DNA of 64,000 bases. Origin: Candidatus Dojkabacteria bacterium (GTDB taxonomy: Bacteria; Patescibacteriota; Dojkabacteria; J137). The notes below the pieces were generated by a model that worked only from the letters and a program-made list of their open reading frames with translations, had not been told where the DNA came from and did not search any database. The stretch is from positions 111 to 64,110 of the forward strand of contig JAUZRK010000002.1 of NCBI GenBank assembly GCA_030950485.1, read 5' to 3'. Of this stretch, positions 1 through 64,000 are shown piece by piece. Within the stretch, counting starts at the first letter, position 1; each line of letters starts with the position of its first letter. The position numbers were made by a program, and so were the translations under genes.

Positions 1-1
1 T

Positions 2-751
2 CCAATTTCAAGAGCATTGGAAGATGATGACTTTAATTATTGGAATAGAAAACAGTTAGAAAATATTTATTATGTTGGCTTTACAAAATATTCAGAAAAA
101 TATCCAAACAAAGTTGCATTTAGTAAAGAAGAAGTTCAACTAACAATTACTAGCTATTTAGATTCACTGGGTATAAAGCAAGTGAAGTACTCTGAAAAAA
201 TAGGTATTGATAAATTAGTAAAATATTTTAATGGTGACAATGGTTTTAAAGGCGAAAATGAAGAATGGGTAGATATCCCTACTCCCTTAAGTGTCTCATC
301 TTTCGATCAATTACCAGGTATGAATGAAGAATGGTTGGCAGAAGAAGTTGTTGATTATATTAAAGAGAAACCGGAAACAAAGTTTGTCCTCGTAAATTTT
401 GTTGCTATTTCTGAAGTTACTAAAACAGGAAATATTGAAGCAACTATAAAAGCTGTAGAAGAAGTTGATAAGAGTATTGGGGTTTTAATGAATAGCGAAC
501 ATTTTAAAGACGCCCTCTTTATAGTTATGTCTGATCATGCAGGTGCTGAAGAAATGTTAAATGTTTTAACTGGAGACAAAATGATGAAAAATTCAACTAA
601 TGATGTACCGCTTGTAATAGCAGCAAAGGATTTAGATAATATAGATCTCCCAAATGGTGAATTGAAAGATATTGCGCCAACTATTTTGAAGTTGTTTGGT
701 ATTGAAATACCACCTGATATGACAGGTAGATCATTAATACCTAAAAAATGA
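2..751 (+). CDS. gpmI: 2,3-bisphosphoglycerate-independent phosphoglycerate mutase, C-terminal ~250 aa (5' end off window)
   Basis: Open frame from the window edge. Motifs match the iPGM C-terminal half: KYFNGDNGF...DIPTP; SDHAGAEEM (compare ADHGNAE); LKDIAPTILKLFGIEIPPDMTGRSLI (compare E. coli [26 protein letters not shown]). TGA stop at 749-751. Confidence 0.8.
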   Translation, partial: PISRALEDDDFNYWNRKQLENIYYVGFTKYSEKYPNKVAFSKEEVQLTITSYLDSLGIKQVKYSEKIGIDKLVKYFNGDNGFKGENEEWVDIPTPLSVSSFDQLPGMNEEWLAEEVVDYIKEKPETKFVLVNFVAISEVTKTGNIEATIKAVEEVDKSIGVLMNSEHFKDALFIVMSDHAGAEEMLNVLTGDKMMKNSTNDVPLVIAAKDLDNIDLPNGELKDIAPTILKLFGIEIPPDMTGRSLIPKK

Positions 752-828
752 GTCATCATTTTTAAATGATTTTAAATATAGTATAATCGATTACTTAGAG
801 TACTTAATTTTTATTATTATTTTTTCTT

Positions 829-2607
829 ATGAGTGAACAGGAACCAAAAACTGTAGAGGAAACTAAACCTCAGACAGGTTCTGCAGACTCTGATGCTCCA
901 GTAGCGAAAACTTCTTCAAACAATATGATGTTTGCAGTAGTTGGAGTAGTTGCATTAGTTGCAGCAGCAATTGCAGGTGCATTTGTATTCTTTAGTGGCG
1001 AATCAGACTCTGATGATACGTTTTCTGAAGATTCTGGAATTTCCGGAATTGAGGAATCTGTTAAAGTAAATGCAAAATCAGCTTTAGAAATTATTGACTT
1101 TGAAAACTTTGATGAAAACAATCTTTCTTCACTAGTTGATTATGATAAAGCTAGAGAGCTAGATTCATCTATTTCAGGCAATGTTCTATTAGGAGGTTCT
1201 GAAATGGATCTTTCTGGTAAAACAGTAGAGATGGCTATGGATATGGCTATCGAAGCTAATGGCGGATCAGACGATAGAAAAGTAGAATTATCAATGGATG
1301 TTTATGTTCAATATCCTGAAAACTACAATGAACTTGGTTTAGATAGTATTGAAAATCTTAATGAATACTTTGCTGAATTAGATGCAAGTGAAATTATGGA
1401 TATGTATCCTGATTTCTTTATTAAGGGTGAATTTAATGTTGACATTCCAGGTCAGAAAGGAAGAGGTGACTTTGAATTAACTGTTGTAGATTTTGTTGGA
1501 TATCTAAAGATCAATGATTTAGAGTTAGCAGGAGTTTCTGCAGCTGAAGTAAATGAAATTAAAGGACAGGTTTTAGCAGTTGATCTATCTGATCAAATCG
1601 AAGAAATGTTGGGACAATATTTAATGATGTTGAATTCTTACACAGGAGATGTAAATCCAGCAGCTGAATTATTAATGCAAGATCCTGAGGAATTACTAAC
1701 TATGATGTTTGATGAGATGCAAGCAGATATGAGCGAGGAAGATGCAGCTACATTAAGAAGAATAGGTCCAAAAATTGTTGATTCTCTTGAAACAACTATT
1801 GATGAATACACTATGTTTACAAATGTTAAATCTCCTGATCCTATAAGATCAGGTTCTGATTCAAAATGTCAAAATGCAGATCTAGACTTTGCAGGTATTT
1901 TAGATACTACTGAAATGGGTATTCTAGACTTAGCTAAAGTAATTTCAGCTGACGAGGCTTACGAGGGAGATGATTATGACTCTATAGAAAGAGATGTAAA
2001 TGATTCTTTTGATGAAGCTAGATCTGAATTAAAAAAATCAGATCTAAGATTTGGATTTACTTTCTGTACTAATAGAGATGAAGAATACATGAGTGGAATG
2101 GGTATGAAAATGGGAGTTAATTCAGATGGACAAGATATTGAAATGTCTGTTAATTATCTGATTGTTGATTTTGATTCAAGTATGGATATTAAAGCTCCTA
2201 AAGTAGATATGGACTTAACAGAATTTGTTATTCCAGCTTTAGAGCAGTCTGGATTTACTGGAGGAACATCTCCACTAGTTCCTGCTGACCCATTTGATTC
2301 TTATGACTATGGAAGTTCTGATTCAAGCTATGATGCTTACTACGAAGAATTTGATGTAATATTTAAGCAATGGTTAGATGGAGACATTACTGATTCAGAG
2401 TATGATGCTTTAATTGAAGAATTAGACATGAAATACTATGGTGATTCTTATGATTCTAGTACTTCAGATTATGGTGATGTAGATTATGAGGCTTATGGAG
2501 ATGAGATTGACTCTCTAACTGATAAGTGGATAAATGGTGATGTTTCTGATGAAGAATACATTAAGAAATCTATACTAAATATTATGGTGAACTATACTAA
2601 TATTTAG
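829..2607 (+). CDS. Membrane-anchored, extremely acidic (D/E-rich) protein with two C-terminal SHOCT-like repeats
   Basis: 592-aa ORF. Short N-tail, then one TM helix (MMFAVVGVVALVAAAIAGAFVFF), then a long acidic domain. C-terminus has two repeats, KQWLDGDITDSEYDALIEEL and DKWINGDVSDEEYIKKSIL (nt ~2341-2577), resembling the SHOCT motif. A rho-independent terminator follows. Confidence 0.6.
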   Translation: MSEQEPKTVEETKPQTGSADSDAPVAKTSSNNMMFAVVGVVALVAAAIAGAFVFFSGESDSDDTFSEDSGISGIEESVKVNAKSALEIIDFENFDENNLSSLVDYDKARELDSSISGNVLLGGSEMDLSGKTVEMAMDMAIEANGGSDDRKVELSMDVYVQYPENYNELGLDSIENLNEYFAELDASEIMDMYPDFFIKGEFNVDIPGQKGRGDFELTVVDFVGYLKINDLELAGVSAAEVNEIKGQVLAVDLSDQIEEMLGQYLMMLNSYTGDVNPAAELLMQDPEELLTMMFDEMQADMSEEDAATLRRIGPKIVDSLETTIDEYTMFTNVKSPDPIRSGSDSKCQNADLDFAGILDTTEMGILDLAKVISADEAYEGDDYDSIERDVNDSFDEARSELKKSDLRFGFTFCTNRDEEYMSGMGMKMGVNSDGQDIEMSVNYLIVDFDSSMDIKAPKVDMDLTEFVIPALEQSGFTGGTSPLVPADPFDSYDYGSSDSSYDAYYEEFDVIFKQWLDGDITDSEYDALIEELDMKYYGDSYDSSTSDYGDVDYEAYGDEIDSLTDKWINGDVSDEEYIKKSILNIMVNYTNI

Positions 2608-2622
2608 TTTATAAGGATTTTA

Positions 2623-2652
2623 AAAGAACCCCATTTATGGGGTTCTTTTTTT
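2623..2652 (+). terminator. Rho-independent terminator (bidirectional hairpin)
   Basis: GAACCCCA-TTTA-TGGGGTTC stem-loop followed by TTTTTTT, sitting between convergent genes. Confidence 0.75.
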
Positions 2653-2655
2653 AAC

Positions 2656-3447
2656 TTAATTTTCAACGATTTTCTTTCCTTGTATAATTTGTTGAATATA
2701 GAATTCTTTCTTGTCGGGATATAATATATATCCCTCGCTACCCCATAAAAACTGAGTTAACCCTCTAAGGCTACTGTATTCTTTTATCTTTGCTAATACT
2801 ATTTCAGTTTCTAATCCATACTCTATAATAAAATCTTCAACATTATTGTCAAACTCTTCCTCAAGGTTCTGAAAATCAAAGTCTATTAGATAGGCTTTAT
2901 CATTTCTGAATATTATGTTTTGTGGATTCAAGTCTCCGTGTGATAACACAATTTTAAGAGGTTCAACGGTATTCTTTTTTAAATATCTAAGTGTATTATT
3001 TATAAATTCTATATCATTTTTCTCAAGCTTATCTTTGATACGACTATAAACTATATTTATATAATCAATCCCATTTTTATAAAAATTATCTTTTCCATTT
3101 TGCTCTACCGAATGAAATTTTTTAAGACTTTTAATCAGTGAAGCAATCTCTTTATAAACTAGTTCTTGTTTTGGATGGTATCGATCTATGTAATCAATTA
3201 ATATGTATGTTGACCCATTTTCTAACACCCCTACTTCATATGATTTAGGAGTTACGCCTGTACTTTCTAGATTTTTATATATTCTATTCTGTTCAGAATA
3301 ATTTCATTCATGATGGCTAGATATTTTTAAAACATAATCCCCTGTGTTTGTGACAATTTTAAGATTACTGCTTCTAAGTCCATTGGGGAGTTCGCTTGTA
3401 TTTATTACTTTTTTATCATTAAAAAATTCGAATTTAGATATATCCAT
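2656..3447 (-). pseudogene. APH/choline-kinase-family phosphotransferase interrupted by an in-frame TGA (codon 48, nt 3304-3306)
   Basis: Reverse-strand frame reads MDISKFEFFNDKKVINTSELPNGLRSSNLKIVTNTGDYVLKISSHHE * NYSEQNRIYKN...VGVLENGSTYILIDY...HGDLNPQNIIF...LIDFDF. The kinase catalytic motifs (HGDLNPQN, DFD) lie downstream of the stop. The 6-frame track reports only the 3' part, 2656-3228. Confidence 0.6.
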
Positions 3448-3616
3448 TAGTTACTTCTTTTTTATAAGTGTACCACAGAATTTGAGGAAGTTTAGCAAGT
3501 CAATTAACTATACAATATGTAATTTTTTTACCCATTTTTATTTAGAGATTCTAGGAAGATTATTAACTAGAGTATTTATTTGCAATTTGACAATTGAAGA
3601 TTGAAATTTATTTGAA

Positions 3617-3688
3617 AGGTGTAGGCGGGGATCGAACCCGCGAATAACGGTTTTGCAGACCGACGCCTTACCACTTGGCTACTACACC
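3617..3688 (-). tRNA. tRNA-Cys (anticodon GCA)
   Basis: Reverse complement GGTGTAGTAGCCAAGTGGTAAGGCGTCGGTCTGCAAAACCGTTATTCGCGGGTTCGATCCCCGCCTACACC(T) folds as a cloverleaf. Acceptor GGTGTAG/CTACACC; T-arm GCGGG-TTCGATC-CCCGC; anticodon loop CTGCAAA; discriminator U; CCA not encoded. Confidence 0.88.
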
Positions 3689-3799
3689 TTGATGTGTGCA
3701 ATTTTAATAATACTTATTTTACAAGCTTTTTACCATCCCGATAGTAAATCGGGACTAAGATCTTGCTATTCTCGTTTCACTCGAATGCAATCTCTTGAG

Positions 3800-3814
3800 C
3801 TTGGGTACTACACC
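3800..3814 (-). repeat. Duplicated 5' fragment of tRNA-Cys (GGTGTAGTACCCAAG, 14/15 identical to tRNA positions 1-15), not a complete tRNA
   Basis: Same strand, about 110 nt upstream of the tRNA. No matching 3' acceptor strand or T-loop downstream. A hairpin (TTTTGAG...CTCAAAA) sits beside it. Confidence 0.5.
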
Positions 3815-4035
3815 ACAGAATTATGAGTTTTGAGTAGCGAGTTTAGAGCTAGCTCAAAATTCAACATTATTTTTAAAGAGTGAATAAATAACTTTATGAT
3901 TATACTAATTATTCTAATTGTACTAGAAGTACCTTGGTCGAAATTATTATAGCAGAGAAAAATAGTTAATAGCTACTTATAAGAGTTTAACTTACTAGAA
4001 CAATTAGATAAATTAGAAATTAGAATAATTCTATT

Positions 4036-4725
4036 TTATCTCTCTTCTTGCCAGAAAAACCCATCATTAGTTACAACTATCTTACCTCTAACTTCCATAT
4101 CATACTCAACATAAGATCCTCCTTTACTAGGTTGAGGTACACTGTCTATAAATACCTTATAGAAAGATTTTTTAAAACTACCCTTACCTCTTATTGTAGA
4201 GGCAATATCTCTATATGTATCATCATTACCTCCAACTGTTATTTTTGAAGTCATTCCACTTTTTCGATCATTTTCAACATCATCGTCCGAATATTCAGCA
4301 CTTATAGTATTAAATTTATAAGCAGTCTCAAAGTTTAACAGTATAAATTCATCCTTAAATTTAATAATCTCTCCTCCAAATTCAAATGTATCCCCATATA
4401 ATTTATAAGTTTCAGACTCTTCCTCTATTAAATCTGGGTTTGGATTATCCTCTCCAACAAATAGTCTTGATAAAGCTGACTGATCTGATTCTATTGGAGT
4501 TATAGTTACTTCAAAATATTTACCTAAATCATCTTCCTGAATTTCACTAATTACAACTTCTGCAACATCCTTGTCCTCAGTAAACACTTTATATGTATGT
4601 AGCCAACTAGCTATAAATATTAGAAATACTGATATAAAGCAAGATATTAGAAATAATATTATTAATATAAGACCAGCTGTTGATTTAAATAAATTCTTCA
4701 TAGTGAAATTATACATTATTAACAT
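4036..4725 (-). CDS. Hypothetical membrane-anchored protein
   Basis: 229-aa ORF with an N-terminal TM segment (LILIILFLISCFISVFLIFIASWL); no recognisable domain. Confidence 0.55.
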   Translation of the reverse strand: MLIMYNFTMKNLFKSTAGLILIILFLISCFISVFLIFIASWLHTYKVFTEDKDVAEVVISEIQEDDLGKYFEVTITPIESDQSALSRLFVGEDNPNPDLIEEESETYKLYGDTFEFGGEIIKFKDEFILLNFETAYKFNTISAEYSDDDVENDRKSGMTSKITVGGNDDTYRDIASTIRGKGSFKKSFYKVFIDSVPQPSKGGSYVEYDMEVRGKIVVTNDGFFWQEER

Positions 4726-4753
4726 CTATTTATACAGAACTAAAAGAGGTATA

Positions 4754-5275
4754 ATGTATTATATGAAACAATTAAGACCAAAAGAAATAAAAAAGAAATT
4801 TAAGCGAACTAAAAGAGAAAAGACTGTCTATGTTATAGCTGAGAATATTCAATACGCTAGAAATGTAGCTAGTATGTTTAGAACAGCAGATGCTGCTGGA
4901 GTTCGAAGAATTTATCTAACTGGAATTTCACATACACCTCCTTTTGGTAAAGAACTAGTAAAAGTCTCAAGAAGCAAAGAAAGAAATGTCGCATGGATGA
5001 GTAGAAAGGTGGCAAATAAAACTATTGACCTACTTAGAAGAGAAGGTTTTTTTACAATCGCTGTTGAATTAACAGATAGATCAATTGATATGAGTGAATT
5101 GCCAGAGATAGCAGATGAACACGATAAAATTTGTTTAGTTGTTGGTAGCGAGGTTCATGGTGTTACTAAAGCAACATTAGAGTCGTGTGATTTATCAGTA
5201 CATATACCAATGTATGGAGCTGGTAAGAGTATTAACGTTGCTCTAAGTCTAGGAATCATTCTTTGGCAACTTTAA
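4754..5275 (+). CDS. SpoU/TrmH-family RNA 2'-O-methyltransferase
   Basis: The ORF track begins at 4571 and overlaps the upstream gene. ATG at 4754 has an AGAGGT RBS and is the likely start. SPOUT motifs: AENIQYARNVASMFRTADAAGVRRIYL, LVVGSEVHGV, IPMYG..SINVALSLGIIL. Confidence 0.75.
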   Translation: MYYMKQLRPKEIKKKFKRTKREKTVYVIAENIQYARNVASMFRTADAAGVRRIYLTGISHTPPFGKELVKVSRSKERNVAWMSRKVANKTIDLLRREGFFTIAVELTDRSIDMSELPEIADEHDKICLVVGSEVHGVTKATLESCDLSVHIPMYGAGKSINVALSLGIILWQL

Positions 5276-6337
5276 GCCTTTAATTATACTCCTCTGCCCC
5301 CAGTGATCTGAAAAATATATTGGGTCGACGTCATCATGTCTTATAAAATCTAGGCCACTACTAATTAAACTATAATCAATCCTCCATAGTTTTAAACCAT
5401 TATCTTCCCAAGTAGCGGGAAATAAAACTCTTGATTTTGTATAAGAATCTTTTGTTAGTTTTAAAAGGTTATTCATACTCCCCATTGCCTTCGTTGAATT
5501 AAAATCACCTGCGATGATATATTGATTATTGTTGTCTTTAACATCATCTAATAAGGTATCAAAATAATACTTTCTAATCTCAAACTTACTTTTAATGTTT
5601 TCAATAACAGTTCCTTGTCCATAAAACTGGACTGGCATATGGACATTATAAACAGTTAAAATTTCATTATTGCCAAGATCAACATCTAATCTCGTCCAAT
5701 ATTTTTTTCTTACTGTATTTTCGTCTACAAATGGATACTTACTAATTGTTAGCATGTCTTCATAAGCATCTACATAATAGTCTTGAAATTCATTCCCTAC
5801 TCTATTCTTCTCATTATTATAGTAAAAATAGTCAAAAGTCTCTGAAGGACTTAAGACTCCAAACTCTTGAAGAGTATATATATCAGCTTCTTGGGATTTT
5901 ATATGACTTATAAAATGGTCAATATTATTATCAGGCTCCCAATAAAGTGTATTCCAGTTAAATAACACTAAAACCTCGTCCCTACTAAAATCATCATATT
6001 TAGCGAGCTTATTTTCAATGTAATTTAAATTTATATCAGATATTGGAAGACTAAGGAAAACTGAAATCAGGAGCAATACTATAATAACAAAAGTTTTCCG
6101 GTTTACATTTTTAAAATCCTTTACTTTACTATCCTTGTTAGCCAGTGCTTTATAGGCTAAGAAGAGAAATGTAAATGATAGAGAAATTAAAACATAAGTC
6201 ATTGGAGGAATTACTGAAGTTAAGTTCCAAAACCAAAATTTACCAATTAGAAAATGATGACTAAGAAGATATGAAAGCCAAAATAAACTGGCTGTAAATA
6301 TTAAATTGTTCCTAATCTTTTTAAATAATTGATTCAT
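5249..6337 (-). CDS. Endonuclease/exonuclease/phosphatase (EEP) family membrane protein
   Basis: 362 aa. N-terminal TM helices, then an EEP-like catalytic region ending IDYSLISSGL...FSDHWGQ (typical EEP C-terminal SDH motif). Confidence 0.65.
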   Translation of the reverse strand: MNQLFKKIRNNLIFTASLFWLSYLLSHHFLIGKFWFWNLTSVIPPMTYVLISLSFTFLFLAYKALANKDSKVKDFKNVNRKTFVIIVLLLISVFLSLPISDINLNYIENKLAKYDDFSRDEVLVLFNWNTLYWEPDNNIDHFISHIKSQEADIYTLQEFGVLSPSETFDYFYYNNEKNRVGNEFQDYYVDAYEDMLTISKYPFVDENTVRKKYWTRLDVDLGNNEILTVYNVHMPVQFYGQGTVIENIKSKFEIRKYYFDTLLDDVKDNNNQYIIAGDFNSTKAMGSMNNLLKLTKDSYTKSRVLFPATWEDNGLKLWRIDYSLISSGLDFIRHDDVDPIYFSDHWGQRSIIKGLKLPKNDS

Positions 6338-6437
6338 TTCTCTATTATATTACAGATAGAAGACACTCGCGTAAGAAAATAGTGACTTAAATAGGGTGTA
6401 GTTAAACTACACCCTATCAGTATTACTCTACGATCTA

Positions 6438-6875
6438 TTAAAATGGAAGATCGTCAGGATTTATTGTTTCATCAGAAGATGCCCCTTGTGAACTGTTTCC
6501 AGATGACTGTTGAAAGTCAGATCCGCTGTTGTCTCCTTCTCCTCCAGTGTATCTAGAGATTAGGATTACTTTATCTACTATCACTTCAGTTCTATAGTTT
6601 TTCTTACCATCGTCAGAATCCCAACTTCTAGTATGAGATCTTCCTTCTAAGAAAACTCTAGTTCCTTTTTGTAGTCTTTTTGCTAAAGATTCAGCATTTC
6701 TCCAAACTACTATATTATGGAAACTAACTTCGTCTTTCCACTCTTCACCAACTCTATAACTTCTATTTGTTGCAAGTGAAAAGTTTAATACTGCTGCTCC
6801 ACTTGGTGTGAATCTAAGTTCTGGGTCTCTTACAACATTTCCCATTAACTCGATTTTATTGATATCTCCGAACAT
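6438..6875 (-). CDS. ssb: Single-stranded DNA-binding protein
   Basis: OB-fold N-terminus (IELMGNVVRDPELRFTPSGAAVLNFSLATN), a G/S/Q-rich linker, and the acidic C-terminal tail DDLPF. Confidence 0.9.
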   Translation of the reverse strand: MFGDINKIELMGNVVRDPELRFTPSGAAVLNFSLATNRSYRVGEEWKDEVSFHNIVVWRNAESLAKRLQKGTRVFLEGRSHTRSWDSDDGKKNYRTEVIVDKVILISRYTGGEGDNSGSDFQQSSGNSSQGASSDETINPDDLPF

Positions 6876-7101
6876 AAAATATATTTAACAATTAAGAATT
6901 AGCAAATAATAATTAGAATAACTAAATAAAATCTATTTTTAATTAATTAATCTAATTAACCTATACAAGATAATACTCTATAAACTATAAACTTTACAAA
7001 GGTATTATATATTAAGTGTAAGATTCTTGTAATGATTATAAAATCAGTCTAAAAGAAAATATGACTCTTTAATGTTAAAATCTTAGTGATTAATTATCAA
7101 T

Positions 7102-8004
7102 ATGAGTAAGACAAACAACTTACCAAAAGATTATCAAGGAATTGTATATCAGATCATTAGACCTACTGGTCTTTTAGATCCAGTTCTAGATATAAGACCT
7201 TCATTACCTGAAAACTTTGAAAAACTGAAAATAGAATTGGAAAGATGTAATTACACTATGTTTGACAGTTATAAAGCAACTGAATGGGAGGATCCTCAAA
7301 TTCCAGATTTATTGAAGGAAATAAAAAAAAGAATTCATAATAACGAGAGAGTTTTAGTTACTACGCTAACTAAAAAAATGTCAGAAGAGCTAGCAAACTA
7401 TTTGATAGAAAAAGATATTAAAGCTAAATACCTTCACTCAGACATCGATACAGTTGAGAGAGTTGAAATTTTAAGAGATTTAAGAATGGGGAAATATGAT
7501 GTAGTTGTTGGAATTAACCTGCTAAGAGAAGGATTAGATTTGCCAGAAGTATCACTAGTAGCAATACTAGATGCTGATAAAGAGGGTTTTTTAAGATCAG
7601 ATACTTCTCTCCTTCAAACAATTGGAAGAGCAGCTAGAAACCTAAATGGTAAAGTTATAATGTATGCGGATAAAGTTACAGGCTCTATGCAAAGAGCTAT
7701 AGATGAAACAATCAGAAGAAGAGAGATCCAGGCGAAATATAACATTGATCATGGCATTACTCCAAAAAGTATTCAAAAAGCTATAGGGAACCAGCTAGAG
7801 CGATTTCAAGATGACAAAGATGATAAAGAAGATGAGAATGAGGCGAATATAATCAGTCGAGCGGAAAGTTTTAAAATTATGACTAAGAAAGATAGGAAGA
7901 AGTTCTTAAAAGAACTTGAATTTCAGATGTTGTTATATGCTGATCTAATGGAATTTGAGAAGGCTGCGGAGATGAGAGATTTACTTAATGAATTAAAGAA
8001 GTAA
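7102..8004 (+). CDS. uvrB: UvrB C-terminal half only (helicase domain 2 plus UVR motif); N-terminal ~400 aa absent; likely gene remnant
   Basis: [11 protein letters not shown]...[12 protein letters not shown]...[57 protein letters not shown]...TIGRAARN aligns with E. coli UvrB from about residue 410 to the end. No ATP-binding N-terminal domain anywhere in the window. Upstream is AT-rich intergenic DNA shared with divergent ssb. Confidence 0.8.
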
Positions 8005-8127
8005 AAAGTAAAAAGTAAAAAGTAAAAAGTAACAAGTAAAAAGTAACAAGTAAAAAGCTCAAAGCAAAAAGCAAAAAACAAAAAACAAAAAACAAAAAAC
8101 AAAAAACAACAAGTAAAAAGTAAAAGA
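8001..8127. repeat. Tandem heptanucleotide A-tract repeat array, 18 units of GTAAAAA / GCAAAAA / ACAAAAA and variants
   Basis: (GTAAAAA)3 GTAACAA GTAAAAA GTAACAA GTAAAAA GCTCAAA (GCAAAAA)2 (ACAAAAA)4 ACAACAA GTAAAAA GTAAAAG GTAAAAG, starting inside the uvrB stop codon. Confidence 0.9.
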
Positions 8128-8430
8128 TAGCAGGTGAAGAGCACAATGAGTGCAGAATTAAGAATGATCATGGAGGCATTAAAATATGTAGAAAGTTTAT
8201 AGTATATTGCTGATCATATTTCTAACAATTGAGTTGCTCCAGATATTACTATTGTTAGATCTATAGTATCTTCCTTTAATTATTCATTTAGAATTTTAAA
8301 TAATACACAGTCACTCTTGCTACGGCCTTCTTCTTTGCTTTTTACTTTGTATTTTGTTCTTCTATTCCGAGTGATATAATTCATTGATGAATAAAGATCA
8401 AATGAATAATATATGTAAATAATTAATTAG

Positions 8431-8820
8431 ATGTCAGCGGATTTCGAACAACCAGATGACAATAGCGAAGAATATAGACCTCAAGCTGAAATAACTGCAG
8501 ATAAAGAAGCCTTGTTAGAGAGGGCTAAGATTATAGCGGAGAGAGTTACAGAGTTCGGGGAATACGCTATGAGCTTGCTTGAATCTGCAGAAGACTCATT
8601 CGATGAAGGAGACACAACAAATTTCTTACCTACTATTACAACAGCACTACAAATATTTACTAAGATAAGACCTTTAGTTGATATAGCAACTAGGATTGTT
8701 AAATTAGATGATGAGATTTCATTGGAAGAATTACAAACTATGAGTAGCTTTGAAGACCACATTAGTCAATTAGAATTTGATAGTGGGTTAGATGATAAAG
8801 AGAGAGATATTGAGTTTTAG
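8431..8820 (+). CDS. Hypothetical acidic protein
   Basis: 129-aa ORF, D/E-rich, no recognisable motif. Confidence 0.5.
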   Translation: MSADFEQPDDNSEEYRPQAEITADKEALLERAKIIAERVTEFGEYAMSLLESAEDSFDEGDTTNFLPTITTALQIFTKIRPLVDIATRIVKLDDEISLEELQTMSSFEDHISQLEFDSGLDDKERDIEF

Positions 8821-8833
8821 TAAAATGGATTCT

Positions 8834-9823
8834 TTAAGCTTCTAAATTAGTTTTAGTATATAGAGGACTTTTATAGACTCTTCCGTCTTCTATAAAATCT
8901 GGATTGAGTATTCTATAAAGAAAGTATTTTAATTCTCTTAAAAGACCATTCTTTAAGTAAAATTCATATCTAAGTCTATGGGCTCTTGGAATTGGTACAA
9001 CTATTAGATTCTTACTGTCATCAGATTCAAGATATTGTAATAGTTTTACTGCTACGTCTACTCTTCTCATATCCTCTAATCTTAATGATAAGAAGTCGCA
9101 AATATTTATTTTATCTTTATCAATTAACCCAACTTCATTATTTAATATTTTTCTGTTTACGATTTTAAATAGCGACAGGCCAAATTGAGTTACGCTTGCT
9201 AAAGCAAAAGGTAATATTAGAAATGATGTAACATTTGAAATTTCAGGGTTGATATCTTTAACTATAAGATTTAGTCCAAGCATAAATGCTGTAAATATAT
9301 TTAAAGTGTTTACACCAAACTCTTCAAGTGTCTGCCTAATAATGTAATAAAATCTATTAGCAATATCCGTAACCAGTATATCTGTATCTGCTTCTTTTGC
9401 TTCATTAATTAGGTCAGTGAAGGCGGCTCGCCTTAACTTTATAAATAATCCATTAGATTCTTCCCATCTAGCTCTCAAAGATTTCCAATATGGTTCATTT
9501 TCTTCTGACTTCATTAATACTGATTCTTCACCGTCAGCTTTATAATGTCTTATACCAAGGTTAATAAGTAATTTATAAACTGAATCAAAGCTATCAAGAG
9601 ATCTGGCTACTTCTTCTGGAAAGTATTCAGCAATTATAGCCGGAGGATTCTCAGTATCAAGTAGGTTTGATAGTAAGCGAGGAAGATTTTTATAGAATCC
9701 ATATGCAGAATCCTCATAATCCCAGTCGACTAATAATATTTGCTTGCCGTTTGGTGTCTCTATTAAGGCTGCTTTATCCTCTTCTATTAAAAAATCTATC
9801 TCTTTTATAAATTGTTCGTCCAT
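8834..9823 (-). CDS. Hypothetical protein (possible membrane segments in the C-terminal half)
   Basis: 329-aa ORF; the hydrophobic stretch ILPFALASVTQFGLSLF is a possible TM; no recognisable catalytic motif. Confidence 0.55.
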   Translation of the reverse strand: MDEQFIKEIDFLIEEDKAALIETPNGKQILLVDWDYEDSAYGFYKNLPRLLSNLLDTENPPAIIAEYFPEEVARSLDSFDSVYKLLINLGIRHYKADGEESVLMKSEENEPYWKSLRARWEESNGLFIKLRRAAFTDLINEAKEADTDILVTDIANRFYYIIRQTLEEFGVNTLNIFTAFMLGLNLIVKDINPEISNVTSFLILPFALASVTQFGLSLFKIVNRKILNNEVGLIDKDKINICDFLSLRLEDMRRVDVAVKLLQYLESDDSKNLIVVPIPRAHRLRYEFYLKNGLLRELKYFLYRILNPDFIEDGRVYKSPLYTKTNLEA

Positions 9824-10042
9824 ATACTATTAAGTTAAGTATGCTAAATTGTAAACATGAACGCAACTATAATTCGGCGTTTTACCTATATTATGTATTG
9901 AATAGTTATATATTATGCTATGACCATGAATCTGATGCCATAATTAAGGGACATATTGTGGTAGCTGGTATCATCTTACGTTTATTGACTATGGTATTTA
10001 TGAACCAGGGCTAAAAGATAGAGTTAATGATATAATTTATCT

Positions 10043-11233
10043 ATGAATAAAAGTAATTCAAGTAAAAAAGTATTTGTAGGACTCTCTGGCGGAGTTGACT
10101 CAGCTGTTTCTGCTTATCTACTGAAAGAACAAGGATATGACGTAACTGGAGTTTTTATGAAAAACTGGTCCGGCGATGATTTTGGAATACAGGATGAATG
10201 CCCTTGGGAGGAAGATCAAGCTTCTGCAATCGAAGTTGCAGAGTACTTAGATATTCCATTTATGTCTTTTAATTTTGAAAAAGAATATAGAGATAAAGTA
10301 GTTGAATACTTTTTTGATGAATATAAATCAGGGAGAACTCCAAACCCTGACGTAATGTGTAATAAAGAAATAAAATTTAAATTGTTTTTAGATAGGGCTT
10401 TAGAAGAGGGAGCAGATTTTATTGCAACGGGGCACTATGCTAGGAAAGTAACGAGTAGCGAGTTACGAGTTACGGGTAATACATTAAGAAATAAAAAAGC
10501 TACCTCTCAAAACCCAGAACTCGAAACCCGCCACTCGTTACTCAAAGGTGTGGATCCTACAAAAAACCAAGTTTACTTTCTTTACAATATTACTCAAGAG
10601 CAATTAAAGCATGTTCTTTTTCCTATTGGAGACATTGAGAAAGCTGAAGTTAGGAGTATTGCTAAAAGTGCCGGTCTTCCAAACGCAGACAGGCCTGATA
10701 GTCAGGGTATTTGTTTTATAGGAAAGATAAACGTTTTGAACTTTTTAATGAGTAGAATTCCAAAGAAGCCTGGGAAGGTTGTTGATATTGAGACTAACAA
10801 AGAAGTTGGTGACCACGAAGGGATATATTTTTATACAATTGGTCAAAGAGCCAAAATAGCAAATCAGAGTGATGCATATTTTTACTGTGATAAAAATGTT
10901 GATGAAAATATAATGTATGTCTGTCACGGGACGGAGAATGTGAATTTGTATTCGGATAGTGTTGAGTTAGAAGATTTGCATTTGATAAATTCGGTAAATA
11001 TAAACCATAGTTTACAGAATTCCGAGGGGGAATCACCCACCCTGCCCTCCCTCAAGGGAGGAAAAATGCAGGCTATGGTGAGGTATAGGCAGGAGCCACA
11101 GCCAGGGGTTTTGTACTTCGAAAATGATTCATGGAGATTTAAATTTGACCAAAAAATAAGAGCAATAGCTAGTGGTCAGAGTTTGGTATTGTTTGATGGA
11201 GATGTTTGTTTAGGGGGAGGGATTATTAAGTAA
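10043..11233 (+). CDS. mnmA: tRNA-specific 2-thiouridylase MnmA, with two lineage-specific in-frame insertions
   Basis: PP-loop SGGVDSAV; GICFIG; C-terminal GQSLVLFDGDVCLGGGII. Two GC-rich insertions relative to E. coli MnmA, at about nt 10446-10544 and 10990-11100. Confidence 0.9.
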   Translation: MNKSNSSKKVFVGLSGGVDSAVSAYLLKEQGYDVTGVFMKNWSGDDFGIQDECPWEEDQASAIEVAEYLDIPFMSFNFEKEYRDKVVEYFFDEYKSGRTPNPDVMCNKEIKFKLFLDRALEEGADFIATGHYARKVTSSELRVTGNTLRNKKATSQNPELETRHSLLKGVDPTKNQVYFLYNITQEQLKHVLFPIGDIEKAEVRSIAKSAGLPNADRPDSQGICFIGKINVLNFLMSRIPKKPGKVVDIETNKEVGDHEGIYFYTIGQRAKIANQSDAYFYCDKNVDENIMYVCHGTENVNLYSDSVELEDLHLINSVNINHSLQNSEGESPTLPSLKGGKMQAMVRYRQEPQPGVLYFENDSWRFKFDQKIRAIASGQSLVLFDGDVCLGGGIIK

Positions 11234-11264
11234 TAAGTACTAAGTAAAAAGTAAAAAATAAAGA

Positions 11265-11317
11265 GTGAAAAGTCAAATGTAAAACACAAGAATAAGGTTT
11301 TACTTTTGACCTTTTAC
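11265..11317 (+). terminator. Long imperfect hairpin (terminator-like) built from GTAAAAG-type motif
   Basis: GTGAAAAGTCAAATGTAAAAC ... GTTTTACTTTTGACCTTTTAC (18/21 complementary) followed by a T-rich run. Preceded by AGTAAAAAGTAAAAAA, the same motif as the 8001-8127 array. Confidence 0.55.
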
Positions 11318-11332
11318 TTTTAACTTATCAGT

Positions 11333-11782
11333 ATGAAAATAAAACTCCGAGTACGGCTTATAATTCCATTCAAAAATAAATTACTATTAGTTGAAGATAC
11401 TAAAAATAAGTTTTGGTTTTATCCAGGTGGTAAGGTTGAGTATGGTGAAAGCATTGAAAGAGCTATAAAGAGAGAGATTGTGGAAGAATTAGGTGAGGAT
11501 AGAGAATTTAAAATGGATAAAATCTTATTTATTCGAGATTTTATTTTACCCGAAAAAAATGAACATAGCTTAGAATTATTTATATTGGGAAAACTAAATA
11601 ATTATGATGACTTAGAAGAAAGGACAGATCCAGAATATAATAATGAACATATTTTTAGATTTATAAATATAGAGGAACTCCCAGTAGAGTTATATCCTCA
11701 AGATTTAACTAAGAGAATTGTTGAAGGCTTTAAGAATGGATTTGAAGGAATTAAGGGTGAGTATGTTGGGAATTTGAGCTAA
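11333..11782 (+). CDS. NUDIX hydrolase
   Basis: Nudix box GGKVEYGESIERAIKREIVEELGE matches GX5EX7REUXEEXGU. Confidence 0.8.
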   Translation: MKIKLRVRLIIPFKNKLLLVEDTKNKFWFYPGGKVEYGESIERAIKREIVEELGEDREFKMDKILFIRDFILPEKNEHSLELFILGKLNNYDDLEERTDPEYNNEHIFRFINIEELPVELYPQDLTKRIVEGFKNGFEGIKGEYVGNLS

Positions 11783-11881
11783 ATAATTGTTGAAGGACAA
11801 TCGATAATTATCATTGTTGTCTTCTTTTTTGACATTTTAATCAATTTGAATCATCATATTTGTATTGTAAAATGATTAAAT

Positions 11882-12556
11882 ATGATAAACATACAACAAT
11901 ACGGCGGAGCTGGAGTTTTTAAATGGGATAAGAATTATCTTTTTAGAGTATTAACTGAAGGTAAGAATGCTCCTATAAAAGATTCAAATATCGCGGCTGC
12001 TTTTAGACAGATTGATAGAATTAACTTTACTCCAGAAAGATTCAGATCTGATGCATATCAAGATTTAGATTTAGAAATAGGTTATGGGGAAAAATTTACA
12101 CGTCCAACTGTTGTAGCTCAAATGGTTACGTTGTTAGAACCTAAGCTTGGAGGTAAATATTTAGATATTGGAACGGGAACTGGATATTTTGCATGCTTAT
12201 TAGGATTTATTGCTGGAAGTGAAGGGATTGTTTATAGTATCGAAAGAGTTCAATGGCTTTGGGAAGAAGCTAGAAAAAATGCAGATAAATATAAAGGTAA
12301 AATGAATTTAAAGTTTTTATTTAGAGATGGATCCGAAGGACTACTTAATCAAGCACCTTTTGATGGAATTCATATTTCATTTGCATTTGAAGAAATTCCA
12401 AACGAGATAAAGATGCAATTAAAAATTGGAGCTAAATTAGTTGGTCCAACAACGGATTATAACCTTCGTGTAATTACTAGATTAGAAGAGGATCATTTTG
12501 AAGAAGAGATAACTCCTGGGTTTATGTTTGATACTGGGAAGGAGGGAGTTGCTTAA
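11882..12556 (+). CDS. pcm: Protein-L-isoaspartate O-methyltransferase
   Basis: SAM-binding motif YLDIGTGTGYFACLL and overall PIMT-family pattern (ISAAF..IDR..F.P). Confidence 0.8.
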   Translation: MINIQQYGGAGVFKWDKNYLFRVLTEGKNAPIKDSNIAAAFRQIDRINFTPERFRSDAYQDLDLEIGYGEKFTRPTVVAQMVTLLEPKLGGKYLDIGTGTGYFACLLGFIAGSEGIVYSIERVQWLWEEARKNADKYKGKMNLKFLFRDGSEGLLNQAPFDGIHISFAFEEIPNEIKMQLKIGAKLVGPTTDYNLRVITRLEEDHFEEEITPGFMFDTGKEGVA

Positions 12557-12590
12557 ATATTAAATTTAATTACTTTACAAATAATACATA

Positions 12591-13850
12591 ATGGCTGATG
12601 AGCAAACTGAGAAAATTACAGAACTTAATTTAGATTTTCAGCAAAGTCCTGTAATAGTTGAAGGATTTGACAACAATACAGATACTAGTGCTCTAGAAAA
12701 AAGTATTGCTGAAGTAAATAGAGTATTAGGTATTGATAATCAAGAAGCAAGAGTCTTATCGGAAAATATTCCTTTAGCAAATGTTAGTAAGAGATCTACA
12801 ATGTACGCAGAGGGTTCAATGGAAGTAATAGAGGAAAAGGGACGAGAGGTAGGTGTAATTTCTTTAAGAGAAAGCGAACATTTAACATCAGACAATGTGA
12901 ATAGTTCTAGTTCAAGAACTGAAGAATATTTCCACTTAGTACATGCTCAATCTAATGAGACTTTTAGAGGGATGATGCGAAGAATTAGGGTAGGAGAAGC
13001 TACATTAGAAGAATATAGGGCAGATAGAGTTAATGAGATTCAGGCAGGTTTAGTGCTAGCTATGCCAGACCTAGATCCTATATCTGAAGATGAGGAAGTG
13101 ATGAGGAGATACAGAGCTCTGCCTGAAATGATGCAATTAACTGCAGAAGTTTTAGCAGAATATCCTGAACAATACAATCCTATTGTAGCTACTAATGCTG
13201 ATATGAACAGATTCATAGAGAATCCAGACTACGCAATAGAAGTTACTGAACAATTTTTAAGTGGAGCGATAACTGAAGGAAATGAGTTTGAGATTGATAA
13301 TCAATCAGTTAGAGCTTTAGTTTATAATTTAGCAGGACAAGCTGCTTATCAAACTAGCTTAGGTGGAACTAATGATTTAGATTTAGAACGGAGAGAACGA
13401 AAAATAGTTCATGACTATATGATTAAACAAAAAAATGAGCAAAACAGGAATCTAACTGAGGATGAGGTGAGAAATGAACTGGCGGGTAAATCTATTGACT
13501 ATATTCGAATAAGTAACGAAGTAAGTCAGATTAAAGACAAGATGTCGCTTTTAGCTGAACTTATAGCGAAAGCAGCTGTCGCAACTATCCATGACCAGGA
13601 TATTGATATTGATGAAGAATTTAAAGAAAGTTGGCTTGGGTACACTGAATTAATTACAAAAAATAAGGAAAGGTTGTCTGAAATAACTTACTATGCTCAA
13701 GATCTATTTAAGGATCTGAGTAATCCTCCAAATGGTTTAGCTATAAATGAAATAAAAGTTTTCAGAAGGAGACTACTAGAAGTAAAAACTGAATTTGAAC
13801 AATTAGATGTCTTAATGGAATATCAAGTTTTAAAGGAAAGTAGGGGATAG
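12591..13850 (+). CDS. Hypothetical protein
   Basis: 419-aa ORF, acidic, no recognisable domain. Its 3' end overlaps the convergent gene by 89 nt. Confidence 0.55.
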   Translation: MADEQTEKITELNLDFQQSPVIVEGFDNNTDTSALEKSIAEVNRVLGIDNQEARVLSENIPLANVSKRSTMYAEGSMEVIEEKGREVGVISLRESEHLTSDNVNSSSSRTEEYFHLVHAQSNETFRGMMRRIRVGEATLEEYRADRVNEIQAGLVLAMPDLDPISEDEEVMRRYRALPEMMQLTAEVLAEYPEQYNPIVATNADMNRFIENPDYAIEVTEQFLSGAITEGNEFEIDNQSVRALVYNLAGQAAYQTSLGGTNDLDLERRERKIVHDYMIKQKNEQNRNLTEDEVRNELAGKSIDYIRISNEVSQIKDKMSLLAELIAKAAVATIHDQDIDIDEEFKESWLGYTELITKNKERLSEITYYAQDLFKDLSNPPNGLAINEIKVFRRRLLEVKTEFEQLDVLMEYQVLKESRG

Positions 13851-14613
13851 CCTCATCCATCTCCCATAACAACCTATTAACTCTCAGATCACCTAAGCTA
13901 ACCTCTGCCAAATCTTTTTCAAGCAGCATTTGAACATTTGCCTCCGCCTCCACTCTACTCCACGGACAAGCTAAAAGTTTAAGAGTTAAATTTACTGCAT
14001 CTTGAAACTTTTTATTTAACATTTCCTCCCTAATTTTTATAATTGAAGCAATCTGCTCATTTATTAAATGATCCATAATAACTGATCCAGATATAGCTTT
14101 TTCTTTTTCAACATATTCAATACAAAACTTAGCAATTAGTGGTGAGATTAATCTAACTCTTTGTTCAATAACTAATTGATTACCAACAAGCCTATCTATC
14201 TGAACTGCTATCTGACCAGATTTAGTACTTCGATTTTTATATCCTGTATAGAGCTTTTCTAGGTATAGTGAGGCCTCTGAATCGAGATTGCTAAGGCTTT
14301 TACTTACTAAACTTATTTTTTGAGCAGTAGTTATCTTATCGTTACCTTTATTGTAAGCATCAACATCACTACCATGTAAAATCTCATCATCATCATGAAT
14401 TGAGAATGTTGCATATAAATCTTGTATTAAATTTTCTTCTTTAGGAAATTCTTCTTCAAGATCTTTCGCTATGTAGCTTATTAATCTAATTCCTCTTGAA
14501 ATATGTTCTGCAGTAGTATCCCCTTTAACGTATGGATTATCTTTATATCTTTCCAGTCGCTCAGCTAGAAATTGGTTTTTTGAAACTAATTCTAAGATAG
14601 TTGAAGGCTTCAT
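13762..14613 (-). CDS. HD-domain phosphohydrolase, YfbR-like 5'-deoxynucleotidase family (putative)
   Basis: TTAEHISRGIRL and IHDDDEILHGSDV match YfbR motifs SEHS..VA and YHDASEVLTGD. The last ~40 aa look like a non-conserved C-terminal extension that overlaps the convergent ORF. Confidence 0.55.
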   Translation of the reverse strand: MKPSTILELVSKNQFLAERLERYKDNPYVKGDTTAEHISRGIRLISYIAKDLEEEFPKEENLIQDLYATFSIHDDDEILHGSDVDAYNKGNDKITTAQKISLVSKSLSNLDSEASLYLEKLYTGYKNRSTKSGQIAVQIDRLVGNQLVIEQRVRLISPLIAKFCIEYVEKEKAISGSVIMDHLINEQIASIIKIREEMLNKKFQDAVNLTLKLLACPWSRVEAEANVQMLLEKDLAEVSLGDLRVNRLLWEMDEAIPYFPLKLDIPLRHLIVQIQFLLLVVSF

Positions 14614-14697
14614 TAGTTAAATTCTTAATATGTAAATCGGTTACATGAGTATGAATTTAATTAAGATTTTATTCTAGTGAATAGGTATTAACCTAAG

Positions 14698-15459
14698 CTA
14701 ATCTTCAGAAGGAATTGAATCTCCAGAAAAATCATGAACTTGAATTTGTTCAGAGTAAGAAGGAATTATTTCTGTGTATTGTTTAGTTTTAAGTTGTTTT
14801 AGTATTTCAACTAGATAGTCCATTGAATTTTGTGAAGTTTCTTCATTTTTAATTGCTTCATCAATGCTAACCCAGAGGACATCTTGATGTGGCCATTTAT
14901 CATAAACGATCTCACCCTCGTAGGTTGAGCAAAAATAGATATTCATTATAACGTCTGAGAAAAGATCTTTATTATTATCAAGGTTAATTTTTCTTATTGT
15001 TCCAGCATATTTCATATTCTGTTCTAATACTTCAATCTCAGGTTGATCTCGTAACCTTCTTCTTAAAACTATTTCAGAAGTTTCTCCTTTTCTAACACTA
15101 GCTCCAAGAATACCTAAATCTCCATAAAAAGGTTGTTTCTTTCTTCTTCTATTTATAATCATTAATTCATCTGAGTCTTTCTTGAAGATTATTCCATGAG
15201 AGTAAAGTTTATATTTATCTGCTATTGGTCTGATTATACTGACTGGGTAAATTTCCTCTGTAAATTTCTGTCCTTGAATTGTTAGCTTGTAAAGATCGTT
15301 AATTTTTTCAATTAGGTTATCTTTTAGTAAATGCTTTAAATGATAATTGAAAAGATCTGAACCCATTTTGTAAGGTTGTAGTTCGGAGAATAGCTTCCCG
15401 GTGGGATAACTAATAAGGCTTCTGAGCATGTTTTCTCTTGTAGGGTTTAAATTGTTCAT
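14698..15459 (-). CDS. Winged-helix (HTH) plus degenerate Nudix-domain protein; putative transcription regulator
   Basis: The N-terminal ~70 aa align with the paralog at 51558-52250 (KLFSELQ...FNYHLKHLLKDNLIEK..DLYKLT.QG). The C-terminal Nudix fold has a degenerate box (GETSEIVLRRRLRDQPE, no REx2EE), so it probably binds rather than hydrolyses. Confidence 0.6.
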   Translation of the reverse strand: MNNLNPTRENMLRSLISYPTGKLFSELQPYKMGSDLFNYHLKHLLKDNLIEKINDLYKLTIQGQKFTEEIYPVSIIRPIADKYKLYSHGIIFKKDSDELMIINRRRKKQPFYGDLGILGASVRKGETSEIVLRRRLRDQPEIEVLEQNMKYAGTIRKINLDNNKDLFSDVIMNIYFCSTYEGEIVYDKWPHQDVLWVSIDEAIKNEETSQNSMDYLVEILKQLKTKQYTEIIPSYSEQIQVHDFSGDSIPSED

Positions 15460-15490
15460 TTATTGAATTATATACTTTAAATAATAGCAC

Positions 15491-15525
15491 GCAGATTAGG
15501 CAGATTTAGCAGATTCTCGCAGATT
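15491..15525. promoter_or_regulatory. Four direct repeats of GCAGATT at 9-10 bp spacing in a divergent promoter region
   Basis: GCAGATTagGCAGATTtaGCAGATTctcGCAGATT at 15491, 15500, 15509 and 15519. Lies between the wHTH-Nudix gene (-) and the GxxExxY gene (+). Helical-phase spacing suggests a regulator-binding array. Confidence 0.5.
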
Positions 15526-15619
15526 AAAAATCTTTCGAGATTCTTTCATATAAATACTTTTAGACTAATATACTTGCTTAAAAATGATAAATTTAGATAT
15601 GTATAAATATTAAGTATGA

Positions 15620-16042
15620 ATGGATGCATTTAAAGAGAAGGAGCTTACTGAAGTAATTATAAGAAGCTTTTATAAAGTATATAATAATTTAGGCTTTGGT
15701 TTTCTAGAGAAAGTATATGAGAATGCTTTAAAGATAGAACTGATTAAATCAAACTTGATCGTAGAATCACAACAACCCTTAAAGGTATTCTATGAAAACT
15801 ATCAAGTTGGGAGTTACTTTGCTGATTTAGTAGTAAACGACAAAGTGATTTTAGAGTTAAAAGCAGATGAGATTTTACATCCTGCACATGAAGCACAGCT
15901 AGTAAATTACTTAAGGGAAACGGATATTGAAGTGGGATTATTACTTAATTTTGGTAAGAGACCCCAACTTAAAAGAAAGATATGGAGTAATTCAAATCCG
16001 CGTAAATCTGCGTGCCATTTACTGATAACTACAACATCCTAA
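15620..16042 (+). CDS. GxxExxY-family protein
   Basis: GFLEKVYENAL contains the GxxExxY signature; the overall ~130-aa pattern (YFADLVVNDKVILELKA...HEAQLVNYL) is typical of this family. Confidence 0.75.
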   Translation: MDAFKEKELTEVIIRSFYKVYNNLGFGFLEKVYENALKIELIKSNLIVESQQPLKVFYENYQVGSYFADLVVNDKVILELKADEILHPAHEAQLVNYLRETDIEVGLLLNFGKRPQLKRKIWSNSNPRKSACHLLITTTS

Positions 16043-17120
16043 CCTCCGCATCTATAAATGCCTGAATATTACCATCTAAAACCGAATCAGACTGTGAAGT
16101 TTCTACTCCAGTTCGAACATCTTTAACTAGTTTATAAGGTTGTAGAACATAATTTCTAATTTGATTTCCCCAACCTGCAATTTTATATTCTCCTTTTTCT
16201 TGAGCCATTATAGCTTTCTGCTTTTGCTCTTCAATTTCATAAAGTTTTGCTTTAAGCATTCGCATAGCTGTTTCTCTATTTTGATGTTGAGTTCTATGTG
16301 CAGATGACTCTACCACAATTCCTGTTGGTTTATGAACAATTCGAACTTTTGAAGCTACTTTATTTACATTTTGACCTCCAGGTCCTCCACTTCTCATAGC
16401 TGTAAAATCTAATTCACTTTCATCAAGTTCAATATCGATATCTACCTCAACTACAGGTATCACTTCTACTCCCGAAAAACTTGTTTGCCTTAGTCCTTGA
16501 GAATTAAATGGAGAATTTCTAACTAATCTGTGAGTTCCATGTTCATGTTTTAAATAACCGTATGCAAACCTGCCTTTAATTTCTAGATTAACACTTGAAA
16601 GACCTGCTTCAGTTCCAGGTACTTGATCAATTATAGTAACCTTCCAACCAATAGAATTACAATATCTTGTATACATTCTTAAAAGCATCTCTGTCCAATC
16701 CATAGCCTCAGTACCTCCTTGTCCAGCATGAATACTTAAAATACAATCGCTAGAATCAAACTTTCCAGAAAGATAAGTTGAAATTTCAGTTTTATCAATA
16801 CTTTTTTCAAAGCTTTTAATTTCTTCTTGAAGCATTTCAATAACTTCTAGATCATCTTCAGACGACTCTTCTAACATCTCGCTAATACTTTCTGAAGTCA
16901 TGTTAAGTGTTTCAATCTCTTCAAACTCATTTGTAAGATCTCCTATATTTCTCATCACATTCTGAGCAGTATCATTATCATTCCAGAAATCCGTAGCCTT
17001 TGATTTTTCAGTTAAAGCCTCAAGTTCAACTTTCAAATTAGTTATATCTTTCTTTTCGATAAGATTTTCTAATTTAAGTTTTAGCTCTTTAGCTTTGTTT
17101 TGTAGTTCTATAAAAGTCAT
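16029..17120 (-). CDS. prfB: Peptide chain release factor 2, uninterrupted (no programmed +1 frameshift site)
   Basis: SPF tripeptide (VRNSPFNSQG) and GGQ motif (SGGPGGQNVNKVASKVRIVHKPTGIVV). The full 363 aa lie in one frame. Confidence 0.9.
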   Translation of the reverse strand: MTFIELQNKAKELKLKLENLIEKKDITNLKVELEALTEKSKATDFWNDNDTAQNVMRNIGDLTNEFEEIETLNMTSESISEMLEESSEDDLEVIEMLQEEIKSFEKSIDKTEISTYLSGKFDSSDCILSIHAGQGGTEAMDWTEMLLRMYTRYCNSIGWKVTIIDQVPGTEAGLSSVNLEIKGRFAYGYLKHEHGTHRLVRNSPFNSQGLRQTSFSGVEVIPVVEVDIDIELDESELDFTAMRSGGPGGQNVNKVASKVRIVHKPTGIVVESSAHRTQHQNRETAMRMLKAKLYEIEEQKQKAIMAQEKGEYKIAGWGNQIRNYVLQPYKLVKDVRTGVETSQSDSVLDGNIQAFIDAEVRML

Positions 17121-17193
17121 AGAAAGATTATATCATTAACAATTTTGTAAATGTTATATCAATTGGTATACTCCACTTGATTATAAAGTAAAA

Positions 17194-18081
17194 ATGATAG
17201 ATGAACTTATAAAAACAGGAGAAACTGATGAACCAGATGATTTAGATGAGAGGGGGAATATCGCTGAACTAGAGTCAATTAACCAAACTAGAATACAGTT
17301 GGGCCACTTTAAAAATGCTGCCAGAAGGTATATGTATAAAACTATCGAAGTAATTGAAAAAGGAGATTCTTTTAATAGTTTTTTAGCTACGTTATTTAGT
17401 CCTATTAGTATTCAAGGATTCTATAACTTACAGGCTACGATAGATCTTGCTTTGAATGATTTAAATATAGAGGAAATTGTTCCTGGTGTAATTTCTATAA
17501 ATTTTACAGTACCTATGAAAGAACTTGCAGCAATTAGTGTAATCCCAACGGTAGCAGCAAGTGCTATTAAAAAGGTTGTTCGTGGCGCTCTTGGTGATAG
17601 GCTTATAAGTATTACCAATAAATCAGATTGGAGAACAAATAATAGTACTTTTGAAGTTAAGATTAATTTAGAACAAGAATCTTAATCAGGTAAATCCAAT
17701 AAAATCTCTAGTTCGAACAAGGAAACTTTCGAGTATATTCAAGAAAAATTTCAAAAATGCTCTGTAAGAGGAGATATTATAGTTTATTATACTGGAGAAT
17801 CATTAGAACAAGCTGATTCTATCTTTCCGGTAATAACACTACAGATTTATAATACAGATTCAAAGTCATGGAGACCTGAATTTAAAGAGTATGTAATGTT
17901 TAAACCAACAGATTCTAATGGAAATGGTCCTGTACATGTTCTATCTAGAAAACATTTTGAATCTGAAGTTAGTAAATTTATTTTTGGATCAGCCAATCAA
18001 GTATTTGATTCTGTTTGCATGAGAAGAAAAGATAATGTATCTCAAGCTCCAGTTCTAATATTCGAAGAGATAGAAATGTAG
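17194..18081 (+). pseudogene. Hypothetical protein gene with one in-frame TAA (17683-17685); the same frame stays open to 18081
   Basis: ORF 17194-17685 (163 aa) is followed directly, in the same frame, by 132 codons of open frame with no in-frame ATG until 17896. Confidence 0.45.
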
Positions 18082-18082
18082 C

Positions 18083-20041
18083 TTAATCAATCTTCAACGC
18101 AGCTAAAAATGCTTCTTTTGGAATTTCTACTTTTCCAAACATCTTTAATTTCTGCTTTCCTTTCTTTTGTTTTTCTCTTAGCTTCTTCTTTCTAGTCTCA
18201 TCACCACCATATAATTTTGCAGTTACATCTTTTTTATAGGCTGCAATTGTTTCTCTTGCTACAACATTTGAAGGTGCTCCAATAGCTGCTTGAATTGGAA
18301 CTTTGAATTGTTGTTTTGGAATAATATCTTTTAATTTAGAAACAAGCTCTTTACCTCTATAAGTAGCCATATCTCTATGCGCTAAAAATGATAAAGGTTC
18401 TACTTCTTCTTCATTAATTAAAACAAATACCTTAGTTATATCACCAGCTCTATACTCTAAGAAACTATAGTCCATTGAAGCATATCCATGACTGACAGAT
18501 TTTAATTTGTCAAAAAAGTTTACTATTATTTCTACTGTTGGCATTTCATAGGTAATTACAGCGTGTTTATTTGAACCAGTCCCTTTGGAAATATAATTCA
18601 TTCCCTTATAAACTCCTCTACTCTTTTGTGAAAGCTCCATTACTTCTCCAATATATTCTTCAGGAGTGAATATTTCAACTTTTACCCAAGGCTCGTAAAC
18701 CTCTTCGAATAAACTTCCATCAGGAAATTCTGCAGCTGTTCTAATTGTAGCGATGTTAGTTTCAGCATCAATGCTACTTGTTTTAATATAAGGTACTTTT
18801 GAGTAATCCTTAGTTGTTAATTTAACTTTAAACTCTACCGTTGGAGTTGTACTAATTAGATTTATATCAAACTCTCTCTCTAGTCTTTCTTGTGTAATTT
18901 CTAAATGCAGTAGTCCTAAAAATCCACAAACAAATCCTGTACCAAGTGCTTGAGAATATTCTTTTTGATAACTTAAAGCTGCATCGTTAATAGAAAGTTT
19001 TTCTAATGCAGTTTTAAAATCTTCATAATCTGAAGCTTCAACAGGATATAAACTTGCGAAAACCATAGATTGAGGTTTTTGATAACCCATAAGTTGTTTG
19101 AAACTTCTCTGTCTATCACCTGGAAGAACTTCAGTTACAGTATCTCCACTATGTACTTTACTAATATCTTTTAACCCAGTTGCAAGATAGCCCACTTCTC
19201 CTTCCATTAAGTTTTCTTGAGGAATCATTTTTGGCTTTAAATAACCAATCTCGATAGGGTCTATACTATTTTTGACACCTACCATATAGAGCTTATCTTT
19301 CTTTTTAATCTCTCCTGAGACCACTTTTACTAATGCTATTACTCCTTTATATTCATGATAAAAAGCATCAAAAATTAAAGCTCTAGTTTCCTCTCTTTCA
19401 GGTTCAGGAATATCTAAATATATTAATGAATTTTCTTTATCAGGCGCTGGTACTCGCTCAACTATTGCATCTAATATATCTTTTGTACCTATTCCAGTTT
19501 TACCTGATGCTAGTATAATTTCATCTTCTGTAAATCCAAAAGCCTCCATAACTTCTGCTTTTACTCTTTCTACTTCTGCGTTTGGAAGATCTACTTTATT
19601 TAAAACTGGAATAATCTTTAAGTCATATTCCATTGCTTTATATATAGTAGTAAGAGTTTGCGCTTGTATTCCTTGCGATGCGTCAATTAAAAGTAAAGCT
19701 CCTTCAGAAGCCGCTACTGATCTTGAAACTTCGTAACTAAAGTCTACGTGTCCTGGCGTATCGATTAAATTCAGTATGTAATTTTGGGTTGTATGCTCTA
19801 GATTTGGTGTTTTTGAAGTTGAACTATCGTATTTGTAATCTAATCTTGCTGTCTGTAGTTTAATGGTTATACCACGTTCTTGTTCAAGTTCTAGAGTATC
19901 CATTACTCTATCCTTTATCTCTCTTTTTTGCATTGTTCCTGTAAATTCGATTAATCTATCGGCTAAGGTAGATTTACCGTGATCTATATGGGCAATAATA
20001 CAAAAGTTTCTAATTGTTGCTAAGTGCTCTTTGTCTGTCAT
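18083..20041 (-). CDS. lepA: Elongation factor 4 (LepA)
   Basis: IRNFCIIAHIDHGKSTLADRLIE G1 motif, DTPGHVDF, and C-terminal LepA_C-like GKVEIPKEAFLAALKID. A ~50-aa insertion lies in the G domain. Confidence 0.9.
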   Translation of the reverse strand: MTDKEHLATIRNFCIIAHIDHGKSTLADRLIEFTGTMQKREIKDRVMDTLELEQERGITIKLQTARLDYKYDSSTSKTPNLEHTTQNYILNLIDTPGHVDFSYEVSRSVAASEGALLLIDASQGIQAQTLTTIYKAMEYDLKIIPVLNKVDLPNAEVERVKAEVMEAFGFTEDEIILASGKTGIGTKDILDAIVERVPAPDKENSLIYLDIPEPEREETRALIFDAFYHEYKGVIALVKVVSGEIKKKDKLYMVGVKNSIDPIEIGYLKPKMIPQENLMEGEVGYLATGLKDISKVHSGDTVTEVLPGDRQRSFKQLMGYQKPQSMVFASLYPVEASDYEDFKTALEKLSINDAALSYQKEYSQALGTGFVCGFLGLLHLEITQERLEREFDINLISTTPTVEFKVKLTTKDYSKVPYIKTSSIDAETNIATIRTAAEFPDGSLFEEVYEPWVKVEIFTPEEYIGEVMELSQKSRGVYKGMNYISKGTGSNKHAVITYEMPTVEIIVNFFDKLKSVSHGYASMDYSFLEYRAGDITKVFVLINEEEVEPLSFLAHRDMATYRGKELVSKLKDIIPKQQFKVPIQAAIGAPSNVVARETIAAYKKDVTAKLYGGDETRKKKLREKQKKGKQKLKMFGKVEIPKEAFLAALKID

Positions 20042-20173
20042 ATCGGGGATATTATAGCAGTAAGTCTGGTATTAAGGTAATAGTGAAAATTCTAAATGGA
20101 ATCGATTAAACTAAACGCTTTTGCCTTAGCTATACTTAGTGTTAAAATTCAAAGTTTAAAATAAAGAAAAAAT

Positions 20174-20536
20174 ATGGTGCTAAAAGATGGGGACTATAAT
20201 ATTATAAGTGATGATGCTGAGGGTATTGAAAATAAATTAGAAGATGCTTTGAATTTATTCGATCCTATTGATGATAATAATGGGAGAAATAGACTAGATA
20301 ACATTCTTAACCAACTTGCCCAAGATGATCAGCTAGCTATGACTAGTGCTATTAAGCTTGCAGCAGTTTTTGGATTTCCAAAAGTAGATAGATTATTTGG
20401 AGAAGAGTCTGAACATATGTTTGAAAGCGCTGAACATTTCGTTCTATCGCTAGGTCTTTATTTAATGAGACTTGTAGAGATTAGAGAGCATTTCTTAGAC
20501 CAAATTGATTTTCTATACGATATATCAAAAGATTAG
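20174..20536 (+). CDS. Hypothetical acidic protein
   Basis: 120-aa ORF; first of a co-directional run of small acidic ORFs. Confidence 0.5.
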   Translation: MVLKDGDYNIISDDAEGIENKLEDALNLFDPIDDNNGRNRLDNILNQLAQDDQLAMTSAIKLAAVFGFPKVDRLFGEESEHMFESAEHFVLSLGLYLMRLVEIREHFLDQIDFLYDISKD

Positions 20537-20761
20537 GGCGCTAACTATAATAAATTTAATTCTGATTCATTTTTTGAAGAAATGGACAACGGATTGATTG
20601 AGACTTTCGAAGGTGTTAAAGGAATGAGGTACTCATAATCTTATAATAAAAAATATTGGGAATGGGTAAATACAAACGTAGTAGCAGTAGAGAAAAATCC
20701 AAACTTAGCAGTTTTTATATATTTATATCATAAGACTGTTGATAGCTATACTTTAGATGGG

Positions 20762-21085
20762 GTGGCAGCTATGCCAGATGCGATAATAGATAGTATGAAA
20801 AGAGCTATTTCAATTAGTGCTCTTAGGGTGAATGGCGGGCAGACTTATGCTGATTTAATTAACTCAAGAGAAGGGATGACTATTGTAAATTTAAGTCCCG
20901 ATTCACATTTAAAAGTAAATACTTTGTTAGAAGGATTATTCCAATCTGGAGTTAATTTTGCTAGTAGGGTTGAAACTACTAATGTTTTAAGGAAATTAAG
21001 GGAAACGGATCGTCAGAAATATGAGGCTGTAAAGTTAAGGGTTTTTGATGTATTGAGGTATTTGGAATTTAGAAATTCGCACTAA
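20762..21085 (+). CDS. Hypothetical protein
   Basis: 107-aa ORF. Confidence 0.45.
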   Translation: MAAMPDAIIDSMKRAISISALRVNGGQTYADLINSREGMTIVNLSPDSHLKVNTLLEGLFQSGVNFASRVETTNVLRKLRETDRQKYEAVKLRVFDVLRYLEFRNSH

Positions 21086-21175
21086 AAAGTATCGCAATTT
21101 TCTCTCTTTATTATAAACTGATTCTGTTGCCTAAAACAGATAACTCTAGCATGATGATATATTTGATATATAGAT

Positions 21176-21880
21176 ATGTCAGATTTAGATCAGAATAATT
21201 CGTTTGATGATTGGTATGATAATTCATTTGAAGAACCTTCAGCAGACTTGCTGGAGGAGCAGTCGAATAAATTGCACTTAATGATTGCTTCTGAATCTTC
21301 ACCCGAGCAACTACAGACAGTAAGAAGTTTATTTGAACTATCAAAACTTGATATAAACCTTAGTAGTTCGAGAAGTATTAATTTGGAATATGGAGCTACT
21401 TCTCTTGATATGTCTTATAAATTTTTTAGTATTCTGGATGAAATCTTTTCAGACTTGAATTTAGGGCATGTACCTTCAGAGGGAACTATTAAGATTTTTG
21501 CAGGGAGGTGTGAGGACAAAAACCAAGATGAAGTTCTAAAACTAACTGTTCATATTACTGGGTTAATTCTTGATAATTCGCTACTACAAGATTTAGAGAG
21601 CACTGTTAAATTAAATTTTTCATTTTATACTAACAAATCTGAAGTCGAAATAGATTTACTTGATTCTGAAAATGATGATTCAGGACTAGTTTACAATCAA
21701 GTCTTTAATTTAAAGGGTTCTAACTCTGGAGATAGTGCAGATTTTGAATCAATTTCAGGCAATACAAGGGTATTACCAATATATGAGGATGGGAGTAGTG
21801 GTAAAGCCAATTTTGAAATAAAGATAAAGCTGGCTAATCTTATTAATTGTTTGGTTAACGAATTAAACCCTTCAAAATAG
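21176..21880 (+). CDS. Hypothetical acidic protein
   Basis: 234-aa ORF, D/E/S-rich. Confidence 0.5.
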   Translation: MSDLDQNNSFDDWYDNSFEEPSADLLEEQSNKLHLMIASESSPEQLQTVRSLFELSKLDINLSSSRSINLEYGATSLDMSYKFFSILDEIFSDLNLGHVPSEGTIKIFAGRCEDKNQDEVLKLTVHITGLILDNSLLQDLESTVKLNFSFYTNKSEVEIDLLDSENDDSGLVYNQVFNLKGSNSGDSADFESISGNTRVLPIYEDGSSGKANFEIKIKLANLINCLVNELNPSK

Positions 21881-21964
21881 ATAGTTCTGTAATTCTGTAG
21901 TTAAAAAATGCCTAAATGGATATTGTTAACTATAATTGGAGACTTAATATTTTAAGTCAATAGT

Positions 21965-22189
21965 ATGGGTGTTATAGATTTTAGTGATCCAGGATTTCCA
22001 GGAGGAGAAGAGCCGGAAGATGGAGCTTTATATCAAGAAATCGACTTTACTGAAAATTGTATTGATGAAGAAGGAGGATATACTCCAAAAAGACTAAATT
22101 TAGCTCTTGATGAAATATCTTTAGCTGAAGTATCTGAAGTTCTAAGTCAGCTCCAAAATTTTATAATTAATCATCAATATAAAATGTAG
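21965..22189 (+). CDS. Hypothetical small acidic protein
   Basis: 74-aa ORF. Confidence 0.4.
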   Translation: MGVIDFSDPGFPGGEEPEDGALYQEIDFTENCIDEEGGYTPKRLNLALDEISLAEVSEVLSQLQNFIINHQYKM

Positions 22190-22233
22190 TTATATCGGCT
22201 CCTATATGGAAATCTATAGTAGGCGGAAATACA

Positions 22234-22386
22234 ATGGGTAGAGCTGAATACGTTATTTCCATAGATGAAGAAGCTTTGAAAAAAGACACAAAAGTAAAGG
22301 TGAAAATAGATGTCTATGAAGTCTCAACTTTTGGAGGAGAAAGTATTAGAATGGCTGAGGAAAATGCAGAAAGAATAATGAACTAA
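22234..22386 (+). CDS. Possible small protein (50 aa), below the ORF-track cutoff
   Basis: ATG preceded by AGGCGGAAAT (RBS-like). MGRAEYVISIDEEALKKDTKVKVKIDVYEVSTFGGESIRMAEENAERIMN. Followed by a bidirectional hairpin at ~22486-22517. Confidence 0.3.
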   Translation: MGRAEYVISIDEEALKKDTKVKVKIDVYEVSTFGGESIRMAEENAERIMN

Positions 22387-22519
22387 GTTTTAATTCCTAT
22401 ATTAAAGGAGGAATCTATAGCTATAAATATAAGATTAGAGTTTTAACTTATATTTAAAAATGAAAGTTTAGTAGTTAAATAAATAAAAAGAGGTAATCAG
22501 CAGACTGCCTCTTTTTATT

Positions 22520-23122
22520 CTAATTCTCATCATCAAAATCTAACCCTCCAAAAATGTCGGCTTCCATATCAGCCAAAGCATCAGGATCATCTTGGTAATC
22601 ATGGATTAATTCAAAAGTTGGCAAGATAAATAATTCGCCGTCATCCCCATTGAATAATTCAATACCTATTTTTATAAAATCTAATTTTTGATAGTCATCG
22701 CTAAAATTAATACAATTATCTAAAATTATTAAGACTGAATCAGCAACGCTATTAACTGTCTGCCTCTTGGCTTTAATTTTGTTTCCTCTTTCAAGACATG
22801 CAGCTTCGTTAGATAAATCTAAATCTAATAAGTTTTGAGTTAATAAGATCTGATCTAGAACTTTTGTTACTAAACTCTTATAAAGTCTCTCAATCTCCAA
22901 CAAATCCTCGGGTCTCTCATTTAGATCTATAAGTAGGTATGTCCTGGGATTTTTAGCTGATTCTTTTATTAGATTAGCAGTATTTATATTACCTTCCATT
23001 GAATGTCGAACTGCAAGTTCAACAAATTCAGATTGGGAAATTCCTTCCAATCGTTCTACTTCCAAAGATTCTTCTGTATTAATTAGAAAACCATTACCAT
23101 TAATCTCTGCGTATATATCCAT
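22520..23122 (-). CDS. Hypothetical acidic protein
   Basis: 200-aa ORF; D/E-rich C-terminus (DIFGGLDFDDEN). Confidence 0.5.
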   Translation of the reverse strand: MDIYAEINGNGFLINTEESLEVERLEGISQSEFVELAVRHSMEGNINTANLIKESAKNPRTYLLIDLNERPEDLLEIERLYKSLVTKVLDQILLTQNLLDLDLSNEAACLERGNKIKAKRQTVNSVADSVLIILDNCINFSDDYQKLDFIKIGIELFNGDDGELFILPTFELIHDYQDDPDALADMEADIFGGLDFDDEN

Positions 23123-23277
23123 TTTATTTATTATTAACGCTGAATTTTACTTTTGAAACTTATTTTTCGCAAATCTTTTATCATTCTTACGAACTCTTAC
23201 AACTATTCGATTCTTTCCTTGTCTCATGCTTACTAAACACTGTATACTTTAAATGAATTCAAATATTAGTAAATTTT

Positions 23278-24411
23278 ATGGAAATCATTTTAATAGCAGT
23301 CGTAAGCGTGCAATTTTTAGCACTTATATATTTTGGAAACAAAATCCTAAATAAAAAACAAGATAATAATGATTCAGATAAAGAATTAGCAATTATTAAA
23401 GAACAACTTAGAAATTTATCAGAGTCGCAAGGAGATAAAATTGATAAAACAAGAATAGAGCTAAGTAAACTACTTCAAGATCAACTTAATAATTCACAAA
23501 AAACTATTCAGCAGCAGTTTGCGATATCTCAGAAATCAATGTCTGAGACTAACAAATTAACATCTGATATTGTAAAAGAAGTAACAGAAAAATTAACAAA
23601 GCTAGACGATACTAATAAACAAGTAGTTGGTTTTGCTGAACAACTTCAAAGTTTAGAAAATATTTTAAAAAATCCTAAACAAAGAGGAATTCTAGGAGAA
23701 TATTTTTTAGAAAGCGTGCTAAAAAACGTTATGCCTCCTGGATCATTTGAAATGCAATACAAATTTAAAAACGGTGAGATAGTCGATGCTGCAATATTTA
23801 TAGGTAAAGATGCAGATAGAAAGATAATACCAGTTGACTCTAAATTTTCGCTAGAAAACTATAATAAAATCGTCGCTGAAAATGATCCATTAGAAAAAGA
23901 AAAGCTTGAAAAACAGTTTAAAACTGACTTGAAAAATAGAATTGAAGAAACATCTAAATACATTAGACCTGACGAAGGAACTATGGATTTTGCTTTTATG
24001 TTTATTCCAAGTGAAGGAATTTATTATGATCTATTGGTAAATCAAGTAGGAGCTGTAAAGGTAAATACAAGAGATCTAATTCAATACGCTTTCGCGGAGA
24101 AGAACGTAATTATAGTGTCTCCTACTTCATTCCTAGCTTATCTACAAACAGTATTACAAGGATTAAGAGCTTTAAAGATTGAAGAGTCTGCTAAAGTTAT
24201 TCTAGAAAATGTAAGAAAACTTAAAAATCATATGAATGCATATGAAGAGAATTTTGAAAAAGTTGGAAAACATCTGGGAACAACTGTTAATACATACAAC
24301 AAGGCACATAAAGAACTAGGTAAAATCGATAAAGATTTTATGAATATTACTGGGGAAAAAATGGATATAATAAGTGAAGAGGTTGAGGAAAACCCTTTAA
24401 GCTTGATATAA
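23278..24411 (+). CDS. rmuC: DNA recombination protein RmuC
   Basis: N-terminal TM, a long coiled-coil, and C-terminal RmuC-like region (FAFMFIPSEGIYYDLL, NVIIVSPTSFLAYLQTV). Confidence 0.8.
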   Translation: MEIILIAVVSVQFLALIYFGNKILNKKQDNNDSDKELAIIKEQLRNLSESQGDKIDKTRIELSKLLQDQLNNSQKTIQQQFAISQKSMSETNKLTSDIVKEVTEKLTKLDDTNKQVVGFAEQLQSLENILKNPKQRGILGEYFLESVLKNVMPPGSFEMQYKFKNGEIVDAAIFIGKDADRKIIPVDSKFSLENYNKIVAENDPLEKEKLEKQFKTDLKNRIEETSKYIRPDEGTMDFAFMFIPSEGIYYDLLVNQVGAVKVNTRDLIQYAFAEKNVIIVSPTSFLAYLQTVLQGLRALKIEESAKVILENVRKLKNHMNAYEENFEKVGKHLGTTVNTYNKAHKELGKIDKDFMNITGEKMDIISEEVEENPLSLI

Positions 24412-24438
24412 ATAGTAATTCTATTAAATAAAAAAAAG

Positions 24439-24471
24439 GCAGCCATTAGGCTGCCTTTTTTAAACTATTTT
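24439..24471. terminator. Bidirectional rho-independent terminator
   Basis: A-run, then GGCAGCC-ATTA-GGCTGCC, then T-run, between convergent rmuC and the 24465-25106 gene. Confidence 0.8.
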
Positions 24472-25106
24472 GAAATTTCTACAACAATATCTAATCCTGA
24501 AACTGCACTTGCACTTACAAATATATATACATAAGCATTCGTCTCTGTATTATAGTAAATTGTTCCCTGGCTATGAGCGCCAGCTGAAGTTCTACAATTT
24601 ACTTTATAACCAAGTTCTGGTAATGCTTCAACTAACATAGAATAATCAATACCAGGAACTAGAGGTACAGGATTTTCTGAACTTAACTCTTCATCAGTAT
24701 ATTGAACATGTGAACTATAGCTGACAAATTTCATTCCATTAAATTGAAAATCTATTCCATAGTCTAAGCACTGATAACCAGTTTTATTAGTTCTAACTCC
24801 CGTCATATTCTCCACAGCAGAATTAAACACTAATTTATCAGATAAAATTTTAAAAGTAGAAGGTACTTCTGTACTATCAGTATCGTTACTTTGCTCTTCT
24901 GAATTTGAATCTGAATCTGAATCTGAATTATCTTCATTAATTATTTGATCATTACTCTCTTCAATATCCATCTCCAGTTGACTATTATCATTATCCTTGG
25001 ATTCATTTTGATCTAAAAGTATTGTAAAATCTAAAGTTAAAATAATTGAAATAGATGCAGTTATTAAAATGATTGGAATATACTTATTTTTATTATTCAT
25101 AAACAA
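24465..25106 (-). CDS. Secreted or membrane-anchored hypothetical protein
   Basis: N-terminal TM/signal (IPIILITASISIILTLDFTILL); acidic low-complexity linker (SDSDSDSNSEEQSND). Confidence 0.55.
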   Translation of the reverse strand: MFMNNKNKYIPIILITASISIILTLDFTILLDQNESKDNDNSQLEMDIEESNDQIINEDNSDSDSDSNSEEQSNDTDSTEVPSTFKILSDKLVFNSAVENMTGVRTNKTGYQCLDYGIDFQFNGMKFVSYSSHVQYTDEELSSENPVPLVPGIDYSMLVEALPELGYKVNCRTSAGAHSQGTIYYNTETNAYVYIFVSASAVSGLDIVVEISK

Positions 25107-25216
25107 TTTATTTACTAATTATAATATTATATAGGACAAATATAAGAATGTTTAGGGACTATTTAAGATGAATATAAAATATAAAGTTGTTAAGATAACT
25201 TAGTCAATTTCTTTAA

Positions 25217-25849
25217 ATGAATAAAATACCCATTATTATTAATGGGCCAGCTAGATCTGGTAAAGATACATTTATAAAGATGTGTAGGTTGTTCTTACTT
25301 CCTCTTAATATTCCAGTTTACTCATACTCTTCAATTCTACCAATAAAGATGAGAATGCTAGAGGATGGAATTTGGGATGGTAAATCAAAAAAGACTGAGG
25401 AAAGGAGAACGTATATGGTTAATTTGAAAAAGGAAATGAGTCTAAATGGAGACTTGCCTACTAAATATTTATTAGAATCATTTAACTCAAGTAATCCAGG
25501 GATAATTTTCTTTCATATTAGAGAAGCTGCAGAAATTAAACATGCTGTTGAGATTTTTAAAAAAGAGCTTGGAGTTAAGCTATATACACTTCATTATATG
25601 AGATTAGATGAATCTATTGAATCATTTAACTCAGGAGTAGATCATCTATCGCAGACCAGAGAATATGAAAATTATGACTTCGATATTGTAAATGATACGA
25701 AAGGATTAAAAGAAATGAGTAAGATTGTAAGAAACTTTTTATTAGATTTGAAGTTAGATAAACCTGCAAAATATATAAATCTTTCAGATCTTAAAAGAGG
25801 CAAAATACATATAGAATTTAATGATGAAGATAAAAATAAAGTAATTTAA
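25217..25849 (+). CDS. P-loop NTPase, dNMP-kinase-like
   Basis: Walker A IINGPARSGKDTF, similar to deoxynucleoside-monophosphate-kinase-type P-loops. Confidence 0.55.
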   Translation: MNKIPIIINGPARSGKDTFIKMCRLFLLPLNIPVYSYSSILPIKMRMLEDGIWDGKSKKTEERRTYMVNLKKEMSLNGDLPTKYLLESFNSSNPGIIFFHIREAAEIKHAVEIFKKELGVKLYTLHYMRLDESIESFNSGVDHLSQTREYENYDFDIVNDTKGLKEMSKIVRNFLLDLKLDKPAKYINLSDLKRGKIHIEFNDEDKNKVI

Positions 25850-26349
25850 TATTTTATTATTACTTCGTCAATTGTTGAGAACTGAGTAAGAGTTTTGTCT
25901 AATTCTTTTTCTACAGACTCAGAGATAACTATTGAATTACCACAGAAATCAATAGTAGCAACTTGATTTTCTAAAGATAAATTAAAAAACCTCTCGTCAT
26001 CATTTCCACAATTATCTAGCTCACCCTTATCATAAAACAAACTATTGCTATAGCCTTTTTCAGGTTCTAAAGTATTCGGACCTTTCATGTATTCTTCAAC
26101 TAAAAATGTTGCAACGTCTTCCCTTGTAGTCGATCTCTCAACAGCTACAATTTCACCCTCTGAATTACTGAAATATAATTTAAGATACGCAACTCTACTT
26201 TCTGGAATTACTAAATCTAACTTTTCATCTTCTTTTTCTTCGTTTTGAATTTCGTTGCTTAAAATAGTAAAACCAATTATTGCTCCAAGAGCTACAAAGA
26301 GTCCAATATATATTAATTTTTCTAATCTAAGGTTTTTTACTCTATTCAT
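25846..26349 (-). CDS. Membrane-anchored hypothetical protein
   Basis: 167 aa; N-terminal TM (LIYIGLFVALGAIIGFTIL). Confidence 0.5.
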   Translation of the reverse strand: MNRVKNLRLEKLIYIGLFVALGAIIGFTILSNEIQNEEKEDEKLDLVIPESRVAYLKLYFSNSEGEIVAVERSTTREDVATFLVEEYMKGPNTLEPEKGYSNSLFYDKGELDNCGNDDERFFNLSLENQVATIDFCGNSIVISESVEKELDKTLTQFSTIDEVIIKY

Positions 26350-26604
26350 TTAAAGTTCTAATAAAACTTATACCTTAATTATACATTATATATTGGAATT
26401 ACTCAGCTTTTATAAATGATCTTTAATAAAGTAAGTGTTTGAATTTATTATTTATTTAATGATAGATATATTATTTAAGCTCTTTTCTGCTGAAATAACA
26501 GATAAAAGACATAATAAATGCGGATATTAAGCACTTATTGGAAATGTAGATGTTGCTTATAAATGGCACCTAAGGCAAAATAGTTAATATATTGATAATA
26601 TATT

Positions 26605-28704
26605 ATGCATTGCAAAAATCTCGCAATTTTAGCACTAGCAGGTTGTTTAGTATTAATGCCTTCTTTTAAAAATGGTGGTAATGGTGGAGGTTTTACACCA
26701 TCTCCTGGAACTGCATTAGCTCAAGATCAAAACGAGTTTGAAAAAGAGTTTTGGCTTTTTGGCGGATTAAATGTTTATGGAGGGCTAGGACTGAATCAGG
26801 ATACTGGTTTGTTAATTCAAACAATAGATGGAATTATTGAAGCTTATGAAAAAAAACTAAATCAGTTTCAAAAGTATTTTGAAACCGACCAACTTCTTAA
26901 TGTAGACTTGCTAATTCTAGCTCCGACAAAAATGAATACAGATTATGTAAGTTCTAGTATTGAAGTTACGAATAGATTAAGGGAAGAGTATCCGGGTATA
27001 ACTATAAGTTTTAATATGAGGCCCACTGATGAATATACCGATGAAACATTTATTGAGAGGTATACGGAAGTGCTTGAAAGAATAAATTTAGGTGTTATAG
27101 GTGATAAAAGTAATGTAAGAGTTTCATTAGATCTTGAAAAGTGGTTTGTTGACGGTCATAGAGTTACTTCTGCAGAGACTATGAGAGAATTAGAGAGAAT
27201 AGCAGTTGAGGAATTTGGATTACAGGGATTTTCATCTTTATTTGAAGTTATAACAATTAAAGAACCTTCAAATAATATAGATGACGATTTAGAAAATAAT
27301 GAGAGTGGTCAACTATCAAAAACTGAAGTTATTGATGATGAAATTCCTCCAGAAATACCTGCACACAGTTGGAACTTTATAAATCGAAAAATTGCAACAA
27401 TTGCATTAATTTCCATTTTGACAATTTCAACAGGAGTGAGACCTATTCTTGACAAACAAGGTACTAAAGCTCTCTTATCTAGAGTTCCAGCTTGTTTTGC
27501 AATCGGAAGCGCTGCTGAAGATCTTTGGGAAAGTGGGAACAAGTAAGCCGCAATTGAAAGATTATTTCAATCTTATATTGCTTACTGGGGTATATCACTT
27601 GGCGTTGAAAATACTTCTGAGTATTGTGAAGCTATTCTTAATACTGCTATTCAAGAAAATACCATTGCTACTATAAATTTCAATGATATTTTTAATTATG
27701 AAATGCCACCAAGTGGCTTTGAAGTGAATTTAACTGAGACTAGATCATTTGTTGGAGGTGTAGTTAGAGGTTTCTTGCCCGCTACTTATGGTGAAGAAAA
27801 TGTAACCACAGATTCTGGTTATGGGGTAGTTGTTGAGGGAGATATAACTTATATAATTATACCTGGGAGTCATATTCCTGAAGTACAAAATTACTTAGTA
27901 CAGAATTTGGGCTTCGCACTTAATTCACTAGGAACTGAAGAATTTCCAAGAGAAAAGGTGTTAGGAATAAGTGTAAGGAGATTACAGACTCCTCTCTTAA
28001 TTGATTCATATCAATCTTACAAATCGATTGAATATGCCAGAGAAGAGATAAATACTGAACTTCCAATTAACAGCCTCTATCCCTTGATAGCTTTTAATGA
28101 GGGGGAATCTCCAGAGAGTATTATCTATAATGGAAACATTGGAGAACAAATTATTAATGGTGAGATAAATTATGATACTCCATTCCTAGCTTCATACGAT
28201 GGTGTAAATTACGTAATGTTGAATGGGAGAGAAGTAATTGAAAATCAAAGTAGTTTAGTTCATGCAGTACATGGAACTTTCCCTCTATATTCTAATGGTA
28301 GAAACTTAATGAATGATGATAATAGATTCTGGAGAGAACTAGTAGGAGGAACTCAAAGGGCATTTTTAACAATGGAAGATCGAAGCACTTTACCATTAGG
28401 TTTAGCAGTAATTTTTAACTTCGAAGGATCAGATGAAGTGTTTGTAGCAGAGCTCCCTGTACTTTCTTTAATTGATGATCAAGCAAGGAATAGTTTCTTT
28501 ACTGCAATTGAAGAAGCTTACTCGATTCAGTATGGTCGAGAGATGAGAATAGATAAAGCTTTTGCTCCTGATGTTAAATACACTGGTGTTTCTGGAGGTA
28601 ACTTTAATAATTTAGGAGTTGATATTCTGGGAGATAGAAGGAGCGGAGTTTCAGGTTTTCCTTTTTCAACTATTTCATTAGTCATTACTGAAAGAGATAA
28701 CTAA
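26605..28704 (+). pseudogene. Secreted hypothetical protein gene split by one in-frame TAA (27544-27546) into 313-aa and 333-aa ORFs
   Basis: ORFs 26605-27546 and 27703-28704 share a frame. The 156 nt between them is open in that frame (AAIERLFQSYIAYWGISLGVENTSEYCEAILNTAIQENTIATINFNDIFNYE). N-terminal signal peptide MHCKNLAILALAGCLVLMPSF. Confidence 0.5.
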
Positions 28705-29270
28705 TTACTAATGTTATATCTAAAACACCCCACTTCATGATCATTAACTATTCCAGTAGCTTGCATGAATGAATAAATTATTGTTGATCCAACAAACTTA
28801 AAGCCTCTTTTTTTCATATCTTTTGAAATTAAATCTGATTCTATACTTGTAGCTGGAACTTCCTTTATAGATTTTCGTTTATTAACTATTCTTTTTTGAT
28901 TAGGCAAAAATGAATAGAGATAATTATAGAAACTTCCAAACTCTTGCTGAACTTCAATAAATTTTATCGCATTTGTTCTTACAGAATATATTTTTAATCT
29001 ATTTCTAATAATTTCAGAATTCTCTCTCTGCTCTTCTAAAAATTTATCAGATACTTTAGATAATTTTTTATAATCAAAATTTAGAAATGAGTTTCTATAA
29101 CCTTCACATTTTTTCAAAATAGTATCCCAGCTTAAACCAGCTTGGGCACCTTCGAGTCTCAAGAACTCGAAAAATATTGCATCATCTGTTACTTGAACAC
29201 CCCATTCATCATCATGATATTTAACATAGTATTCTTTATCCAAAGGTACCCAATTACATCTATTTTTCAT
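28701..29270 (-). CDS. tag: DNA-3-methyladenine glycosylase I
   Basis: RCNWVPLDKEYYVKYHDDEWGV...EFLRLEGAQAGLSWDTILKK matches the Tag signature (CGWV...YHDNEWGVP...LEGQQAGLSW). Confidence 0.85.
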   Translation of the reverse strand: MKNRCNWVPLDKEYYVKYHDDEWGVQVTDDAIFFEFLRLEGAQAGLSWDTILKKCEGYRNSFLNFDYKKLSKVSDKFLEEQRENSEIIRNRLKIYSVRTNAIKFIEVQQEFGSFYNYLYSFLPNQKRIVNKRKSIKEVPATSIESDLISKDMKKRGFKFVGSTIIYSFMQATGIVNDHEVGCFRYNISN

Positions 29271-30972
29271 TTATATATCTTAATATTGCCCTAATTATTT
29301 CACTCTTTTTAAAAGGCTTAGTTACGACTTCATTAAAGCCAGAAGCTATAGCTTTATCCTTTTCACCTTTACTAGCATGAGCTGTGACTGCAATAACGGG
29401 TAGCTTTTCTGTAGATAGGATCAATTCTGTTCTAATAAATTTAATAACAGAATAACCATCTAACCTAGGCATCTGTATATCCATTAGTATTATATCGAAA
29501 GTATTAGATTTTAATTTATCTATAGCTTCGTATCCATCACTTGCGGTAATTACATTAGCCATTTCATTTAGCAGAATTCTTGATGCCACCATTTTATTTA
29601 CTTCATTATCTTCTACAATAAGAACTTTGACATCTTTTAAAGACCCTGCTTCTATCGGATACTCATCCGCTATTTCAGATTGATTATTTGAATTTAAAAA
29701 TCGAAGTGTAAATATAAAACTACTACCCTCACCAAGTTTACTTTTAAGTATAATTTTTCCACCCCAAGTTTCTACTAATTTTTTTACAATCGATAATCCT
29801 AATCCTAATCCTGGACCTCCATATTCTCTTGTAATGCTGCTATCTGCTTGCTTGAACTGTTCGAATATTTGTTCCTGATGTTCTTCTGAAATTCCAATCC
29901 CAGTGTCTGTAATATTAAAATATATTTCAGAAAAATATTTGTTTTTTTGAATTAATTGTACTTCAATTTTTATAAAACCCTCTTTTGTGAATTTTACTGA
30001 ATTACTTATTAAGTTATAAAGTATTTGTTTAAGCCTAGTAGGGTCACCCAAAAGCAACATATCAATCCTTTCATCTACATTTACAAGTAAATCAATATTA
30101 CTCTTCTGAATTATATGAAGATAACTACTTGAAATTGTATCTATTAGATCTCTTATATTGAAAGGGATTTGCTCAAAGTCTATTACTCCACTTTCTGCCT
30201 TAGAAAGATCTAAAAAGTCATTTACTAATATTAATAAGTTATTAGAAGACTGTCTTAAAGTATTTATATATTTTACTTGCTTACTTTTCATTAACTTATT
30301 TGTCATTTCATTCGCGTTCGGTAACTCTTTTTCAACAGATTTTCTTTCTTCAACTTCTTTAGATAAAAAATCTGTTAGTTGTTTTGAATCTTCAATAGTC
30401 CTAATAAATTGAAGAGCATAGAATCTTAAAAATCCTATTACTACCGCTGAGTATAAGTTTACAGTAACTAACCATGAAAAAAGATTAAGATGTTCTGACT
30501 CTAAGTAACTATCTTCAAAAAGAAGAATACTAGTTATATTCGTTACTATAATAATAAGTATTAAAACTAGATAGATTATCCTACTTCTAACAAGAAGAAC
30601 TGAAAATGCTATAGCTGTAGATATTCCGATTAAAAAGATAATACTTAATCCATTGAAATATGCTTCTACAAAGGCTGCAATGAGAATTGAAATAGGAGCA
30701 AGAATTCCACCTGATTCTAGTGTATCTTCAGAAGTTATAGTCCAACCTATGAAATTAATAAGACATAAAAACAGCGTAATAAAAGGATAATTTATGGGAG
30801 CAAACCCTTCTATGTAACCTATTGTATATAGAAAGAATGCAAGCAAATTTATTAGACTAAAGAAAAGTAATACACTTTTAGTTAATTTCTCTGCGTTTTG
30901 AACTTGAGCGTCATTAGATTTAGATGAAGTTAGTCTAGTCCATAATTTTAGGGGTCCTGTATAAAATTTCAT
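29260..30972 (-). CDS. Hybrid sensor histidine kinase / response regulator (multi-TM sensor, HisKA, HATPase_c, C-terminal receiver)
   Basis: N-terminal TM helices, a H-box region, HATPase motifs (DTGIGI, GGPGLGLGLSI), and a receiver domain (VLIVEDNEVN...DIILMDIQMPRLDGY). Overlaps tag by 11 nt. Confidence 0.85.
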   Translation of the reverse strand: MKFYTGPLKLWTRLTSSKSNDAQVQNAEKLTKSVLLFFSLINLLAFFLYTIGYIEGFAPINYPFITLFLCLINFIGWTITSEDTLESGGILAPISILIAAFVEAYFNGLSIIFLIGISTAIAFSVLLVRSRIIYLVLILIIIVTNITSILLFEDSYLESEHLNLFSWLVTVNLYSAVVIGFLRFYALQFIRTIEDSKQLTDFLSKEVEERKSVEKELPNANEMTNKLMKSKQVKYINTLRQSSNNLLILVNDFLDLSKAESGVIDFEQIPFNIRDLIDTISSSYLHIIQKSNIDLLVNVDERIDMLLLGDPTRLKQILYNLISNSVKFTKEGFIKIEVQLIQKNKYFSEIYFNITDTGIGISEEHQEQIFEQFKQADSSITREYGGPGLGLGLSIVKKLVETWGGKIILKSKLGEGSSFIFTLRFLNSNNQSEIADEYPIEAGSLKDVKVLIVEDNEVNKMVASRILLNEMANVITASDGYEAIDKLKSNTFDIILMDIQMPRLDGYSVIKFIRTELILSTEKLPVIAVTAHASKGEKDKAIASGFNEVVTKPFKKSEIIRAILRYINEK

Positions 30973-31026
30973 TTCATAGTCTTATGTACAGAGATTTTAA
31001 CATCTCCATGCATAAGTTAACTATAA

Positions 31027-33501
31027 CTATTTTGTAATATCAAATTTACCGTTTTTGAATACTACTTTTAGTTGATCTCCTTTAACAATTCTATTCTCTA
31101 GAAGCATTTGAGATAGAAGATTTTCAATTTCTCTTTGGACAACTCTTTTAATTGGCCTAGCACCAAATTTAGGATCAAAACCAATCCTTGCAAGTTCTGC
31201 TATAGCTGCTTTGTCAAACGTGGCATCAATTCCTTGTTCCGCTAAATTCTTCTTAGTTTCATTTAATACTAGCTCAACAATCTTAATTATTCCCTCGAGA
31301 TTCAATGCTTTAAACAATATTATTTCATCCAGTCTATTTATAAATTCTGGCCTAAATTTCTTTAGAAGTTCTCCCATTATTTTCTCCTTTAACTCATCCC
31401 ATTTTGGCAATATATCTTTAGCCTTTTTCATTTTTATTATACTGTCTCTATTTGTCGTTGGGTTCAGAGCGTCAAGCATTTTACCCATTTCATTTGCTCC
31501 AAGAGTTGTTAGAATCAAATCTGAACCGATATTGCTTGTAGCAATGATTACAGTATTCTTAAAGTCAACAGTTCGTCCCTTACCATCAGTTAATTTACCA
31601 TCGTCTAATACTTGAAGTAGTATATTGAAAACATCAGGATGTGCTTTTTCGATCTCATCCAAAAGTATTACGCTATATGGTTTTCTTCTGATTTTTTCTG
31701 TAAGTTGTCCTCCTTCTTCATAACCAACGTAACCAGGAGGTGATCCAATCAATCTAGTCACTGCAAATTTCTCCATATACTCGCTCATGTCTAACCTAAT
31801 AATTGCATCTTCATCTCCAAACATAAATTCTGCTAATGTTTTTGCTAGCTCAGTTTTTCCAACGCCTGTAGGACCTAAGAATATAAAACTTGCTATTGGT
31901 CTATTAGGATTTTTAAGTCCTGTTCTTGATCTTTTAATTGAGTTAGCAACAAGTGTCACTGCTTCATCCTGTCCTATAACTCTTTTATGAAGCTCATTTT
32001 CAAGATTTAGTAATATATCTTTCTCTTCTTGGTTCAGTTCAGTAATTGGTATACCAGTCATATTTGAAATGACTTGATGTATATCTGAGACTTTAACTTC
32101 GGCAGTTCCGGTTCCTCTTTCTCTTAACCAATCTTCTTCTAATGGCTTAATATCCTCTTTAATTTTTTCTATCTGAACTTTAACTTCAGCAGCTTCTTTT
32201 AGCTGATTTCCTCTTGTAAGCGAGTCTCTTTCTCTTTCTAATTTATCTACTTGAGATTTTAACTCTCTTATCTCACTTGGTTCATTAGAATAATGAATTC
32301 TAACTCTACTAGATGCCTCGTCAATAATATCAATAGCTTTATCTGGTAGAAATCTATTCTTTATATATCTATCTGATAATTTTGCGGCTGACTCTAAAGC
32401 TTTGTCTGTAATTTTTAGTTTATGATGGGCTTCATATCGATCTTTTACTCCTTTCAATATTCTAATAGTTTGTTCTACAGTAGGTTCTTCAACATAAACA
32501 GTTTGAAAACGCCTTTCAAGTGCTGCATCTTTTTCGATATATTTTTGATATTCATTTAAAGTGGTTGCGCCAATAACTTGTAATTCTCCTCTTGCAAGAG
32601 CAGGTTTAATTATATTGGAAAAATCTAATTCACCTTCTTTTGCTCCAGAGCCTACAATTGTATGAAGTTCATCAATAAAAAGAACTATGTCTCTTTCAAC
32701 TTTACCTAATTCATCAATTAACTTCTTTGCTCTTTCTTCAAATTCTCCTCTGAATTTTGAACCTGCTACGAGTCCAGTAAGGTCTAAAGCTTTTAGTTTC
32801 TTACCTCGTAATACGTCAGGAACAGAACCATTTACTATCCTATGTGCTAATCCCTCCGCAATTGCAGTTTTACCAACTCCAGGCTCACCAATTAGTACAG
32901 GATTATTTTTCTTTCTTCTTGCTAAAATCTCGATAACTCTGTTTATCTCTTTATCTCTACCTATAACGGGGTCAATTTTATTTTCTCTTGCAAGATCTGT
33001 AAGGTCTTTTGTAAATTCATCTAAAGTTGGTGTCTCTACTCCATTTACTGATTTACCTTCTTTATCTCCTTCACCAACAACTTTTACAACTGCTTGTCTT
33101 GCACCCTCATGAGTAATTGCATATTTCTTTAGCAGTTGAGCTGCTAAACCTTCTCTTTCAAGAATTAATCCCAGGAATAGATGCTCTGTACCTATATAGT
33201 TATGATTTAGATCTAGTGCTTCTTGATAAGCTAGCTGAATTACTTGTCTAGCTCTTGGGCTGAAAGTAGGTTGCCCTCCAAAGTAAGATCCTTCCGATAG
33301 CTGGTTGTTTATTTGTTTTTCTAATTCTTCAATCTTAATTCCAAGCTCTTTAAATACTCTACTCATTACAACCTTGTCTTGTGTAAGTGAATATAATAAG
33401 TGTTCAGTGTCTACGGCTCGTTGTTTTTTATTAACTGCTACTTCAATAGCTTTAGATATTGCTTCATTGGTTCTGTTAGAAAATAGCTCTTGAATATTCA
33501 T
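31027..33501 (-). CDS. clpC: Clp/Hsp100 ATPase, ClpC-like (two AAA+ modules, short middle domain)
   Basis: Tandem Clp_N repeats ([10 protein letters not shown]), Walker [16 protein letters not shown] and [17 protein letters not shown], and a short coiled-coil between the AAA modules. Confidence 0.88.
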
Positions 33502-33529
33502 GAATCGATTTAATAACTATATCTATATT

Positions 33530-33556
33530 TTAGCAAACAAGCGGAGTGTGTGCTAA
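33530..33556 (-). promoter_or_regulatory. CIRCE-like inverted repeat (putative HrcA operator) 29 nt upstream of clpC
   Basis: TTAGCAAAC-N9-GTGTGCTAA versus CIRCE consensus TTAGCACTC-N9-GAGTGCTAA. Arms are 8/9 complementary with an exact 9-nt spacer. Confidence 0.55.
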
Positions 33557-33854
33557 TGGAATTTAAATGAAATCATTAGGATTGGTTTTTAGTATGATTG
33601 GATAGTAGCTAGTAAGTAGTGAATAGTATGGTTTTGAAGGTGTAGTCTCGAGTGATTTACGAGCGGAGCGAAATAAATTTTATCGAGAGGCGGACATAAC
33701 AATTAATACTGAATCTAAACGCTTTGAATTTTTTATATCATTAGAACCCTTCTTCCAGAAATTATTTTAAAATTTCTAGAGATAAAAACTATTTTAACCC
33801 CATTTTCTCTCATAATTTTTACTTTTATCTCAGCTCCTTGTAGAATGATTTAGT

Positions 33855-36800
33855 ATGGATAATCGAGTCGAAATAAAGATAAATAAAACTTCCAGACCAC
33901 CGAAAATAATATTGATAGTATTTGGGTTTCTATTCTTGCTGATATTTTCTAGTATCTATTCACAACTACGTAATAACGGTATAAATCCTTTTGGACAATT
34001 TAATGATGTATTTGCACAGTTTGTTGGGAGACCAGCTCCTAATGTGGGTGAGCTATTAGCAAATTTACAGACAGGTGACTCGCTCGAGGAAAGTCTAGAT
34101 AGATGCGAGATAATAGATCCTAATAGAAAGGACGCTAGTGGGAACCCTCAAGTCATGTCGGTCAAAGACTACAACCAGTCTAATCCTATTGCTGTTGAAA
34201 GCATGGCGGGGTTAAATCTAGGTGATAAAGGTTTTTCTGAAGAATATTATGAATACATGTTTCAAATGGGTATGAGTTACAATCTTTCTGTGTTCGTTGA
34301 TCCAGGTTCTGCTAGTAGTGCAGCTGAATATGTTAAGACTGCTAATGAAAATGAAGTAGTTCCGATAGTTAGAATTTGCTATGTGGGAAATTGTAATTTT
34401 AAATCTCCGGGTCAAGTTGTAAGTTTTTTTGAACAAGTATCTGTTTTATCAGGACCAGGCAATGACTTTATCGCTATTGTAGGACCAAATGAACCTGGAA
34501 CTGGAACTCCTTCTGAAATGTCTGGATTTATTGGTTCAGAAAATTACGATAATATGATAAATTTTACTTTAGAGGCTGCGAAGAGTTTACAAAGGCTGAG
34601 GGTTATTAATGGAGGTAATATGTATTTATCTCCAGCAGCTTTCAATTTAACTAATGCTCAAGCAAACGATGCTGCGGAATATCTAAATCATCCTAGTTCA
34701 AGTCAATTTCCTAAATTATTTGATTATATGATGGGGAATACTTATGCTCTTGGTTATCCGCCAGCTCAAGATCCAGAGCTTGGAGAAATTGCGAAAGCAT
34801 ACGACTGGTATAGAAATGGTGCTGATGGTGTAACTGGACTTGGTGATTGGTCTGAAGAAAATAACATGCCTGTAATAATTACTGAATTTGGTATTTTAAA
34901 AAATGGTATCTCTCCAATTGTACAAACGGCAGAAGCTAAACAAGCTTTTGAAGAATTTTGTAATGATCCAATGGTAGAGGGCGTACTTTTCTTCAGGCCA
35001 TTACCAGGTGTCGGCTCACAGCAAGAAGAACATCAGTTATTTCCTGGCGATTTAAATGCATCAATTCAAGGAATTATTGATATTATCGGTGATTGTGAGA
35101 AAAACTCAGGAAATAGAGATTATGCATGGCAAGCTTGTAATTTGGATTCATGTCTTTATGAACAGACTTATGATGATAGATCTGTTGCATCTACTTGTGG
35201 AATAGAATATGAACGAGAAGAGATTTCAGAATCAAATGGACCAGCTTTATTAATTAATTGTAGTGGTGGATTGTGTACTACAGGAAAGGTTGATACTTTA
35301 GAAATTAAAGCTCCAATAAAGCAGTTTGGTTCAAACGCTTCTGTTGGTACTGAAAATCTCCCCTATATTCCTGCTTGCGTACAAGCAATTTCAACTATTT
35401 ATGGAGCGCAAGGTGAATATGATTCATATGATCCATTTAACCAATTTGCAGGTGAGATTACTTACGGGAGCTCAACTAACCCAAGTAAATATCCAATGCC
35501 TTGGTTAGGTAACGCTATAAACTGCTCTGCTGCACTTTTAGCCTTAGATTTGAAAGTTACAGATTACGTAACGCCTGGTTATGAAATTAACTTCAATCCA
35601 GGAAGCTCAGCAATACAATCTTTATATGAACAGTATTCTGAGGAATATCTAATTCAAGATCATGTAGATCCAAATCATGAAATGTGGCCATTAAATTATT
35701 TTGAAGATACAAAAGGTAAACTTTTAGATGAAAGAGCATTGTGTTTAGATGGAGATTGTTTTGATAAAGAATCAGATACATGGGCTATAAAGCAATTGAG
35801 AGAATATCTTCCATCACAAACAAGTAATACTTACGTTAGAGTTGATCAGTGCGAAAAAGAAACAATGCCTGATTATATGACAAACGAAGGTGCTAAAGTA
35901 ATGAGATATAGAGATGAACCTGCTAACTACGTAATTGGACCTGAGGTAGTTTTGGGGGAGAATGATAAGGTATGGGAAGGGACAGAAAATAGGGTTTGTT
36001 TAGACTTTAGTACTAGAAATATTGATGAGAATTCTTTAATTTTAACTGAAGATCCTGAAGAAGACGAATCAGTTTGTATTAACTTATATTATGTTTATCC
36101 AGATAGTCCAGAGATTTATATAAGAGATCCAGGTACTGAAAAAGAAGCTGATTGTAGTTTAATAGAGGCTGGACTAATAAGATGTACAAATGGCGAGATA
36201 GCAGATGTCGAGGCGTTTAATAGAGGAGATTGTCAGGTTCAAGCACCTTATCAAGCTTGTTATGGATTAGCTCCAGGCTCAAAGCATGAAATATATAGAA
36301 GAATACCTGATGGTACTGCTAGTTTTGCATCTGTACCAGAGATAGAAATTCCTGGTATGTATGACGCTCTCTATTCTCAATATATGAGATTAAGAACTGA
36401 ATTAGCAAGAACTGGTCAACAGATTATATTTAGAGAGAATATTGGAATGAAACTCGAAGTTTCAACAAAAATTCGAGACATGAATAGAAAATATGACTTG
36501 ACCCCATATTATTATGACCAGGTTGTAACTGATAATAACGGTGAAGCGCAGTGCAGCGTTCCAAAACTTATAGGCAATAAATATTATCTAGGTAAATCAA
36601 ATCCTGTTTATACAACAAATCAATACTTCGATTGGTTAGGTTACCTAGATATTTTACAAGAGTTTAATGTTGTATATATAGGTTCTCCTCTACCTATGTT
36701 TGAAATTAAAGGCAATCCGTTTTACTTAGGTTTATCTGAGACGATTGAAGAAGGTGTTTCGGAAGAAAGGTTACAAGAATCAAGGCTATTATACGAAAAT

Positions 36801-39059
36801 GAGTTCTTTCTTTATAGTGGTGCAGCTAATCAATTGATTAGTTTTCCTTTAATGACTTGTGATGAACTTCTTGCTTCAAAATATGATGCGGGTGCTGATA
36901 GAAGATCTAATCCTGATTTAGACTATACATGTTTGACATTCTGGGATGATCCTAGATTTAAGGAAAAAGATGACCTTGGAAATTTTTTATGTGAACAAGG
37001 ATATGTAATACCAGGACTTTGCGATGATGCATCTTACTGTCCTTCAGACTATGAACCAGTTGACCCTGCTTTTGGAACTGGAGACTACATTTGTCCAACA
37101 GATCTAGCATACTGTCTTCAGGGCCCTTATGGAAGTTATAGTCACGCTACGAATTCTTTAAATGCTTATGATGTAGCTGGAAATGTATTTATAGCACCAT
37201 TTGATGGAGAGGTAATAAAAGTTCAAGAGAAATTTCCTTATTGTGACGAAGGAGGTGCTGCAGGAGGTGCTATTTGGTATAGCGGAAATGTTAATGGTCA
37301 GACTGTTACTTTGTTTGTTCTTCACGTAAATACATTTACAGACGCTGAAAATAATACTAGTATCGATCCAAGTAGCTTATTGAGAAAATTTAAATCTGGC
37401 GAAACAATAGCTAAGATGTCAAAAATTGGAGATAGAGATGTTACAAATACTGATTGTATAGGTTCGCCTATACATATACATGTAGAACTTGCTAATGGTC
37501 CTGGAGATACTAATGCTGCTGGAGATATAACTTCTCTGTTTTTAGACACTTTCGGTTGTAAGATAACTTCAAATTCATCAAGTTCATGTACTAATAGAAC
37601 TGAAAATACTTATTCTGGTGGAGGATCTAATGAGAGCCAGGGAGGGGATTCAGAGCCTGAATCATTTATTAATACAGATATGAATTTATTTCCAGTAAGT
37701 CGTGAAAGACAAATTTTAGACTGTAGAGAACCTGAATCAACTATCGCTGTTCCTTTATCAAGTCTTCCATCTCCTACACCTCCTTACTTTCAAGAAGGTG
37801 CAACACCATTAGATAATACAAGTAATTTTAAATTAACACCTGAGGCAAGTAACGCATTGATCACTATGCTAACTGAAATGGAAGATAAAGATCCAGAGGC
37901 CTACTCTACTTGCGGGTTTAATTGGGGATATAGAAGTGCAGTTGTACAAGCTAGTTTCTCTGACGAGTGTACAGTAGCTACCGCATGTGCTTGTCATAGC
38001 GAACATCAATTAGGTACAACAGTAGACTTTAGACCAGCTAGTGGAGCCTCAGTAAATAGCTTTGGTTCAACTGGTTGTTACGACTGGTTACAATCTAATG
38101 CAGCTACTTATGGGTTTGTTCAGTCATATACTCAAGGAAATCCAGATTATATTGCAGAAGTTTGGCATTGGAGATGGCTACTAGGAGATACTGCTAATGA
38201 ATTCTTATCACAAAAAAATCAATCTGATGGTCAACCTTATTTAAGAGTTTATTTAGAAAACGAGTTAGGAATCGAAAGTTTTGAGACATTCGATTCTGAT
38301 GATAATGTTTATGCTCAACTTTGTAGCGCCACAGATCCTTGGGATGACGATCTTAATTCAAGTAGTTTAAGTTGTAGTATTGATGGAACAGATAGTTCAG
38401 ATGCGCTAAATCCAGAGAGAGCTAGAGCTGCAATCGAATCTAGGGTAAGAGCATATAACTTAGATACTAATATTCTAACTGGAGAAGGAGACAATCGATC
38501 ATTCGCGTGGATTGCTCTTTCAGGAATACCTGGAGGAGAAAATTTGACTGAAAGTCTAAGCCTTAGATTATCTCAAATTGAATTCTATGGAAGTGAAGAA
38601 AATTATCAAAGGGTTTTAGGATATAGAGAGGAAGTAACAAGACACTTCTTTAGTGAAGTAAATAGAGTTGGAATAAATCCAAGACTTGCTTATACACTTT
38701 GGATTGAAGAAACAGGTTTTAGTGCAGTAGGAAGTGTATCATTAGGTTGTAGACCTGGTGCTTTAAGTAGTATCCCAAGGATAGACGTGTCATCTATTGA
38801 GAATGTTTTAGTTGGTCAAGTTAAAGCGCACCTTACAGAGCAAATAGAATGTGTTGGCCAATTTATTAATTCTACTAATAATTTTACTGAGTTTATGTGC
38901 ACATATTCTGGAGAGCCGGCTATTGAAGGAACTCAGAGTAAGGCTGTAGAATCAGGAGGTATAACAGTTTATACAAGAGAATGTAATACAGAGAATTTTA
39001 CAACTAATCCTAATTTCCCAGGAAATGTATGTAAATATTATGATTATGGAGTAATCTAG
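33855..39059 (+). CDS. Giant (1734 aa) membrane-anchored multidomain hydrolase: GH-A-clan-like glycosidase region, M23 peptidase, M15 (VanY-type D,D-carboxypeptidase) peptidase, C-terminal Cys-rich region
   Basis: TM at aa 14-36. NEP (aa ~213) and ITEFG (aa ~345) resemble clan GH-A catalytic motifs. M23-like YSHATNSLNAYDVAG...LHVN...GSPIHIHVEL (aa ~1095-1210). M15 motifs SEHQLGTTVDF and AEVWHWRW (aa ~1381-1441). Confidence 0.85.
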   Translation: MDNRVEIKINKTSRPPKIILIVFGFLFLLIFSSIYSQLRNNGINPFGQFNDVFAQFVGRPAPNVGELLANLQTGDSLEESLDRCEIIDPNRKDASGNPQVMSVKDYNQSNPIAVESMAGLNLGDKGFSEEYYEYMFQMGMSYNLSVFVDPGSASSAAEYVKTANENEVVPIVRICYVGNCNFKSPGQVVSFFEQVSVLSGPGNDFIAIVGPNEPGTGTPSEMSGFIGSENYDNMINFTLEAAKSLQRLRVINGGNMYLSPAAFNLTNAQANDAAEYLNHPSSSQFPKLFDYMMGNTYALGYPPAQDPELGEIAKAYDWYRNGADGVTGLGDWSEENNMPVIITEFGILKNGISPIVQTAEAKQAFEEFCNDPMVEGVLFFRPLPGVGSQQEEHQLFPGDLNASIQGIIDIIGDCEKNSGNRDYAWQACNLDSCLYEQTYDDRSVASTCGIEYEREEISESNGPALLINCSGGLCTTGKVDTLEIKAPIKQFGSNASVGTENLPYIPACVQAISTIYGAQGEYDSYDPFNQFAGEITYGSSTNPSKYPMPWLGNAINCSAALLALDLKVTDYVTPGYEINFNPGSSAIQSLYEQYSEEYLIQDHVDPNHEMWPLNYFEDTKGKLLDERALCLDGDCFDKESDTWAIKQLREYLPSQTSNTYVRVDQCEKETMPDYMTNEGAKVMRYRDEPANYVIGPEVVLGENDKVWEGTENRVCLDFSTRNIDENSLILTEDPEEDESVCINLYYVYPDSPEIYIRDPGTEKEADCSLIEAGLIRCTNGEIADVEAFNRGDCQVQAPYQACYGLAPGSKHEIYRRIPDGTASFASVPEIEIPGMYDALYSQYMRLRTELARTGQQIIFRENIGMKLEVSTKIRDMNRKYDLTPYYYDQVVTDNNGEAQCSVPKLIGNKYYLGKSNPVYTTNQYFDWLGYLDILQEFNVVYIGSPLPMFEIKGNPFYLGLSETIEEGVSEERLQESRLLYENEFFLYSGAANQLISFPLMTCDELLASKYDAGADRRSNPDLDYTCLTFWDDPRFKEKDDLGNFLCEQGYVIPGLCDDASYCPSDYEPVDPAFGTGDYICPTDLAYCLQGPYGSYSHATNSLNAYDVAGNVFIAPFDGEVIKVQEKFPYCDEGGAAGGAIWYSGNVNGQTVTLFVLHVNTFTDAENNTSIDPSSLLRKFKSGETIAKMSKIGDRDVTNTDCIGSPIHIHVELANGPGDTNAAGDITSLFLDTFGCKITSNSSSSCTNRTENTYSGGGSNESQGGDSEPESFINTDMNLFPVSRERQILDCREPESTIAVPLSSLPSPTPPYFQEGATPLDNTSNFKLTPEASNALITMLTEMEDKDPEAYSTCGFNWGYRSAVVQASFSDECTVATACACHSEHQLGTTVDFRPASGASVNSFGSTGCYDWLQSNAATYGFVQSYTQGNPDYIAEVWHWRWLLGDTANEFLSQKNQSDGQPYLRVYLENELGIESFETFDSDDNVYAQLCSATDPWDDDLNSSSLSCSIDGTDSSDALNPERARAAIESRVRAYNLDTNILTGEGDNRSFAWIALSGIPGGENLTESLSLRLSQIEFYGSEENYQRVLGYREEVTRHFFSEVNRVGINPRLAYTLWIEETGFSAVGSVSLGCRPGALSSIPRIDVSSIENVLVGQVKAHLTEQIECVGQFINSTNNFTEFMCTYSGEPAIEGTQSKAVESGGITVYTRECNTENFTTNPNFPGNVCKYYDYGVI

Positions 39060-39078
39060 AAAAATACTATTTTAAGTT

Positions 39079-39546
39079 ATGAAAAAATTAATAGAAAAAA
39101 TAAAAGGTTTTAATAATGCTATTGGAATATTAGTGGGTGTTATTATATTGCTTATTTTAATTAATGCTATTTTGGGAGGCTCTCAGAATAAAGACGAAAC
39201 TGTTTCGAATATTAACTCAACTGAATATTTATCTGTTGGTGAATCTGAAGGAAGAGAAATTGAAAGTGGAGTTACTGCAAACGAAGAGAGCTTCTTACCT
39301 ATTGAATCATTCAGTCAAGATGAAGATTTACTTTCTGCTTTGCCAGAAATAAACGGTTACTTTGATGCTGATTTTTTACCTCTTGAAGAAAATGCTGAGC
39401 CTAAAATAATAGTTAGACTTAAAAATGAAGACAGCAGAAGTGAATTTGACAAATGGGTGTCAGATTTTTCTTATTCAAATGTTGAATTTATATTTATTCA
39501 ACCTGAAGAAACTTTCAAACATGGAGTATATAAAGTACCTAACTAG
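39079..39546 (+). CDS. Membrane-anchored hypothetical protein just downstream of the giant hydrolase
   Basis: 155 aa; N-terminal TM (AIGILVGVIILLILINAILGG), acidic ectodomain. Confidence 0.5.
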   Translation: MKKLIEKIKGFNNAIGILVGVIILLILINAILGGSQNKDETVSNINSTEYLSVGESEGREIESGVTANEESFLPIESFSQDEDLLSALPEINGYFDADFLPLEENAEPKIIVRLKNEDSRSEFDKWVSDFSYSNVEFIFIQPEETFKHGVYKVPN

Positions 39547-39584
39547 TAGGCTGATTTAATTAGTTTATTTAAATTAATCTTTAT

Positions 39585-40139
39585 TTAAGGATTAACTTGT
39601 AATCTTTGCAAAGCTTCTTGCGCAGAATTATCTGGCTCTCCACTATTTAATTTTATTATCTCTTCTTCGACTGTCTTTATAAGTGCAGCAGCTTCTGTAT
39701 CATTTTTAAGTCTGTATCCAACAGCTCCTCTTCTCAAAGCTTCTTCGATAGCAAGATCTCCACCAATGTTAGTAAGCATTAATATTCTAGGATTACCATA
39801 TTTTACTGGATCTGCTTTGATTTCGTTTAAAGTCTGAATACCATCTTTCTTAGGCATCATTATATCTAGAAGAATAATATCAAATTTAGTTGCTTCTGCT
39901 TTTGATAGAGCATCAATTCCATCAACTGCAAGTGACACTTCCCAGTCAGTTTTGTTTGATAAATCACCTAAGATTTCTCCAAACATTTCTCTTGCGCTTT
40001 CTTCATCATCAACTACTAGTATCTTATACATTCTCACCTCACCGTTATTATTCGTCACAGGATTTTGCATTGGAACTTGAGTATTAGATGTATTTGCTGT
40101 GTTTTGGTCCATAAGCTTTTTTACGTAATATACTATCAT
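39585..40139 (-). CDS. Single-domain response regulator (CheY-like receiver) with N-terminal extension
   Basis: ILVVDDEESAREMF...DIILLDIMMPKKDGI...K; no output domain. Confidence 0.8.
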   Translation of the reverse strand: MIVYYVKKLMDQNTANTSNTQVPMQNPVTNNNGEVRMYKILVVDDEESAREMFGEILGDLSNKTDWEVSLAVDGIDALSKAEATKFDIILLDIMMPKKDGIQTLNEIKADPVKYGNPRILMLTNIGGDLAIEEALRRGAVGYRLKNDTEAAALIKTVEEEIIKLNSGEPDNSAQEALQRLQVNP

Positions 40140-40262
40140 TATATTTGTTAGGCACAGAATGTCAAGAATGATTGATAATTTTGCAGTTTAAATGAAGTTA
40201 GAGTGAATTTTTCTAGTAAGCTGCTATAATTTTAGTACTTAAATATTTGAAAACTTTTTAAA

Positions 40263-41732
40263 ATGAGTGTAAGAACTAGAGTGGCACCAAGCCCAACGGG
40301 ATATCCCCATATAGGGCTGATTAGAACTGGATTATATTGTTATGCATTATCTAAAAAGAACGGAGGACAATTTGTTTTACGTCTTGAAGATACAGATCGA
40401 AGCAGATTTGTTGAAGGTGCAACTGATGAAATTTATGAATCTTTTGAATTATACGGACTAGATATTGATGAAAGTACTAAACATGGAGGTGACTATGGTC
40501 CTTATATACAATCTGAAAGATTAGATATGTATAGCGAGTATGCACATTTACTTGTTGAAAAAGGAGCTGCTTACTATTGTTTTCTAACTCCAGAAGAAAC
40601 TAAGAACTTACAAGAACAATTTAGACTTGAAAATACTAGATTCAGATCTCCATATAGAGATATGTCTCTATCAGAGTCTAAACAGAAAGTTGTTTCTGGG
40701 GAAAGCTATGTAATCAGGTTAAAGGTTCCTTTAGATAGAGAGATAACTTATGAAGATGGTGTTCAAGGAAAAATGAAGCTTAATACTAATGAAACTAGCG
40801 ATGTAGTTTTAATGAAACAAGATGGCTTTCCTACATACCATATGGCGGTAGCTATTGATGATCATTTTATGAGAATTTCGCATGTATTCAGGGGATTTGA
40901 ATGGATTCCTAGTATTCCAGTTCAAATACTAACTTACGAAGCTTTAGAATGGGAAATGCCTAAGCACTATCATCTATCTGTAATTTTAAATCCAGATGGA
41001 AAAGGAAAATTATCAAAAAGAAAAGGAACAACTAATGCAGTTAAATTCATTGAAGATGGTTATTTACCAAATGCTATGTTGAATTTCTTAATGTTATTAG
41101 GTTGGTCTTCTCCACTAAAGGTAGAGCATGGGGAAAAAGAAAGAGAGATTTTTTCACTAGAAGAGTTTGTTGAACTTTTCGATCCGAATGATTTAAATAA
41201 AAGTAACCAAAGATTTGATATTAATAAACTGAATTGGTTTAACAAACAGTACATGAACTCGACTGAGATTGAAGAGTTTAAGTCAATCTTTATAACTTGG
41301 CTTGAAAAATTTAGATCTGATGATGAATTATATAATTCTGTTATTAATGATACAAAATTGGAAGAAAAACTAGAGATAGTGAAGGGAAGAGCATCTACTC
41401 TAGTAGAGGCACTTGATTCTATTAGATTCTTCTATACTCTATCTAAACCAATTGACTGGGATATTAAACAATTAAAAAAACTAAATAATAAAGTCTCAGT
41501 AGTTAAGGAAAACGTTATTGACCTAATTAAATCTATGAGTGATGATTCAAGTGAATGGACTCATGAGGCTTGGGAAGAAGGTATGAGAAAGATTGGAGAT
41601 GAATTAGGCGAGAAACATGGAGATGTGTTTATGGTTTTAAGAATTGGTGTAGTTGGCGAACCATTCTCTCCACCATTATTTGAGACTATTCAAATTCTTG
41701 GGAAGGATGAGGTATTAAAGCGATTAAAATAA
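40263..41732 (+). CDS. gltX: Glutamate--tRNA ligase
   Basis: HIGH motif PSPTGYPHIG and KMSKS motif KLSKRKG; class I catalytic core. A GGGCAAATA-AT-TATTTGCCC hairpin follows at 41740-41762. Confidence 0.9.
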   Translation: MSVRTRVAPSPTGYPHIGLIRTGLYCYALSKKNGGQFVLRLEDTDRSRFVEGATDEIYESFELYGLDIDESTKHGGDYGPYIQSERLDMYSEYAHLLVEKGAAYYCFLTPEETKNLQEQFRLENTRFRSPYRDMSLSESKQKVVSGESYVIRLKVPLDREITYEDGVQGKMKLNTNETSDVVLMKQDGFPTYHMAVAIDDHFMRISHVFRGFEWIPSIPVQILTYEALEWEMPKHYHLSVILNPDGKGKLSKRKGTTNAVKFIEDGYLPNAMLNFLMLLGWSSPLKVEHGEKEREIFSLEEFVELFDPNDLNKSNQRFDINKLNWFNKQYMNSTEIEEFKSIFITWLEKFRSDDELYNSVINDTKLEEKLEIVKGRASTLVEALDSIRFFYTLSKPIDWDIKQLKKLNNKVSVVKENVIDLIKSMSDDSSEWTHEAWEEGMRKIGDELGEKHGDVFMVLRIGVVGEPFSPPLFETIQILGKDEVLKRLK

Positions 41733-41855
41733 ATTTCTAGGGCAAATAATTATTTGCCCCTACAGAATATAAAAATATAATTCTTACCCCTCCTAGATCT
41801 TCATAATTGAATTCACAATTTCCATGAATTGATCCTACAAATATTCTGTTCTTGT

Positions 41856-43534
41856 TTACGTTCTTTTCTTTCGCAAACCAATCAATTGTTTCAGGGGAAA
41901 ATTTTTATCAATGTATTCGAAATTGATATTAAAATGAGGAAATACCCCAGCGTTTTGTATTTTTGGAATATATTCTTTAATCTTATCTGAGTCTTCTCCA
42001 CTCTTTCCTTTACACGTAACTATAGTTATATTCCACCCATTCTCATTTCTATTTATGTAATTCAAAATTGGATATATTCTATTTACATGATGGATAAATA
42101 CAAAAAACTCTGACTGAGTTGAATGGTTATACATCAATTCTAATTCTTTCCTAACTGGCTCGTATCCACTGAATACCTTGATCAATGATCTTAAAATATC
42201 TTTTTTATACACAATTGCATAAACAAAGAAAATCGAAGGTAAAAAGTATATTAAGAAATAGTAAATATTATTTACGTCGATAATAATGTTTCCAATCAAT
42301 CCGACAAATGTAGCAGTAAACGCTAATATTACATAAAGAATTGGTGCTGAGAACGGTCTTTTAAGTTCAGTTCTAGTTTGTCTTAAAATTAGATTTCCTA
42401 AAGCAAACAAGGTCATAACTCCTAAAAAACTAATTGTATAAACTCCTGCTAATGATAGAAGTTTACCTCCTGTTATAAGTAAAATTGATGTACTTAATAA
42501 GAAGAAACTGATTATAATTCTTGGATGAGAACCTTTTTTATTTTCTTTTAATAAGAAATTAGGAAGGCATTCATCTAAAGCCATTCTATTTACTAAACCT
42601 GTAAGACCTACATAACTTGTTAATACAGCTCCACAAAGTACTAGAAAGGCATCAATTGCTATTAATCCTAATAAACTACCACCACCTATTTCGAATGCAG
42701 CATCTGCTAAAAGAAAATCTTTTGCTGCTACTATTTGATCAAATGGAAGTATGTTTAGAACTAAGAATGCTATTAGCGGGTTAAATATCAACACCCCAAT
42801 TAGCATGTTTCTTAAAGTTTTTTTAAATACTCCTTTTTCCTGTTCTTCTACAAAATTTGAAGAACTTTTAAATCCAGAAACTCCTAAAAGTGAGGCTGAG
42901 AAAGCTAAGAATAAAGTCTTTGCAATCCCTCCGTTCTCAATTATAAGATTACTTGTCACGTCGCTATTATGAGAAAAAAATGAAGCATCATGATTCATTA
43001 TCAAATAAACAATACTGAAAATTATAAATCCTGCTAAAGTTAGTATGTGAGCTACGAATATAGATGAGGCTACTTTTGCCGAGTCTTTGACTCCTGAAAT
43101 AACTAGGATTGCGAATAGAAACAGAATCAGAATTGCTGCTGGTATTACGAAATCACTGAAGCTGAAACTGACGCTTTCACCAAGTGCATGTTCTAGAAAA
43201 CTGAATAAGTACTCTACTGCAATAGTTGCTGAGATTACAGCTGTTGCTACATAGGATAAAATAGTCATTACTCCAGCTGTTGCTGCTAAAGTTTTTGATG
43301 TACCATTTAAAAGAGCGTTATAAGCACCTCCGTTAATTGGTAGGGCCTCTCCTCTCTATAAACAGATTTATAGAAAAATAATACAAGCACTACAGCAAGC
43401 AAAACTAAAGGAGCATAAACTCCAGCGAATAAAGCTGCTATTCCTGAAACATAAAGTACTGAACTTAAAATATCATTTCCTGATATTGATGTTGAATAAA
43501 ATCCGCCTAATTTTTTATGAGGCTTTGATGACAT
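41856..43534 (-). pseudogene. APC-family amino acid permease disrupted by a frameshift near nt 43300-43345
   Basis: The N-terminal 75-aa ORF (43307-43534) ends ...SVYREERPYQLTEVLITLF*. The APC signature GEALPINGGAYNALLNG continues in another frame directly upstream of ORF 41856-43268. The junction lies in an AGAGAGGAGAGG tract. Confidence 0.55.
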
Positions 43535-43768
43535 ACAGTAAATTTAAATATACGATAAGTTGCCTAAAACTAGCGATTATATCACTAACTTAGCTGTGTT
43601 TGAAGCGGAGAATAAGTGTTTGTAGAATTAATTATAGTATCTAATTAATACATAATGGTTTTATATCCTAGGGCTTAAAAATATAACCTATATTTTTGGA
43701 TTATTTATAATATCATTAATAGAATTTTTCTCAACTATCTGAGTTATTTTTTTGAATTCAAATGCTTA

Positions 43769-44326
43769 TTAAATTCCACAGCTCTCTACTCTACTTGCAA
43801 TTTCTTCTATAAACTCAACTGGTACAGATTGCTCTGTAATAGAATCTAAATCTTCTAATTCACCTATTACTATAATAATTGAATCATTATTAGAAGGCTT
43901 TAAATCTAGAATATTTTCAACTGGTTGATTATTAACAAAGGCTGCAGTAATTTCTGATGGGGTAATGTGATATTCTAAACTTTCAAATAAATTACTCCAG
44001 CTGACGTCTTCAGAATGAACATGAGTAACTATTCCAACATTATCATGTAAATGTACTTTCTCCTTTATAGTTGTTGGTTTATAACCAGGTGTATTACAAG
44101 TAGCTATTTGCATATAATCTTCCCCACTAAAGTCTACTAGCTCTCCATCCTTATAAACTAGGAATCCTGCGTGTAAATGAAAACCTTCATCGGAATCAGA
44201 ATGATCAGATTCATTATTATTCGAATTGTTGTTAAAGTAGGAAAATGCACTGACGCTAATAACTCCGATTAATAGTACAATAGATGCTATTGATAAGATC
44301 TTTTTATTTAATTTTTCTTTTAACAT
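43769..44326 (-). CDS. Secreted or membrane-anchored hypothetical protein
   Basis: 185 aa; N-terminal TM (ILSIASIVLLIGVISVSAF); H-rich region (HLHDNVGIVTHVH). Confidence 0.5.
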   Translation of the reverse strand: MLKEKLNKKILSIASIVLLIGVISVSAFSYFNNNSNNNESDHSDSDEGFHLHAGFLVYKDGELVDFSGEDYMQIATCNTPGYKPTTIKEKVHLHDNVGIVTHVHSEDVSWSNLFESLEYHITPSEITAAFVNNQPVENILDLKPSNNDSIIIVIGELEDLDSITEQSVPVEFIEEIASRVESCGI

Positions 44327-44426
44327 AAAATTTAATTCGATTACTTATATCTTACTAGTATATCAGAGATAATTTTCTTATATTTATTAAAAATAAATGA
44401 TAAACTAAAAAAGTTTTCAAACTCAT

Positions 44427-44744
44427 ATGATAGGTATTGATATTCAGGATCTTGAAGAATTTAAGAACAGTTTTAGCAATGAAATTCAGATAAACAAAAT
44501 TTTGACAGCTAGAGAACTCTCTATTCATAAGACTTCTGAAAGTAGATGCGGTGTGTTTAGTGTAAAAGAATGCCTTGTAAAAATTGGAATAATAATTCCA
44601 GGTGAGTGGCTAAAAGTAGAAGTTTTAAAAGATGAAAATGGTAAGCCATTTATCACATCAAATTTAATTAAAAATATAAGCAATATTGAATTTAGTATTT
44701 CCCATTCAAAGGAAACCTGTGTTGCTGTTGCAATAAAATTATGA
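44427..44744 (+). CDS. acpS: Holo-[acyl-carrier-protein] synthase (4'-phosphopantetheinyl transferase)
   Basis: MIGIDIQDLEEF...FSVKECLVKIG...FSISHSKETCVAVAI; typical AcpS length and motifs. Overlaps the next gene by 4 nt. Confidence 0.8.
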   Translation: MIGIDIQDLEEFKNSFSNEIQINKILTARELSIHKTSESRCGVFSVKECLVKIGIIIPGEWLKVEVLKDENGKPFITSNLIKNISNIEFSISHSKETCVAVAIKL

Positions 44745-47290
44745 GTAACTTTATAGAATTTATAGATAAAATAGCTTCTGAGAATAACGATAAGTTAGCT
44801 ATGCAGATTAGAAGGCAAGTTGTAATGGAGAAGACAACTTACTCAGACATTAAATCTAATGTTTATAAATTACTAAGTTTCTATAATAAAAATAACATAG
44901 AATTCGGAGATAAAATTTTAATCTGGGGACTAAACTGTCCTGAATACTCTACTTTATTATTGTCTTGTTTTACTTTCGGAAGAGTTTCAGTTCCGGTCGA
45001 CTTTAAAACTACAGTAGAAACAGTAGAAAAAATTATAGATCAAGTGCAACCAAAAATTGCGTTTGTATCTAAATATCTTAATGCTGACTTTATCTATAAC
45101 AGAGTTGAGAAAGTTTACTTTATAGAAGATATATTAGATCTGATTGCAGATTTTGATGAATCAAATGAAATAAAAGATGAATATAAAGATGAAGACAATC
45201 TTATACAAATAGTATTTACTTCAGGTTCAACGGGTACTCCAAAGGGAGTTATGATGTCGCAAAAAAATATACTGAGTAATCTAGATATGATAGATAACTC
45301 AATTCCTAAATTGAAAGAATATAAAACTATTTCAATCCTTCCTCTTAGTCATGTTTATGAGCAGATAGTAGGAATGCTGATGATTTTAAAGAAAGGTGCT
45401 GAAGTTTTATATTTACCTCAAATTAATAGTTTTAGATTGCTAGAAGCAATTGGGGAATATAATCCAACACATTTATTATTTGTCCCCCAGCTGTATTCTG
45501 TTTTTCTAGATAAAATATTTCTAAAAGCAAAAACGGAAGGTACTTATTCTAAATTAGAAAAAGGGTTAAAGTTTGCACCTTATTTACCAAGATTTGTAAG
45601 GAAATTAATATTCAAGAAGATACATAAGAGATTCGGTTCAAATTTCAAATTTTTTGGATCAGCCGGAGCACCACTTAACTATAGGGTAGCGAATATTTGG
45701 GAAAATTTTGGTTTCAAGATATTAGAAGGTTACGGAGCAACTGAAATTGTGGCTGCTGCTACTTTCAATAATTTCGAAGACAAAAGACTAGGATCAGTTG
45801 GAAAACCTTTAAAAGGTGTGGAAATTAAATTTGAAGATAAAGAGATACTCGTTAAATCTCCTAGTGTTACTCTTGGCTATTATAAAAATAAGGAAAAAAC
45901 AGATGAGGTCTTTAAAGATGGATGGTATAAGACTGGAGATATTGGTCATTTAGACAAAGATGGTTATTTATATATAGAAGGAAGAGACGCTTTTAAGATA
46001 GTTTTAGGAAATGGTGAAAATATATATGTAGAGGATATTGAGCAAAAAATAAATAAAAGTAATTTGATATTTGACTCTTTTGTTTATGATTATAAAGAGA
46101 ATGATGAAGTAAGAATTGGTTCTTTTATTATTCAAACAGATAGAACCAAAACTTTAAATCTTGAAAAGTTACTCAATGAAATAAACTCTGAACTTGAATC
46201 AAAACAACAAATATCTAAAATCGAAACCTGGCCAGGGGAAGATTTCCCAAGAACTCATACCCTGAGAATTAATAGAAGAGCAATTCTTAAAGCCTTGGAT
46301 ACTGGTGATTCAGTGAGTAAGTTGGAAAGTGGATATGGAGGAGCTAGTAAAGTTTCTAGCCTACTAGATGTAATATCGGCGGCTGCAAAGATGGATCCTA
46401 AGAACATTAATAAAAATGATACATTATTTAAAACTTTAAGATTAGATTCACTAAAGAGAATTGAATTACTAGCTTCAATTGAAGAATATATGGGAGTTAG
46501 AATTGAGGAGGCTAAGGTTTTACCTGAGACTACTGTTCATGAACTAGAAAAAATGGTAAAGGATGGAGATAAGCAAAAAGAACTGGTTTTGGCTAACTGG
46601 CAGTTTAAATTTTTTGGTAGAGTTTTTGGATGGTTCTTTAATAGGTTATTACTCTTTCCACTACATAGATACGCAGGTATAAAAATTGATAATAAAAATA
46701 GTAATATTAATAATATAAAATTAAGCGGAGGCAGAATAATTTTAATAAATCATCCAGGACTTTTAGATCTGGTTGCAATTATGAGGTATCTAAACAGAAG
46801 AGGTGTTAAGAAAATTGCTACATTGATTTATCCTCCAAATCTGTACCCGAAGAAGTTTAGAGCAAGACTTTTTGAAGGCTCTTTAGGTGCATTACCACTC
46901 TTCAGAGATGGTACAGGGACTAATAAAGTTTTACAGATATGCTCTGACCTTTTAGATAATGGATATTATTTGGTAATTGCTCCACAGGGAAAGATGAAAA
47001 CAGTTGGTGGAAATTCAGAACATCCATTTATGCCAGGAGCTGCATATATGTTAAAACTACTTGGAAAGCCTGTAAATATAGTAACTGTTAACGGGTATCA
47101 TGAACTATGGCCAGTACCTGTAGATAAACATTGGGAAGAAGCAAGAATTAGAGAATTAGGTCCTATGAAAAAAGGGAGTGTAACGATCCAAATATCTGAA
47201 GAACTTACTGAGCACATGGACGAGAAAGTCGATTTGGAAAAGATTAATAAAAACTATCAAGAAATAATGTATAACCAAGAAAAAATATGA
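44741..47290 (+). CDS. Tri-domain fusion: acyl-AMP/CoA ligase + acyl carrier (PP-binding) domain + lysophospholipid acyltransferase (PlsC-like)
   Basis: AMP-binding motifs IVFTSGSTGTPKGVM, GYGATE, YKTGDIG. Carrier motif LRLDSLKRIELLASIEEYMG. Acyltransferase HX4D motif INHPGLLD. Confidence 0.8.
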   Translation: MSNFIEFIDKIASENNDKLAMQIRRQVVMEKTTYSDIKSNVYKLLSFYNKNNIEFGDKILIWGLNCPEYSTLLLSCFTFGRVSVPVDFKTTVETVEKIIDQVQPKIAFVSKYLNADFIYNRVEKVYFIEDILDLIADFDESNEIKDEYKDEDNLIQIVFTSGSTGTPKGVMMSQKNILSNLDMIDNSIPKLKEYKTISILPLSHVYEQIVGMLMILKKGAEVLYLPQINSFRLLEAIGEYNPTHLLFVPQLYSVFLDKIFLKAKTEGTYSKLEKGLKFAPYLPRFVRKLIFKKIHKRFGSNFKFFGSAGAPLNYRVANIWENFGFKILEGYGATEIVAAATFNNFEDKRLGSVGKPLKGVEIKFEDKEILVKSPSVTLGYYKNKEKTDEVFKDGWYKTGDIGHLDKDGYLYIEGRDAFKIVLGNGENIYVEDIEQKINKSNLIFDSFVYDYKENDEVRIGSFIIQTDRTKTLNLEKLLNEINSELESKQQISKIETWPGEDFPRTHTLRINRRAILKALDTGDSVSKLESGYGGASKVSSLLDVISAAAKMDPKNINKNDTLFKTLRLDSLKRIELLASIEEYMGVRIEEAKVLPETTVHELEKMVKDGDKQKELVLANWQFKFFGRVFGWFFNRLLLFPLHRYAGIKIDNKNSNINNIKLSGGRIILINHPGLLDLVAIMRYLNRRGVKKIATLIYPPNLYPKKFRARLFEGSLGALPLFRDGTGTNKVLQICSDLLDNGYYLVIAPQGKMKTVGGNSEHPFMPGAAYMLKLLGKPVNIVTVNGYHELWPVPVDKHWEEARIRELGPMKKGSVTIQISEELTEHMDEKVDLEKINKNYQEIMYNQEKI

Positions 47291-48096
47291 CCGTAAATGA
47301 GTTTAAAAAAATAATTCAAAATAAAAAAGATTCTAATCAGATTCCTACTATAGCTCATAGAGGAAATTCAGGAGAATTTAATGATAATAGTTTAGAAGGT
47401 TTAATATCAGCTTCTAAATCAAACGCAGATGGTGTTGAATTTGATGTTAGAAAAACTAAAGATAATTACTTAATTGTATTTCATAATAATGCAGTTGAAA
47501 TTAATGGTAAAACTGAATGGGTTAGAAATATAGAATAAAAAGATTTTCGGAGTATATATAGTAAGAATGATGCTCCTGAGTTTATAAAAGTTTTAGAAGC
47601 TTTAAAGTCCTCAGATAAAATATTAGATATAGAGATAAAAGATAGCGGTATTATTAAAAAAGTTTGGGAGTTACTTAAAGAAAACGACCTTATAAAAAGC
47701 TCTGTGTTTTCTACTGTTTACGATGAAATATATAACGAGATTAAGTCTGTAGATGAAGAGGTCGCTGTGATGTATGGTTATCTAAGAGACCGATGTAAAG
47801 ATCTCGCGCATAAAAAATGGACTCAACCATTTGTTAAGCTTATACTGAAATTGATGAGAAAAAGAATCTCTAAAACTATAAACGGATTTTATAAAAATGA
47901 GAAATATCCATTTATAACTTTGTATCATAAAGTTATAACTAAAGAAGCTGTAAAGACTGTTCATGAGAATGGCGGTTTAATAGGAGGAGTAACAATAAAT
48001 ATAATGGAAGATGACTTTGAAAGTAAAGTAAGTAAAGAAATTACTAGATTTATAGAAGAAGGTGTAGATTTTATTAAGACTGATTTTTTAAAGTAA
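47287..48096 (+). pseudogene. Glycerophosphodiester phosphodiesterase (GDPD) gene with one in-frame TAA (47536-47538)
   Basis: N-terminal ORF carries IAHRGNSGEF..NSLEGL..ADGVEFDVRKTKDNYLIVFHNN. The same frame continues after the TAA, through a GTG-start ORF at 47704, to 48096. Overlaps the upstream gene by 4 nt (ATGA). Confidence 0.6.
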
Positions 48097-48097
48097 T

Positions 48098-48856
48098 ATG
48101 AAAGGATTTGTACTCCCACCATTAATGACTTCAAAACAGATGATGGTTGGTGGTACAGATGCTTTTAATGAATTATTTGGAAATGAGTATGAATTTATTC
48201 CTTTAAACTATGAAGTTGATAATAGTGATTTTAGACCGAGTCAAATTATTAATAAATTTGCAGCTGATGTGCAAGCTAAAATTGAGAATGAACTAGAGGA
48301 TGACGAGGATTACTTTATTGTACCTATAAGTATGGGGTATTCAGTATTAAATTTACTTCGTGATTTAAAGAGAGATCCCAAATTTATAATGGCAATATCT
48401 CCATTTTTAGGTAAAGAATCAATAAATGTACCAAAGGAGAGGCTTAATAAAATAACTGGGGCTCTTAAACTAATAACTAGTTTGAAAATGGAGAAGGCAT
48501 TTTGGAGACCATCTGTAGTTAAACATTTTTCTGGAGATAGAGAAGATTATTTACAGCATGTTATAGATATTTTTCATCCTAGTATTGCAATTTCATCATT
48601 TTTTAATTGTATAAGTATTAAAAATGAAGAATTTACAAGAAAAGAAATTCCACATCTTGTTATTATGAATAAAGAAGATAATATTATTAATTATAATTTT
48701 GTCGAACGTTGGATTAAAGAGAATGTTGAAGATCATCATATTATAAATACTAATATGCCTCATTCTCCAAAGAAATTAGAAAAAGAATACTTTTATGAAG
48801 GATTCTCTACAATTTCTGACGATATTTACGAATGGTTTAAAAAACAAAATGATTAA
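48098..48856 (+). CDS. Hypothetical protein
   Basis: 252-aa ORF in the operon with GDPD and the ABC transporter; no recognisable motif. Confidence 0.5.
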   Translation: MKGFVLPPLMTSKQMMVGGTDAFNELFGNEYEFIPLNYEVDNSDFRPSQIINKFAADVQAKIENELEDDEDYFIVPISMGYSVLNLLRDLKRDPKFIMAISPFLGKESINVPKERLNKITGALKLITSLKMEKAFWRPSVVKHFSGDREDYLQHVIDIFHPSIAISSFFNCISIKNEEFTRKEIPHLVIMNKEDNIINYNFVERWIKENVEDHHIINTNMPHSPKKLEKEYFYEGFSTISDDIYEWFKKQND

Positions 48857-49772
48857 AGTTTCAAACATATCAAAAAAATTTAATGAAGTAGTAGCACTTG
48901 ATAATGTATCTCTAGAGGTTAATAAAGGTCAGATTTTAGGACTTTTAGGACCAAACGGCGCTGGTAAGACAACTTTAGTGAATATTCTAACTACTTTAAT
49001 GAGACCTGATTCCGGAAGCGCATTCGTAAAAGATTTTGATGTAGTTAATGAGTCATCAAAGGTTAGATCTATAATTGGACTTGCAGGTCAGTTCGCAGCT
49101 ATTGATGATAATCTTACGGGGTATGAAAACTTATACATGATAGCAAGGCTTTATCATCTTGATTCAAAAGAATCAAAACTTAGAACTAATGAATTATTAA
49201 AGAAACTAGACTTAGATTATGCTAAAGACAGAGTTGCTAAAAATTATTCTGGAGGTATGAGAAGAAGATTAGATTTAGCTGCAAGTTTAATAGGTAATCC
49301 TGAAATTTTATTCATGGATGAGCCTACTACTGGCCTTGATCCAAAAAGTAGGTCAGAACTATGGGGAATTATCAAAGATTTAGTTGATGACGGTACTACT
49401 CTGCTTTTAACAACACAATACTTAGAAGAAGCTGACTTTTTAGCAAATAATATTGTAGTTATAAATAATGGTTCAATAGTGGCACAGGGAAGCCCCGATG
49501 CTTTGAAGAAGACAATAGGAGAAGAGGTACTAGAAGTAGTATTTGCATCTAAAGAAGGAGTAAAGGCTGCTGAGAAGGTAATTTTAGATATGAATAATAC
49601 TAAAGCAAATATTGATTTAGATCTTATGAAAATTGAGGTCCCAGTAAATGGTGACCCAAGATATTTAATAAAGGTATTAAAGGCTATAGACAATATTGAT
49701 CTAGAAATAAAAGATATAACAGTGAGAAGGCCAAGTCTAGACGATGTATTCTTAAGATTAACGAATAATTAG
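48849..49772 (+). CDS. ABC transporter ATP-binding protein (DrrA-like)
   Basis: Walker A GLLGPNGAGKTT, signature LSGGMRRRLDLA, Walker B ILFMDEPTTGLD. Start placed at ATG 48849 (MIKVSNISKKF), overlapping the upstream stop, rather than the track's 48795. Confidence 0.85.
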   Translation: MIKVSNISKKFNEVVALDNVSLEVNKGQILGLLGPNGAGKTTLVNILTTLMRPDSGSAFVKDFDVVNESSKVRSIIGLAGQFAAIDDNLTGYENLYMIARLYHLDSKESKLRTNELLKKLDLDYAKDRVAKNYSGGMRRRLDLAASLIGNPEILFMDEPTTGLDPKSRSELWGIIKDLVDDGTTLLLTTQYLEEADFLANNIVVINNGSIVAQGSPDALKKTIGEEVLEVVFASKEGVKAAEKVILDMNNTKANIDLDLMKIEVPVNGDPRYLIKVLKAIDNIDLEIKDITVRRPSLDDVFLRLTNN

Positions 49773-49784
49773 AAAGTTCTTATA

Positions 49785-50564
49785 ATGAAACAGGGTATAT
49801 TAAATAAAATCTACTGGCAATTTAGTGATATTAAAATTATTACTTGGAGAAATCTTTTAAAGTATAAGAGAGTTCCTCAATTACTTGTATTCTCTACAAT
49901 TCAACCAATAATCTTTGTAATGCTTTTTACATATGTATTTGGAGGTGAGATTAATATTCCTGGATTAGACTATATTGATTACCTATTACCTGGAATAATG
50001 GTTCAGACAGTATTTTTTGGAGCTACTCAAACAGGAATAAGTTTAGCTGAAGATTTATCAAAAGGTCTTATTAGTAGATTTAAGACTTTACCAATGTCTA
50101 GGGCTGCAGTCCTAACAGGTAGAACTATTTCCGATATCATTAGAAATACTTTTGTTGTACTTTTAGTAATTGGTGTTGGTGTCTTAAATGGGTTTTCTCC
50201 TACAACTAATCCTGTGTATTTCTTATCAGCAATAGGACTGATTACTTCAATTGGATACGCTTTTACTTGGATATTTGCAACTTTAGGTATGCTTGTCAAA
50301 GATCAAGAAACAGCTCAGGTTGCAGGTTTTGTAATAGTTTTTCCAATGGTTTTTGCAAGTTCTGCTTTTGCAAGAGTTGAGAGTATGCCAGCTCCGTTAA
50401 GAAACTTTGCAGAAATAAGTCCTGCTACTACAACTATTGATGCAATGAGGAAAATGTTAATATATGAGCAATTTACTGATAATATAACAAAGACTTTAAT
50501 TTGGGTCCTAGTACTATTATCAATTTTTATTCCTCTATCAGTATATAGATATACTAAGAGCTAA
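49785..50564 (+). CDS. ABC-2 type transporter permease
   Basis: Six predicted TM helices; ABC-2 family pattern downstream of the ATPase. Confidence 0.75.
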   Translation: MKQGILNKIYWQFSDIKIITWRNLLKYKRVPQLLVFSTIQPIIFVMLFTYVFGGEINIPGLDYIDYLLPGIMVQTVFFGATQTGISLAEDLSKGLISRFKTLPMSRAAVLTGRTISDIIRNTFVVLLVIGVGVLNGFSPTTNPVYFLSAIGLITSIGYAFTWIFATLGMLVKDQETAQVAGFVIVFPMVFASSAFARVESMPAPLRNFAEISPATTTIDAMRKMLIYEQFTDNITKTLIWVLVLLSIFIPLSVYRYTKS

Positions 50565-50572
50565 GAAGTTAA

Positions 50573-51448
50573 CTATTCTTCAATTCTATCAACTATTGAT
50601 TCCAGTTTATTTAATCCAGCTTGAATTTCTGGAGTTCCTTTTGATATTCCTGGATGTCTATTTACTTCTAATAAGTATGGTTTATTATCAGGATGTGATA
50701 TTAGAATATCTGGTCTTGCCCATTTTAAATCTAGTGCTTTTACAGACAACTTTGCAATATTTTGAATATGTTCAGGTATCTCTTTAATATCTACAAATAC
50801 TTCTTTTGCTCCTTTTGAAGCATTATTTACATGTTCTCCATCTTTTCCATAACTTTTTTCTGCTGAGAGAATATTTCCTTCTGCAGTTAGAATACCCCAA
50901 TCATACTCGTTTTTAACGAACTGTTGAAACATGAATTTTTTTCTATTCGCTAACCCATCAATAATTTTTTTTAATTCTTTCTTATTATAAGCTACATCTA
51001 TGTCATTTCCTTGAGATCCTTTTAGACTCTTTACTAGAATTGGAAAGTTTAAATGTTTTAAAACAGCTTTAACTGTATAGTTACTTTTAGTACCGCCCAT
51101 AAAATAGGTAGCCGGAATGGGTAGTTTATTTAATGCAAAGCTAACTTGATCAGTTATTTTAGAAGTAGTTTTTTCTACCTTTGTATGTTCAATCCCTACT
51201 GAATCTAGATATAGTGAAATTGCGTATGAAAGATCTCTATTAGACCAATATGAAGTTAACCAAACGAAATCATAATTCCTTATATCCTCACCCTTGCAAA
51301 GTACTCTTATTTCATCATTTTCAAAAATAAATTCAATATTCCGCATTCGACTATTTACAAATTCGTATTCTGCGTTACCTTGAAAATGTTCTAAAATTGT
51401 ACTTAGATTTTGTAAACCAGGTACTATCAGTATTCGTTTCTTGTCCAT
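50573..51448 (-). CDS. ATP-grasp enzyme (RimK / glutathione-synthetase-like)
   Basis: KSLKGSQGNDIDV and C-terminal LLEVNRHPG are typical of RimK-type ATP-grasp ligases. Confidence 0.6.
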   Translation of the reverse strand: MDKKRILIVPGLQNLSTILEHFQGNAEYEFVNSRMRNIEFIFENDEIRVLCKGEDIRNYDFVWLTSYWSNRDLSYAISLYLDSVGIEHTKVEKTTSKITDQVSFALNKLPIPATYFMGGTKSNYTVKAVLKHLNFPILVKSLKGSQGNDIDVAYNKKELKKIIDGLANRKKFMFQQFVKNEYDWGILTAEGNILSAEKSYGKDGEHVNNASKGAKEVFVDIKEIPEHIQNIAKLSVKALDLKWARPDILISHPDNKPYLLEVNRHPGISKGTPEIQAGLNKLESIVDRIEE

Positions 51449-51557
51449 AGGTGTTGTTTCATGTTAACGATTAAATTTCTTTACAGGGTCTTTCCAGAGT
51501 ATTTGAAAGAGTGTTGCCAAGGATTATAACATAAATAATACATATTCATTAGGGATA

Positions 51558-52250
51558 TCAAAAGCCCTCAGCTTCAACAAATATATCGTGAGCTGTATCA
51601 TTTGCTGTTTGTGAAATTTCCAATATTGATTTGAATGTATTATATAGATCATTTCTTTTCATTAATGCACTTTCTTCTATCCAAAAGCTTTCGTGTTCTG
51701 GCATTTTCTCTTTTAATTCACCCTCAGTGTTGTGTACTGAAAATATGACCATAATTTGATCTTGGACGATTCTATTCGTTTTATCGTAAGCAAATTTTCT
51801 CTCAATTCTTCTAAATTTGAATTCACCACTTAATCCAGTTTCTTCTATAAGTTCTCTCCTTGCAGCTTCTTCGTATGTTTCTCCAAATCTTACTTTTCCC
51901 GTATATCCTCCTACTTTTCCAAAGTATGGGTGTTTAAGTCTTCTATTAACTAAGAATTCTTTATTACCATCTTTGCTTCTAGAAACGAAAATTGCTACTG
52001 ATACTTTTGGCAACTTCTCCAATTTCATATTCTCTTCGTCTACTCTACCTATATATTCTTTTCCTTTTGAATTAAGTTTATATAGATCACCAGCTTTTTC
52101 TACTAATTCATCATCAAGTAATTTTTTAATGTAGTAGTTAAAATGGTTTGATGTAATGTTTTTTATTTGAAGCTCGGAAAATTTTAAACCATTTTCAGAA
52201 TACATTAGTTTTCTAAGTATTTGATCTTGGTATGGCAGGTATTTGTTCAT
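51558..52250 (-). CDS. Winged-helix (HTH) plus canonical Nudix-domain protein (putative Nudix-linked regulator)
   Basis: N-terminal wHTH paralogous to 14698-15459. Intact Nudix box GKVRFGETYEEAARRELIEETGL. Confidence 0.7.
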   Translation of the reverse strand: MNKYLPYQDQILRKLMYSENGLKFSELQIKNITSNHFNYYIKKLLDDELVEKAGDLYKLNSKGKEYIGRVDEENMKLEKLPKVSVAIFVSRSKDGNKEFLVNRRLKHPYFGKVGGYTGKVRFGETYEEAARRELIEETGLSGEFKFRRIERKFAYDKTNRIVQDQIMVIFSVHNTEGELKEKMPEHESFWIEESALMKRNDLYNTFKSILEISQTANDTAHDIFVEAEGF

Positions 52251-52351
52251 AGTATATTTATTATCTGTATTGAATTTAACAATACTAACTAAAAATATCT
52301 AGTGAAAAGTTTTTGGGTAATATTTGTTTTACTACTAAAAAAATAGATACC

Positions 52352-52939
52352 TTAACTTACAAATTTATCTGGAACTATATCTTGTCCTTTAGAGTGAGTT
52401 TCCAAGTATTCTAATGAATCATTTATACTGTCAGAAATAAAAACAATAGATTCTAGTGGGACTTTTGTAAATTGTTTTACAAAGTTTTCTTTAAAAAATT
52501 CTATAAATGTATTATAAAAGCCATTATGATTGTACAAAACTATAGGTTTATCAAACAACTTATTAGCTTTCCCACCAATAATAGTACCTATTTCCTCGAA
52601 GGTTCCATATCCTCCTGGAAGTACTATAAACCCATCTGAAAGATCTATTATTTTTCGCTTTCTCTCTTCCATAGTATCCATTAAGAATGATTTATCAAGA
52701 CCGTCAAATGCCTTGTAACCTTTAGTTACTTTCATTAAATCTTTAGCCATTACACCAGTTAGATCATTACCGCCAGCAGATTTATAAGCTTTGGCTAGCT
52801 CCGCCATCATTCCATAGTCAGTTCCTCCGTAAACTACTCCATGATTTAATGTAGCTATTTGAATTAATAGATTATTAGTTAAATCAATATATTCCTGTCC
52901 TACATTCATTGAAGATGTTAAAGTTATTCCAATTTTCAT
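52352..52939 (-). CDS. LOG-family protein (cytokinin riboside 5'-monophosphate phosphoribohydrolase-like, TIGR00730)
   Basis: GGTDYGMMAELAKAYKSAGG and FIVLPGGYGTFEEI motifs. Confidence 0.8.
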   Translation of the reverse strand: MKIGITLTSSMNVGQEYIDLTNNLLIQIATLNHGVVYGGTDYGMMAELAKAYKSAGGNDLTGVMAKDLMKVTKGYKAFDGLDKSFLMDTMEERKRKIIDLSDGFIVLPGGYGTFEEIGTIIGGKANKLFDKPIVLYNHNGFYNTFIEFFKENFVKQFTKVPLESIVFISDSINDSLEYLETHSKGQDIVPDKFVS

Positions 52940-53008
52940 AGTGAAATGATTCTAAATAGATATAATTCAATCTATCATAGATTTACACAAAATTAAAAAT
53001 ATAGATAC

Positions 53009-55402
53009 TTATTGTCCCCTCTTAATCCTCAATGAATTCATTACAACAGAAACTGAACTAAACGCCATTGCCGCACTTGCAATTACTGGCGATAATAAAC
53101 TTCCAAAAATTGGATAGAATAAACCAGCAGCTATAGGAATAGCTATAACATTGTATCCAAATGCCCAGAATAGATTTTGCTTTATTATAGATAGAGTTTT
53201 ATTAGATAGCTCTATTGTTTCAATAACTTTATCTAAAGTTCCCTTTACTAAGACAACATCTCCAGATTCAATAGCTACATCAGTTCCAGTCCCCATTGCA
53301 ATACCAATATCAGCAGTTGCTAACGCAGGAGCATCGTTAATTCCATCACCTACCATAGCTATAACAAGATCCTCACTAGTCTTTAACTCTTTAATTTTAT
53401 TAGCTTTGTCAGATGGCAGTACTTCAGCAACTACTTCGTCAATTCCTAACTGAGAGGCTATAGCTTCTGCTGTTTTTTGATTATCTCCAGTTAACATTAC
53501 TACTTTAATCCCTAATCTATGAAGTTTTTCAATAGCGTTCTTAGAATCTTCTTTAATAGTATCTGCTAGCGCAAAAAGAGCTACAACTAAATTATCAATG
53601 CTTACAAATATAGTTGTCTTCCCCTCATTTATTAATCTAGCCGCTTCTTCTGAAGTTTTCTTATCAATGTTTATTTTCTTACTATCCATTAATCTTTGAT
53701 TTCCAAGCATTACCTCTAATTTATCAATTTCACCTTCTACACCCATTCCCTCTATGTTATTAAATTTTTCTACTTTTAGACTTACTTCTCCTAATTCATT
53801 TAAAGCGTATTGAGATATCGTGCTTGAAAGAGGATGCTCAGATAAATGCTCAATCGAGTAAGAATAACTTAAAATAGTTTCTCTTTTCTCTTTATCAGAA
53901 ATATAAAAGTCTGTTACCTCTGGTTGACCTTTAGTTAAGGTACCGGTTTTATCGAAAACAATAGTGTCTATCTTATGCGCTAATTCAAGAGCTTTTGCAT
54001 CTTTAATTAAAATTCCATTTCGCGCAGCAATTCCTGTACCTACCATTGCAGCAGTTGGCGTAGCTAGTCCAAGAGCACAAGGACAAGCAATTATTAATAC
54101 AGAAGTTGTTATGTATGTTGCAAGCTGAATTATACTAGTTCCATCTTCAACTAGACCTAGTCTATCTGCTATTAAGCTCCAGAATGTAAATGATATAACT
54201 GCAATTATAATAACAATTGGAACAAAGACGCTTGAGATCTTGTCTGCTAGTTTTTGAATAGGTGCCTCAGTTCCTGAAGCTTCTTCAACCATTTTTATAA
54301 TTTGAGCCAACATTGTTTCATTTCCAACTTTCTTTGCGCTGAATTTAAATGTTGAGGTTTTATTAATTGTAGAACCTATTACTTCATCTCCTTGCGTTTT
54401 AGTTATAGGTAAAGACTCTCCTGTTACCATTGATTCGTCAATCGTAGTTTTTCCATCAATTATTTCTCCATCAACAGGTATTTTTTCTCCAGGCCTAACT
54501 ATTATAATATCGTTTAAAATCACTTCTTCTATTGGTAATTTTATTTCTTCTCCATTTCTAATTACAGTTGCGTGCTTTGCTTGTAACTCTAATAATTTTT
54601 TTATTGCATCATTAGCCTGTCCTTTTGCCCTGGCTTCGAGAAGTCTTCCTAGTAAAATGAATAGTACTATAAATACTGAAGCCTCAAAAAATACATCTAC
54701 ATCGATATTATTAAATACTTTTGGAAAAAAAGTCACTACTGTTGAAAATAACCATGCAGTGAATGTTCCTAAAGCTACCAGCGTATCCATGTTTGTAGCT
54801 TTTACTTTTAAAGCGCTCCAAGCACTTTGGAAAAATTGGCTACCTCCCCAAAATAAAATCGGAGTAGAAAGCAAGAATTGAAATAAAAAGAAATTATTAA
54901 TCATTAAGTTAGTGTTGCCACTATTTATATCAGTATGTCCTAAAGGAGCATGTGACATTTCGACAATACCTGCCATTGAAAGCATCATCCACATCATTAT
55001 GAAAATAAATGGAATTGCTAAAAATGCTACTATTTTTACTTTTCTAACAAGTTTTTGATACTCCTTCTTTTTAAGACTTGCTGCGTGATTATGAGAATTG
55101 TCTTGATTCTTTCCTGAATTATTAGAACTCTCAATTTTTTTAGTATTCATTGGATCCGCAAGAACTGTTTCTCCTTGTTCATTATTGATTAATTTATACG
55201 AGCCTGCCGATTCGACAGCTTTACTTAAATTTTTAAGAATTTCTTCTGAGTTTAATGATTCATTTAATTCAACAGTCATTATTTCTGTTGCGTAATTTAC
55301 TTTTACTGATTCTACTCCTTCTACTTTACTAATCATTTTTTCAATCAGCATCTTACAAGAAGCACAGTGCATTCCGATTATTGGATATGTTTGTTTCATC
55401 AT
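53009..55402 (-). CDS. copA: Copper-translocating P-type ATPase
   Basis: N-terminal HMA domain (GMHCASCK), CPC motif ([12 protein letters not shown]), [15 protein letters not shown]. Confidence 0.9.
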
Positions 55403-55406
55403 TTAT

Positions 55407-55871
55407 TTAACCTAATATAAATCTAAAATATTTAAAGTGATTTTTAACAAAATCAGAATTTCCGATATATTTATCCACACCTAAATATCTGCCGGCCCCA
55501 AAAATTCCTAATTGAATAAAAACTAGTGCGTAGATTATATGATCATCAATAGGACCGTGTTCAGCTGGTAAGGCCGATATATAAAATAGAACCATCATAA
55601 TAACTCCGCAAATGCTCCCAAACCTAGTTAAAACACCTAGTAATAGAGATAGTCCAATTCCTATTTGGCCGTATACAACTAAGAAATCAATAATACTATT
55701 GCCCGCCATTTCACTAAAGAAATCTTTGAATGGTCCTGAAGTTGCGTAGGCTAAGTATCCTTCTGAGCTAAAGTCGTTTAATAATTTATCAATACCCGAA
55801 TATAAAAATATAAATCCAATTGAAATTCTTAAAATGACAATAATTAATGATCGTTTATTAATAGTTCTCAC
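55407..55871 (-). CDS. DoxX-family membrane protein
   Basis: 154 aa, 4 TM, DoxX-like N-terminus (ILRISIGFIFLYSGIDKL). Confidence 0.65.
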   Translation of the reverse strand: MRTINKRSLIIVILRISIGFIFLYSGIDKLLNDFSSEGYLAYATSGPFKDFFSEMAGNSIIDFLVVYGQIGIGLSLLLGVLTRFGSICGVIMMVLFYISALPAEHGPIDDHIIYALVFIQLGIFGAGRYLGVDKYIGNSDFVKNHFKYFRFILG

Positions 55872-55892
55872 TTTTATAAAGTAAAAAATAAA

Positions 55893-57335
55893 TTATTTAA
55901 CAACTATAGTATTCATCATTCCTGATTCTGCATGTTCTAGGATATGGCAATGGTGTGCCCACTCTCCTTTATCTAGAGGGACTATTGCTACTCTGACTGT
56001 TTCATTTGGATGAACTAATACAGTGTCTCTAAAATAGTTCTCATTTGAAGCTACTCCATTTCTACTAATCACTTTAAAGAATTGTCCATGAAGGTGCATA
56101 GGATGTAATCTAAATGATTCATTCTTATATTCAAGAATATTTACTTCATTATATTTCAATATATAATCTGAATTATCTGGAAATACTTCATTATTTATAG
56201 CCCAATTTATTCCCCCCATCATTCCCATTCCTCCATTACCACTAAATGTATTTAACTTAAAGCTAATATCAACATCATTATTAATAGCATCTGTCCAATC
56301 TGGAATATTAATATTAACTGGGTAATCAAAGTCAGGTGTCTCTATTGTACTGCCAGTAACTATGATTTCAGCTAGCTGGTAGTTATTTCTAGTATAGTAA
56401 TCGTAAACCTTAAAAGTCTTTCCACTTGAATCTTTAGGAATCTTTATATCTAGATCTACTCTATTTCCAGGTGCTATTTCAAAATTGTCTAAATCAAAAG
56501 CTTCTTTTACATACATTCCGTCAACCGCAATTATTTTAGAATCTAGACTCCCAAAAGAAGGCAGATATACTCTTCCATTAGAAGTGTTAACTAATCGTAG
56601 TCTAATTCTCTCTCCAGGTCTTACCTCTAATTGCTCATTAATAGTGCCATTAACAGTAATTACATTTCCCCATCTACCATCATGCATTAGATCTCCGCCA
56701 GTTACAAAATTCGGATCTATTTGATAAGTATCTGTCATTCTAATATCATCTAATATCCAAACTACATCCTGTGAATATTCTTTTGAGATTTTATCTTCTA
56801 CTATTAAAGTTCCAAATAATCCTCTTTCTACTTGCTCTGCTCCTCTTACGTGAGGGTGAAACCAAAATGTGCCTGCATCTTTAGGTGTAAATTCGTAAAC
56901 AAATGAATCTCCAGGCGCTATTGGTTCTTGATTCACTCCAGGAACACCATCCATTGCGTTTGGAACTCTAACCCCATGCCAGTGTATTGTAGTTTCATCT
57001 GGGAGATTATTAGTAAAGTTAACCTTTAATGTATCTCCTAGATTTATTCTAATTTCAGGTCCAGGGATTTCTCCGTTATAGCTCCAAACTTTAGTCTTAT
57101 AACCATTAACTATCTCTACCTCATCCTCATAAGCTCTAATACCAACTTCAACTACTTCTCCTGAATCATTAACAACATTTGAATAAGCATTACCAAATTC
57201 TCCTCTAAGAGCTGGCGAGCTAACATTGTTCGTGAGCAAGCTAGATCCAACAACTAATACTCCAACTACAAATAGGCCAATTGTCATCAAGTTAGTCGCT
57301 TTCTTTAAATTTGTTTTCTTAATTATTACTTGCAT
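55893..57335 (-). CDS. Multicopper oxidase
   Basis: Copper-binding motifs TIHWHGVRV and HCHILEHAESGMM; signal/TM at the N-terminus. Confidence 0.85.
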   Translation of the reverse strand: MQVIIKKTNLKKATNLMTIGLFVVGVLVVGSSLLTNNVSSPALRGEFGNAYSNVVNDSGEVVEVGIRAYEDEVEIVNGYKTKVWSYNGEIPGPEIRINLGDTLKVNFTNNLPDETTIHWHGVRVPNAMDGVPGVNQEPIAPGDSFVYEFTPKDAGTFWFHPHVRGAEQVERGLFGTLIVEDKISKEYSQDVVWILDDIRMTDTYQIDPNFVTGGDLMHDGRWGNVITVNGTINEQLEVRPGERIRLRLVNTSNGRVYLPSFGSLDSKIIAVDGMYVKEAFDLDNFEIAPGNRVDLDIKIPKDSSGKTFKVYDYYTRNNYQLAEIIVTGSTIETPDFDYPVNINIPDWTDAINNDVDISFKLNTFSGNGGMGMMGGINWAINNEVFPDNSDYILKYNEVNILEYKNESFRLHPMHLHGQFFKVISRNGVASNENYFRDTVLVHPNETVRVAIVPLDKGEWAHHCHILEHAESGMMNTIVVK

Positions 57336-57357
57336 TTATTACTGTGTAATTATCAAT

Positions 57358-57549
57358 CTAATTAATTAAATCACTTACTATTTGAACATCATTCTCCTCG
57401 ATTCCTTCTAAAACTAGCTCTCCTTTATTATCATCTTTTAATTCTAAGCTAACTACCTTATCTTCAAAGCCATTATCCTCAAGCTCCATTCTGATAAGAG
57501 ATACACAAGCTTGGCAGTGCATTCCATCGATTGTAAAAGTTGTATTCAT
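57358..57549 (-). CDS. copZ: Copper chaperone (HMA domain)
   Basis: 63 aa; GMHCQAC metal-binding motif. Confidence 0.75.
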   Translation of the reverse strand: MNTTFTIDGMHCQACVSLIRMELEDNGFEDKVVSLELKDDNKGELVLEGIEENDVQIVSDLIN

Positions 57550-57568
57550 TCTGAAATTATTAAAATAA

Positions 57569-58996
57569 TTAAATTACAAAAATATCTACAGGCTTAACCA
57601 TTCCCATTGAACAAGTAAGTTTATACTGACCTTTATTAGGCTCTCCTAAATCAATCTCAGTTATACCTTTGTTTAATGATACATAATTATCAATTAAACC
57701 ATTTGCAGCCATAAAGTAAGCGCATCCTTGAATACCTTGATTATCTACTATGATTTTTGTAGGTACTCCTGCTTTGATTGTAGTAGAGCTAGTTGGAATA
57801 TATTCAAATCCTTTTGCTGTTATATTGATTATTTGTACTCCTTCTTCATTTGCTGTAACTACCTCTCCTTGTTCAGAGCTGCTGAAAATATCATTCAAAC
57901 TATCTAGTCCTAAAACATTCAACTGCCCATTTATATTGTAAATAGCAAAGAATATAATGACTAATCCTGCTACTATATTGAATTTTGCAGTTAAGTGAGG
58001 CTTTGAATTAAATGCAACTCCACTAAAACTTATCATCATAAGTGGTACAAAAGTACCAAGAGCGAACATCAACATTATTGCAGCACCTCTTATAAAGTCA
58101 CCACTTGTTAATGCTATAGCTTGAGCTATTAAAGTAAATCCACAAGGAAGTAAAAATGTTAATGATCCAAGTAGAAAAGGCATATATCTACCTTTAAAAT
58201 TTGTTTCATCAGATGCAAATCTTGTTAAAGATTTTGGCGCGGTGAATTTAAATCTTTGGAATTTATCTACTCCAAGCATCTGCATTGCTAGTATAAACAT
58301 TATTATTGAGACAATAATTGTGATAGTTGCAAATACAGCTAAGTTATCTAACGATATTTTTTCACCTAATAATCCAAGAACTCCTCCTAAGATTGTAAAA
58401 GATGTAATTCTTCCCAGATGAAAAAGCATATGCGGCTCTGCTTTTTCTCTATTTGAATCCTTATCAATATAAATCTCATTCCATTGCTTACTCATAGATA
58501 GAAGCAATCCTCCAACAAGTGCCGCGCAGCTTGAAAACCCAGCTGCTAATCCTAGGAATAGGAACGCAGGTAAGGCTGATTTTGAATCTACACTAACGTA
58601 CTGACCTAATTTTAGCTCTTGGAAAAAGTAAAAGGCTACTAATAATGAGACACTAATAATAATAAGCCTTAAGTAATTCTTGAACTTTTTTGGGTTTATA
58701 CTTAGCCCTCCATTTTTAAAACTTATTGCTGGAGTTATATCTCTCTTAAACTGTTTGTCGCTAAATTTATATCCTAGACTCTTAAAATCTTTATTAAGTC
58801 CTTCTAAATTAGGTTTTTCTGTTCCAACATATTTTATGTCTACTCTCCCCCCTTTTAGAGAAGCATCAACTGAATCAATCCCGTCTTGCTTTAAAAGTTT
58901 TCTTTCAATTAATATTTCGCAAGAAGCGCAATGCATTCCTTCTACGTAAAGAGTGCAATTTGTAACTTGGTTATTTGGTTTATTTTTTTTGCTCAT
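57569..58996 (-). CDS. Copper-handling membrane protein: N-terminal HMA domain, CcdA/DsbD-like TM core with two conserved Cys, C-terminal cupredoxin-like domain
   Basis: GMHCASCE; TM Cys in FSSCAAL and LLPCGF; C-terminal beta-rich domain with CAYF..CSMGM. Confidence 0.6.
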   Translation of the reverse strand: MSKKNKPNNQVTNCTLYVEGMHCASCEILIERKLLKQDGIDSVDASLKGGRVDIKYVGTEKPNLEGLNKDFKSLGYKFSDKQFKRDITPAISFKNGGLSINPKKFKNYLRLIIISVSLLVAFYFFQELKLGQYVSVDSKSALPAFLFLGLAAGFSSCAALVGGLLLSMSKQWNEIYIDKDSNREKAEPHMLFHLGRITSFTILGGVLGLLGEKISLDNLAVFATITIIVSIIMFILAMQMLGVDKFQRFKFTAPKSLTRFASDETNFKGRYMPFLLGSLTFLLPCGFTLIAQAIALTSGDFIRGAAIMLMFALGTFVPLMMISFSGVAFNSKPHLTAKFNIVAGLVIIFFAIYNINGQLNVLGLDSLNDIFSSSEQGEVVTANEEGVQIINITAKGFEYIPTSSTTIKAGVPTKIIVDNQGIQGCAYFMAANGLIDNYVSLNKGITEIDLGEPNKGQYKLTCSMGMVKPVDIFVI

Positions 58997-59001
58997 TTTA
59001 T

Positions 59002-59280
59002 TTATTTATAATCGAATAATTTTAACAATTCCTCAGTTGTTTTCTTTTCTTCACCATTTTTAACTTGATCAATTACGCAGTGATTAAGATGATCTTCTAT
59101 AATTAAAAGATCTATCTTTTTTAAGGCACTTTGTACTGCTCTAGATTGGTGAACTATATCTACGCAGTATTTATCGTCTTCAAGCATTTGTTGAATTTTT
59201 TTTAGATGACCTTGGACTATCTTTATTCTGTGAATTGCTCTTGTTTTTACATCTTTTTGATGTTTGTGGTTATGTTCCAT
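59002..59280 (-). CDS. csoR: CsoR/RcnR-family metal-sensing transcriptional repressor
   Basis: 92 aa; conserved RIKIVQGHLKKIQQMLEDDKYCVDIVHQSRAVQSAL...HLNHC (Cys-His-Cys copper ligand pattern). Confidence 0.8.
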   Translation of the reverse strand: MEHNHKHQKDVKTRAIHRIKIVQGHLKKIQQMLEDDKYCVDIVHQSRAVQSALKKIDLLIIEDHLNHCVIDQVKNGEEKKTTEELLKLFDYK

Positions 59281-59304
59281 AAGTATATTGTTTGAAATAT
59301 TTTA

Positions 59305-59321
59305 ATCCCTCTATAGGGGAT
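59305..59321. promoter_or_regulatory. GC-rich pseudo-palindrome ATCCC-N7-GGGAT; candidate CsoR operator
   Basis: ATCCCTCTATAGGGGAT lies 25 nt upstream of the csoR start, in the csoR / cupredoxin divergent region. Resembles known CsoR operators (TACCC...GGGTA type). Confidence 0.35.
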
Positions 59322-59480
59322 ATATTACTCCCAATTTTTAAATAATGCAAGAGAAGTTTTTTGTAACAAGTAACCTAAGAAAACGTTTAATGAAGTTTAT
59401 TTCCTGTCTATAGCCATTTGTTTGCCCTCAAAGTAGAAAAATAGTAATCTAATATATTATTTAAATTTTAAAAACGACAT

Positions 59481-59975
59481 ATGAATAAAAATCCATTAAT
59501 CTACATTTTAGCCCTTGCAATAATAGTAATCGGAGGTTATTTAGGCTATCAAGCTTTTAACGACGAAGAAGAAAAAGAAGATAGTGACACTGCCCAAGTT
59601 GATGAAAGAAATGATGAAGTGACAACTACAGTTACTCCTGGAGAAACAAATTTACCAAGTCCTTTAGAAGGCGAATTTGATGGAACAATCTTTGACTTTG
59701 CAGTAACAATGTCTAACAACGAATTTGATATCCCAATGATTGCTGCAGAGCCTGGGGATACAATTAACGTACTTGTAATATCAGAGCAAGGGTCACATAG
59801 TTTTGTTATAGATGAGTTAAATGTAGATACAGGAATATTAACTGCTGGAGAAAGAAAAGAATTGTCTATAACAATTCCAGAAGATATGGCGCCAGGAACA
59901 TATGAATTTTATTGTGGAGTCGGGAATCACAGAGCGCAGGGAATGATAGGAGAATTTGTAGTAACACAACTATAG
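59481..59975 (+). CDS. Cupredoxin (plastocyanin/azurin-like) copper protein, membrane-anchored
   Basis: N-terminal TM; type-1 copper ligand pattern H(S)F...YCGVGNHRAQGM. A hairpin terminator follows at 59999-60034. Confidence 0.7.
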   Translation: MNKNPLIYILALAIIVIGGYLGYQAFNDEEEKEDSDTAQVDERNDEVTTTVTPGETNLPSPLEGEFDGTIFDFAVTMSNNEFDIPMIAAEPGDTINVLVISEQGSHSFVIDELNVDTGILTAGERKELSITIPEDMAPGTYEFYCGVGNHRAQGMIGEFVVTQL

Positions 59976-60195
59976 TCTAAAAATTTCAAGATAATAAAGA
60001 AGGCAACAATCATCATTGTCGCCTTCTTTATTAAAATATTTATTTATCTTGCTTTAATACCATAACCTCTCTAACCTCAACGCTTCAATCTAACTCATAA
60101 GTCGGGCAACCTTTAGTAATTTCTAGTGCTGCATCAATGCTTTTGAGTATAAGGTAATTTTTGTTAAAATCACCTAGTAAAAATATAAACCCTTT

Positions 60196-61051
60196 ATGAA
60201 CCTATTAACGGAACAAGTTTTAAATATGCTACCTCTCTTCTTACTAATACTAATAGGATTTGTTAGTGGAAAAGCATTAAAGATAACTGACTACTCTGTT
60301 ATTTCAAAATTAATAATATTTGTTTTCACACCAATTATTGCTTTTAATGCAATTATCACAGCTCCTGTAAAAGCAAGTTTATTAGTACTTCCATTTCTTT
60401 TCTTTTTTACTACAACAATTTTAGCCTTAGTAACTAAGGTTGTATTAGCAAAATTTACAAAATGGGATTTAGCTCTTATTAATACACTTTCATATAGTTC
60501 AGGTTCTGGAAATGTAGCTTTTTATGGAGTCCCAGCTGTCTTAATACTTTTTGGAGATGAATATTTACCGATAATACTTATAAGTATGATAGGTTATATT
60601 ATTTATGATAGTTCTATAGGTTATATTGGGATTGGTTGCACTAACACTTTATCAAGATTACTCAAGTAATGAGACTTATAGCTTTATAGTTGAAAACTCT
60701 CAGTCTACAATGGCAACTTTAGGGATATTTCTAATTGGTCTTGCAGTTTCTAACTTAAACGTAAAAATGAATAAGTCTTACTTATTCTCAATCTCTCTAA
60801 TAAAAGTAGTAATTAACCCATTAATTATTTTATTATTGATACTCCTAGATAGAGTTACCTTCAACATTTTAGAAGAAAGTTATTATGAAATATTAATGCT
60901 TATTGGATCAGTTCCTGTAGCTACTAACTCAGTAATTCTTGCAACGGAATTTACAAAGAAAGAACAAACAGCAGCTTTAGGAGTTTTAGTTACAGCAATA
61001 TTATCATTATTAAGTATTCCAGTTTGGCAGTATATTGTTGGATTGATATAA
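60196..61051 (+). pseudogene. AEC-family (auxin efflux carrier / malate permease-like) transporter split into two overlapping ORFs by a frameshift (~60626-60669)
   Basis: ORF 60196-60669 carries the AEC N-terminal half and ORF 60626-61051 (frame +1) the C-terminal half (LIGSVPVATNSVILATEF...). Together they make up a ~300-aa AEC permease. Confidence 0.55.
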
Positions 61052-61228
61052 AAATAGTTTTACTGATTTAAAGAGTTAAACTAGTAATAACTATTAGTAT
61101 GTAGAAAGCTGTATTTTTCTAACAATCTGAACTAAGGGACAATTTATATAAGCTAGAACCCCGCGTTTACTGTCTTTAAGTAAATTCTTGGTATTTGCTT
61201 TTTAAAGCTCAAATGGTGATAATAATTT

Positions 61229-62167
61229 ATGATAAAAACAATAGTAATAGGCTCACTCAACACAGATCTAATAATTAATGGAGCAGAAAAATTACTGGGG
61301 CCTGGAGAATCTACTTTAAGCGATAGTTTTACAATAGCAGCTGGAGGAAAATCTAGAAATATTGTCGCTATGTTGGCTACTCTAAATTCTAACGGGCAAT
61401 CAATCGCATTTATTGGAAAAACAATTAAAGATGAATTTGGATTCTGGAAATACCCGATTGATTCAATGAAAGATCTAGATATTGATACTTCAAATATAGA
61501 TATTTTAGATTCACATCCAAAATATAACATGCCTGGTCTTGCAATTATCCCGATTGATAAGAAGGGACAAAATCAGATTTATCTAGTTCCAGGCGTTAGA
61601 GAAGACTTTTCTAGAAATGATATAGATAAGAAAGAGATTTTATTTAAAGAGGCAAAAGATGTTGTACTAACTTTAGAAATGCCGGTTAATGCAGCGATGA
61701 GAAGTGTTGAACTGAGTTTGAAAAATGATTCAAGATTGTTTATAGATCCTGGAGGAGTTGAAGGAAGAAAAGAACTAATTGATGTTGTTAAAATGGGTGG
61801 ATATTTAATAAAGCCTAATGAGCATGAGGCTGAGGTAATAACTGGAATCAAAGTTAATTCAAAAGATGACGCAAAATTAGCTTGTGATAGTTTAAGGAAA
61901 TTGGGATATGAGATATGTTTATTAACTCACGGAGAAAAAGGAGCTTATCTTTCGTATCAAGATAAATTTATACATCTCCCTATCCCAGATATAGATGTCT
62001 CAATGGGTAGCTCTGTTAGTTGTGGAGATCAGACTATGGCTGGTTTTATTTATGGTTTAGAAATAGGTTTAGGTATTGAGATGGCTTCTAAACTTGCTAT
62101 AAAAGCTGGTACTTTACAGCATACTAAACAAGGTATTATTCCAATCACAAAGAATGAATTAACTTAA
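61229..62167 (+). CDS. PfkB-family carbohydrate/nucleoside kinase (ribokinase-like)
   Basis: N-terminal IVIGSLNTDL; AAGGKSRN (GG motif); C-terminal SVSCGDQTMAGFIYGL (anion hole / DTxGAGD-like). Confidence 0.75.
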   Translation: MIKTIVIGSLNTDLIINGAEKLLGPGESTLSDSFTIAAGGKSRNIVAMLATLNSNGQSIAFIGKTIKDEFGFWKYPIDSMKDLDIDTSNIDILDSHPKYNMPGLAIIPIDKKGQNQIYLVPGVREDFSRNDIDKKEILFKEAKDVVLTLEMPVNAAMRSVELSLKNDSRLFIDPGGVEGRKELIDVVKMGGYLIKPNEHEAEVITGIKVNSKDDAKLACDSLRKLGYEICLLTHGEKGAYLSYQDKFIHLPIPDIDVSMGSSVSCGDQTMAGFIYGLEIGLGIEMASKLAIKAGTLQHTKQGIIPITKNELT

Positions 62168-62194
62168 GAATAATATAAGTAATACTTTGAAATT

Positions 62195-62404
62195 ATGGAT
62201 ACCAAAGAAGAGGCGTTTTATCATCAAGAACCCACAGATTGGGAGTCACAGTATAGACAGTATGAGCTTGGTAAAGAGTATATGGAACAAAGAGATGAAT
62301 GGGGTTTGCTAGCAACGTCTATTTGGAAAGATCTTGCAAAATCTGACTTTCAATGTGACAACGAATTACTGAGCTTAATCTCAAAGTCTGTTAGCGAGAA
62401 CTAA
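62195..62404 (+). CDS. Hypothetical small protein
   Basis: 69-aa ORF. Confidence 0.35.
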   Translation: MDTKEEAFYHQEPTDWESQYRQYELGKEYMEQRDEWGLLATSIWKDLAKSDFQCDNELLSLISKSVSEN

Positions 62405-62634
62405 GGTGTTTACTCAGCCATCGAGTTTTAAGAGCTTTAAATCAAGATAATTTACCAGAACAATACAAAAAGATTCATCCTAATCAAAGTTCAGCAGTTA
62501 AATCTTTACAAGGAATTACAGAGTCATAGGAGAAAATAATAAATGAGAAAGATGACTCAAGACTATTTAGTGTTAAAGAAAGGGATCGGTGGCAGTCTTA
62601 TTTACTACACAATATAGCGAAGGACCTAAGGTTT

Positions 62635-63900
62635 ATGCACTTAGGAATACAAATAGCTCAAGATATCACTCAAGTAGAAATGACCTCTTTTGTAGAAGAA
62701 ATACCAGAAGATTTAAAGGACCCTCAAAATTGGAGATTAAGACGTAATTTGAAAGATAGGGTTTGGATAATAGAAACTAAAATGGGTAATAAATATATTT
62801 TAAGAGAGCAAAAATCTTCATTTCACTTTGACCATGTTGAAGGCACTGGATTTAATTACTCTCAAGATTCAGAAAATGAAGCTTCTCTAGCAAAACAATA
62901 TCCTGAAATTGTTACAGAAGATTATGTAGTTCAAGCAGAGAAGCCAATAATAGCCTGTACTCTACCTTACTCTTCTGATCCAAAGGCTGGAGATGAGTAT
63001 TTGAAGTTTGCTATATATGAATTCGAAGAAGGGATTCAGTCGAGTTTTCCTCCAGAGCAGATAGAATATTTGGATAATCCTACTGATAACGAGATGTTAA
63101 GAAAGTATGAGCAATACCGTCAAAAATGTGAAGAATTTCTAATTGAGTCTTTGGAACTTTCTGACTATTCTAAGCTGAAGGCTGTTATGCTTGAGGAGTT
63201 ATTTAGGGTACATGTAGGCTTAGGAATTATAATGAAAGGCGACTTACTAGGATCGATATTAAGTAAAGATGATCTTGTAAATTCAGATGCAGATGGATAT
63301 TCACTGGCTATAAATCCTGAAGGAAAAATACAAGTTACTGTTTTTGATTTTGAGAGAGTGTTCCAAAATCCTACAGTTAGGGAAGAACATGAGAATTTAG
63401 CCGATAATTTCAGGGGCTTTAGAAGGATTATTAAATCCGCTACAGAAGACAATACTTTAACAGGAGGTTCAAGGTTAACTAATAAAAAGGCTGAGTCTAT
63501 TCGTCAAGAATCAGATTTGGAAACTAAGGCTAACGTTTTCATGCAGGGACTTCCAACTGCTCTTTCTGATGAAGTTATGGAATTATTTGTACAAGAGAAG
63601 AAATATGAAAATACTGTAAAGCCGGATGACTTTAAGCTATATCAAAGGTTTGAATTAGAAAGTTTTAGAGCAATGAAACCTAGCCTAATCGATTTTCTCC
63701 GAACAAATTATAAGGATACGGTTGAGGAAATGATTGATGGTTTTGTAAGTGGGTATGAAGAAATCGTTATACAATTAGAATCTATAGACTACGGAGAAGA
63801 TGATAATTTGTCCTCTTCTGAGATACTCTTATTAATAATGTATTTTCTGCAATCAGAGGATGGGAGGCAGATACTCAGAATTCTTCAGATGCACGTATAG
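62635..63900 (+). CDS. Hypothetical protein
   Basis: 421-aa ORF, acidic, no recognisable domain. Confidence 0.55.
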   Translation: MHLGIQIAQDITQVEMTSFVEEIPEDLKDPQNWRLRRNLKDRVWIIETKMGNKYILREQKSSFHFDHVEGTGFNYSQDSENEASLAKQYPEIVTEDYVVQAEKPIIACTLPYSSDPKAGDEYLKFAIYEFEEGIQSSFPPEQIEYLDNPTDNEMLRKYEQYRQKCEEFLIESLELSDYSKLKAVMLEELFRVHVGLGIIMKGDLLGSILSKDDLVNSDADGYSLAINPEGKIQVTVFDFERVFQNPTVREEHENLADNFRGFRRIIKSATEDNTLTGGSRLTNKKAESIRQESDLETKANVFMQGLPTALSDEVMELFVQEKKYENTVKPDDFKLYQRFELESFRAMKPSLIDFLRTNYKDTVEEMIDGFVSGYEEIVIQLESIDYGEDDNLSSSEILLLIMYFLQSEDGRQILRILQMHV

Positions 63901-64000
63901 TTATACGATTACTGGAGAACTTATCAAAGGATTACTATGAAAGGCCATTTGGTTATAAAGCCAAGGTAAAAGACCTGTCTGAACCTTTGCTTAAATATAA

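Follow-up and report, generated by a model that had tools for sequence, protein, structure and literature searches.

The window, a 64-kb stretch (31% GC) of a contig from the metagenome-assembled genome (MAG) of an uncultured Candidatus Dojkabacteria bacterium (CPR/Patescibacteria), contains 55 protein genes, seven of which (13%) appear to be interrupted, including four (7%) for which the interruption is proven by homology. The lesions are most likely real and young, and we consider it probable, judging from sequence comparison, that they reflect the recent inactivation of accessory genes, i.e. continuing decay in an already reduced genome, and not recent host restriction. Six of the lesions are nonsense substitutions, spread over five genes, and the other two are small indels outside homopolymers, each in a different transporter gene; every broken gene has a single lesion apart from one orphan gene that carries two. 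All of the broken genes are accessory, orphan or lineage-specific; the neighbouring housekeeping genes are intact and the remaining genes of the window are full length by Pfam, in agreement with an earlier note on this DNA, which had described many intact housekeeping genes beside the lesions. The same note had listed four single in-frame stops (three TAA and one TGA) and two frameshifted transporters, all of which we recovered, although two of the stops are backed by frame and codon statistics and not by homology.

Fragments of the disrupted genes match exactly proteins held at NCBI under the name 'MAG: Candidatus Dojkabacteria bacterium', and the closest relatives are Dojkabacteria with 58–75% amino-acid identity and conserved gene order. 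The related chromosomes encountered in complete or near-complete form measure 0.86–1.2 Mb. Control loci for comparison were taken from an MnmA scan of a genome collection, in which the relatives were 52–58% identical among the matches listed. A second MAG, GCA_030949735.1 (hereafter the sibling), covers 59 kb of the window (positions 1–11599 and 16606–64000) and belongs to the same submission, so that reads or platform might be common to both. For this organism the analysis covered the 64-kb window and some 14 kb of flanking sequence from the sibling, which is laden with errors.

Four of the lesions break a continuous domain identified by Pfam. The gene for an APH/choline-kinase-like phosphotransferase (2656..3450, minus strand) is interrupted by an in-frame TGA at 3304–3306, corresponding to residue 48, which lies within the Pfam APH match (residues 19–192); both catalytic motifs, HGDxxxxN and DFD, are preserved, the downstream fragment is the same in both MAGs (P0121) and the sibling has identical DNA around the stop. 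The gene for a GDPD glycerophosphodiester phosphodiesterase (47287..48096, plus strand) contains an in-frame TAA at 47536–47538, inside a Pfam GDPD match that spans residues 24–268. Here the domain evidence is joined by nine uninterrupted homologues of 273–285 aa that align end to end and carry Leu or Phe where the stop falls; at every invariant column of the alignment the interrupted protein has the conserved residue, and both of its fragments occur in both MAGs. The ancestral codon at this stop was most likely TTA (Leu), as far as the alignment can indicate.

The remaining two are frameshifts in transporter genes. In the APC-family amino-acid permease gene (41856..43534, minus strand) three-frame translation and inspection of the DNA placed the shift at ~43340–43360, within the low-complexity purine tract AGAGAGGAGAGG and outside any homopolymer. 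The repaired protein matches Pfam AA_permease_2 over residues 9–436 (E = 4e-52), and the sibling carries the identical split (493 + 75 aa) with zero DNA differences at the site. In the AEC-family (Mem_trans) transporter gene (60196..61051, plus strand) the shift lies between 60619 and 60669, an interval that contains no homopolymer of four or more bases; in the sibling the gene is likewise in two Mem_trans pieces (157 + 139 aa), and its DNA at the site is unchanged.

The other three broken genes, which we designate C, D and H, are orphans whose pieces are annotated by NCBI as separate hypothetical proteins. C (17194..18081, plus strand) has an in-frame TAA at 17683–17685 followed by 131 open codons, the first 70 of which include no start codon; the coding score after the stop is 0.35–0.46, compared to an in-frame mean of 0.44, and the probability of 70 codons remaining open by chance is 0.004. 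C had no Pfam match, and both MAGs contain its 163-aa fragment. D (26605..28704, plus strand), a putative secreted or membrane protein, is interrupted by a TAA at 27544–27546. The 52 open codons between this stop and the next ATG retain coding-like codon usage, the chance of the frame staying open being 0.016, and the two fragments (313 and 333 aa) are both found in both MAGs; the merged protein had zero homologues among 5.8 billion proteins. H (20174..21085, plus strand), which was absent from the earlier list, has two stops, TAG at 20534–20536 and TAA at 20636–20638, inside one 303-codon frame. Its three segments have coding scores of 0.34–0.48, the chance of the frame staying open is 0.003, and its 120-aa fragment occurs in both MAGs. 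On this evidence from reading frame and codon usage, C and D are each probably a single gene with a lesion, D being the weakest call of the set, and H would likewise be a single broken gene. When the window was searched for paralogues of these three orphans, no significant match emerged.

A further gene, a shortened uvrB, had been reported as half-deleted. It is true that the C-terminal half stands alone: the ORF (7102..8004, plus strand) encodes helicase domain 2 and the UvrB and UVR domains (Pfam Helicase_C, UvrB, UVR) and aligns with positions 426–652 of the 653 in the NCBIfam UvrB model, under its cut-off, while the ORF lacks the ATPase half, the N-terminal part made up of domains 1a, 2 and 1b with the beta-hairpin. 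The gene does not represent a deletion lesion, since the same state is conserved across Dojkabacteria. This same C-terminal half of about 300 residues is encoded by more than 120 Dojkabacteria protein clusters (293–317 aa, 60–74% identity), some of them from 0.86–1.2 Mb chromosomes, and the half gene adjoins ssb in the relatives that we fetched. All of the helicase motifs are retained; the alignment has 130 invariant columns, including helicase motifs IV–VI, and the start motif is common to the relatives. Comparison at the sequence level thus identifies the short uvrB as the C-terminal product of an old, conserved gene fission and not as a pseudogene, a product that strong purifying selection maintains throughout the class. 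As the split is ancient and conserved, it has no bearing on current decay.

The N-terminal half was not matched by tblastn with an approximate E. coli UvrB sequence in the window and 85 loci (up to 10 kb in relatives). A stand-alone N-terminal half of 411 aa (model positions 2–406) does exist on a metagenome contig of 35% GC (L124), and an unsplit Dojkabacteria UvrB is also on record (P0111), neither being linked to this genome; when contig L124 was compared with Dojkabacteria by shared genes, the regions had no overlap. In Nanoarchaeum equitans the genes for reverse gyrase and for tRNA synthetases are split. Of the genes discussed here, uvrB alone would be comparable, in that two genes, divided at a domain boundary, encode an enzyme usually made as a single polypeptide, with the halves at separate loci and the arrangement conserved throughout the lineage. 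It differs from the Nanoarchaeum case in that the one stand-alone N-terminal half found lies on the unassigned low-GC metagenome contig; the presence of such a half in this genome is putative, as is reassembly of the halves. Within the library searched we found no paper mentioning a split uvrB in Dojkabacteria, nor any that names the MAG accessions. That uvrB is either in two pieces or lacks its N-terminal part throughout the Dojkabacteria may be of interest to researchers in DNA repair.

An error-prone assembly had been named as the alternative to gene decay, to be recognised by the absence of the same lesions from a close genome with the same flanking sequence. The sequences do come from MAGs and from an indel-prone platform: between the sibling and the window there are 4 substitutions and about 33 indels; the indels are mostly of 1 nt in A/T homopolymers and disrupt some 14 further genes, ssb, mnmA, lepA and gltX among them. 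The sibling is therefore an assembly in its own right that carries errors of its own, and yet the DNA at all eight lesion sites is identical in the two, the roughly 40 differences all lying at other sites. The reading that must be weighed is therefore one of systematic sequencing or consensus errors, recurring at the same contexts in both MAGs and accounting for some or all of the lesions, especially the two frameshifts. The common submission and the position of the permease frameshift in a purine tract are in keeping with it. Against it, every lesion is shared by the two MAGs while the demonstrable errors are not, and substitutions account for six of the eight lesions but are outnumbered about 8:1 by indels among the differences between assemblies. 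Of random substitutions in these genes, 5.4% would create a stop, such that six stops arising from unselected errors would require about 124 substitutions per 64 kb, compared to the 4 observed between assemblies in 59 kb. In the window, no frame shift falls in any of the 446 homopolymer runs within genes, both frameshifts lie outside runs of four or more identical bases, and no common sequence motif, as would be expected for methylation-linked miscalls, was found around the six stops. The sibling does resemble the long-read metagenomes described by Sereika et al. 2022 (PMC9262707), with 1-nt indels in A/T runs splitting essential genes; the window lesions do not, being common to both assemblies, mostly substitutions and outside homopolymers. 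For the same reasons we do not regard error-prone assembly as the explanation, and rate the artefact reading as distinctly unlikely. Since the second assembly reproduces the lesions, gene decay remains the best reading.

Two other explanations accept the interrupting codons as real and dispute their effect. One is that the 'stops' are sense codons in an alternative genetic code, as in the CPR groups Gracilibacteria and Absconditabacteria, where TGA encodes glycine (code 25); the organism belongs to the CPR and one of the lesions is an in-frame TGA. This is a single in-frame TGA in about 19,000 codons, however, and the terminators of the 55 genes (TAA 31, TAG 19, TGA 5) include TGA for five genes as well as TAA and TAG, the other interrupting codons, as the main ones. 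RF2, which reads UGA and UAA, is encoded by a full-length, intact prfB in the window, and conserved genes read cleanly with code 11. Codes 25 and 4 were rejected on the basis of this stop-codon usage and the intact RF2, and a recoded genome appears extremely improbable. The other explanation is that the genes are still alive, through readthrough or suppression or because the pieces work as split polypeptides in the manner of uvrB. Secondary decay is absent apart from the second stop in H, the catalytic motifs of the phosphotransferase and the phosphodiesterase are intact, most fragments are annotated by NCBI as ordinary coding sequences, and split genes are tolerated by the lineage in at least one case, uvrB. 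But decoding of three different stop codons would be required in a genome where all three are normal terminators, and the cuts in the GDPD and APH proteins fall within single compact domains, unlike the domain border at which uvrB is divided. Moreover, the downstream parts lack a start codon for 41–70 codons, and the GDPD split is not conserved, its homologues being uninterrupted. Nor does a SECIS hairpin follow the TGA of the phosphotransferase: the 72 nt from this codon onward fold at -4.6 kcal/mol (z = 0.45), and an Rfam search of the window found a tRNA as the sole element, on which grounds selenocysteine was rejected at this site. APH kinases are not a known selenoprotein family. That the broken genes retain their functions is thus very unlikely.

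With decay as the preferred reading, the density of lesions can be compared to that in relatives. The same mechanical scan of 126 kb from six related genomes found zero true in-frame-stop cases, compared to four in the 64-kb window, bearing out the unusually high density of disruption claimed previously; 'long leader' ORFs in the control loci were rejected as lesions, these being antisense shadows or stop-filled upstream frames. The lesions are judged young because the broken genes contain only one secondary stop in 2,561 codons, where 398 stops are expected per unit of divergence, and we infer for the inactivations an age below about 1% neutral divergence. It had also been suggested that the TAA stops fit AT-biased mutation. 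This receives no support from the one stop that can be assessed, in the GDPD gene, where TTA to TAA is a T-to-A transversion and hence neutral with respect to AT content.

The proposal of reductive evolution through recent host restriction holds as regards gene decay but not as regards the restriction. A recently restricted genome would be expected to show low coding density, pseudogenes with multiple hits and growth of insertion sequences or repeats, whereas the window has a coding density of 90% and one two-hit gene, and no insertion sequences, Pfam transposase domains, long repeats or eroded stretches were seen within its 64 kb. Given these features, and given that this is a CPR bacterium with related chromosomes of 0.86–1.2 Mb and that the window has lesions in accessory or orphan genes alone, recent host restriction does not fit. 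We suggest instead that ordinary loss-of-function mutations strike dispensable genes, that the resulting alleles would become fixed or reach high frequency in a near-clonal population via drift or relaxed selection, and that erosion of the accessory genome would in this way continue in an already reduced, probably partner-dependent bacterium. Some of the loss-of-function alleles in the metagenome consensus may still be polymorphic rather than fixed.

Single-hit pseudogenes are characteristic of recently niche-restricted bacteria such as Salmonella Typhi, Yersinia pestis, Shigella and Sodalis glossinidius. By analogy the window would resemble these in having one nonsense or frameshift mutation per gene with the rest seemingly functional, and in that the damage falls on accessory genes for transport and metabolism and leaves housekeeping genes untouched. 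It differs in that the CPR lineage has long been small-genomed with no recent large-genome ancestor, in the absence of any signal of IS expansion or rearrangement at 90% coding density over the 64 kb surveyed, and in that three of the seven broken genes are orphans without known relatives. In other respects the organism is like the streamlined CPR/Patescibacteria (PMC9166423), with a small genome, many hypothetical proteins, a reduced set of repair and metabolic genes and the coding density of about 90% that is typical of the group. From this high density it had been inferred that CPR genomes hold few pseudogenes (PMC9166423), in contrast to the 7–13% of genes interrupted in the window.

For users of MAGs there is a caution in the sibling assembly, which taken by itself would suggest that roughly one third of genes are broken, although most of this is sequencing error. 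No major concept is altered by our result. A wider interpretation, which we think unlikely, is that a near-clonal Dojkabacteria population has very recently undergone a burst of inactivation across its whole genome, affecting at least 10% of genes within about 1% neutral divergence; a bottleneck might have favoured such a burst, as might weakened DNA repair, nucleotide-excision repair depending here on a UvrB that is in two pieces or lacks its N-terminal part. If true, the window would show the reduction of a CPR genome while it is under way. Even at the scale of the window, 7–13% of freshly interrupted genes in a CPR population would represent a rare view of accessory-genome loss.

In-frame stops were located by a six-frame scan, and Pfam was then run on the repaired proteins. 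In the APH-like kinase gene at 2656..3450 (- strand) a TGA at 3304-3306 falls at residue 48, within an APH match covering residues 19-192, and in the GDPD phosphodiesterase gene at 47287..48096 (+) a TAA at 47536-47538 falls at residue 84, within a GDPD match covering residues 24-268. An exhaustive HMMER search recovered nine uninterrupted homologues of the latter (273-285 aa), which align end to end and carry Leu (six of nine) or Phe (three of nine) at the column of the stop, pointing to TTA to TAA as the most likely ancestral change. Two transporter genes are frameshifted: that for an amino-acid permease (41856..43534, -), whose AA_permease_2 match (residues 9-436) spans a shift lying in AGAGAGGAGAGG at ~43346-43357, and that for an AEC transporter (60196..61051, +), which has Mem_trans matches on both halves and a shift between 60619 and 60669, where there is no run of four or more identical bases. 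The remaining Pfam-bearing ORFs of the window are full length, with the single exception of a hybrid histidine kinase/response regulator (29260-30972, -), which matches positions 34-66 only of the 66-position HisKA model, the first half being absent. Its predicted product seems to have lost the H-box, where the phospho-accepting histidine lies, and an in-frame deletion of ~25-30 codons is a possible cause; the gene could be a further, subtler inactivation.

Two orphan genes, C (17194..18081, +) and D (26605..28704, +), have no Pfam match, and a homologue search with D gave zero matches. The frame beyond the TAA at 17683 in C is open for 131 codons and that beyond the TAA at 27544 in D for 385 codons, with no ATG, GTG or TTG in the first 70 and 52 codons, respectively; with stops making up 7.6% of random codons, leaders this long would stay open with probabilities of 0.004 (C) and 0.016 (D). 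Codon-usage scores of the post-stop leaders (0.35 and 0.32) are coding-like (in-frame mean 0.44 with a 5th percentile of 0.25; off-frame mean -0.89), and we therefore treat C and D each as one interrupted gene. The same scan uncovered a seventh broken gene, H (20174..21085, +), a single 303-codon frame that is coding-like throughout and contains a TAG at 20534 and a TAA at 20636. Nearby, a 640-bp gap is empty but for two short acidic ORFs in different frames (21965-22189, 74 aa, and 22234-22386, 50 aa; both +), possibly what is left of another decayed gene. The in-frame stops (three TAA, one TGA) and two frameshifted transporters described in the earlier note are thus present, the kinase, phosphodiesterase and both transporters being backed by Pfam, and C and D by frame and codon statistics.

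The density of broken genes had also been called unusually high. As a control, 126 kb from six related genomes was put through the same 'long leader' scan, which flagged six ORFs, all antisense shadows or with stop-filled upstream frames, leaving zero true interrupted genes compared to four in the 64-kb window; the kinase gene and both frameshifts are additional to these four. The claim therefore stands for this window against these relatives, except that it had counted uvrB among the lesions.

The window has 31% GC throughout, ~55 protein genes, 90% coding density and one tRNA-Cys, and the closest other genomes are Dojkabacteria or CPR MAGs labelled 'Saccharibacteria'. Identity to these relatives is 52-58% for MnmA (among the matches listed), 60-74% for the C-terminal UvrB protein (among the clusters listed) and 75% for LepA, and gene order is kept across iPGM, a large hypothetical gene, SpoU, Exo_endo_phos, ssb, uvrB-C, mnmA, PCMT, prfB and lepA. 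Directly downstream of uvrB-C and mnmA are tandem arrays of A-rich heptamers, (AAAAAGT)n and (AAAAAAC)n (7996-8146 and 11218-11305); in the first, the window and a sibling MAG differ by 15 bp, and both arrays are possibly unstable low-complexity spacers. A DUF7347 winged-helix domain is fused to NUDIX in two paralogues (14698-15459 and 51558-52250, both -). A 1,734-aa secreted protein (33855-39059, +), in which the sole recognisable part is a VanY/LdcB-like D-Ala-D-Ala carboxypeptidase domain at residues ~1327-1450, may be a cell-wall-active effector. The copper-handling cluster at 53009-59975 (CopA P-type ATPase, DoxX, multicopper oxidase, HMA-DsbD-cupredoxin fusion, CsoR-type repressor and cupredoxin), all of whose genes are intact, is a large outlay for so small a genome (~1 Mb).

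Before the stops are read as lesions, recoding has to be considered. All three stop codons terminate genes (TAA 31, TAG 19 and TGA 5 over 55 genes), the RF2 gene prfB (16029-17120, -) is an intact contiguous 363-aa ORF, no hairpin follows the TGA of the kinase gene, and the GDPD and APH genes are each cut inside one compact domain. These observations lend no support to code 25 or code 4, to selenocysteine or to programmed read-through. The prfB gene usually carries a programmed +1 frameshift, which is absent from the window copy. In a related genome (L081, 16660-17688) RF2 is called as a 334-aa gene, and tblastn aligns the window RF2 from its residue 25 onwards, reaching 24 nt beyond the 5' limit of that call, so the frameshift site may be retained there.

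The other alternative, an error-prone assembly, can be weighed against the sibling MAG GCA_030949735.1, a second assembly from the same submission, whose contigs align to window positions 1-11599 and 16606-64000. Leaving out one messy contig end (window 11400-11600), the two differ by 4 substitutions and ~33 indels, mostly of 1 nt in A/T runs. Every in-gene indel leaves the frame intact in the window and broken in the sibling, splitting ~14 further genes there (including ssb, mnmA, lepA, rmuC, tag, gltX, pfkB and those for the histidine kinase, the 1,734-aa protein, a response regulator and an ABC ATPase), so the platform is prone to indels and the window has the better consensus of the two, the sibling's apparent pseudogene load being largely artefact. 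The earlier note had proposed looking for close genomes with identical flanks that lack the lesions; in the sibling the lesion fragments recur with identical sequence, and all eight lesion sites match. Six of the eight are substitutions, and since a random substitution in these genes creates a stop in just 5.4% of cases, six stops would imply ~124 substitution errors per 64 kb, compared to the 4 differences seen in 59 kb. No shift was seen at any of the 446 homopolymer runs inside window genes, both frameshifts lie outside homopolymers, and the stop contexts have no motif in common. Random error is therefore excluded as the source of the window lesions, and the suspicion of poor assembly is justified for the platform. 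Systematic, context-specific error is possible, mainly behind the two frameshifts, as the two MAGs possibly have read sets in common.

The supposedly half-deleted uvrB is a different matter. The ORF at 7102..8004 (+) carries Helicase_C, UvrB domain and UVR only (Pfam), and at least 120 clusters of homologues have the same form (293-317 aa, 60-74% identity, the best 120 of 8,000 scoring matches), several of them from 0.86-1.2 Mb chromosomes and several named Dojkabacteria. The short gene adjoins ssb divergently in relatives also, and the aligned proteins share a common start, a lineage-specific insertion of ~29 residues and 130 invariant columns, helicase motifs IV-VI included. The same insertion occurs in an unsplit UvrB, a partial Dojkabacteria protein (P0111), so the ancestral uvrB was whole. 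A metagenome scan with the junction region of P0111 returned 33 continuous UvrBs and one unassigned contig (L124, 35% GC) with a stand-alone N-terminal half, a 411-aa protein at 4963-6198 that ends 17 residues past YVSATP and is followed by an unrelated gene; it covers positions 2-406 of the NCBIfam UvrB model, and the window protein positions 426-652. No N-terminal half was found in the window, nor within 10 kb in relatives. The conserved short clusters, ssb synteny, invariant motifs and N-terminal half in L124 together argue that uvrB was split long ago in Dojkabacteria, or lost its N-terminal half, and that the short form has been kept by selection; it is not a lesion of this genome. In the literature library searched, we found no paper on uvrB fission in Dojkabacteria, and this fission is more original than the pseudogenes, though it lies outside the claim assessed and is partly resolved.

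Pseudogenes made by nonsense and frameshift mutations are familiar, and the window adds examples from a lineage that has been little studied. Over the 2,561 codons of the broken genes, ~398 stops are expected for each unit of neutral divergence. H has the single secondary stop observed, which puts the estimated age of the lesions below ~1% divergence. The lesions are also older than the separation of the two near-identical MAG populations. The earlier note took such density as typical of reductive evolution after recent host restriction or symbiosis, but the classical picture of recent host restriction does not fit: no transposases, long repeats or eroded non-coding tracts were found in the window, and its coding density equals the CPR median (PMC9166423). 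The broken genes are all accessory (a kinase, a phosphodiesterase, two transporters and three orphans), and at the positions of the kinase gene and C the two closest syntenic relatives have other genes or none. What fits best is that a bacterium already reduced, and probably partner-dependent, is still losing dispensable genes.

Follow-up and report, generated by a model that had tools for sequence, protein, structure and literature searches.

Two paralogous genes and their surroundings

The window analysed here, a stretch of 64,000 nucleotides from a Candidatus Dojkabacteria genome, contains two genes, A and B, each encoding an N-terminal winged helix-turn-helix (wHTH) region followed by a Nudix domain. 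The features of the two loci are as follows:

13762-14613, minus strand: putative divergent YfbR-like HD phosphohydrolase gene, which follows A on the same strand after 84 nt and is a candidate target of A
14614-14697, minus strand: A-HD spacer, with an exact TTCACTAGA (14681-14673) and TAACCGA (14643-14637)
14698-15459, minus strand: paralogue A, ORF of 253 aa, wHTH at residues ~5-70 and Nudix at ~80-210, clade A1
15491-15525, minus strand: four direct repeats of AATCTGC with a period of 9-10 bp, directly upstream of the promoter-like TGCTATTAT / TATAAT boxes of A
50573-51448, minus strand: RimK-type ATP-grasp gene (Pfam 1.8e-15)
51558-52250, minus strand: paralogue B, ORF of 230 aa, wHTH at residues ~5-70 and Nudix at ~80-210, clade B
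52297-52320, minus strand: candidate operator of B, TTACCCAAAAACTTTTCACTAGAT, the Dojkabacteria variant, ending 47 nt upstream of the B ATG
52352-52939, minus strand: LOG/Lysine_decarbox gene (Pfam 2.7e-23)

BLASTP aligned A and B at 31% identity over 222 aa (E = 7e-26), and since the alignment begins at residue 1 it covers the N-terminal region besides the Nudix domain; judged by their sequences the two are true paralogues, homologous across both domains. The Pfam NUDIX match was strong in B (2.3e-13) and slightly below the 21.1 cut-off in A (4.5e-4, 20.7 bits). Winged-helix matches (DUF7347/HTH_45) were found at residues ~5-70 of both proteins, with scores for wHTH families sub-threshold in NCBIfam as well as in Pfam. 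The AF2 model of B (pLDDT 94.5, pTM 0.88) shows an N-terminal winged helix and then a Nudix fold, and that of A (pLDDT 89.6, pTM 0.78) an H-b-H-H-b-b topology, likewise followed by a Nudix fold. In both models DSSP assigned H6-16, a bridge at 22, H24-27, H34-46, E50-53 and E56-59, which is the H1-b1-H2-H3-b2-b3 topology of a wHTH with recognition helix and beta-hairpin wing. The N-terminal profile matched DNA-binding wHTH proteins in the PDB (HxlR-family, Sso10a and AspA; 3df8 at 1e-3 and 1r7j at 2.5e-3). Foldseek searches with the AF2 models matched the Nudix fold of B to MTH1 (3e-10) and that of A to MutT (3hhj) and MTH1 (2e-9), and the C-terminal domain of both is, on these models, a MutT/MTH1-like Nudix fold of the PF00293 superfamily.

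The Nudix box of B, GKVRFGETYEEAARRELIEETGL, is an exact fit to GX5EX7REUXEEXGU, whereas the aligned position in A reads ASVRKGETSEIVLRRRLRDQPEI, with G changed to A, RE to RR, EE to DQ and G to E, so that RE, EE and both G positions are gone. B is 100% identical to the NCBI entry 'NUDIX domain-containing protein [Candidatus Dojkabacteria bacterium]'. An earlier sequence-only reading had placed A and B at these coordinates beside YfbR-like HD, ATP-grasp and LOG neighbours, and had described them as related beyond the Nudix fold, with an N-terminal wHTH and with a canonical box in B and a degenerate one in A; the alignment, the confident models with their PDB profile matches and the two boxes agree with this description.

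A family spread through Patescibacteria

The A/B family comprises about 480 clusters at 50% identity, and its named members are all Patescibacteria. Divided by Nudix box, 207 full-length members gave 90 with a canonical box, about 105 of A2 type and 7 of A1 type. The canonical box is present in 90/91 clade B members. The A2 box follows the pattern G.V.KGE.......RKL.[QAIVE]ETGL, in which RE has become RK and the first E of EE is gone, and the A1 box is more degenerate than that of A2. A of the window is a member of the small A1 group, sister to A2, and its A1 orthologues (P0101-P0106) are 41-46% identical to it and have the degenerate box in common. Altogether ~110 family members are without the catalytic glutamates and retain the winged helix, and the recognition helix is the most conserved stretch in the family. 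In the literature searched no description of a wHTH-Nudix family of Patescibacteria was found, and no paper connected Nudix proteins with regulation in these bacteria; the family appears to be previously undescribed, as had been suggested from the sequence.

Palindromes upstream of clade B genes

Some 40-80 nt ahead of their own start, clade B genes have a palindrome of 20-26 bp that hardly occurs anywhere else in the 2.1 Mb of flanking DNA. The sequence CTAGTAAA occurs in 38/72 clade B upstream regions (0.8 expected) and the dyad TAAAG-N4-CTTTA in 19/70 (0.1 expected). The symmetrised motif ATCTAGTAAAGTC/GACTTTACTAGAT (slash at the centre) reached 25.7 bits over 45 sites, its left arm having played no part in site selection. 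Scanning 2.10 Mb with the PWM gave 64 matches of at least 12 bits, of which 50 lie ahead of a family gene at a distance of 36-116 nt, or in a few cases of up to 325 nt; the remaining matches mostly precede the first gene of operons containing a family gene. A -10 box is found downstream of the element, which has no T-run behind it; in relation to the promoter its centre is predicted at about -42. The palindrome ACTTTACTAGTAAAGT, with the centre CTAG, had been proposed initially and was rejected, as the centre proved to be GTC/GAC. The scans covered ~20 kb around each family gene; the palindromes could have sites elsewhere in these genomes, or be bound by another protein.

A site of the TTACCCAAAAACTTTTCACTAGAT type is the only conserved block upstream of the six Dojkabacteria-type orthologues (B of the window, L001, L002, L162, L164 and L165). 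The expression ACCCAA-N4-8-TT[CT]ACT matches upstream of all six and, across the 64 kb window and ~2.2 Mb of loci, at two further positions only.

The genes for the ATP-grasp protein, B and LOG are on the same strand with gaps of ~100 nt and no predicted terminator between them, an arrangement that would suit one functional module of B with an ATP-grasp ligase and a LOG nucleotide hydrolase. By phmmer, however, homologues of the two neighbours are absent near all 78 other loci of the family. The orthologues nearest to B (47-51% identity) are flanked by unrelated genes, namely a 2',5'-RNA-ligase-like gene, an ABC transporter or a GNAT acetyltransferase, and B has its own operator-like element within the LOG-B spacer. 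ATP-grasp and LOG were rejected as functional partners of B, and such a module is very improbable.

Downstream elements and cassettes of the A-type branch

A2 genes head small variable cassettes of 2OG-Fe(II) oxygenase, YfbR-like HD, HIT, CYTH and methyltransferase genes, in which every gene is preceded by a copy of TACCGAGGAC/GTCCTCGC. The A2 element sits downstream, not upstream, of the A2 gene: of 73 non-redundant sites of TTTTACCGAGGAC/GTCCTCGCTTTTT, 58 are found directly 3' of the A2 stop codon, 40-85 nt ahead of the next gene, with additional copies between consecutive cassette genes. The element was found after 0/76 clade B genes, and k-mer and dyad searches upstream of A2 genes gave nothing above controls. 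A 2OG-Fe(II) oxygenase, YfbR-like HD or HIT gene lies within +1..+3 on the same strand at 45/66 A2 loci, the 2OG oxygenase being the commonest partner in the A-type branch, and CYTH and methyltransferase genes are also among the cargo.

A GAGG-N4-8-CCTC sequence with a T-run follows 45/76 A2 genes, its flanking pair varies between C-G, T-A and A-T as in a stem, and a hairpin is predicted (5-7 bp stem, -6.8 to -11.6 kcal/mol); together with the T-run the A2 element could be a weak intrinsic terminator, instead of or besides an operator. If the A-type element were an RNA feature altogether, that is, a terminator or attenuator hairpin between regulator and cargo, the protein would be uninvolved or would act on RNA in a PyrR-like manner. 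We regard this as improbable, as the stem is weak as well as short, no T-run accompanies the A1 version, which folds at only -1.8 kcal/mol, and several internal copies end in CACTAG in place of the T-run. A terminator would moreover leave unexplained why the arms are identical in sequence between genomes that have diverged widely, the homologous clade B element has the promoter-side position described above, and no Rfam family matches the elements.

Co-variation of element type and recognition helix

The palindrome type switches along with the sequence of the recognition helix (H3), a co-variation that is partly confounded by common ancestry. The helix DHF[NT]FH[IL] was paired with GTAAAGTC/GACTTTAC at 41 loci and never with other element types, EHMNYHL with ACTaAA-N-TTcAGTTGA in 15/17, and [KN]HFNY[HY] with TACCCAAA-N-TTTTCACTAGA in 3/3 plus 3 more orthologues. 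Locus L075 combines a canonical Nudix box with the A-type helix DLFNYHL, and an A2-type element lies upstream. Clade B, B of the window included, has a two-armed site in its own promoter region that co-varies with the helix. The sequences suggest that each subgroup has its own conserved, predicted DNA target, and conserved palindromes that differ between clades and change in step with the recognition helix are direct comparative evidence for the regulator role that the sequence-only reading had proposed.

The proteins might alternatively be ordinary housekeeping Nudix hydrolases, with the winged helix used for dimerisation or for a nucleic-acid substrate (RNA 5'-end or cap processing, for example) and another factor binding the palindromes. 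The near-invariant perfect catalytic box of clade B, a Nudix domain nearest to the nucleotide-sanitising enzymes MutT/MTH1 and automated annotations, which label proteins of the family MutT/YjhB hydrolases, are what one would expect of such enzymes. Retention of the winged helix by the members without catalytic glutamates and the outstanding conservation of the recognition helix are not, and the element type follows the helix even in the exceptional L075 and is promoter-proximal to the family gene or the next gene. It is unlikely that housekeeping hydrolysis accounts for the family.

The A locus of the window

The ORF at 13762-14613 matched HD_3 in Pfam at 5.8e-4 and 20.2 bits, below the 22.5 cut-off, and has the H...HD...D residues (AEH, IHDDDE, IDRL); it gave no NCBIfam match and no PDB sequence match, and its three homologues (P0221-P0223, 35-40% identity) showed weak PF12917/PF13023 matches. 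These sub-threshold scores weakly indicate an HD protein. YfbR-like HD genes occupy position +1 after family genes at 5-7 A2 loci and 9-11 Saccharibacteria B loci. An HMM comparison detected no relation of the window HD to HD genes beside family members in other lineages, and its homologues were neither beside family genes nor associated with operator-like sites.

In the A-HD spacer TTCACTAGA is identical to the right arm of the B operator and TAACCGA matches the left arm of A1-type elements; these are half-site matches only, as no complete A1-type palindrome is present in the spacer, and A1 orthologues carry TAACCGAAATC/GATTTCGCTAGAA at the corresponding position. Exact TTCACTAGA occurs only three times in the 64 kb window with both strands counted, namely in the spacer, in the B operator and inside a CDS at 41153. 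The AATCTGC repeats upstream of A (TRF period 9, 3.8 copies), which hold 4 of the 13 AATCTGC in the window, are a possible binding array and are absent from the upstream regions of A1 orthologues. No common element was found upstream of four A1 genes, which have only extended -10 boxes (TGCTAnnnT) near the ATG in common, and consensus promoter and terminator scans of the A and B regions performed no better than shuffles.

The earlier proposal that each paralogue lies beside a nucleotide phosphohydrolase gene is upheld for the A-type branch, with its HD, HIT and CYTH genes, and fails for B, whose neighbours are not conserved at the 78 other loci. Similarly, a tie to nucleotide metabolism fits the nucleotide-directed hydrolases of the A-type branch, and the more specific term 'salvage' would go beyond this.

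Proposed mechanism and significance

The interpretation we favour, with a probability of roughly 70%, is that A and B are paralogous one-component transcription factors of a Patescibacteria-wide family, clade B being an autoregulated hydrolase-sensor and the A-type protein a sensor controlling a downstream cassette. The N-terminal ArsR/HxlR/Sso10a-like winged helix would bind the two-armed site of ~20 bp, probably as a dimer, and the C-terminal MutT/MTH1-like Nudix domain would be a small-molecule module, most likely nucleotide-binding. Because clade B keeps all catalytic Nudix residues and has its own operator, it is read as an autoregulated Nudix hydrolase, which would sense its effector and probably destroy the same effector. 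The A-type branch (A2 and A1), having lost the metal-binding glutamates, may be a pure sensor controlling the gene or genes immediately downstream. Its targets would be the variable cassette of nucleotide-directed enzymes, each behind a copy of the clade palindrome, and in the 64 kb window this cassette would consist of one putative divergent YfbR-like HD phosphohydrolase.

An extension that we hold to be possible but doubtful is a self-contained nucleotide-signal circuit peculiar to Patescibacteria, in which a catalytic transcription factor degrades its own inducer and a non-catalytic clade switches on a rapidly exchanging cassette of nucleotide-attacking enzymes. The cassette in such a circuit would contain 2OG oxygenase, HD, HIT, CYTH, methyltransferase and many orphan proteins, with one operator copy per gene. 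If true, organisms unable to make their own nucleotides would have in it a modular response to nucleotides that are abnormal or foreign, such as damaged or modified ones or those of phage or host origin.

Much of bacterial diversity belongs to Patescibacteria (CPR), in which, to our knowledge, hardly any regulators can be recognised and no regulon has been defined by experiment. The favoured interpretation supplies explicit operator predictions for a transcription-factor family that spans the phylum, three or four predicted specificity classes, each tied to a recognition-helix sequence, and two paralogues that, as a presumably catalytic and a presumably non-catalytic one, form a natural pair. 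It is directly testable with a protein of 230 aa and a 24-bp oligonucleotide, and it points to uncharacterised nucleotide-directed enzymes that may be regulated together by these reduced organisms.

Comparison with known systems

MutT and MTH1 (NUDT1) are single-domain, nucleotide-pool sanitising Nudix hydrolases without a DNA-binding domain. In sequence as in fold, the C-terminal domain of A and B matches them best, and B has the same canonical box; the identity is only 17-24%, and the substrate is therefore not transferable.

Enterobacterial NadR has an N-terminal HTH fused to enzymatic domains of nucleotide metabolism, binds a palindromic operator and is by this fusion both enzyme and repressor (PMC2330246), which is the logic proposed for clade B. 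It differs from A/B in having NMN adenylyltransferase and ribosylnicotinamide kinase domains and a regulon of NAD biosynthesis (PMC2330246). Bacteroides AraR, the NrtR-family regulator of arabinose use (PDB 5bs6), is an example of a Nudix-domain regulator recruited to a regulon other than that of NAD (PMC4666351). Its sequence matches the Nudix part of A and B weakly (E 0.08-0.14), but unlike these it has the NrtR architecture with an N-terminal Nudix domain, and a sugar effector (PMC4666351).

NrtR itself consists of an N-terminal Nudix domain and a C-terminal winged-helix domain, and in the NrtR-family protein Slr1690 restoration of the Nudix box was shown to raise activity (PMC2330246). NrtR has ADP-ribose as effector and binding sites ahead of NAD metabolism genes. 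It resembles the A/B family in fusing a Nudix-like effector domain to a winged-helix DNA-binding domain, in having many perturbed Nudix signatures with members of intact signature expected to be catalytically active (PMC2330246), and in its lineage-specific palindromic sites, which in the A/B family are predicted. In A/B, by contrast, the wHTH is N-terminal, so that the order is reversed, as the sequence-only reading had pointed out against NrtR so defined. The winged helix is HTH_45/DUF7347/HxlR-like and not the NrtR C-terminal domain, of which Pfam found none in A or B beside the N-terminal HTH_45/DUF7347. The NrtR Nudix domain is related to ADP-ribose pyrophosphatases and that of A/B nearest to MutT/MTH1, the NrtR Nudix structure 3gz8 giving a general fold match only (Foldseek 1e-8, rmsd 7-10 A). 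No NAD genes were seen in the family neighbourhoods, where the elements precede the family gene or 2OG oxygenase, HD, HIT or CYTH genes, and the distribution in Patescibacteria is also unlike that of NrtR. The A/B family looks like an independent fusion and not a member of NrtR, and the idea of a Nudix-domain regulator would then have evolved a second time, in the opposite order and with a MutT-like instead of an ADPR-like sensor.

Fold of the two paralogues

Two ORFs of the window encode the proteins under study:
14698-15459, minus strand: A, 253 aa ORF, NUDIX domain and winged-helix N-terminus
51558-52250, minus strand: B, 230 aa ORF, NUDIX domain and winged-helix N-terminus

A and B are 31% identical (E = 7e-26) over an alignment from residue 1 to about 220, and since this begins at residue 1 the similarity is not confined to the Nudix domain but takes in the N-terminal region too; the kinship beyond the Nudix fold proposed in the sequence-only reading is thereby upheld. 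B matches a Candidatus Dojkabacteria MAG protein at 100% identity, which places the window in a Patescibacteria (CPR) genome; its Nudix box is canonical and its Pfam NUDIX match is at 2.3e-13. The match of A (4.5e-4) is slightly below cut-off, and in its box the two glycines, the glutamate of RE and both residues of EE are gone, in line with the degenerate state read earlier. Sub-threshold Pfam matches to the winged-helix families DUF7347 and HTH_45 cover residues ~5-70 of both proteins. AlphaFold2 models built from family alignments were confident (pLDDT 94.5 and pTM 0.88 for B; 89.6 and 0.78 for A), with a common layout of winged helix-turn-helix, linker helix and Nudix fold. The winged helix comprises H6-16, a short strand, H24-27, the recognition helix H34-46 and the hairpin E50-53/E56-59. 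The N-terminal 72-residue profile matched DNA-binding winged-helix proteins, namely an HxlR-family factor (1e-3) and Sso10a (2.5e-3), with AspA, YdzF and ArsR ranked weaker, and together with the models this supports the suspected winged helix. Foldseek against the PDB gave MTH1 and MutT as top matches (3e-10 for B, 2e-9 for A), restricted to the Nudix part, and no PDB chain spanning both domains of A or B.

A third Nudix gene (11333-11782, plus strand; 149 aa, weak MutT/YtkD/RppH-like NCBIfam matches) is stand-alone, lies 3 kb from A and adjoins a PCMT methyltransferase gene. The window also holds heptanucleotide tandem arrays at 7994-8125 (TAAAAAG x18.7), overlapping the ends of two predicted ORFs, and at 11228-11284 (AAGTAAA x8.1).

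Family extent and clades

Homologue searches gave about 220 proteins of 225-250 aa, and an exhaustive profile search gave 481 cluster representatives (50% identity, E <= 1e-30), almost all full-length. All named homologues belong to Patescibacteria: Dojka-, Sacchari-, Roizman-, Woese-, Davies-, Nomura-, Taylor- and Berkelbacteria and WWE3.

Table. Clades of the family by Nudix box
Clade B: 90 sequences; canonical GX5EX7REUXEEXGU
Clade A2: about 105 sequences; G.V.KGE.......RKL.[Q/A/I/V/E]ETGL, with RK in place of RE and without the first glutamate of EE
Clade A1: A of the window and six orthologues (41-46% identity); box further degenerate

The recognition helix (..[ND][DH][LF]FN[YF]H[LI][QK]..) is the best-conserved segment of the entire family, and was the search pattern picked automatically for retrieving loci. 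A fourth small member group (loci L022, L050, L068 and L077) has the box R-C-x-x-[KN]-E. Records titled 'uncultured Gammaproteobacteria bacterium' (L006, L007, L026, L050, L053, L056, L058, L068, L071 and L075 among them) and one titled 'Chloroflexi bacterium' (L028) carry a Patescibacteria-type gene and synteny; these MAG records are probably mislabelled.

Gene neighbourhoods

Neighbours were analysed by ORF calling and clustering of flanking proteins at 79 loci from GTDB species representatives, mainly clade B, and 80 further loci from metagenomes, mainly clade A2. In the window a weak HD_3-like ORF lies downstream of A, and RimK-type ATP-grasp and LOG genes flank B. Homologues of these ATP-grasp and LOG proteins were found near none of the 78 other family loci, which argues against them as functional partners of B; the neighbours of three of its closest orthologues were unrelated, with the gene upstream divergent in 3/3. 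B is therefore a stand-alone unit, and the proposed association with nucleotide phosphohydrolase genes is no general rule for B but stands for the A-type branch, where the A2 cargo includes HD and HIT genes. Upstream of the LOG gene an ORF run (53009-59280, minus strand) resembles, by sequence appearance, a metal-resistance cluster, with a P-type-ATPase-like protein (797 aa), several proteins bearing heavy-metal-binding-like CxxC motifs at the N-terminus and a 92-aa CsoR/RcnR-like ORF.

The sole recurrent functional partner in clade B is a YfbR-like HD gene (HD_3, 1e-19) directly downstream at 9-11 Saccharibacteria loci. At 13 Saccharibacteria loci conserved synteny places a Nudix-RNase H fusion gene (NUDIX 1e-9 plus RVT_3/RNase_H; e.g. 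L039:12231-13106) two or three genes after the clade B gene.

The clade A2 neighbourhood is strongly conserved, 45 of the 66 loci with downstream sequence having a 2OG-Fe(II) oxygenase, a YfbR-like HD or a HIT hydrolase on the same strand at most three genes away. The oxygenase (~279 aa; PF03171, 1e-10) occurs at 34 A2 loci, nearly always as the adjoining next gene; CYTH, SAM-methyltransferase and many orphan proteins are also among the neighbours. Downstream of A1 orthologues HIT comes second, after a small orphan gene, and downstream of A itself lies a divergent HD gene, whose three database homologues have weak YfbR-like/HD_3 matches.

This HD ORF shares the 89 nt of its 3′ end (13762-13850) with a convergent 419-aa ORF (12591-13850) that has no Pfam family. 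The last ~29 residues of the HD ORF appear hydrophobic and of low complexity, for which reason either ORF end may be mis-called. Divergent from A is a PDDEXK_3 gene (PD-(D/E)XK, 2e-39; 15620-16042, plus strand), which shares 14 nt with a 363-aa ORF (16029-17120, minus strand) at the 3′ end of the latter; this single uninterrupted ORF looks like a possible release factor 2 gene.

Candidate operators and the recognition helix

The regions preceding clade B genes share 8-mers such as CTAGTAAA, present in 38 of 72 where 0.8 would be expected. These 8-mers are part of the clade B palindrome ATCTAGTAAAGTC/GACTTTACTAGAT, which reached 25.7 bits, its sites having been selected without use of the left arm. 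The scan covered the surroundings of family genes, and in the 2.10 Mb of loci plus window it gave 64 positions of at least 12 bits, 50 of them upstream of a family gene and the rest mostly before the first gene of a family-containing operon or before a family gene cut by a contig end. Being centred ~31 nt upstream of the extended -10 box, the palindrome is predicted to lie near -42, a position typical of a promoter-proximal operator. At L050 and L077 clade-B-type palindromes also precede two gene families, c50 (~365-395 aa) and c47 (~150 aa), which suggests that the putative regulon is slightly larger.

The element varied with the recognition helix. Helix DHF[NT]FH[IL] went with ATCTAGTAAAGTC/GACTTTACTAGAT at 41 loci and never with other element types, EHMNYHL with AACTAAAA-N4/5-TTTCAGTTGAC in 15/17, and the Dojkabacteria-type helix [KN]HFNY[HY], window B included, with TACCCAAA-N-TTTTCACTAGA. 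The last is the sole conserved block across six upstream regions that otherwise cannot be aligned, and its regex had practically no other match in ~2.2 Mb. The resulting operator prediction for B is well-supported:
52320-52297, minus strand: candidate operator of B, TTACCCAAAAACTTTTCACTAGAT

Locus L075 has a canonical Nudix box but an A-type helix (DLFNYHL) and an A2-type element upstream, so that element type follows the helix rather than the Nudix state. The co-variation is partly phylogenetic.

No conserved motif was found upstream of the A2 gene. The A2 element, TTTTACCGAGGAC/GTCCTCGCTTTTT, is located 3′ of the A2 stop codon: 58 of 73 non-redundant sites lie 10-45 nt past the stop and 40-85 nt ahead of the next gene. 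Additional copies occur between consecutive cassette genes, and none downstream of clade B genes. A1 orthologues have the A2 frame with an altered core, TAACCGAAATC/GATTTCGCTAGAA, and L081 has an extra copy upstream of its own gene. The A2 element may additionally act as a terminator; predicted RNA hairpins were weak (-6.8 kcal/mol for A2, -1.8 kcal/mol for A1), and no Rfam family matched either element.

In A1 and A2 genes (e.g. L080-L082, L106, L116, L123, L138) only 6-9 nt separate the ATG from the end of the -10 box, whose sequence is often TGnTAnnnT or TATAAC/TATACT, and a Shine-Dalgarno is absent, for which reasons the regulator transcripts are probably leaderless. Leaders with AAGGAG are found in clade B genes.

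For A in the window the cis-element picture is incomplete. The A-HD spacer holds an exact TTCACTAGA (the window has only three, a further one lying within B's operator candidate) and a TAACCGA half-site, with no complete A1-type palindrome. Four of the window's 13 AATCTGC copies form an array that has no counterpart in A1 orthologues:
15491-15525, minus strand: four direct repeats AATCTGC, 9-10 bp spacing, directly upstream of A's promoter-like boxes

Proposed function and comparison with known systems

What is said here of function is throughout inferred from comparison. The most economical reading is that of one-component regulators, in which the winged helix would read a two-armed DNA site and the Nudix domain would be the effector module. 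Clade B, with its perfect catalytic box, would autoregulate and probably hydrolyse the molecule sensed, and the A-type branch, which has lost its metal ligands, seems to govern a set of nucleotide-directed enzymes that varies. Similarity to MutT/MTH1 points to a ligand derived from a nucleoside di- or triphosphate, which is only a lead since identity is just 17-24%. To our knowledge regulation in Patescibacteria is essentially uncharted, and the operator predictions for this regulator family are explicit and cheap to test.

Full-text searches found no description of the family, no literature linking Nudix, Saccharibacteria and a transcriptional regulator, no mention of DUF7347 and, for 'C-terminal Nudix' with helix-turn-helix, no pertinent result. 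The closest known systems are NrtR and its AraR offshoot. Many NrtR proteins have lost the Nudix metal ligands, as has the A-type branch, and in the NrtR family activity correlates with signature integrity (PMC2330246). NadR unites enzyme and repressor in one protein (PMC2330246), the same logic as proposed for clade B. The family lacks the defining features of NrtR, as the DNA-binding-domain type and the NAD-related regulon differ and the domain order is, as previously noted, opposite, with the winged helix at residues ~5-70 and the Nudix domain after the linker helix. The wHTH-Nudix family is thus best seen as an independent fusion working similarly to NrtR.

Follow-up and report, generated by a model that had tools for sequence, protein, structure and literature searches.

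The window analysed here, a stretch of 64,000 nucleotides from a single contig of a Candidatus Dojkabacteria bacterium, contains a 5.2-kb ORF (33855..39059, forward strand) that starts with ATG and, according to the ORF list and its translation, encodes an intact protein of 1734 amino acids. The gene lies between clpC, with its CIRCE-like operator, and a small membrane-anchored protein followed by a response regulator, and this arrangement, described in the initial annotation, was confirmed. The locus comprises the following features:

31027..33501, reverse strand: clpC, divergently transcribed (Pfam Clp_N, AAA, AAA_2, ClpB_D2-small)
33530..33556, no strand assigned: CIRCE-like inverted repeat (3 mismatches to TTAGCACTC-N9-GAGTGCTAA; 0.04 expected by chance)
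33855..39059, forward strand: giant hydrolase gene (ORF list, translation; homologues at E 0 to 1e-76)
33900..33962, forward strand: N-terminal hydrophobic segment, aa ~16-36 (the sole Kyte-Doolittle window > 1.6)
34020..35150, forward strand: clan GH-A-type (beta/alpha)8 barrel, aa 56-432, candidate retaining glycosidase
34488..34496, forward strand: N212-E213-P214, candidate acid/base motif directly after strand 4 (invariant in alignments A1 and A4)
34884..34886, forward strand: E344 of TEFG (aa 343-346), candidate nucleophile on strand 7 (invariant in alignments A1, A4 and A7)
35151..37079, forward strand: central family-specific Cys-rich region, aa 433-1075, with 21 Cys
37080..37619, forward strand: divergent M23-like (LytM-type) metallopeptidase domain, aa ~1076-1255 (hhalign, PDB profile search)
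37830..38180, forward strand: VanY/LdcB-type LAS (M15B) zinc peptidase domain, aa 1326-1442 (Pfam PF02557, LdcB alignment)
38370..39056, forward strand: C-terminal conserved domain, aa 1506-1734, with 6 Cys and invariant W-x-E-E and Y-S-G-E (alignment A6)
39079..39546, forward strand: small partner ORF of 155 aa with a basic N-terminus, one TM segment and an outside domain of ~100 aa (translation)
39585..40139, reverse strand: receiver-only response regulator (Pfam PF00072, E 4.9e-18)

The block of clpC, the giant gene, the abutting small TM ORF, the response regulator and gltX is conserved in loci L001-L003 and across the GTDB loci, and occupies a fixed position in a wider housekeeping setting (lepA, rmuC, clpC, giant gene, response regulator, gltX). 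The same core order with the same neighbours is found in 23 GTDB genomes, with one locus per genome as seen in a pattern-limited scan rather than in a separate copy-number count. clpC (61-75% identity) stands upstream of the giant gene in 23 of the 26 fetched loci. The CIRCE-like repeat is situated 29 bp from the start of clpC and about 300 bp from that of the hydrolase; on these distances it likely belongs to clpC, and regulation of the hydrolase by the repeat was rejected. The small partner ORF begins 19 nt past the stop of the giant gene and is probably co-transcribed with it. Of the 21 fetched loci with a complete giant ORF, 18 have an ORF of the same design directly downstream of it, at a spacing of -68 to +19 nt; sequence conservation among these small ORFs is low (mean 19%), and neither a family match nor a PDB match in the profile search was obtained for the window's copy. 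That this protein may serve as a regulator, inhibitor, immunity factor or assembly factor is conjecture. The response regulator is syntenic in L001-L003 and many GTDB loci, with 53-58% identity. It had been called an orphan, which it is not obviously, since a gene for a hybrid histidine kinase/receiver is located nearby at 29260-30972. No RNA element came up close to the hydrolase gene in Rfam or tRNA scans, and consensus scans remained at background, with 34 promoter-like matches against 28.3 expected and one terminator-like match against 2.8 expected.

The hydrolase ORF is not a chance ORF, because its 5.2-kb frame is open at a surrounding G+C of 31-36% and it has at least 22 homologues at E < 1e-76. 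An NCBI copy (P0001) is 1656 amino acids long, identical to the window's hydrolase over the first 1654 and then ending in 'PS'. A later start codon as the cause of this shorter length was rejected, as the two proteins have their first 1654 amino acids in common and differ at the C-terminus. Since the tail of the window's version aligns with the C-terminal domain of orthologues, the 1734-aa version is taken to be the intact one and P0001 to be shortened at its C-terminus. The public annotation of the whole protein is D-Ala-D-Ala carboxypeptidase family protein, and nothing more. The protein, described here as disulfide-rich, contains 46 Cys residues (2.65%, against 0.45% in neighbouring ORFs), which are scattered through all extracytoplasmic domains with no single Cys-bearing region.

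The hydrophobic segment at aa ~16-36, with basic residues K8, K11, R14 and K17 before or at its start, is read as a predicted signal-anchor with a cytoplasmic N-terminus, which would make the product a single-pass extracytoplasmic protein; a hydrophobic maximum at the N-terminus is seen in nearly all orthologues. A V-F-A|Q sequence at aa 52-55 would be the candidate cleavage site if the segment were a cleaved signal instead. The predicted domain order is anchor, GH-A-type barrel, Cys-rich region of ~640 aa, divergent M23 domain, VanY/LdcB-type LAS domain and C-terminal domain of ~230 aa. An N-terminally anchored ORF with three catalytic regions (GH-A-like, M23 and M15) had been proposed from motifs, and this outline stands: the ORF is exact, the hydrophobic window is the only one, the analysis recovered all three regions, and barrel, M23 and VanY domains alike have their putative catalytic residues conserved and intact. 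The database matches that had been expected were obtained in part, in that PF02557 was found, PF01551 missed the protein and no GH family matched above cut-off. Pfam, run on the whole hydrolase and on five sub-segments, placed VanY alone above cut-off and PF11790 below it, and PHROGs gave nothing useful for any hydrolase segment or for the small partner ORF.

The segment aa 56-432 has the (beta/alpha)8 barrel fold of clan GH-A. NEP corresponds to model residues 157-159, following the strand at 150-153, and E344 to model residue 289, inside the strand at 285-292, with strands counted from the DSSP of the model. In the model, NEP thus comes after strand 4 and E344 on strand 7, the arrangement characteristic of clan GH-A that the spacing of NEP and ITEFG had already suggested, and both Glu are invariant or nearly so across 49 family members. 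The nearest structures are those of cellulases, mannanases, lichenases, xylanases and PslG, and identity to any solved member of the clan is 8-15%. The best Pfam GH match, PF11790 (Glyco_hydro_cc), has an E-value of 0.14 and 12.2 bits against a cut-off of 21, a search of the PDB with the barrel profile (A4) returned no glycosidase at E <= 10, and the barrel therefore matches no existing sequence-defined GH family in Pfam and PDB profile searches. A word-indexed homologue search seeded with the barrel alignment returned three proteins only. The barrel would represent an unclassified GH family, whose substrate and activity are not fixed by sequence. Clan GH-A is not known to include a peptidoglycan-cleaving member.

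The VanY domain is the only one that Pfam places above cut-off: PF02557 scores 54.1 bits where 25 are required, at E 1.8e-14 and over positions 3-130 of the 132 in the model, and the domain matches the LdcB structure 4ox3 at E 1.6e-8. The VanY/M15 signature originally noticed, SEHQLGTTVD plus EVWHWRW, is borne out by alignment to the solved structures 4ox3, 4mph and 4jid, whose own motifs fall opposite S1382-E-H1384-QLGTTV-D1391 and E1435-VW-H1438; H1384, D1391, E1435 and H1438 are the zinc-binding or catalytic candidates. NCBIfam gave only sub-threshold LdcB/VanY matches to the hydrolase (NF041194, 32.5 bits against 275; NF000473, 30.2 against 400; NF000472, 19.5 against 425). The predicted membership of the domain is at superfamily level only, and because these scores are far below the cut-offs its bond specificity (LD- or DD-carboxypeptidase, or endopeptidase) cannot be told.

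The M23-like domain is more divergent. Its motifs are located at aa 1096-1097 (SH), 1156-1159 (LHVN) and 1207-1209 (HIH), the signature from which a zinc endopeptidase had been proposed, and the domain is recovered by profile methods only. PF01551 gave no match to the whole protein at E <= 1 or to aa 1051-1290 alone at E <= 10, whereas the profile of the divergent subtype (A2) aligned with that of the orthologue M23 domains that Pfam does recognise (A3) at 97.5% in hhalign (E 5.7e-12), and PDB profile searches returned 8s3m (E 3.3e-6), 9gy1 (1.6e-4) and LytM (1.4e-3). H1097, D1106, H1157, H1207 and H1209 are invariant in the 12 sequences of the divergent subtype, and the last four align with the corresponding canonical M23 residues. 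H1097, the only invariant upstream His, lies 8 residues before D1106 (5-14 residues in relatives) in place of the canonical spacing of 3 (HxxxD), so its role as first zinc ligand is only inferred. The domain is a predicted peptidase with profile-level homology to M23 enzymes.

Roughly half of the protein, some 870 residues at aa 433-1075 and 1506-1734, has no recognisable family. The initial annotation had put such sequence at about 300 Cys-rich residues, an underestimate, and Cys are not peculiar to it. The central region had no PDB match in the profile search, and its structure model is of low confidence (pLDDT 59). The C-terminal domain, found in 18 of 76 family members, had no PDB, Pfam or PHROG match, and a word-indexed homologue search seeded with its alignment gave only two weak outside matches. 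Its W-x-E-E-[ST] motif was also considered as a lysozyme- or transglycosylase-like mark, a reading that no search supported and that was not adopted.

The family comprises 78 representatives among 1.84 billion proteins, 73 of which are 990-2450 aa long, the other five being short matches of 99-692 aa. All named members belong to Dojkabacteria or to generic Patescibacteria MAGs, and the family is conserved and so far appears confined to the Dojkabacteria lineage. The architecture, initially called rare, is rare globally but is the rule within this lineage, and no description of the family was found in the literature searched. A local HMM census of 76 members identified the barrel in 70, the central region in 75, M23b in 46, M23a in 35 and the C-terminal domain in 18, and nearly all members have an M23-type domain; the divergent and canonical M23 subtypes alternate at the same position among orthologues. 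In a Pfam census of 49 members, M23 was found in 32, SGNH in 16, NAGPA in 8, VanY in 8, M15_4 in 3, and GH25 and Amidase_2 in one each. The conserved core thus consists of TM segment, barrel, Cys-rich region and M23 domain, the barrel and central region being the best-conserved part. Beyond this core, modules are shuffled between orthologues (VanY/M15_4, SGNH esterase, NAGPA phosphodiester glycosidase, GH25 and amidase_2), and all identifiable accessory modules in the 49 relatives are wall-directed. The core is 22-41% identical between genomes against 61-75% for ClpC; on these identities the giant protein is evolving much faster than its syntenic neighbours.

It is an evenly balanced judgement, made from sequence, that the product is a tethered, multi-bond cell-wall-degrading enzyme. 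The protein would stay attached to the producer's membrane and, as a single polypeptide, break several kinds of bond in wall polymers. In the barrel, the two glutamates E213 (acid/base) and E344 (nucleophile) would carry out retaining hydrolysis of a beta-glycan, which could be a wall-associated polysaccharide or possibly the glycan strand of peptidoglycan. Peptide cross-links or stems would be cut by the M23 domain, and the LAS domain would act on stem peptides, by trimming or cleavage. The target is the weakest inferred step. It may be wall material of other cells (a host or wall debris), which a presumably symbiotic organism would cut in order to attach, gain access or scavenge; WS6/Dojkabacteria have been proposed to be obligately symbiotic or parasitic (PMC5113843). 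A foreign wall is rated just short of an even prospect, and the cell's own wall as somewhat less probable, though a serious candidate. The foreign wall is favoured because the wall-directed modules are swapped and the protein evolves much faster than its syntenic neighbours.

If the own wall were the target, the protein would be an all-in-one housekeeping autolysin that remodels the Dojkabacteria cell, its M23 domain acting as a space-making or septum-splitting endopeptidase, its LdcB-like domain trimming the cell's own stems and its barrel processing the cell's own wall-linked glycan. Control of this activity would fall to the small partner and the neighbouring response regulator, and the reduced genome would have fused several wall enzymes. 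The membrane anchor would put the enzyme at the producer's own wall, an M23-type domain occurs in almost every member, and among solved structures the VanY domain is closest to LdcB enzymes, which mature the producer's own peptidoglycan. Peptidoglycan synthesis is also commonly kept in CPR genomes (PMC13293708), and this too is counted for an own-wall role. A near-universal gene, a fixed place in a housekeeping block across the lineage, one locus per genome in the pattern-limited scan, the anchor, and likeness to the anchored M23 and LdcB enzymes of ordinary bacteria fit such a role equally well. Against it, accessory modules are shuffled between orthologues, and a core identity of 22-41% where ClpC is ~70% identical would be unexpected if the substrate were the lineage's own conserved wall. 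Known housekeeping autolysins have no counterpart of the 1000-aa barrel plus Cys-rich region, and modules of the SGNH and NAGPA kinds typically serve to attack wall modifications.

It is improbable that the product is mainly a polysaccharide-degrading or adhesive surface protein, in which beta-glycans of the environment or of biofilms would be bound by the barrel and central region, or digested by them as a carbon source, and the peptidase-like domains would be wall-binding or accessory. The glycanase structures nearest to the barrel and the superior conservation of barrel and central region agree with this proposal, but both peptidase domains retain intact, invariant metal-binding and catalytic residues, which argues for activity, the accessory modules of the 49 relatives are all wall-directed, and Pfam recognised no carbohydrate-binding module in the hydrolase or these relatives. 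A chimeric ORF arising from mis-assembly or from fusion of adjacent genes is a negligible prospect: the NCBI copy departs at aa 1655 and is truncated, and in one complete genome the orthologue is broken up into two ORFs (993 and 586 aa), but the order TM-barrel-central-M23 recurs in more than 70 independently assembled proteins, order and neighbours are the same in 23 GTDB genomes, and the window's C-terminus aligns with orthologues end to end.

A bolder form of the tethered wall-degrading enzyme, which we regard as unlikely, would make the core and small partner a class-wide device of Dojkabacteria for breaching host walls or feeding, with the barrel founding a new GH-A family that cuts the glycan of peptidoglycan or a polysaccharide of the host wall, and with the central region adopting a new fold, either to cross the own envelope or to supply an additional activity. 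To our knowledge, no member of Dojkabacteria has been cultured, and how they live can be judged only by what is missing from their genomes. The gene offers a concrete handle on these bacteria, being a large surface enzyme at a fixed locus across the fetched genomes whose identifiable modules point at walls. Should its target be other cells, the enzyme would serve host contact or scavenging as a tool that defines the lineage, and new lytic enzymes could be drawn from it; with the own wall as target, a minimal genome would have packed wall remodelling into one polypeptide. In either case three things escape current annotation: a GH-A-like barrel that is unclassified, an M23 subtype that is divergent, and ~870 aa of conserved sequence without known fold.

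The LdcB/VanY enzymes (M15B; Bacillus subtilis YodJ/LdcB, 4ox3; Streptococcus pneumoniae LdcB, 4ox5) have the motifs SxHxxGxxxD and ExxH in common with the hydrolase domain, and LdcB enzymes are likewise membrane-anchored and extracytoplasmic; here, in contrast, the domain is one module within a 1734-aa protein and scores below the equivalog cut-offs. With the M23 enzymes of LytM/lysostaphin type (2b0p, 4lxc; 'lytic endopeptidase' 8s3m) there is profile-level homology, the Asp, mid-domain His and HxH being conserved, but the present subtype is missed by PF01551 and has a C-P...C-x-Q-G-P lead-in, extra Cys and H-x8-D instead of HxxxD. Compared with clan GH-A (GH5 cellulases and mannanases, GH26, GH10, GH39/PslG, GH53, GH128), the barrel is 8-15% identical, lacks an HMM-level match and is fused to peptidoglycan peptidases. 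Multi-domain wall hydrolases are known in staphylococcal Atl (amidase plus glucosaminidase) and in modular phage lysins, which similarly carry several wall-cleaving activities on one secreted or anchored polypeptide, with modules shuffled between relatives. Unlike these, the hydrolase is anchored by an N-terminal TM segment and not by wall-binding repeats, has 46 cysteines and a lineage-specific core of 1000 aa, and belongs to a family passed on at one fixed chromosomal position within a single CPR class. The giant proteins of Omnitrophota implicated in cell-wall degradation (bioRxiv 10.1101/2023.11.21.568195) are similar in concept, being surface proteins of very large size that carry wall-degrading domains, from uncultured bacteria with small cells and a possibly predatory or symbiotic habit; they are far larger and from another phylum.

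The giant gene of this Candidatus Dojkabacteria (CPR/Patescibacteria) MAG starts with ATG and is an unbroken ORF encoding 1734 amino acids, in a window of low G+C (28-37%). It is considered here together with two neighbours:

33855-39059 (+), giant gene
39079-39546 (+), small partner ORF, 155 aa
39585-40139 (-), receiver-only response regulator

The motifs from which the initial annotation had read a GH-A-like glycosidase joined to M23 and M15 peptidases are all found in the giant protein, in the order and spacing described: NEP (aa 212), TEFG (aa 343), SH (aa 1096), LHVN (aa 1156), HIH (aa 1207), SEHQLG (aa 1382) and EVWHW (aa 1435). Hydropathy identifies a single transmembrane-like stretch at about aa 16-36, and the four basic residues preceding it suggest an N-in signal anchor. 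Outside the anchor the protein is strongly acidic, and it contains 46 cysteines, a share of 2.65% where ten other window ORFs have 0.45%. The deposited copy (P0001, 1656 aa), named 'D-alanyl-D-alanine carboxypeptidase family protein' by NCBI, is identical over the first 1654 amino acids and then terminates in 'PS', so that the public record appears to have lost the last 80 amino acids of a conserved C-terminal domain by frameshift or truncation. The longer C-terminus in the window (aa 1654-1734, 38814-39059) is alignable with orthologues, and the window copy is therefore the intact one.

The VanY/M15 assignment is borne out by Pfam PF02557, whose match over aa 1326-1442 scores 54.1 bits, above the cut-off of 25 (E 1.8e-14). 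This segment can be aligned with solved LdcB (4ox3, E 1.6e-8; also 4mph and 4ox5), and S-E-H1384-x-x-G-x-x-x-D1391 and E1435-x-x-H1438 lie opposite the same motifs in the LdcB structures. It is therefore a member of the LAS superfamily, a placement at superfamily level and not of bond specificity, since scores against the NCBIfam LdcB and VanY equivalogs fall far under their cut-offs.

The M23 domain is not detected by Pfam in the giant protein itself, and the claim stands on other comparisons. At the same position orthologues possess either a canonical M23 recognised by Pfam (13/22 and 19/27 family members in two sets) or a divergent subtype like that of the query. In 12 aligned sequences of this divergent form, C, P, G, H1097, D1106, H1157, H1207, H1209 and C are invariant. 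The two subtypes match each other by hhalign (97.5%, E 5.7e-12), and HMM comparison links the divergent one to the solved M23 enzymes 8s3m (3.3e-6), 9gy1 (1.6e-4) and LytM (1.4e-3). The sole departure is an H-x8-D spacing in place of the canonical HxxxD.

About 300 residues had been described as having no recognisable family; the figure is rather about 870, half of the giant protein, as neither aa 433-1075 nor aa 1506-1734 matches known families. The former, with 21 cysteines and many invariant polar residues, has no match in Pfam, PHROG or PDB; when 1.84 billion representative proteins were searched exhaustively by HMM, only 78 were recovered, 73 of 990-2450 aa and 5 short ones of 99-692 aa. 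The latter is likewise a conserved domain, in which W-x-E-E, H, E-Q, Y-S-G-E and four cysteines are invariant; it has no Pfam, PDB or PHROG match, and a homologue search gave only 2 weak outside matches.

Local HMMs applied to 76 large family members identified the GH-A barrel in 70, the central region in 75, the divergent M23 in 46, the canonical M23 in 35 and the C-terminal domain in 18, with both M23 subtypes together in some proteins. Pfam on 49 members added SGNH/GDSL esterase (16), NAGPA phosphodiester glycosidase (8), VanY (8), M15_4 (3), GH25 (1) and Amidase_2 (1). Module order also varies, VanY preceding M23 in the family member P0026 and following it in the giant protein. The conserved core thus consists of the anchor, the barrel, the Cys-rich region and M23, and behind it stand wall-directed modules in shuffled sets. 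Among P0019, P0021, P0030, P0033, P0054, P0070 and P0072, and also P0056-P0074, some relatives contain two tandem GH-A-like barrels, and in one subgroup a barrel-like segment is inserted within the central region, which indicates domain duplication and rearrangement inside the core.

Three orthologous loci share the order clpC (-), giant gene (+), small ORF (+), receiver-only response regulator (-) and gltX (+). A pattern-limited scan covering a single genome for each GTDB species yielded 23 loci, no two of them from the same genome; they are titled Dojkabacteria or labelled generically as Patescibacteria or 'Saccharibacteria' MAGs. Of the 26 fetched loci, 23 have clpC upstream. Identity between genomes is 61-75% for ClpC, 48-56% for GltX, 53-58% for the response regulator and 22-41% for the giant protein core. 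In 18/21 fetched loci with a complete giant ORF, a small ORF (131-272 aa) begins -68 to +19 nt from the end of the giant gene and in many cases overlaps its stop codon. Its product combines a basic N-terminus with a single TM segment, is poorly conserved (mean identity 19%) and matches nothing known; the basis for its possible role as inhibitor or immunity factor is the conserved adjacency. Within one CPR lineage the giant gene is passed on at a constant chromosomal position, paired with this small bitopic protein. In the complete Dojkabacteria genome KatS3mg085 (AP024679.1; locus L007, 4738-9890) the orthologue falls into two ORFs, of 993 and 586 aa, about 410 nt apart, with no clpC found upstream; a pseudogene, a real split and a sequencing error are all conceivable explanations. 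The related genome of L003 encodes a second giant protein (17600-17940, CAZSKK010000003.1; 2182 aa, about 5 kb downstream) matching SH3_3, Peptidase_M23, LGFP and Peptidase_C39_2, so the very large M23 protein described here is not the only one in these genomes.

Judged from its sequence, the giant protein is anchored, extracytoplasmic and disulfide-rich, with three enzyme domains whose putative catalytic residues are intact. The architecture first proposed is thereby supported, and the functional suggestions attached to it are kept as hypotheses. The protein would cut several kinds of bond in wall polymers: glycosidic ones by a retaining mechanism through E213 and E344 of the barrel, peptide cross-links by the M23 domain, and stem peptides by the LAS domain. 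Foreign wall material, of a host or debris for example, is given slightly under an even chance of being the target. It is favoured by the shuffling of modules between orthologues, the fast divergence of the giant protein, the cellulase-like barrel and the esterase and phosphodiester-glycosidase modules among relatives; the lineage has been proposed as symbiotic (PMC5113843). An autolysin of the cell's own wall is a real possibility well short of even, consistent with the fixed housekeeping locus, the presence of the gene throughout the fetched genomes, the membrane anchor and the resemblance to M23 and LdcB enzymes anchored in the membrane. That the protein acts mainly on polysaccharides or as an adhesin is improbable, and the likelihood of an artefact is negligible.

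Wall hydrolases with multiple catalytic modules are already a known kind. What is new is the 1000-aa lineage-specific core and the conserved two-gene unit of giant gene and small partner, together with an apparently unclassified GH-A-like barrel joined to predicted peptidoglycan peptidases, a divergent M23 subtype overlooked by Pfam, and two conserved regions without detectable relatives. No published description of the family was found in the literature searched.

A CIRCE-like inverted repeat (33530-33556, TTAGCAAAC-N9-GTGTGCTAA, 3 mismatches) adjoins clpC, 29 bp upstream of its start; a heat-shock operator there instead of at groEL or dnaK would be unusual. Just past clpC, 29260-30972 (-) encodes a hybrid histidine kinase with fused receiver (HisKA, HATPase_c, Response_reg), and the response regulator, initially called an orphan, may for this reason not be one. 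The remaining genes of the window are housekeeping (lepA, rmuC, prfA-like, mnmA-like, gltX). Further observations concern:

7102-8004 (+), 300-aa ORF corresponding to the UvrB C-terminal half only (Helicase_C, UvrB, UVR domains), with no N-terminal half seen directly upstream on the same strand
44427-47290 (+), small 4'-phosphopantetheinyl transferase gene, then directly an 849-aa protein combining AMP-binding, carrier (PP-binding) and acyltransferase domains
50573-51448 (-), ATP-grasp protein of RimK / D-Ala-D-Ala-ligase type, 291 aa, adjoining a NUDIX hydrolase
53009-58996 (-), copper or metal-handling cluster: P-type ATPase with HMA domain (797 aa), three-domain multicopper oxidase (480 aa) and DsbD_2-type membrane protein fused to an HMA domain (475 aa), all (-)

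The 849-aa protein is an Aas-like enzyme of lipid recycling or acylation that brings its own carrier domain, which is unusual for a reduced genome. The ATP-grasp protein may bear on the ligation of wall peptides or peptide tails, and the DsbD-like thiol-disulfide protein may be relevant to a cell exporting Cys-rich proteins.
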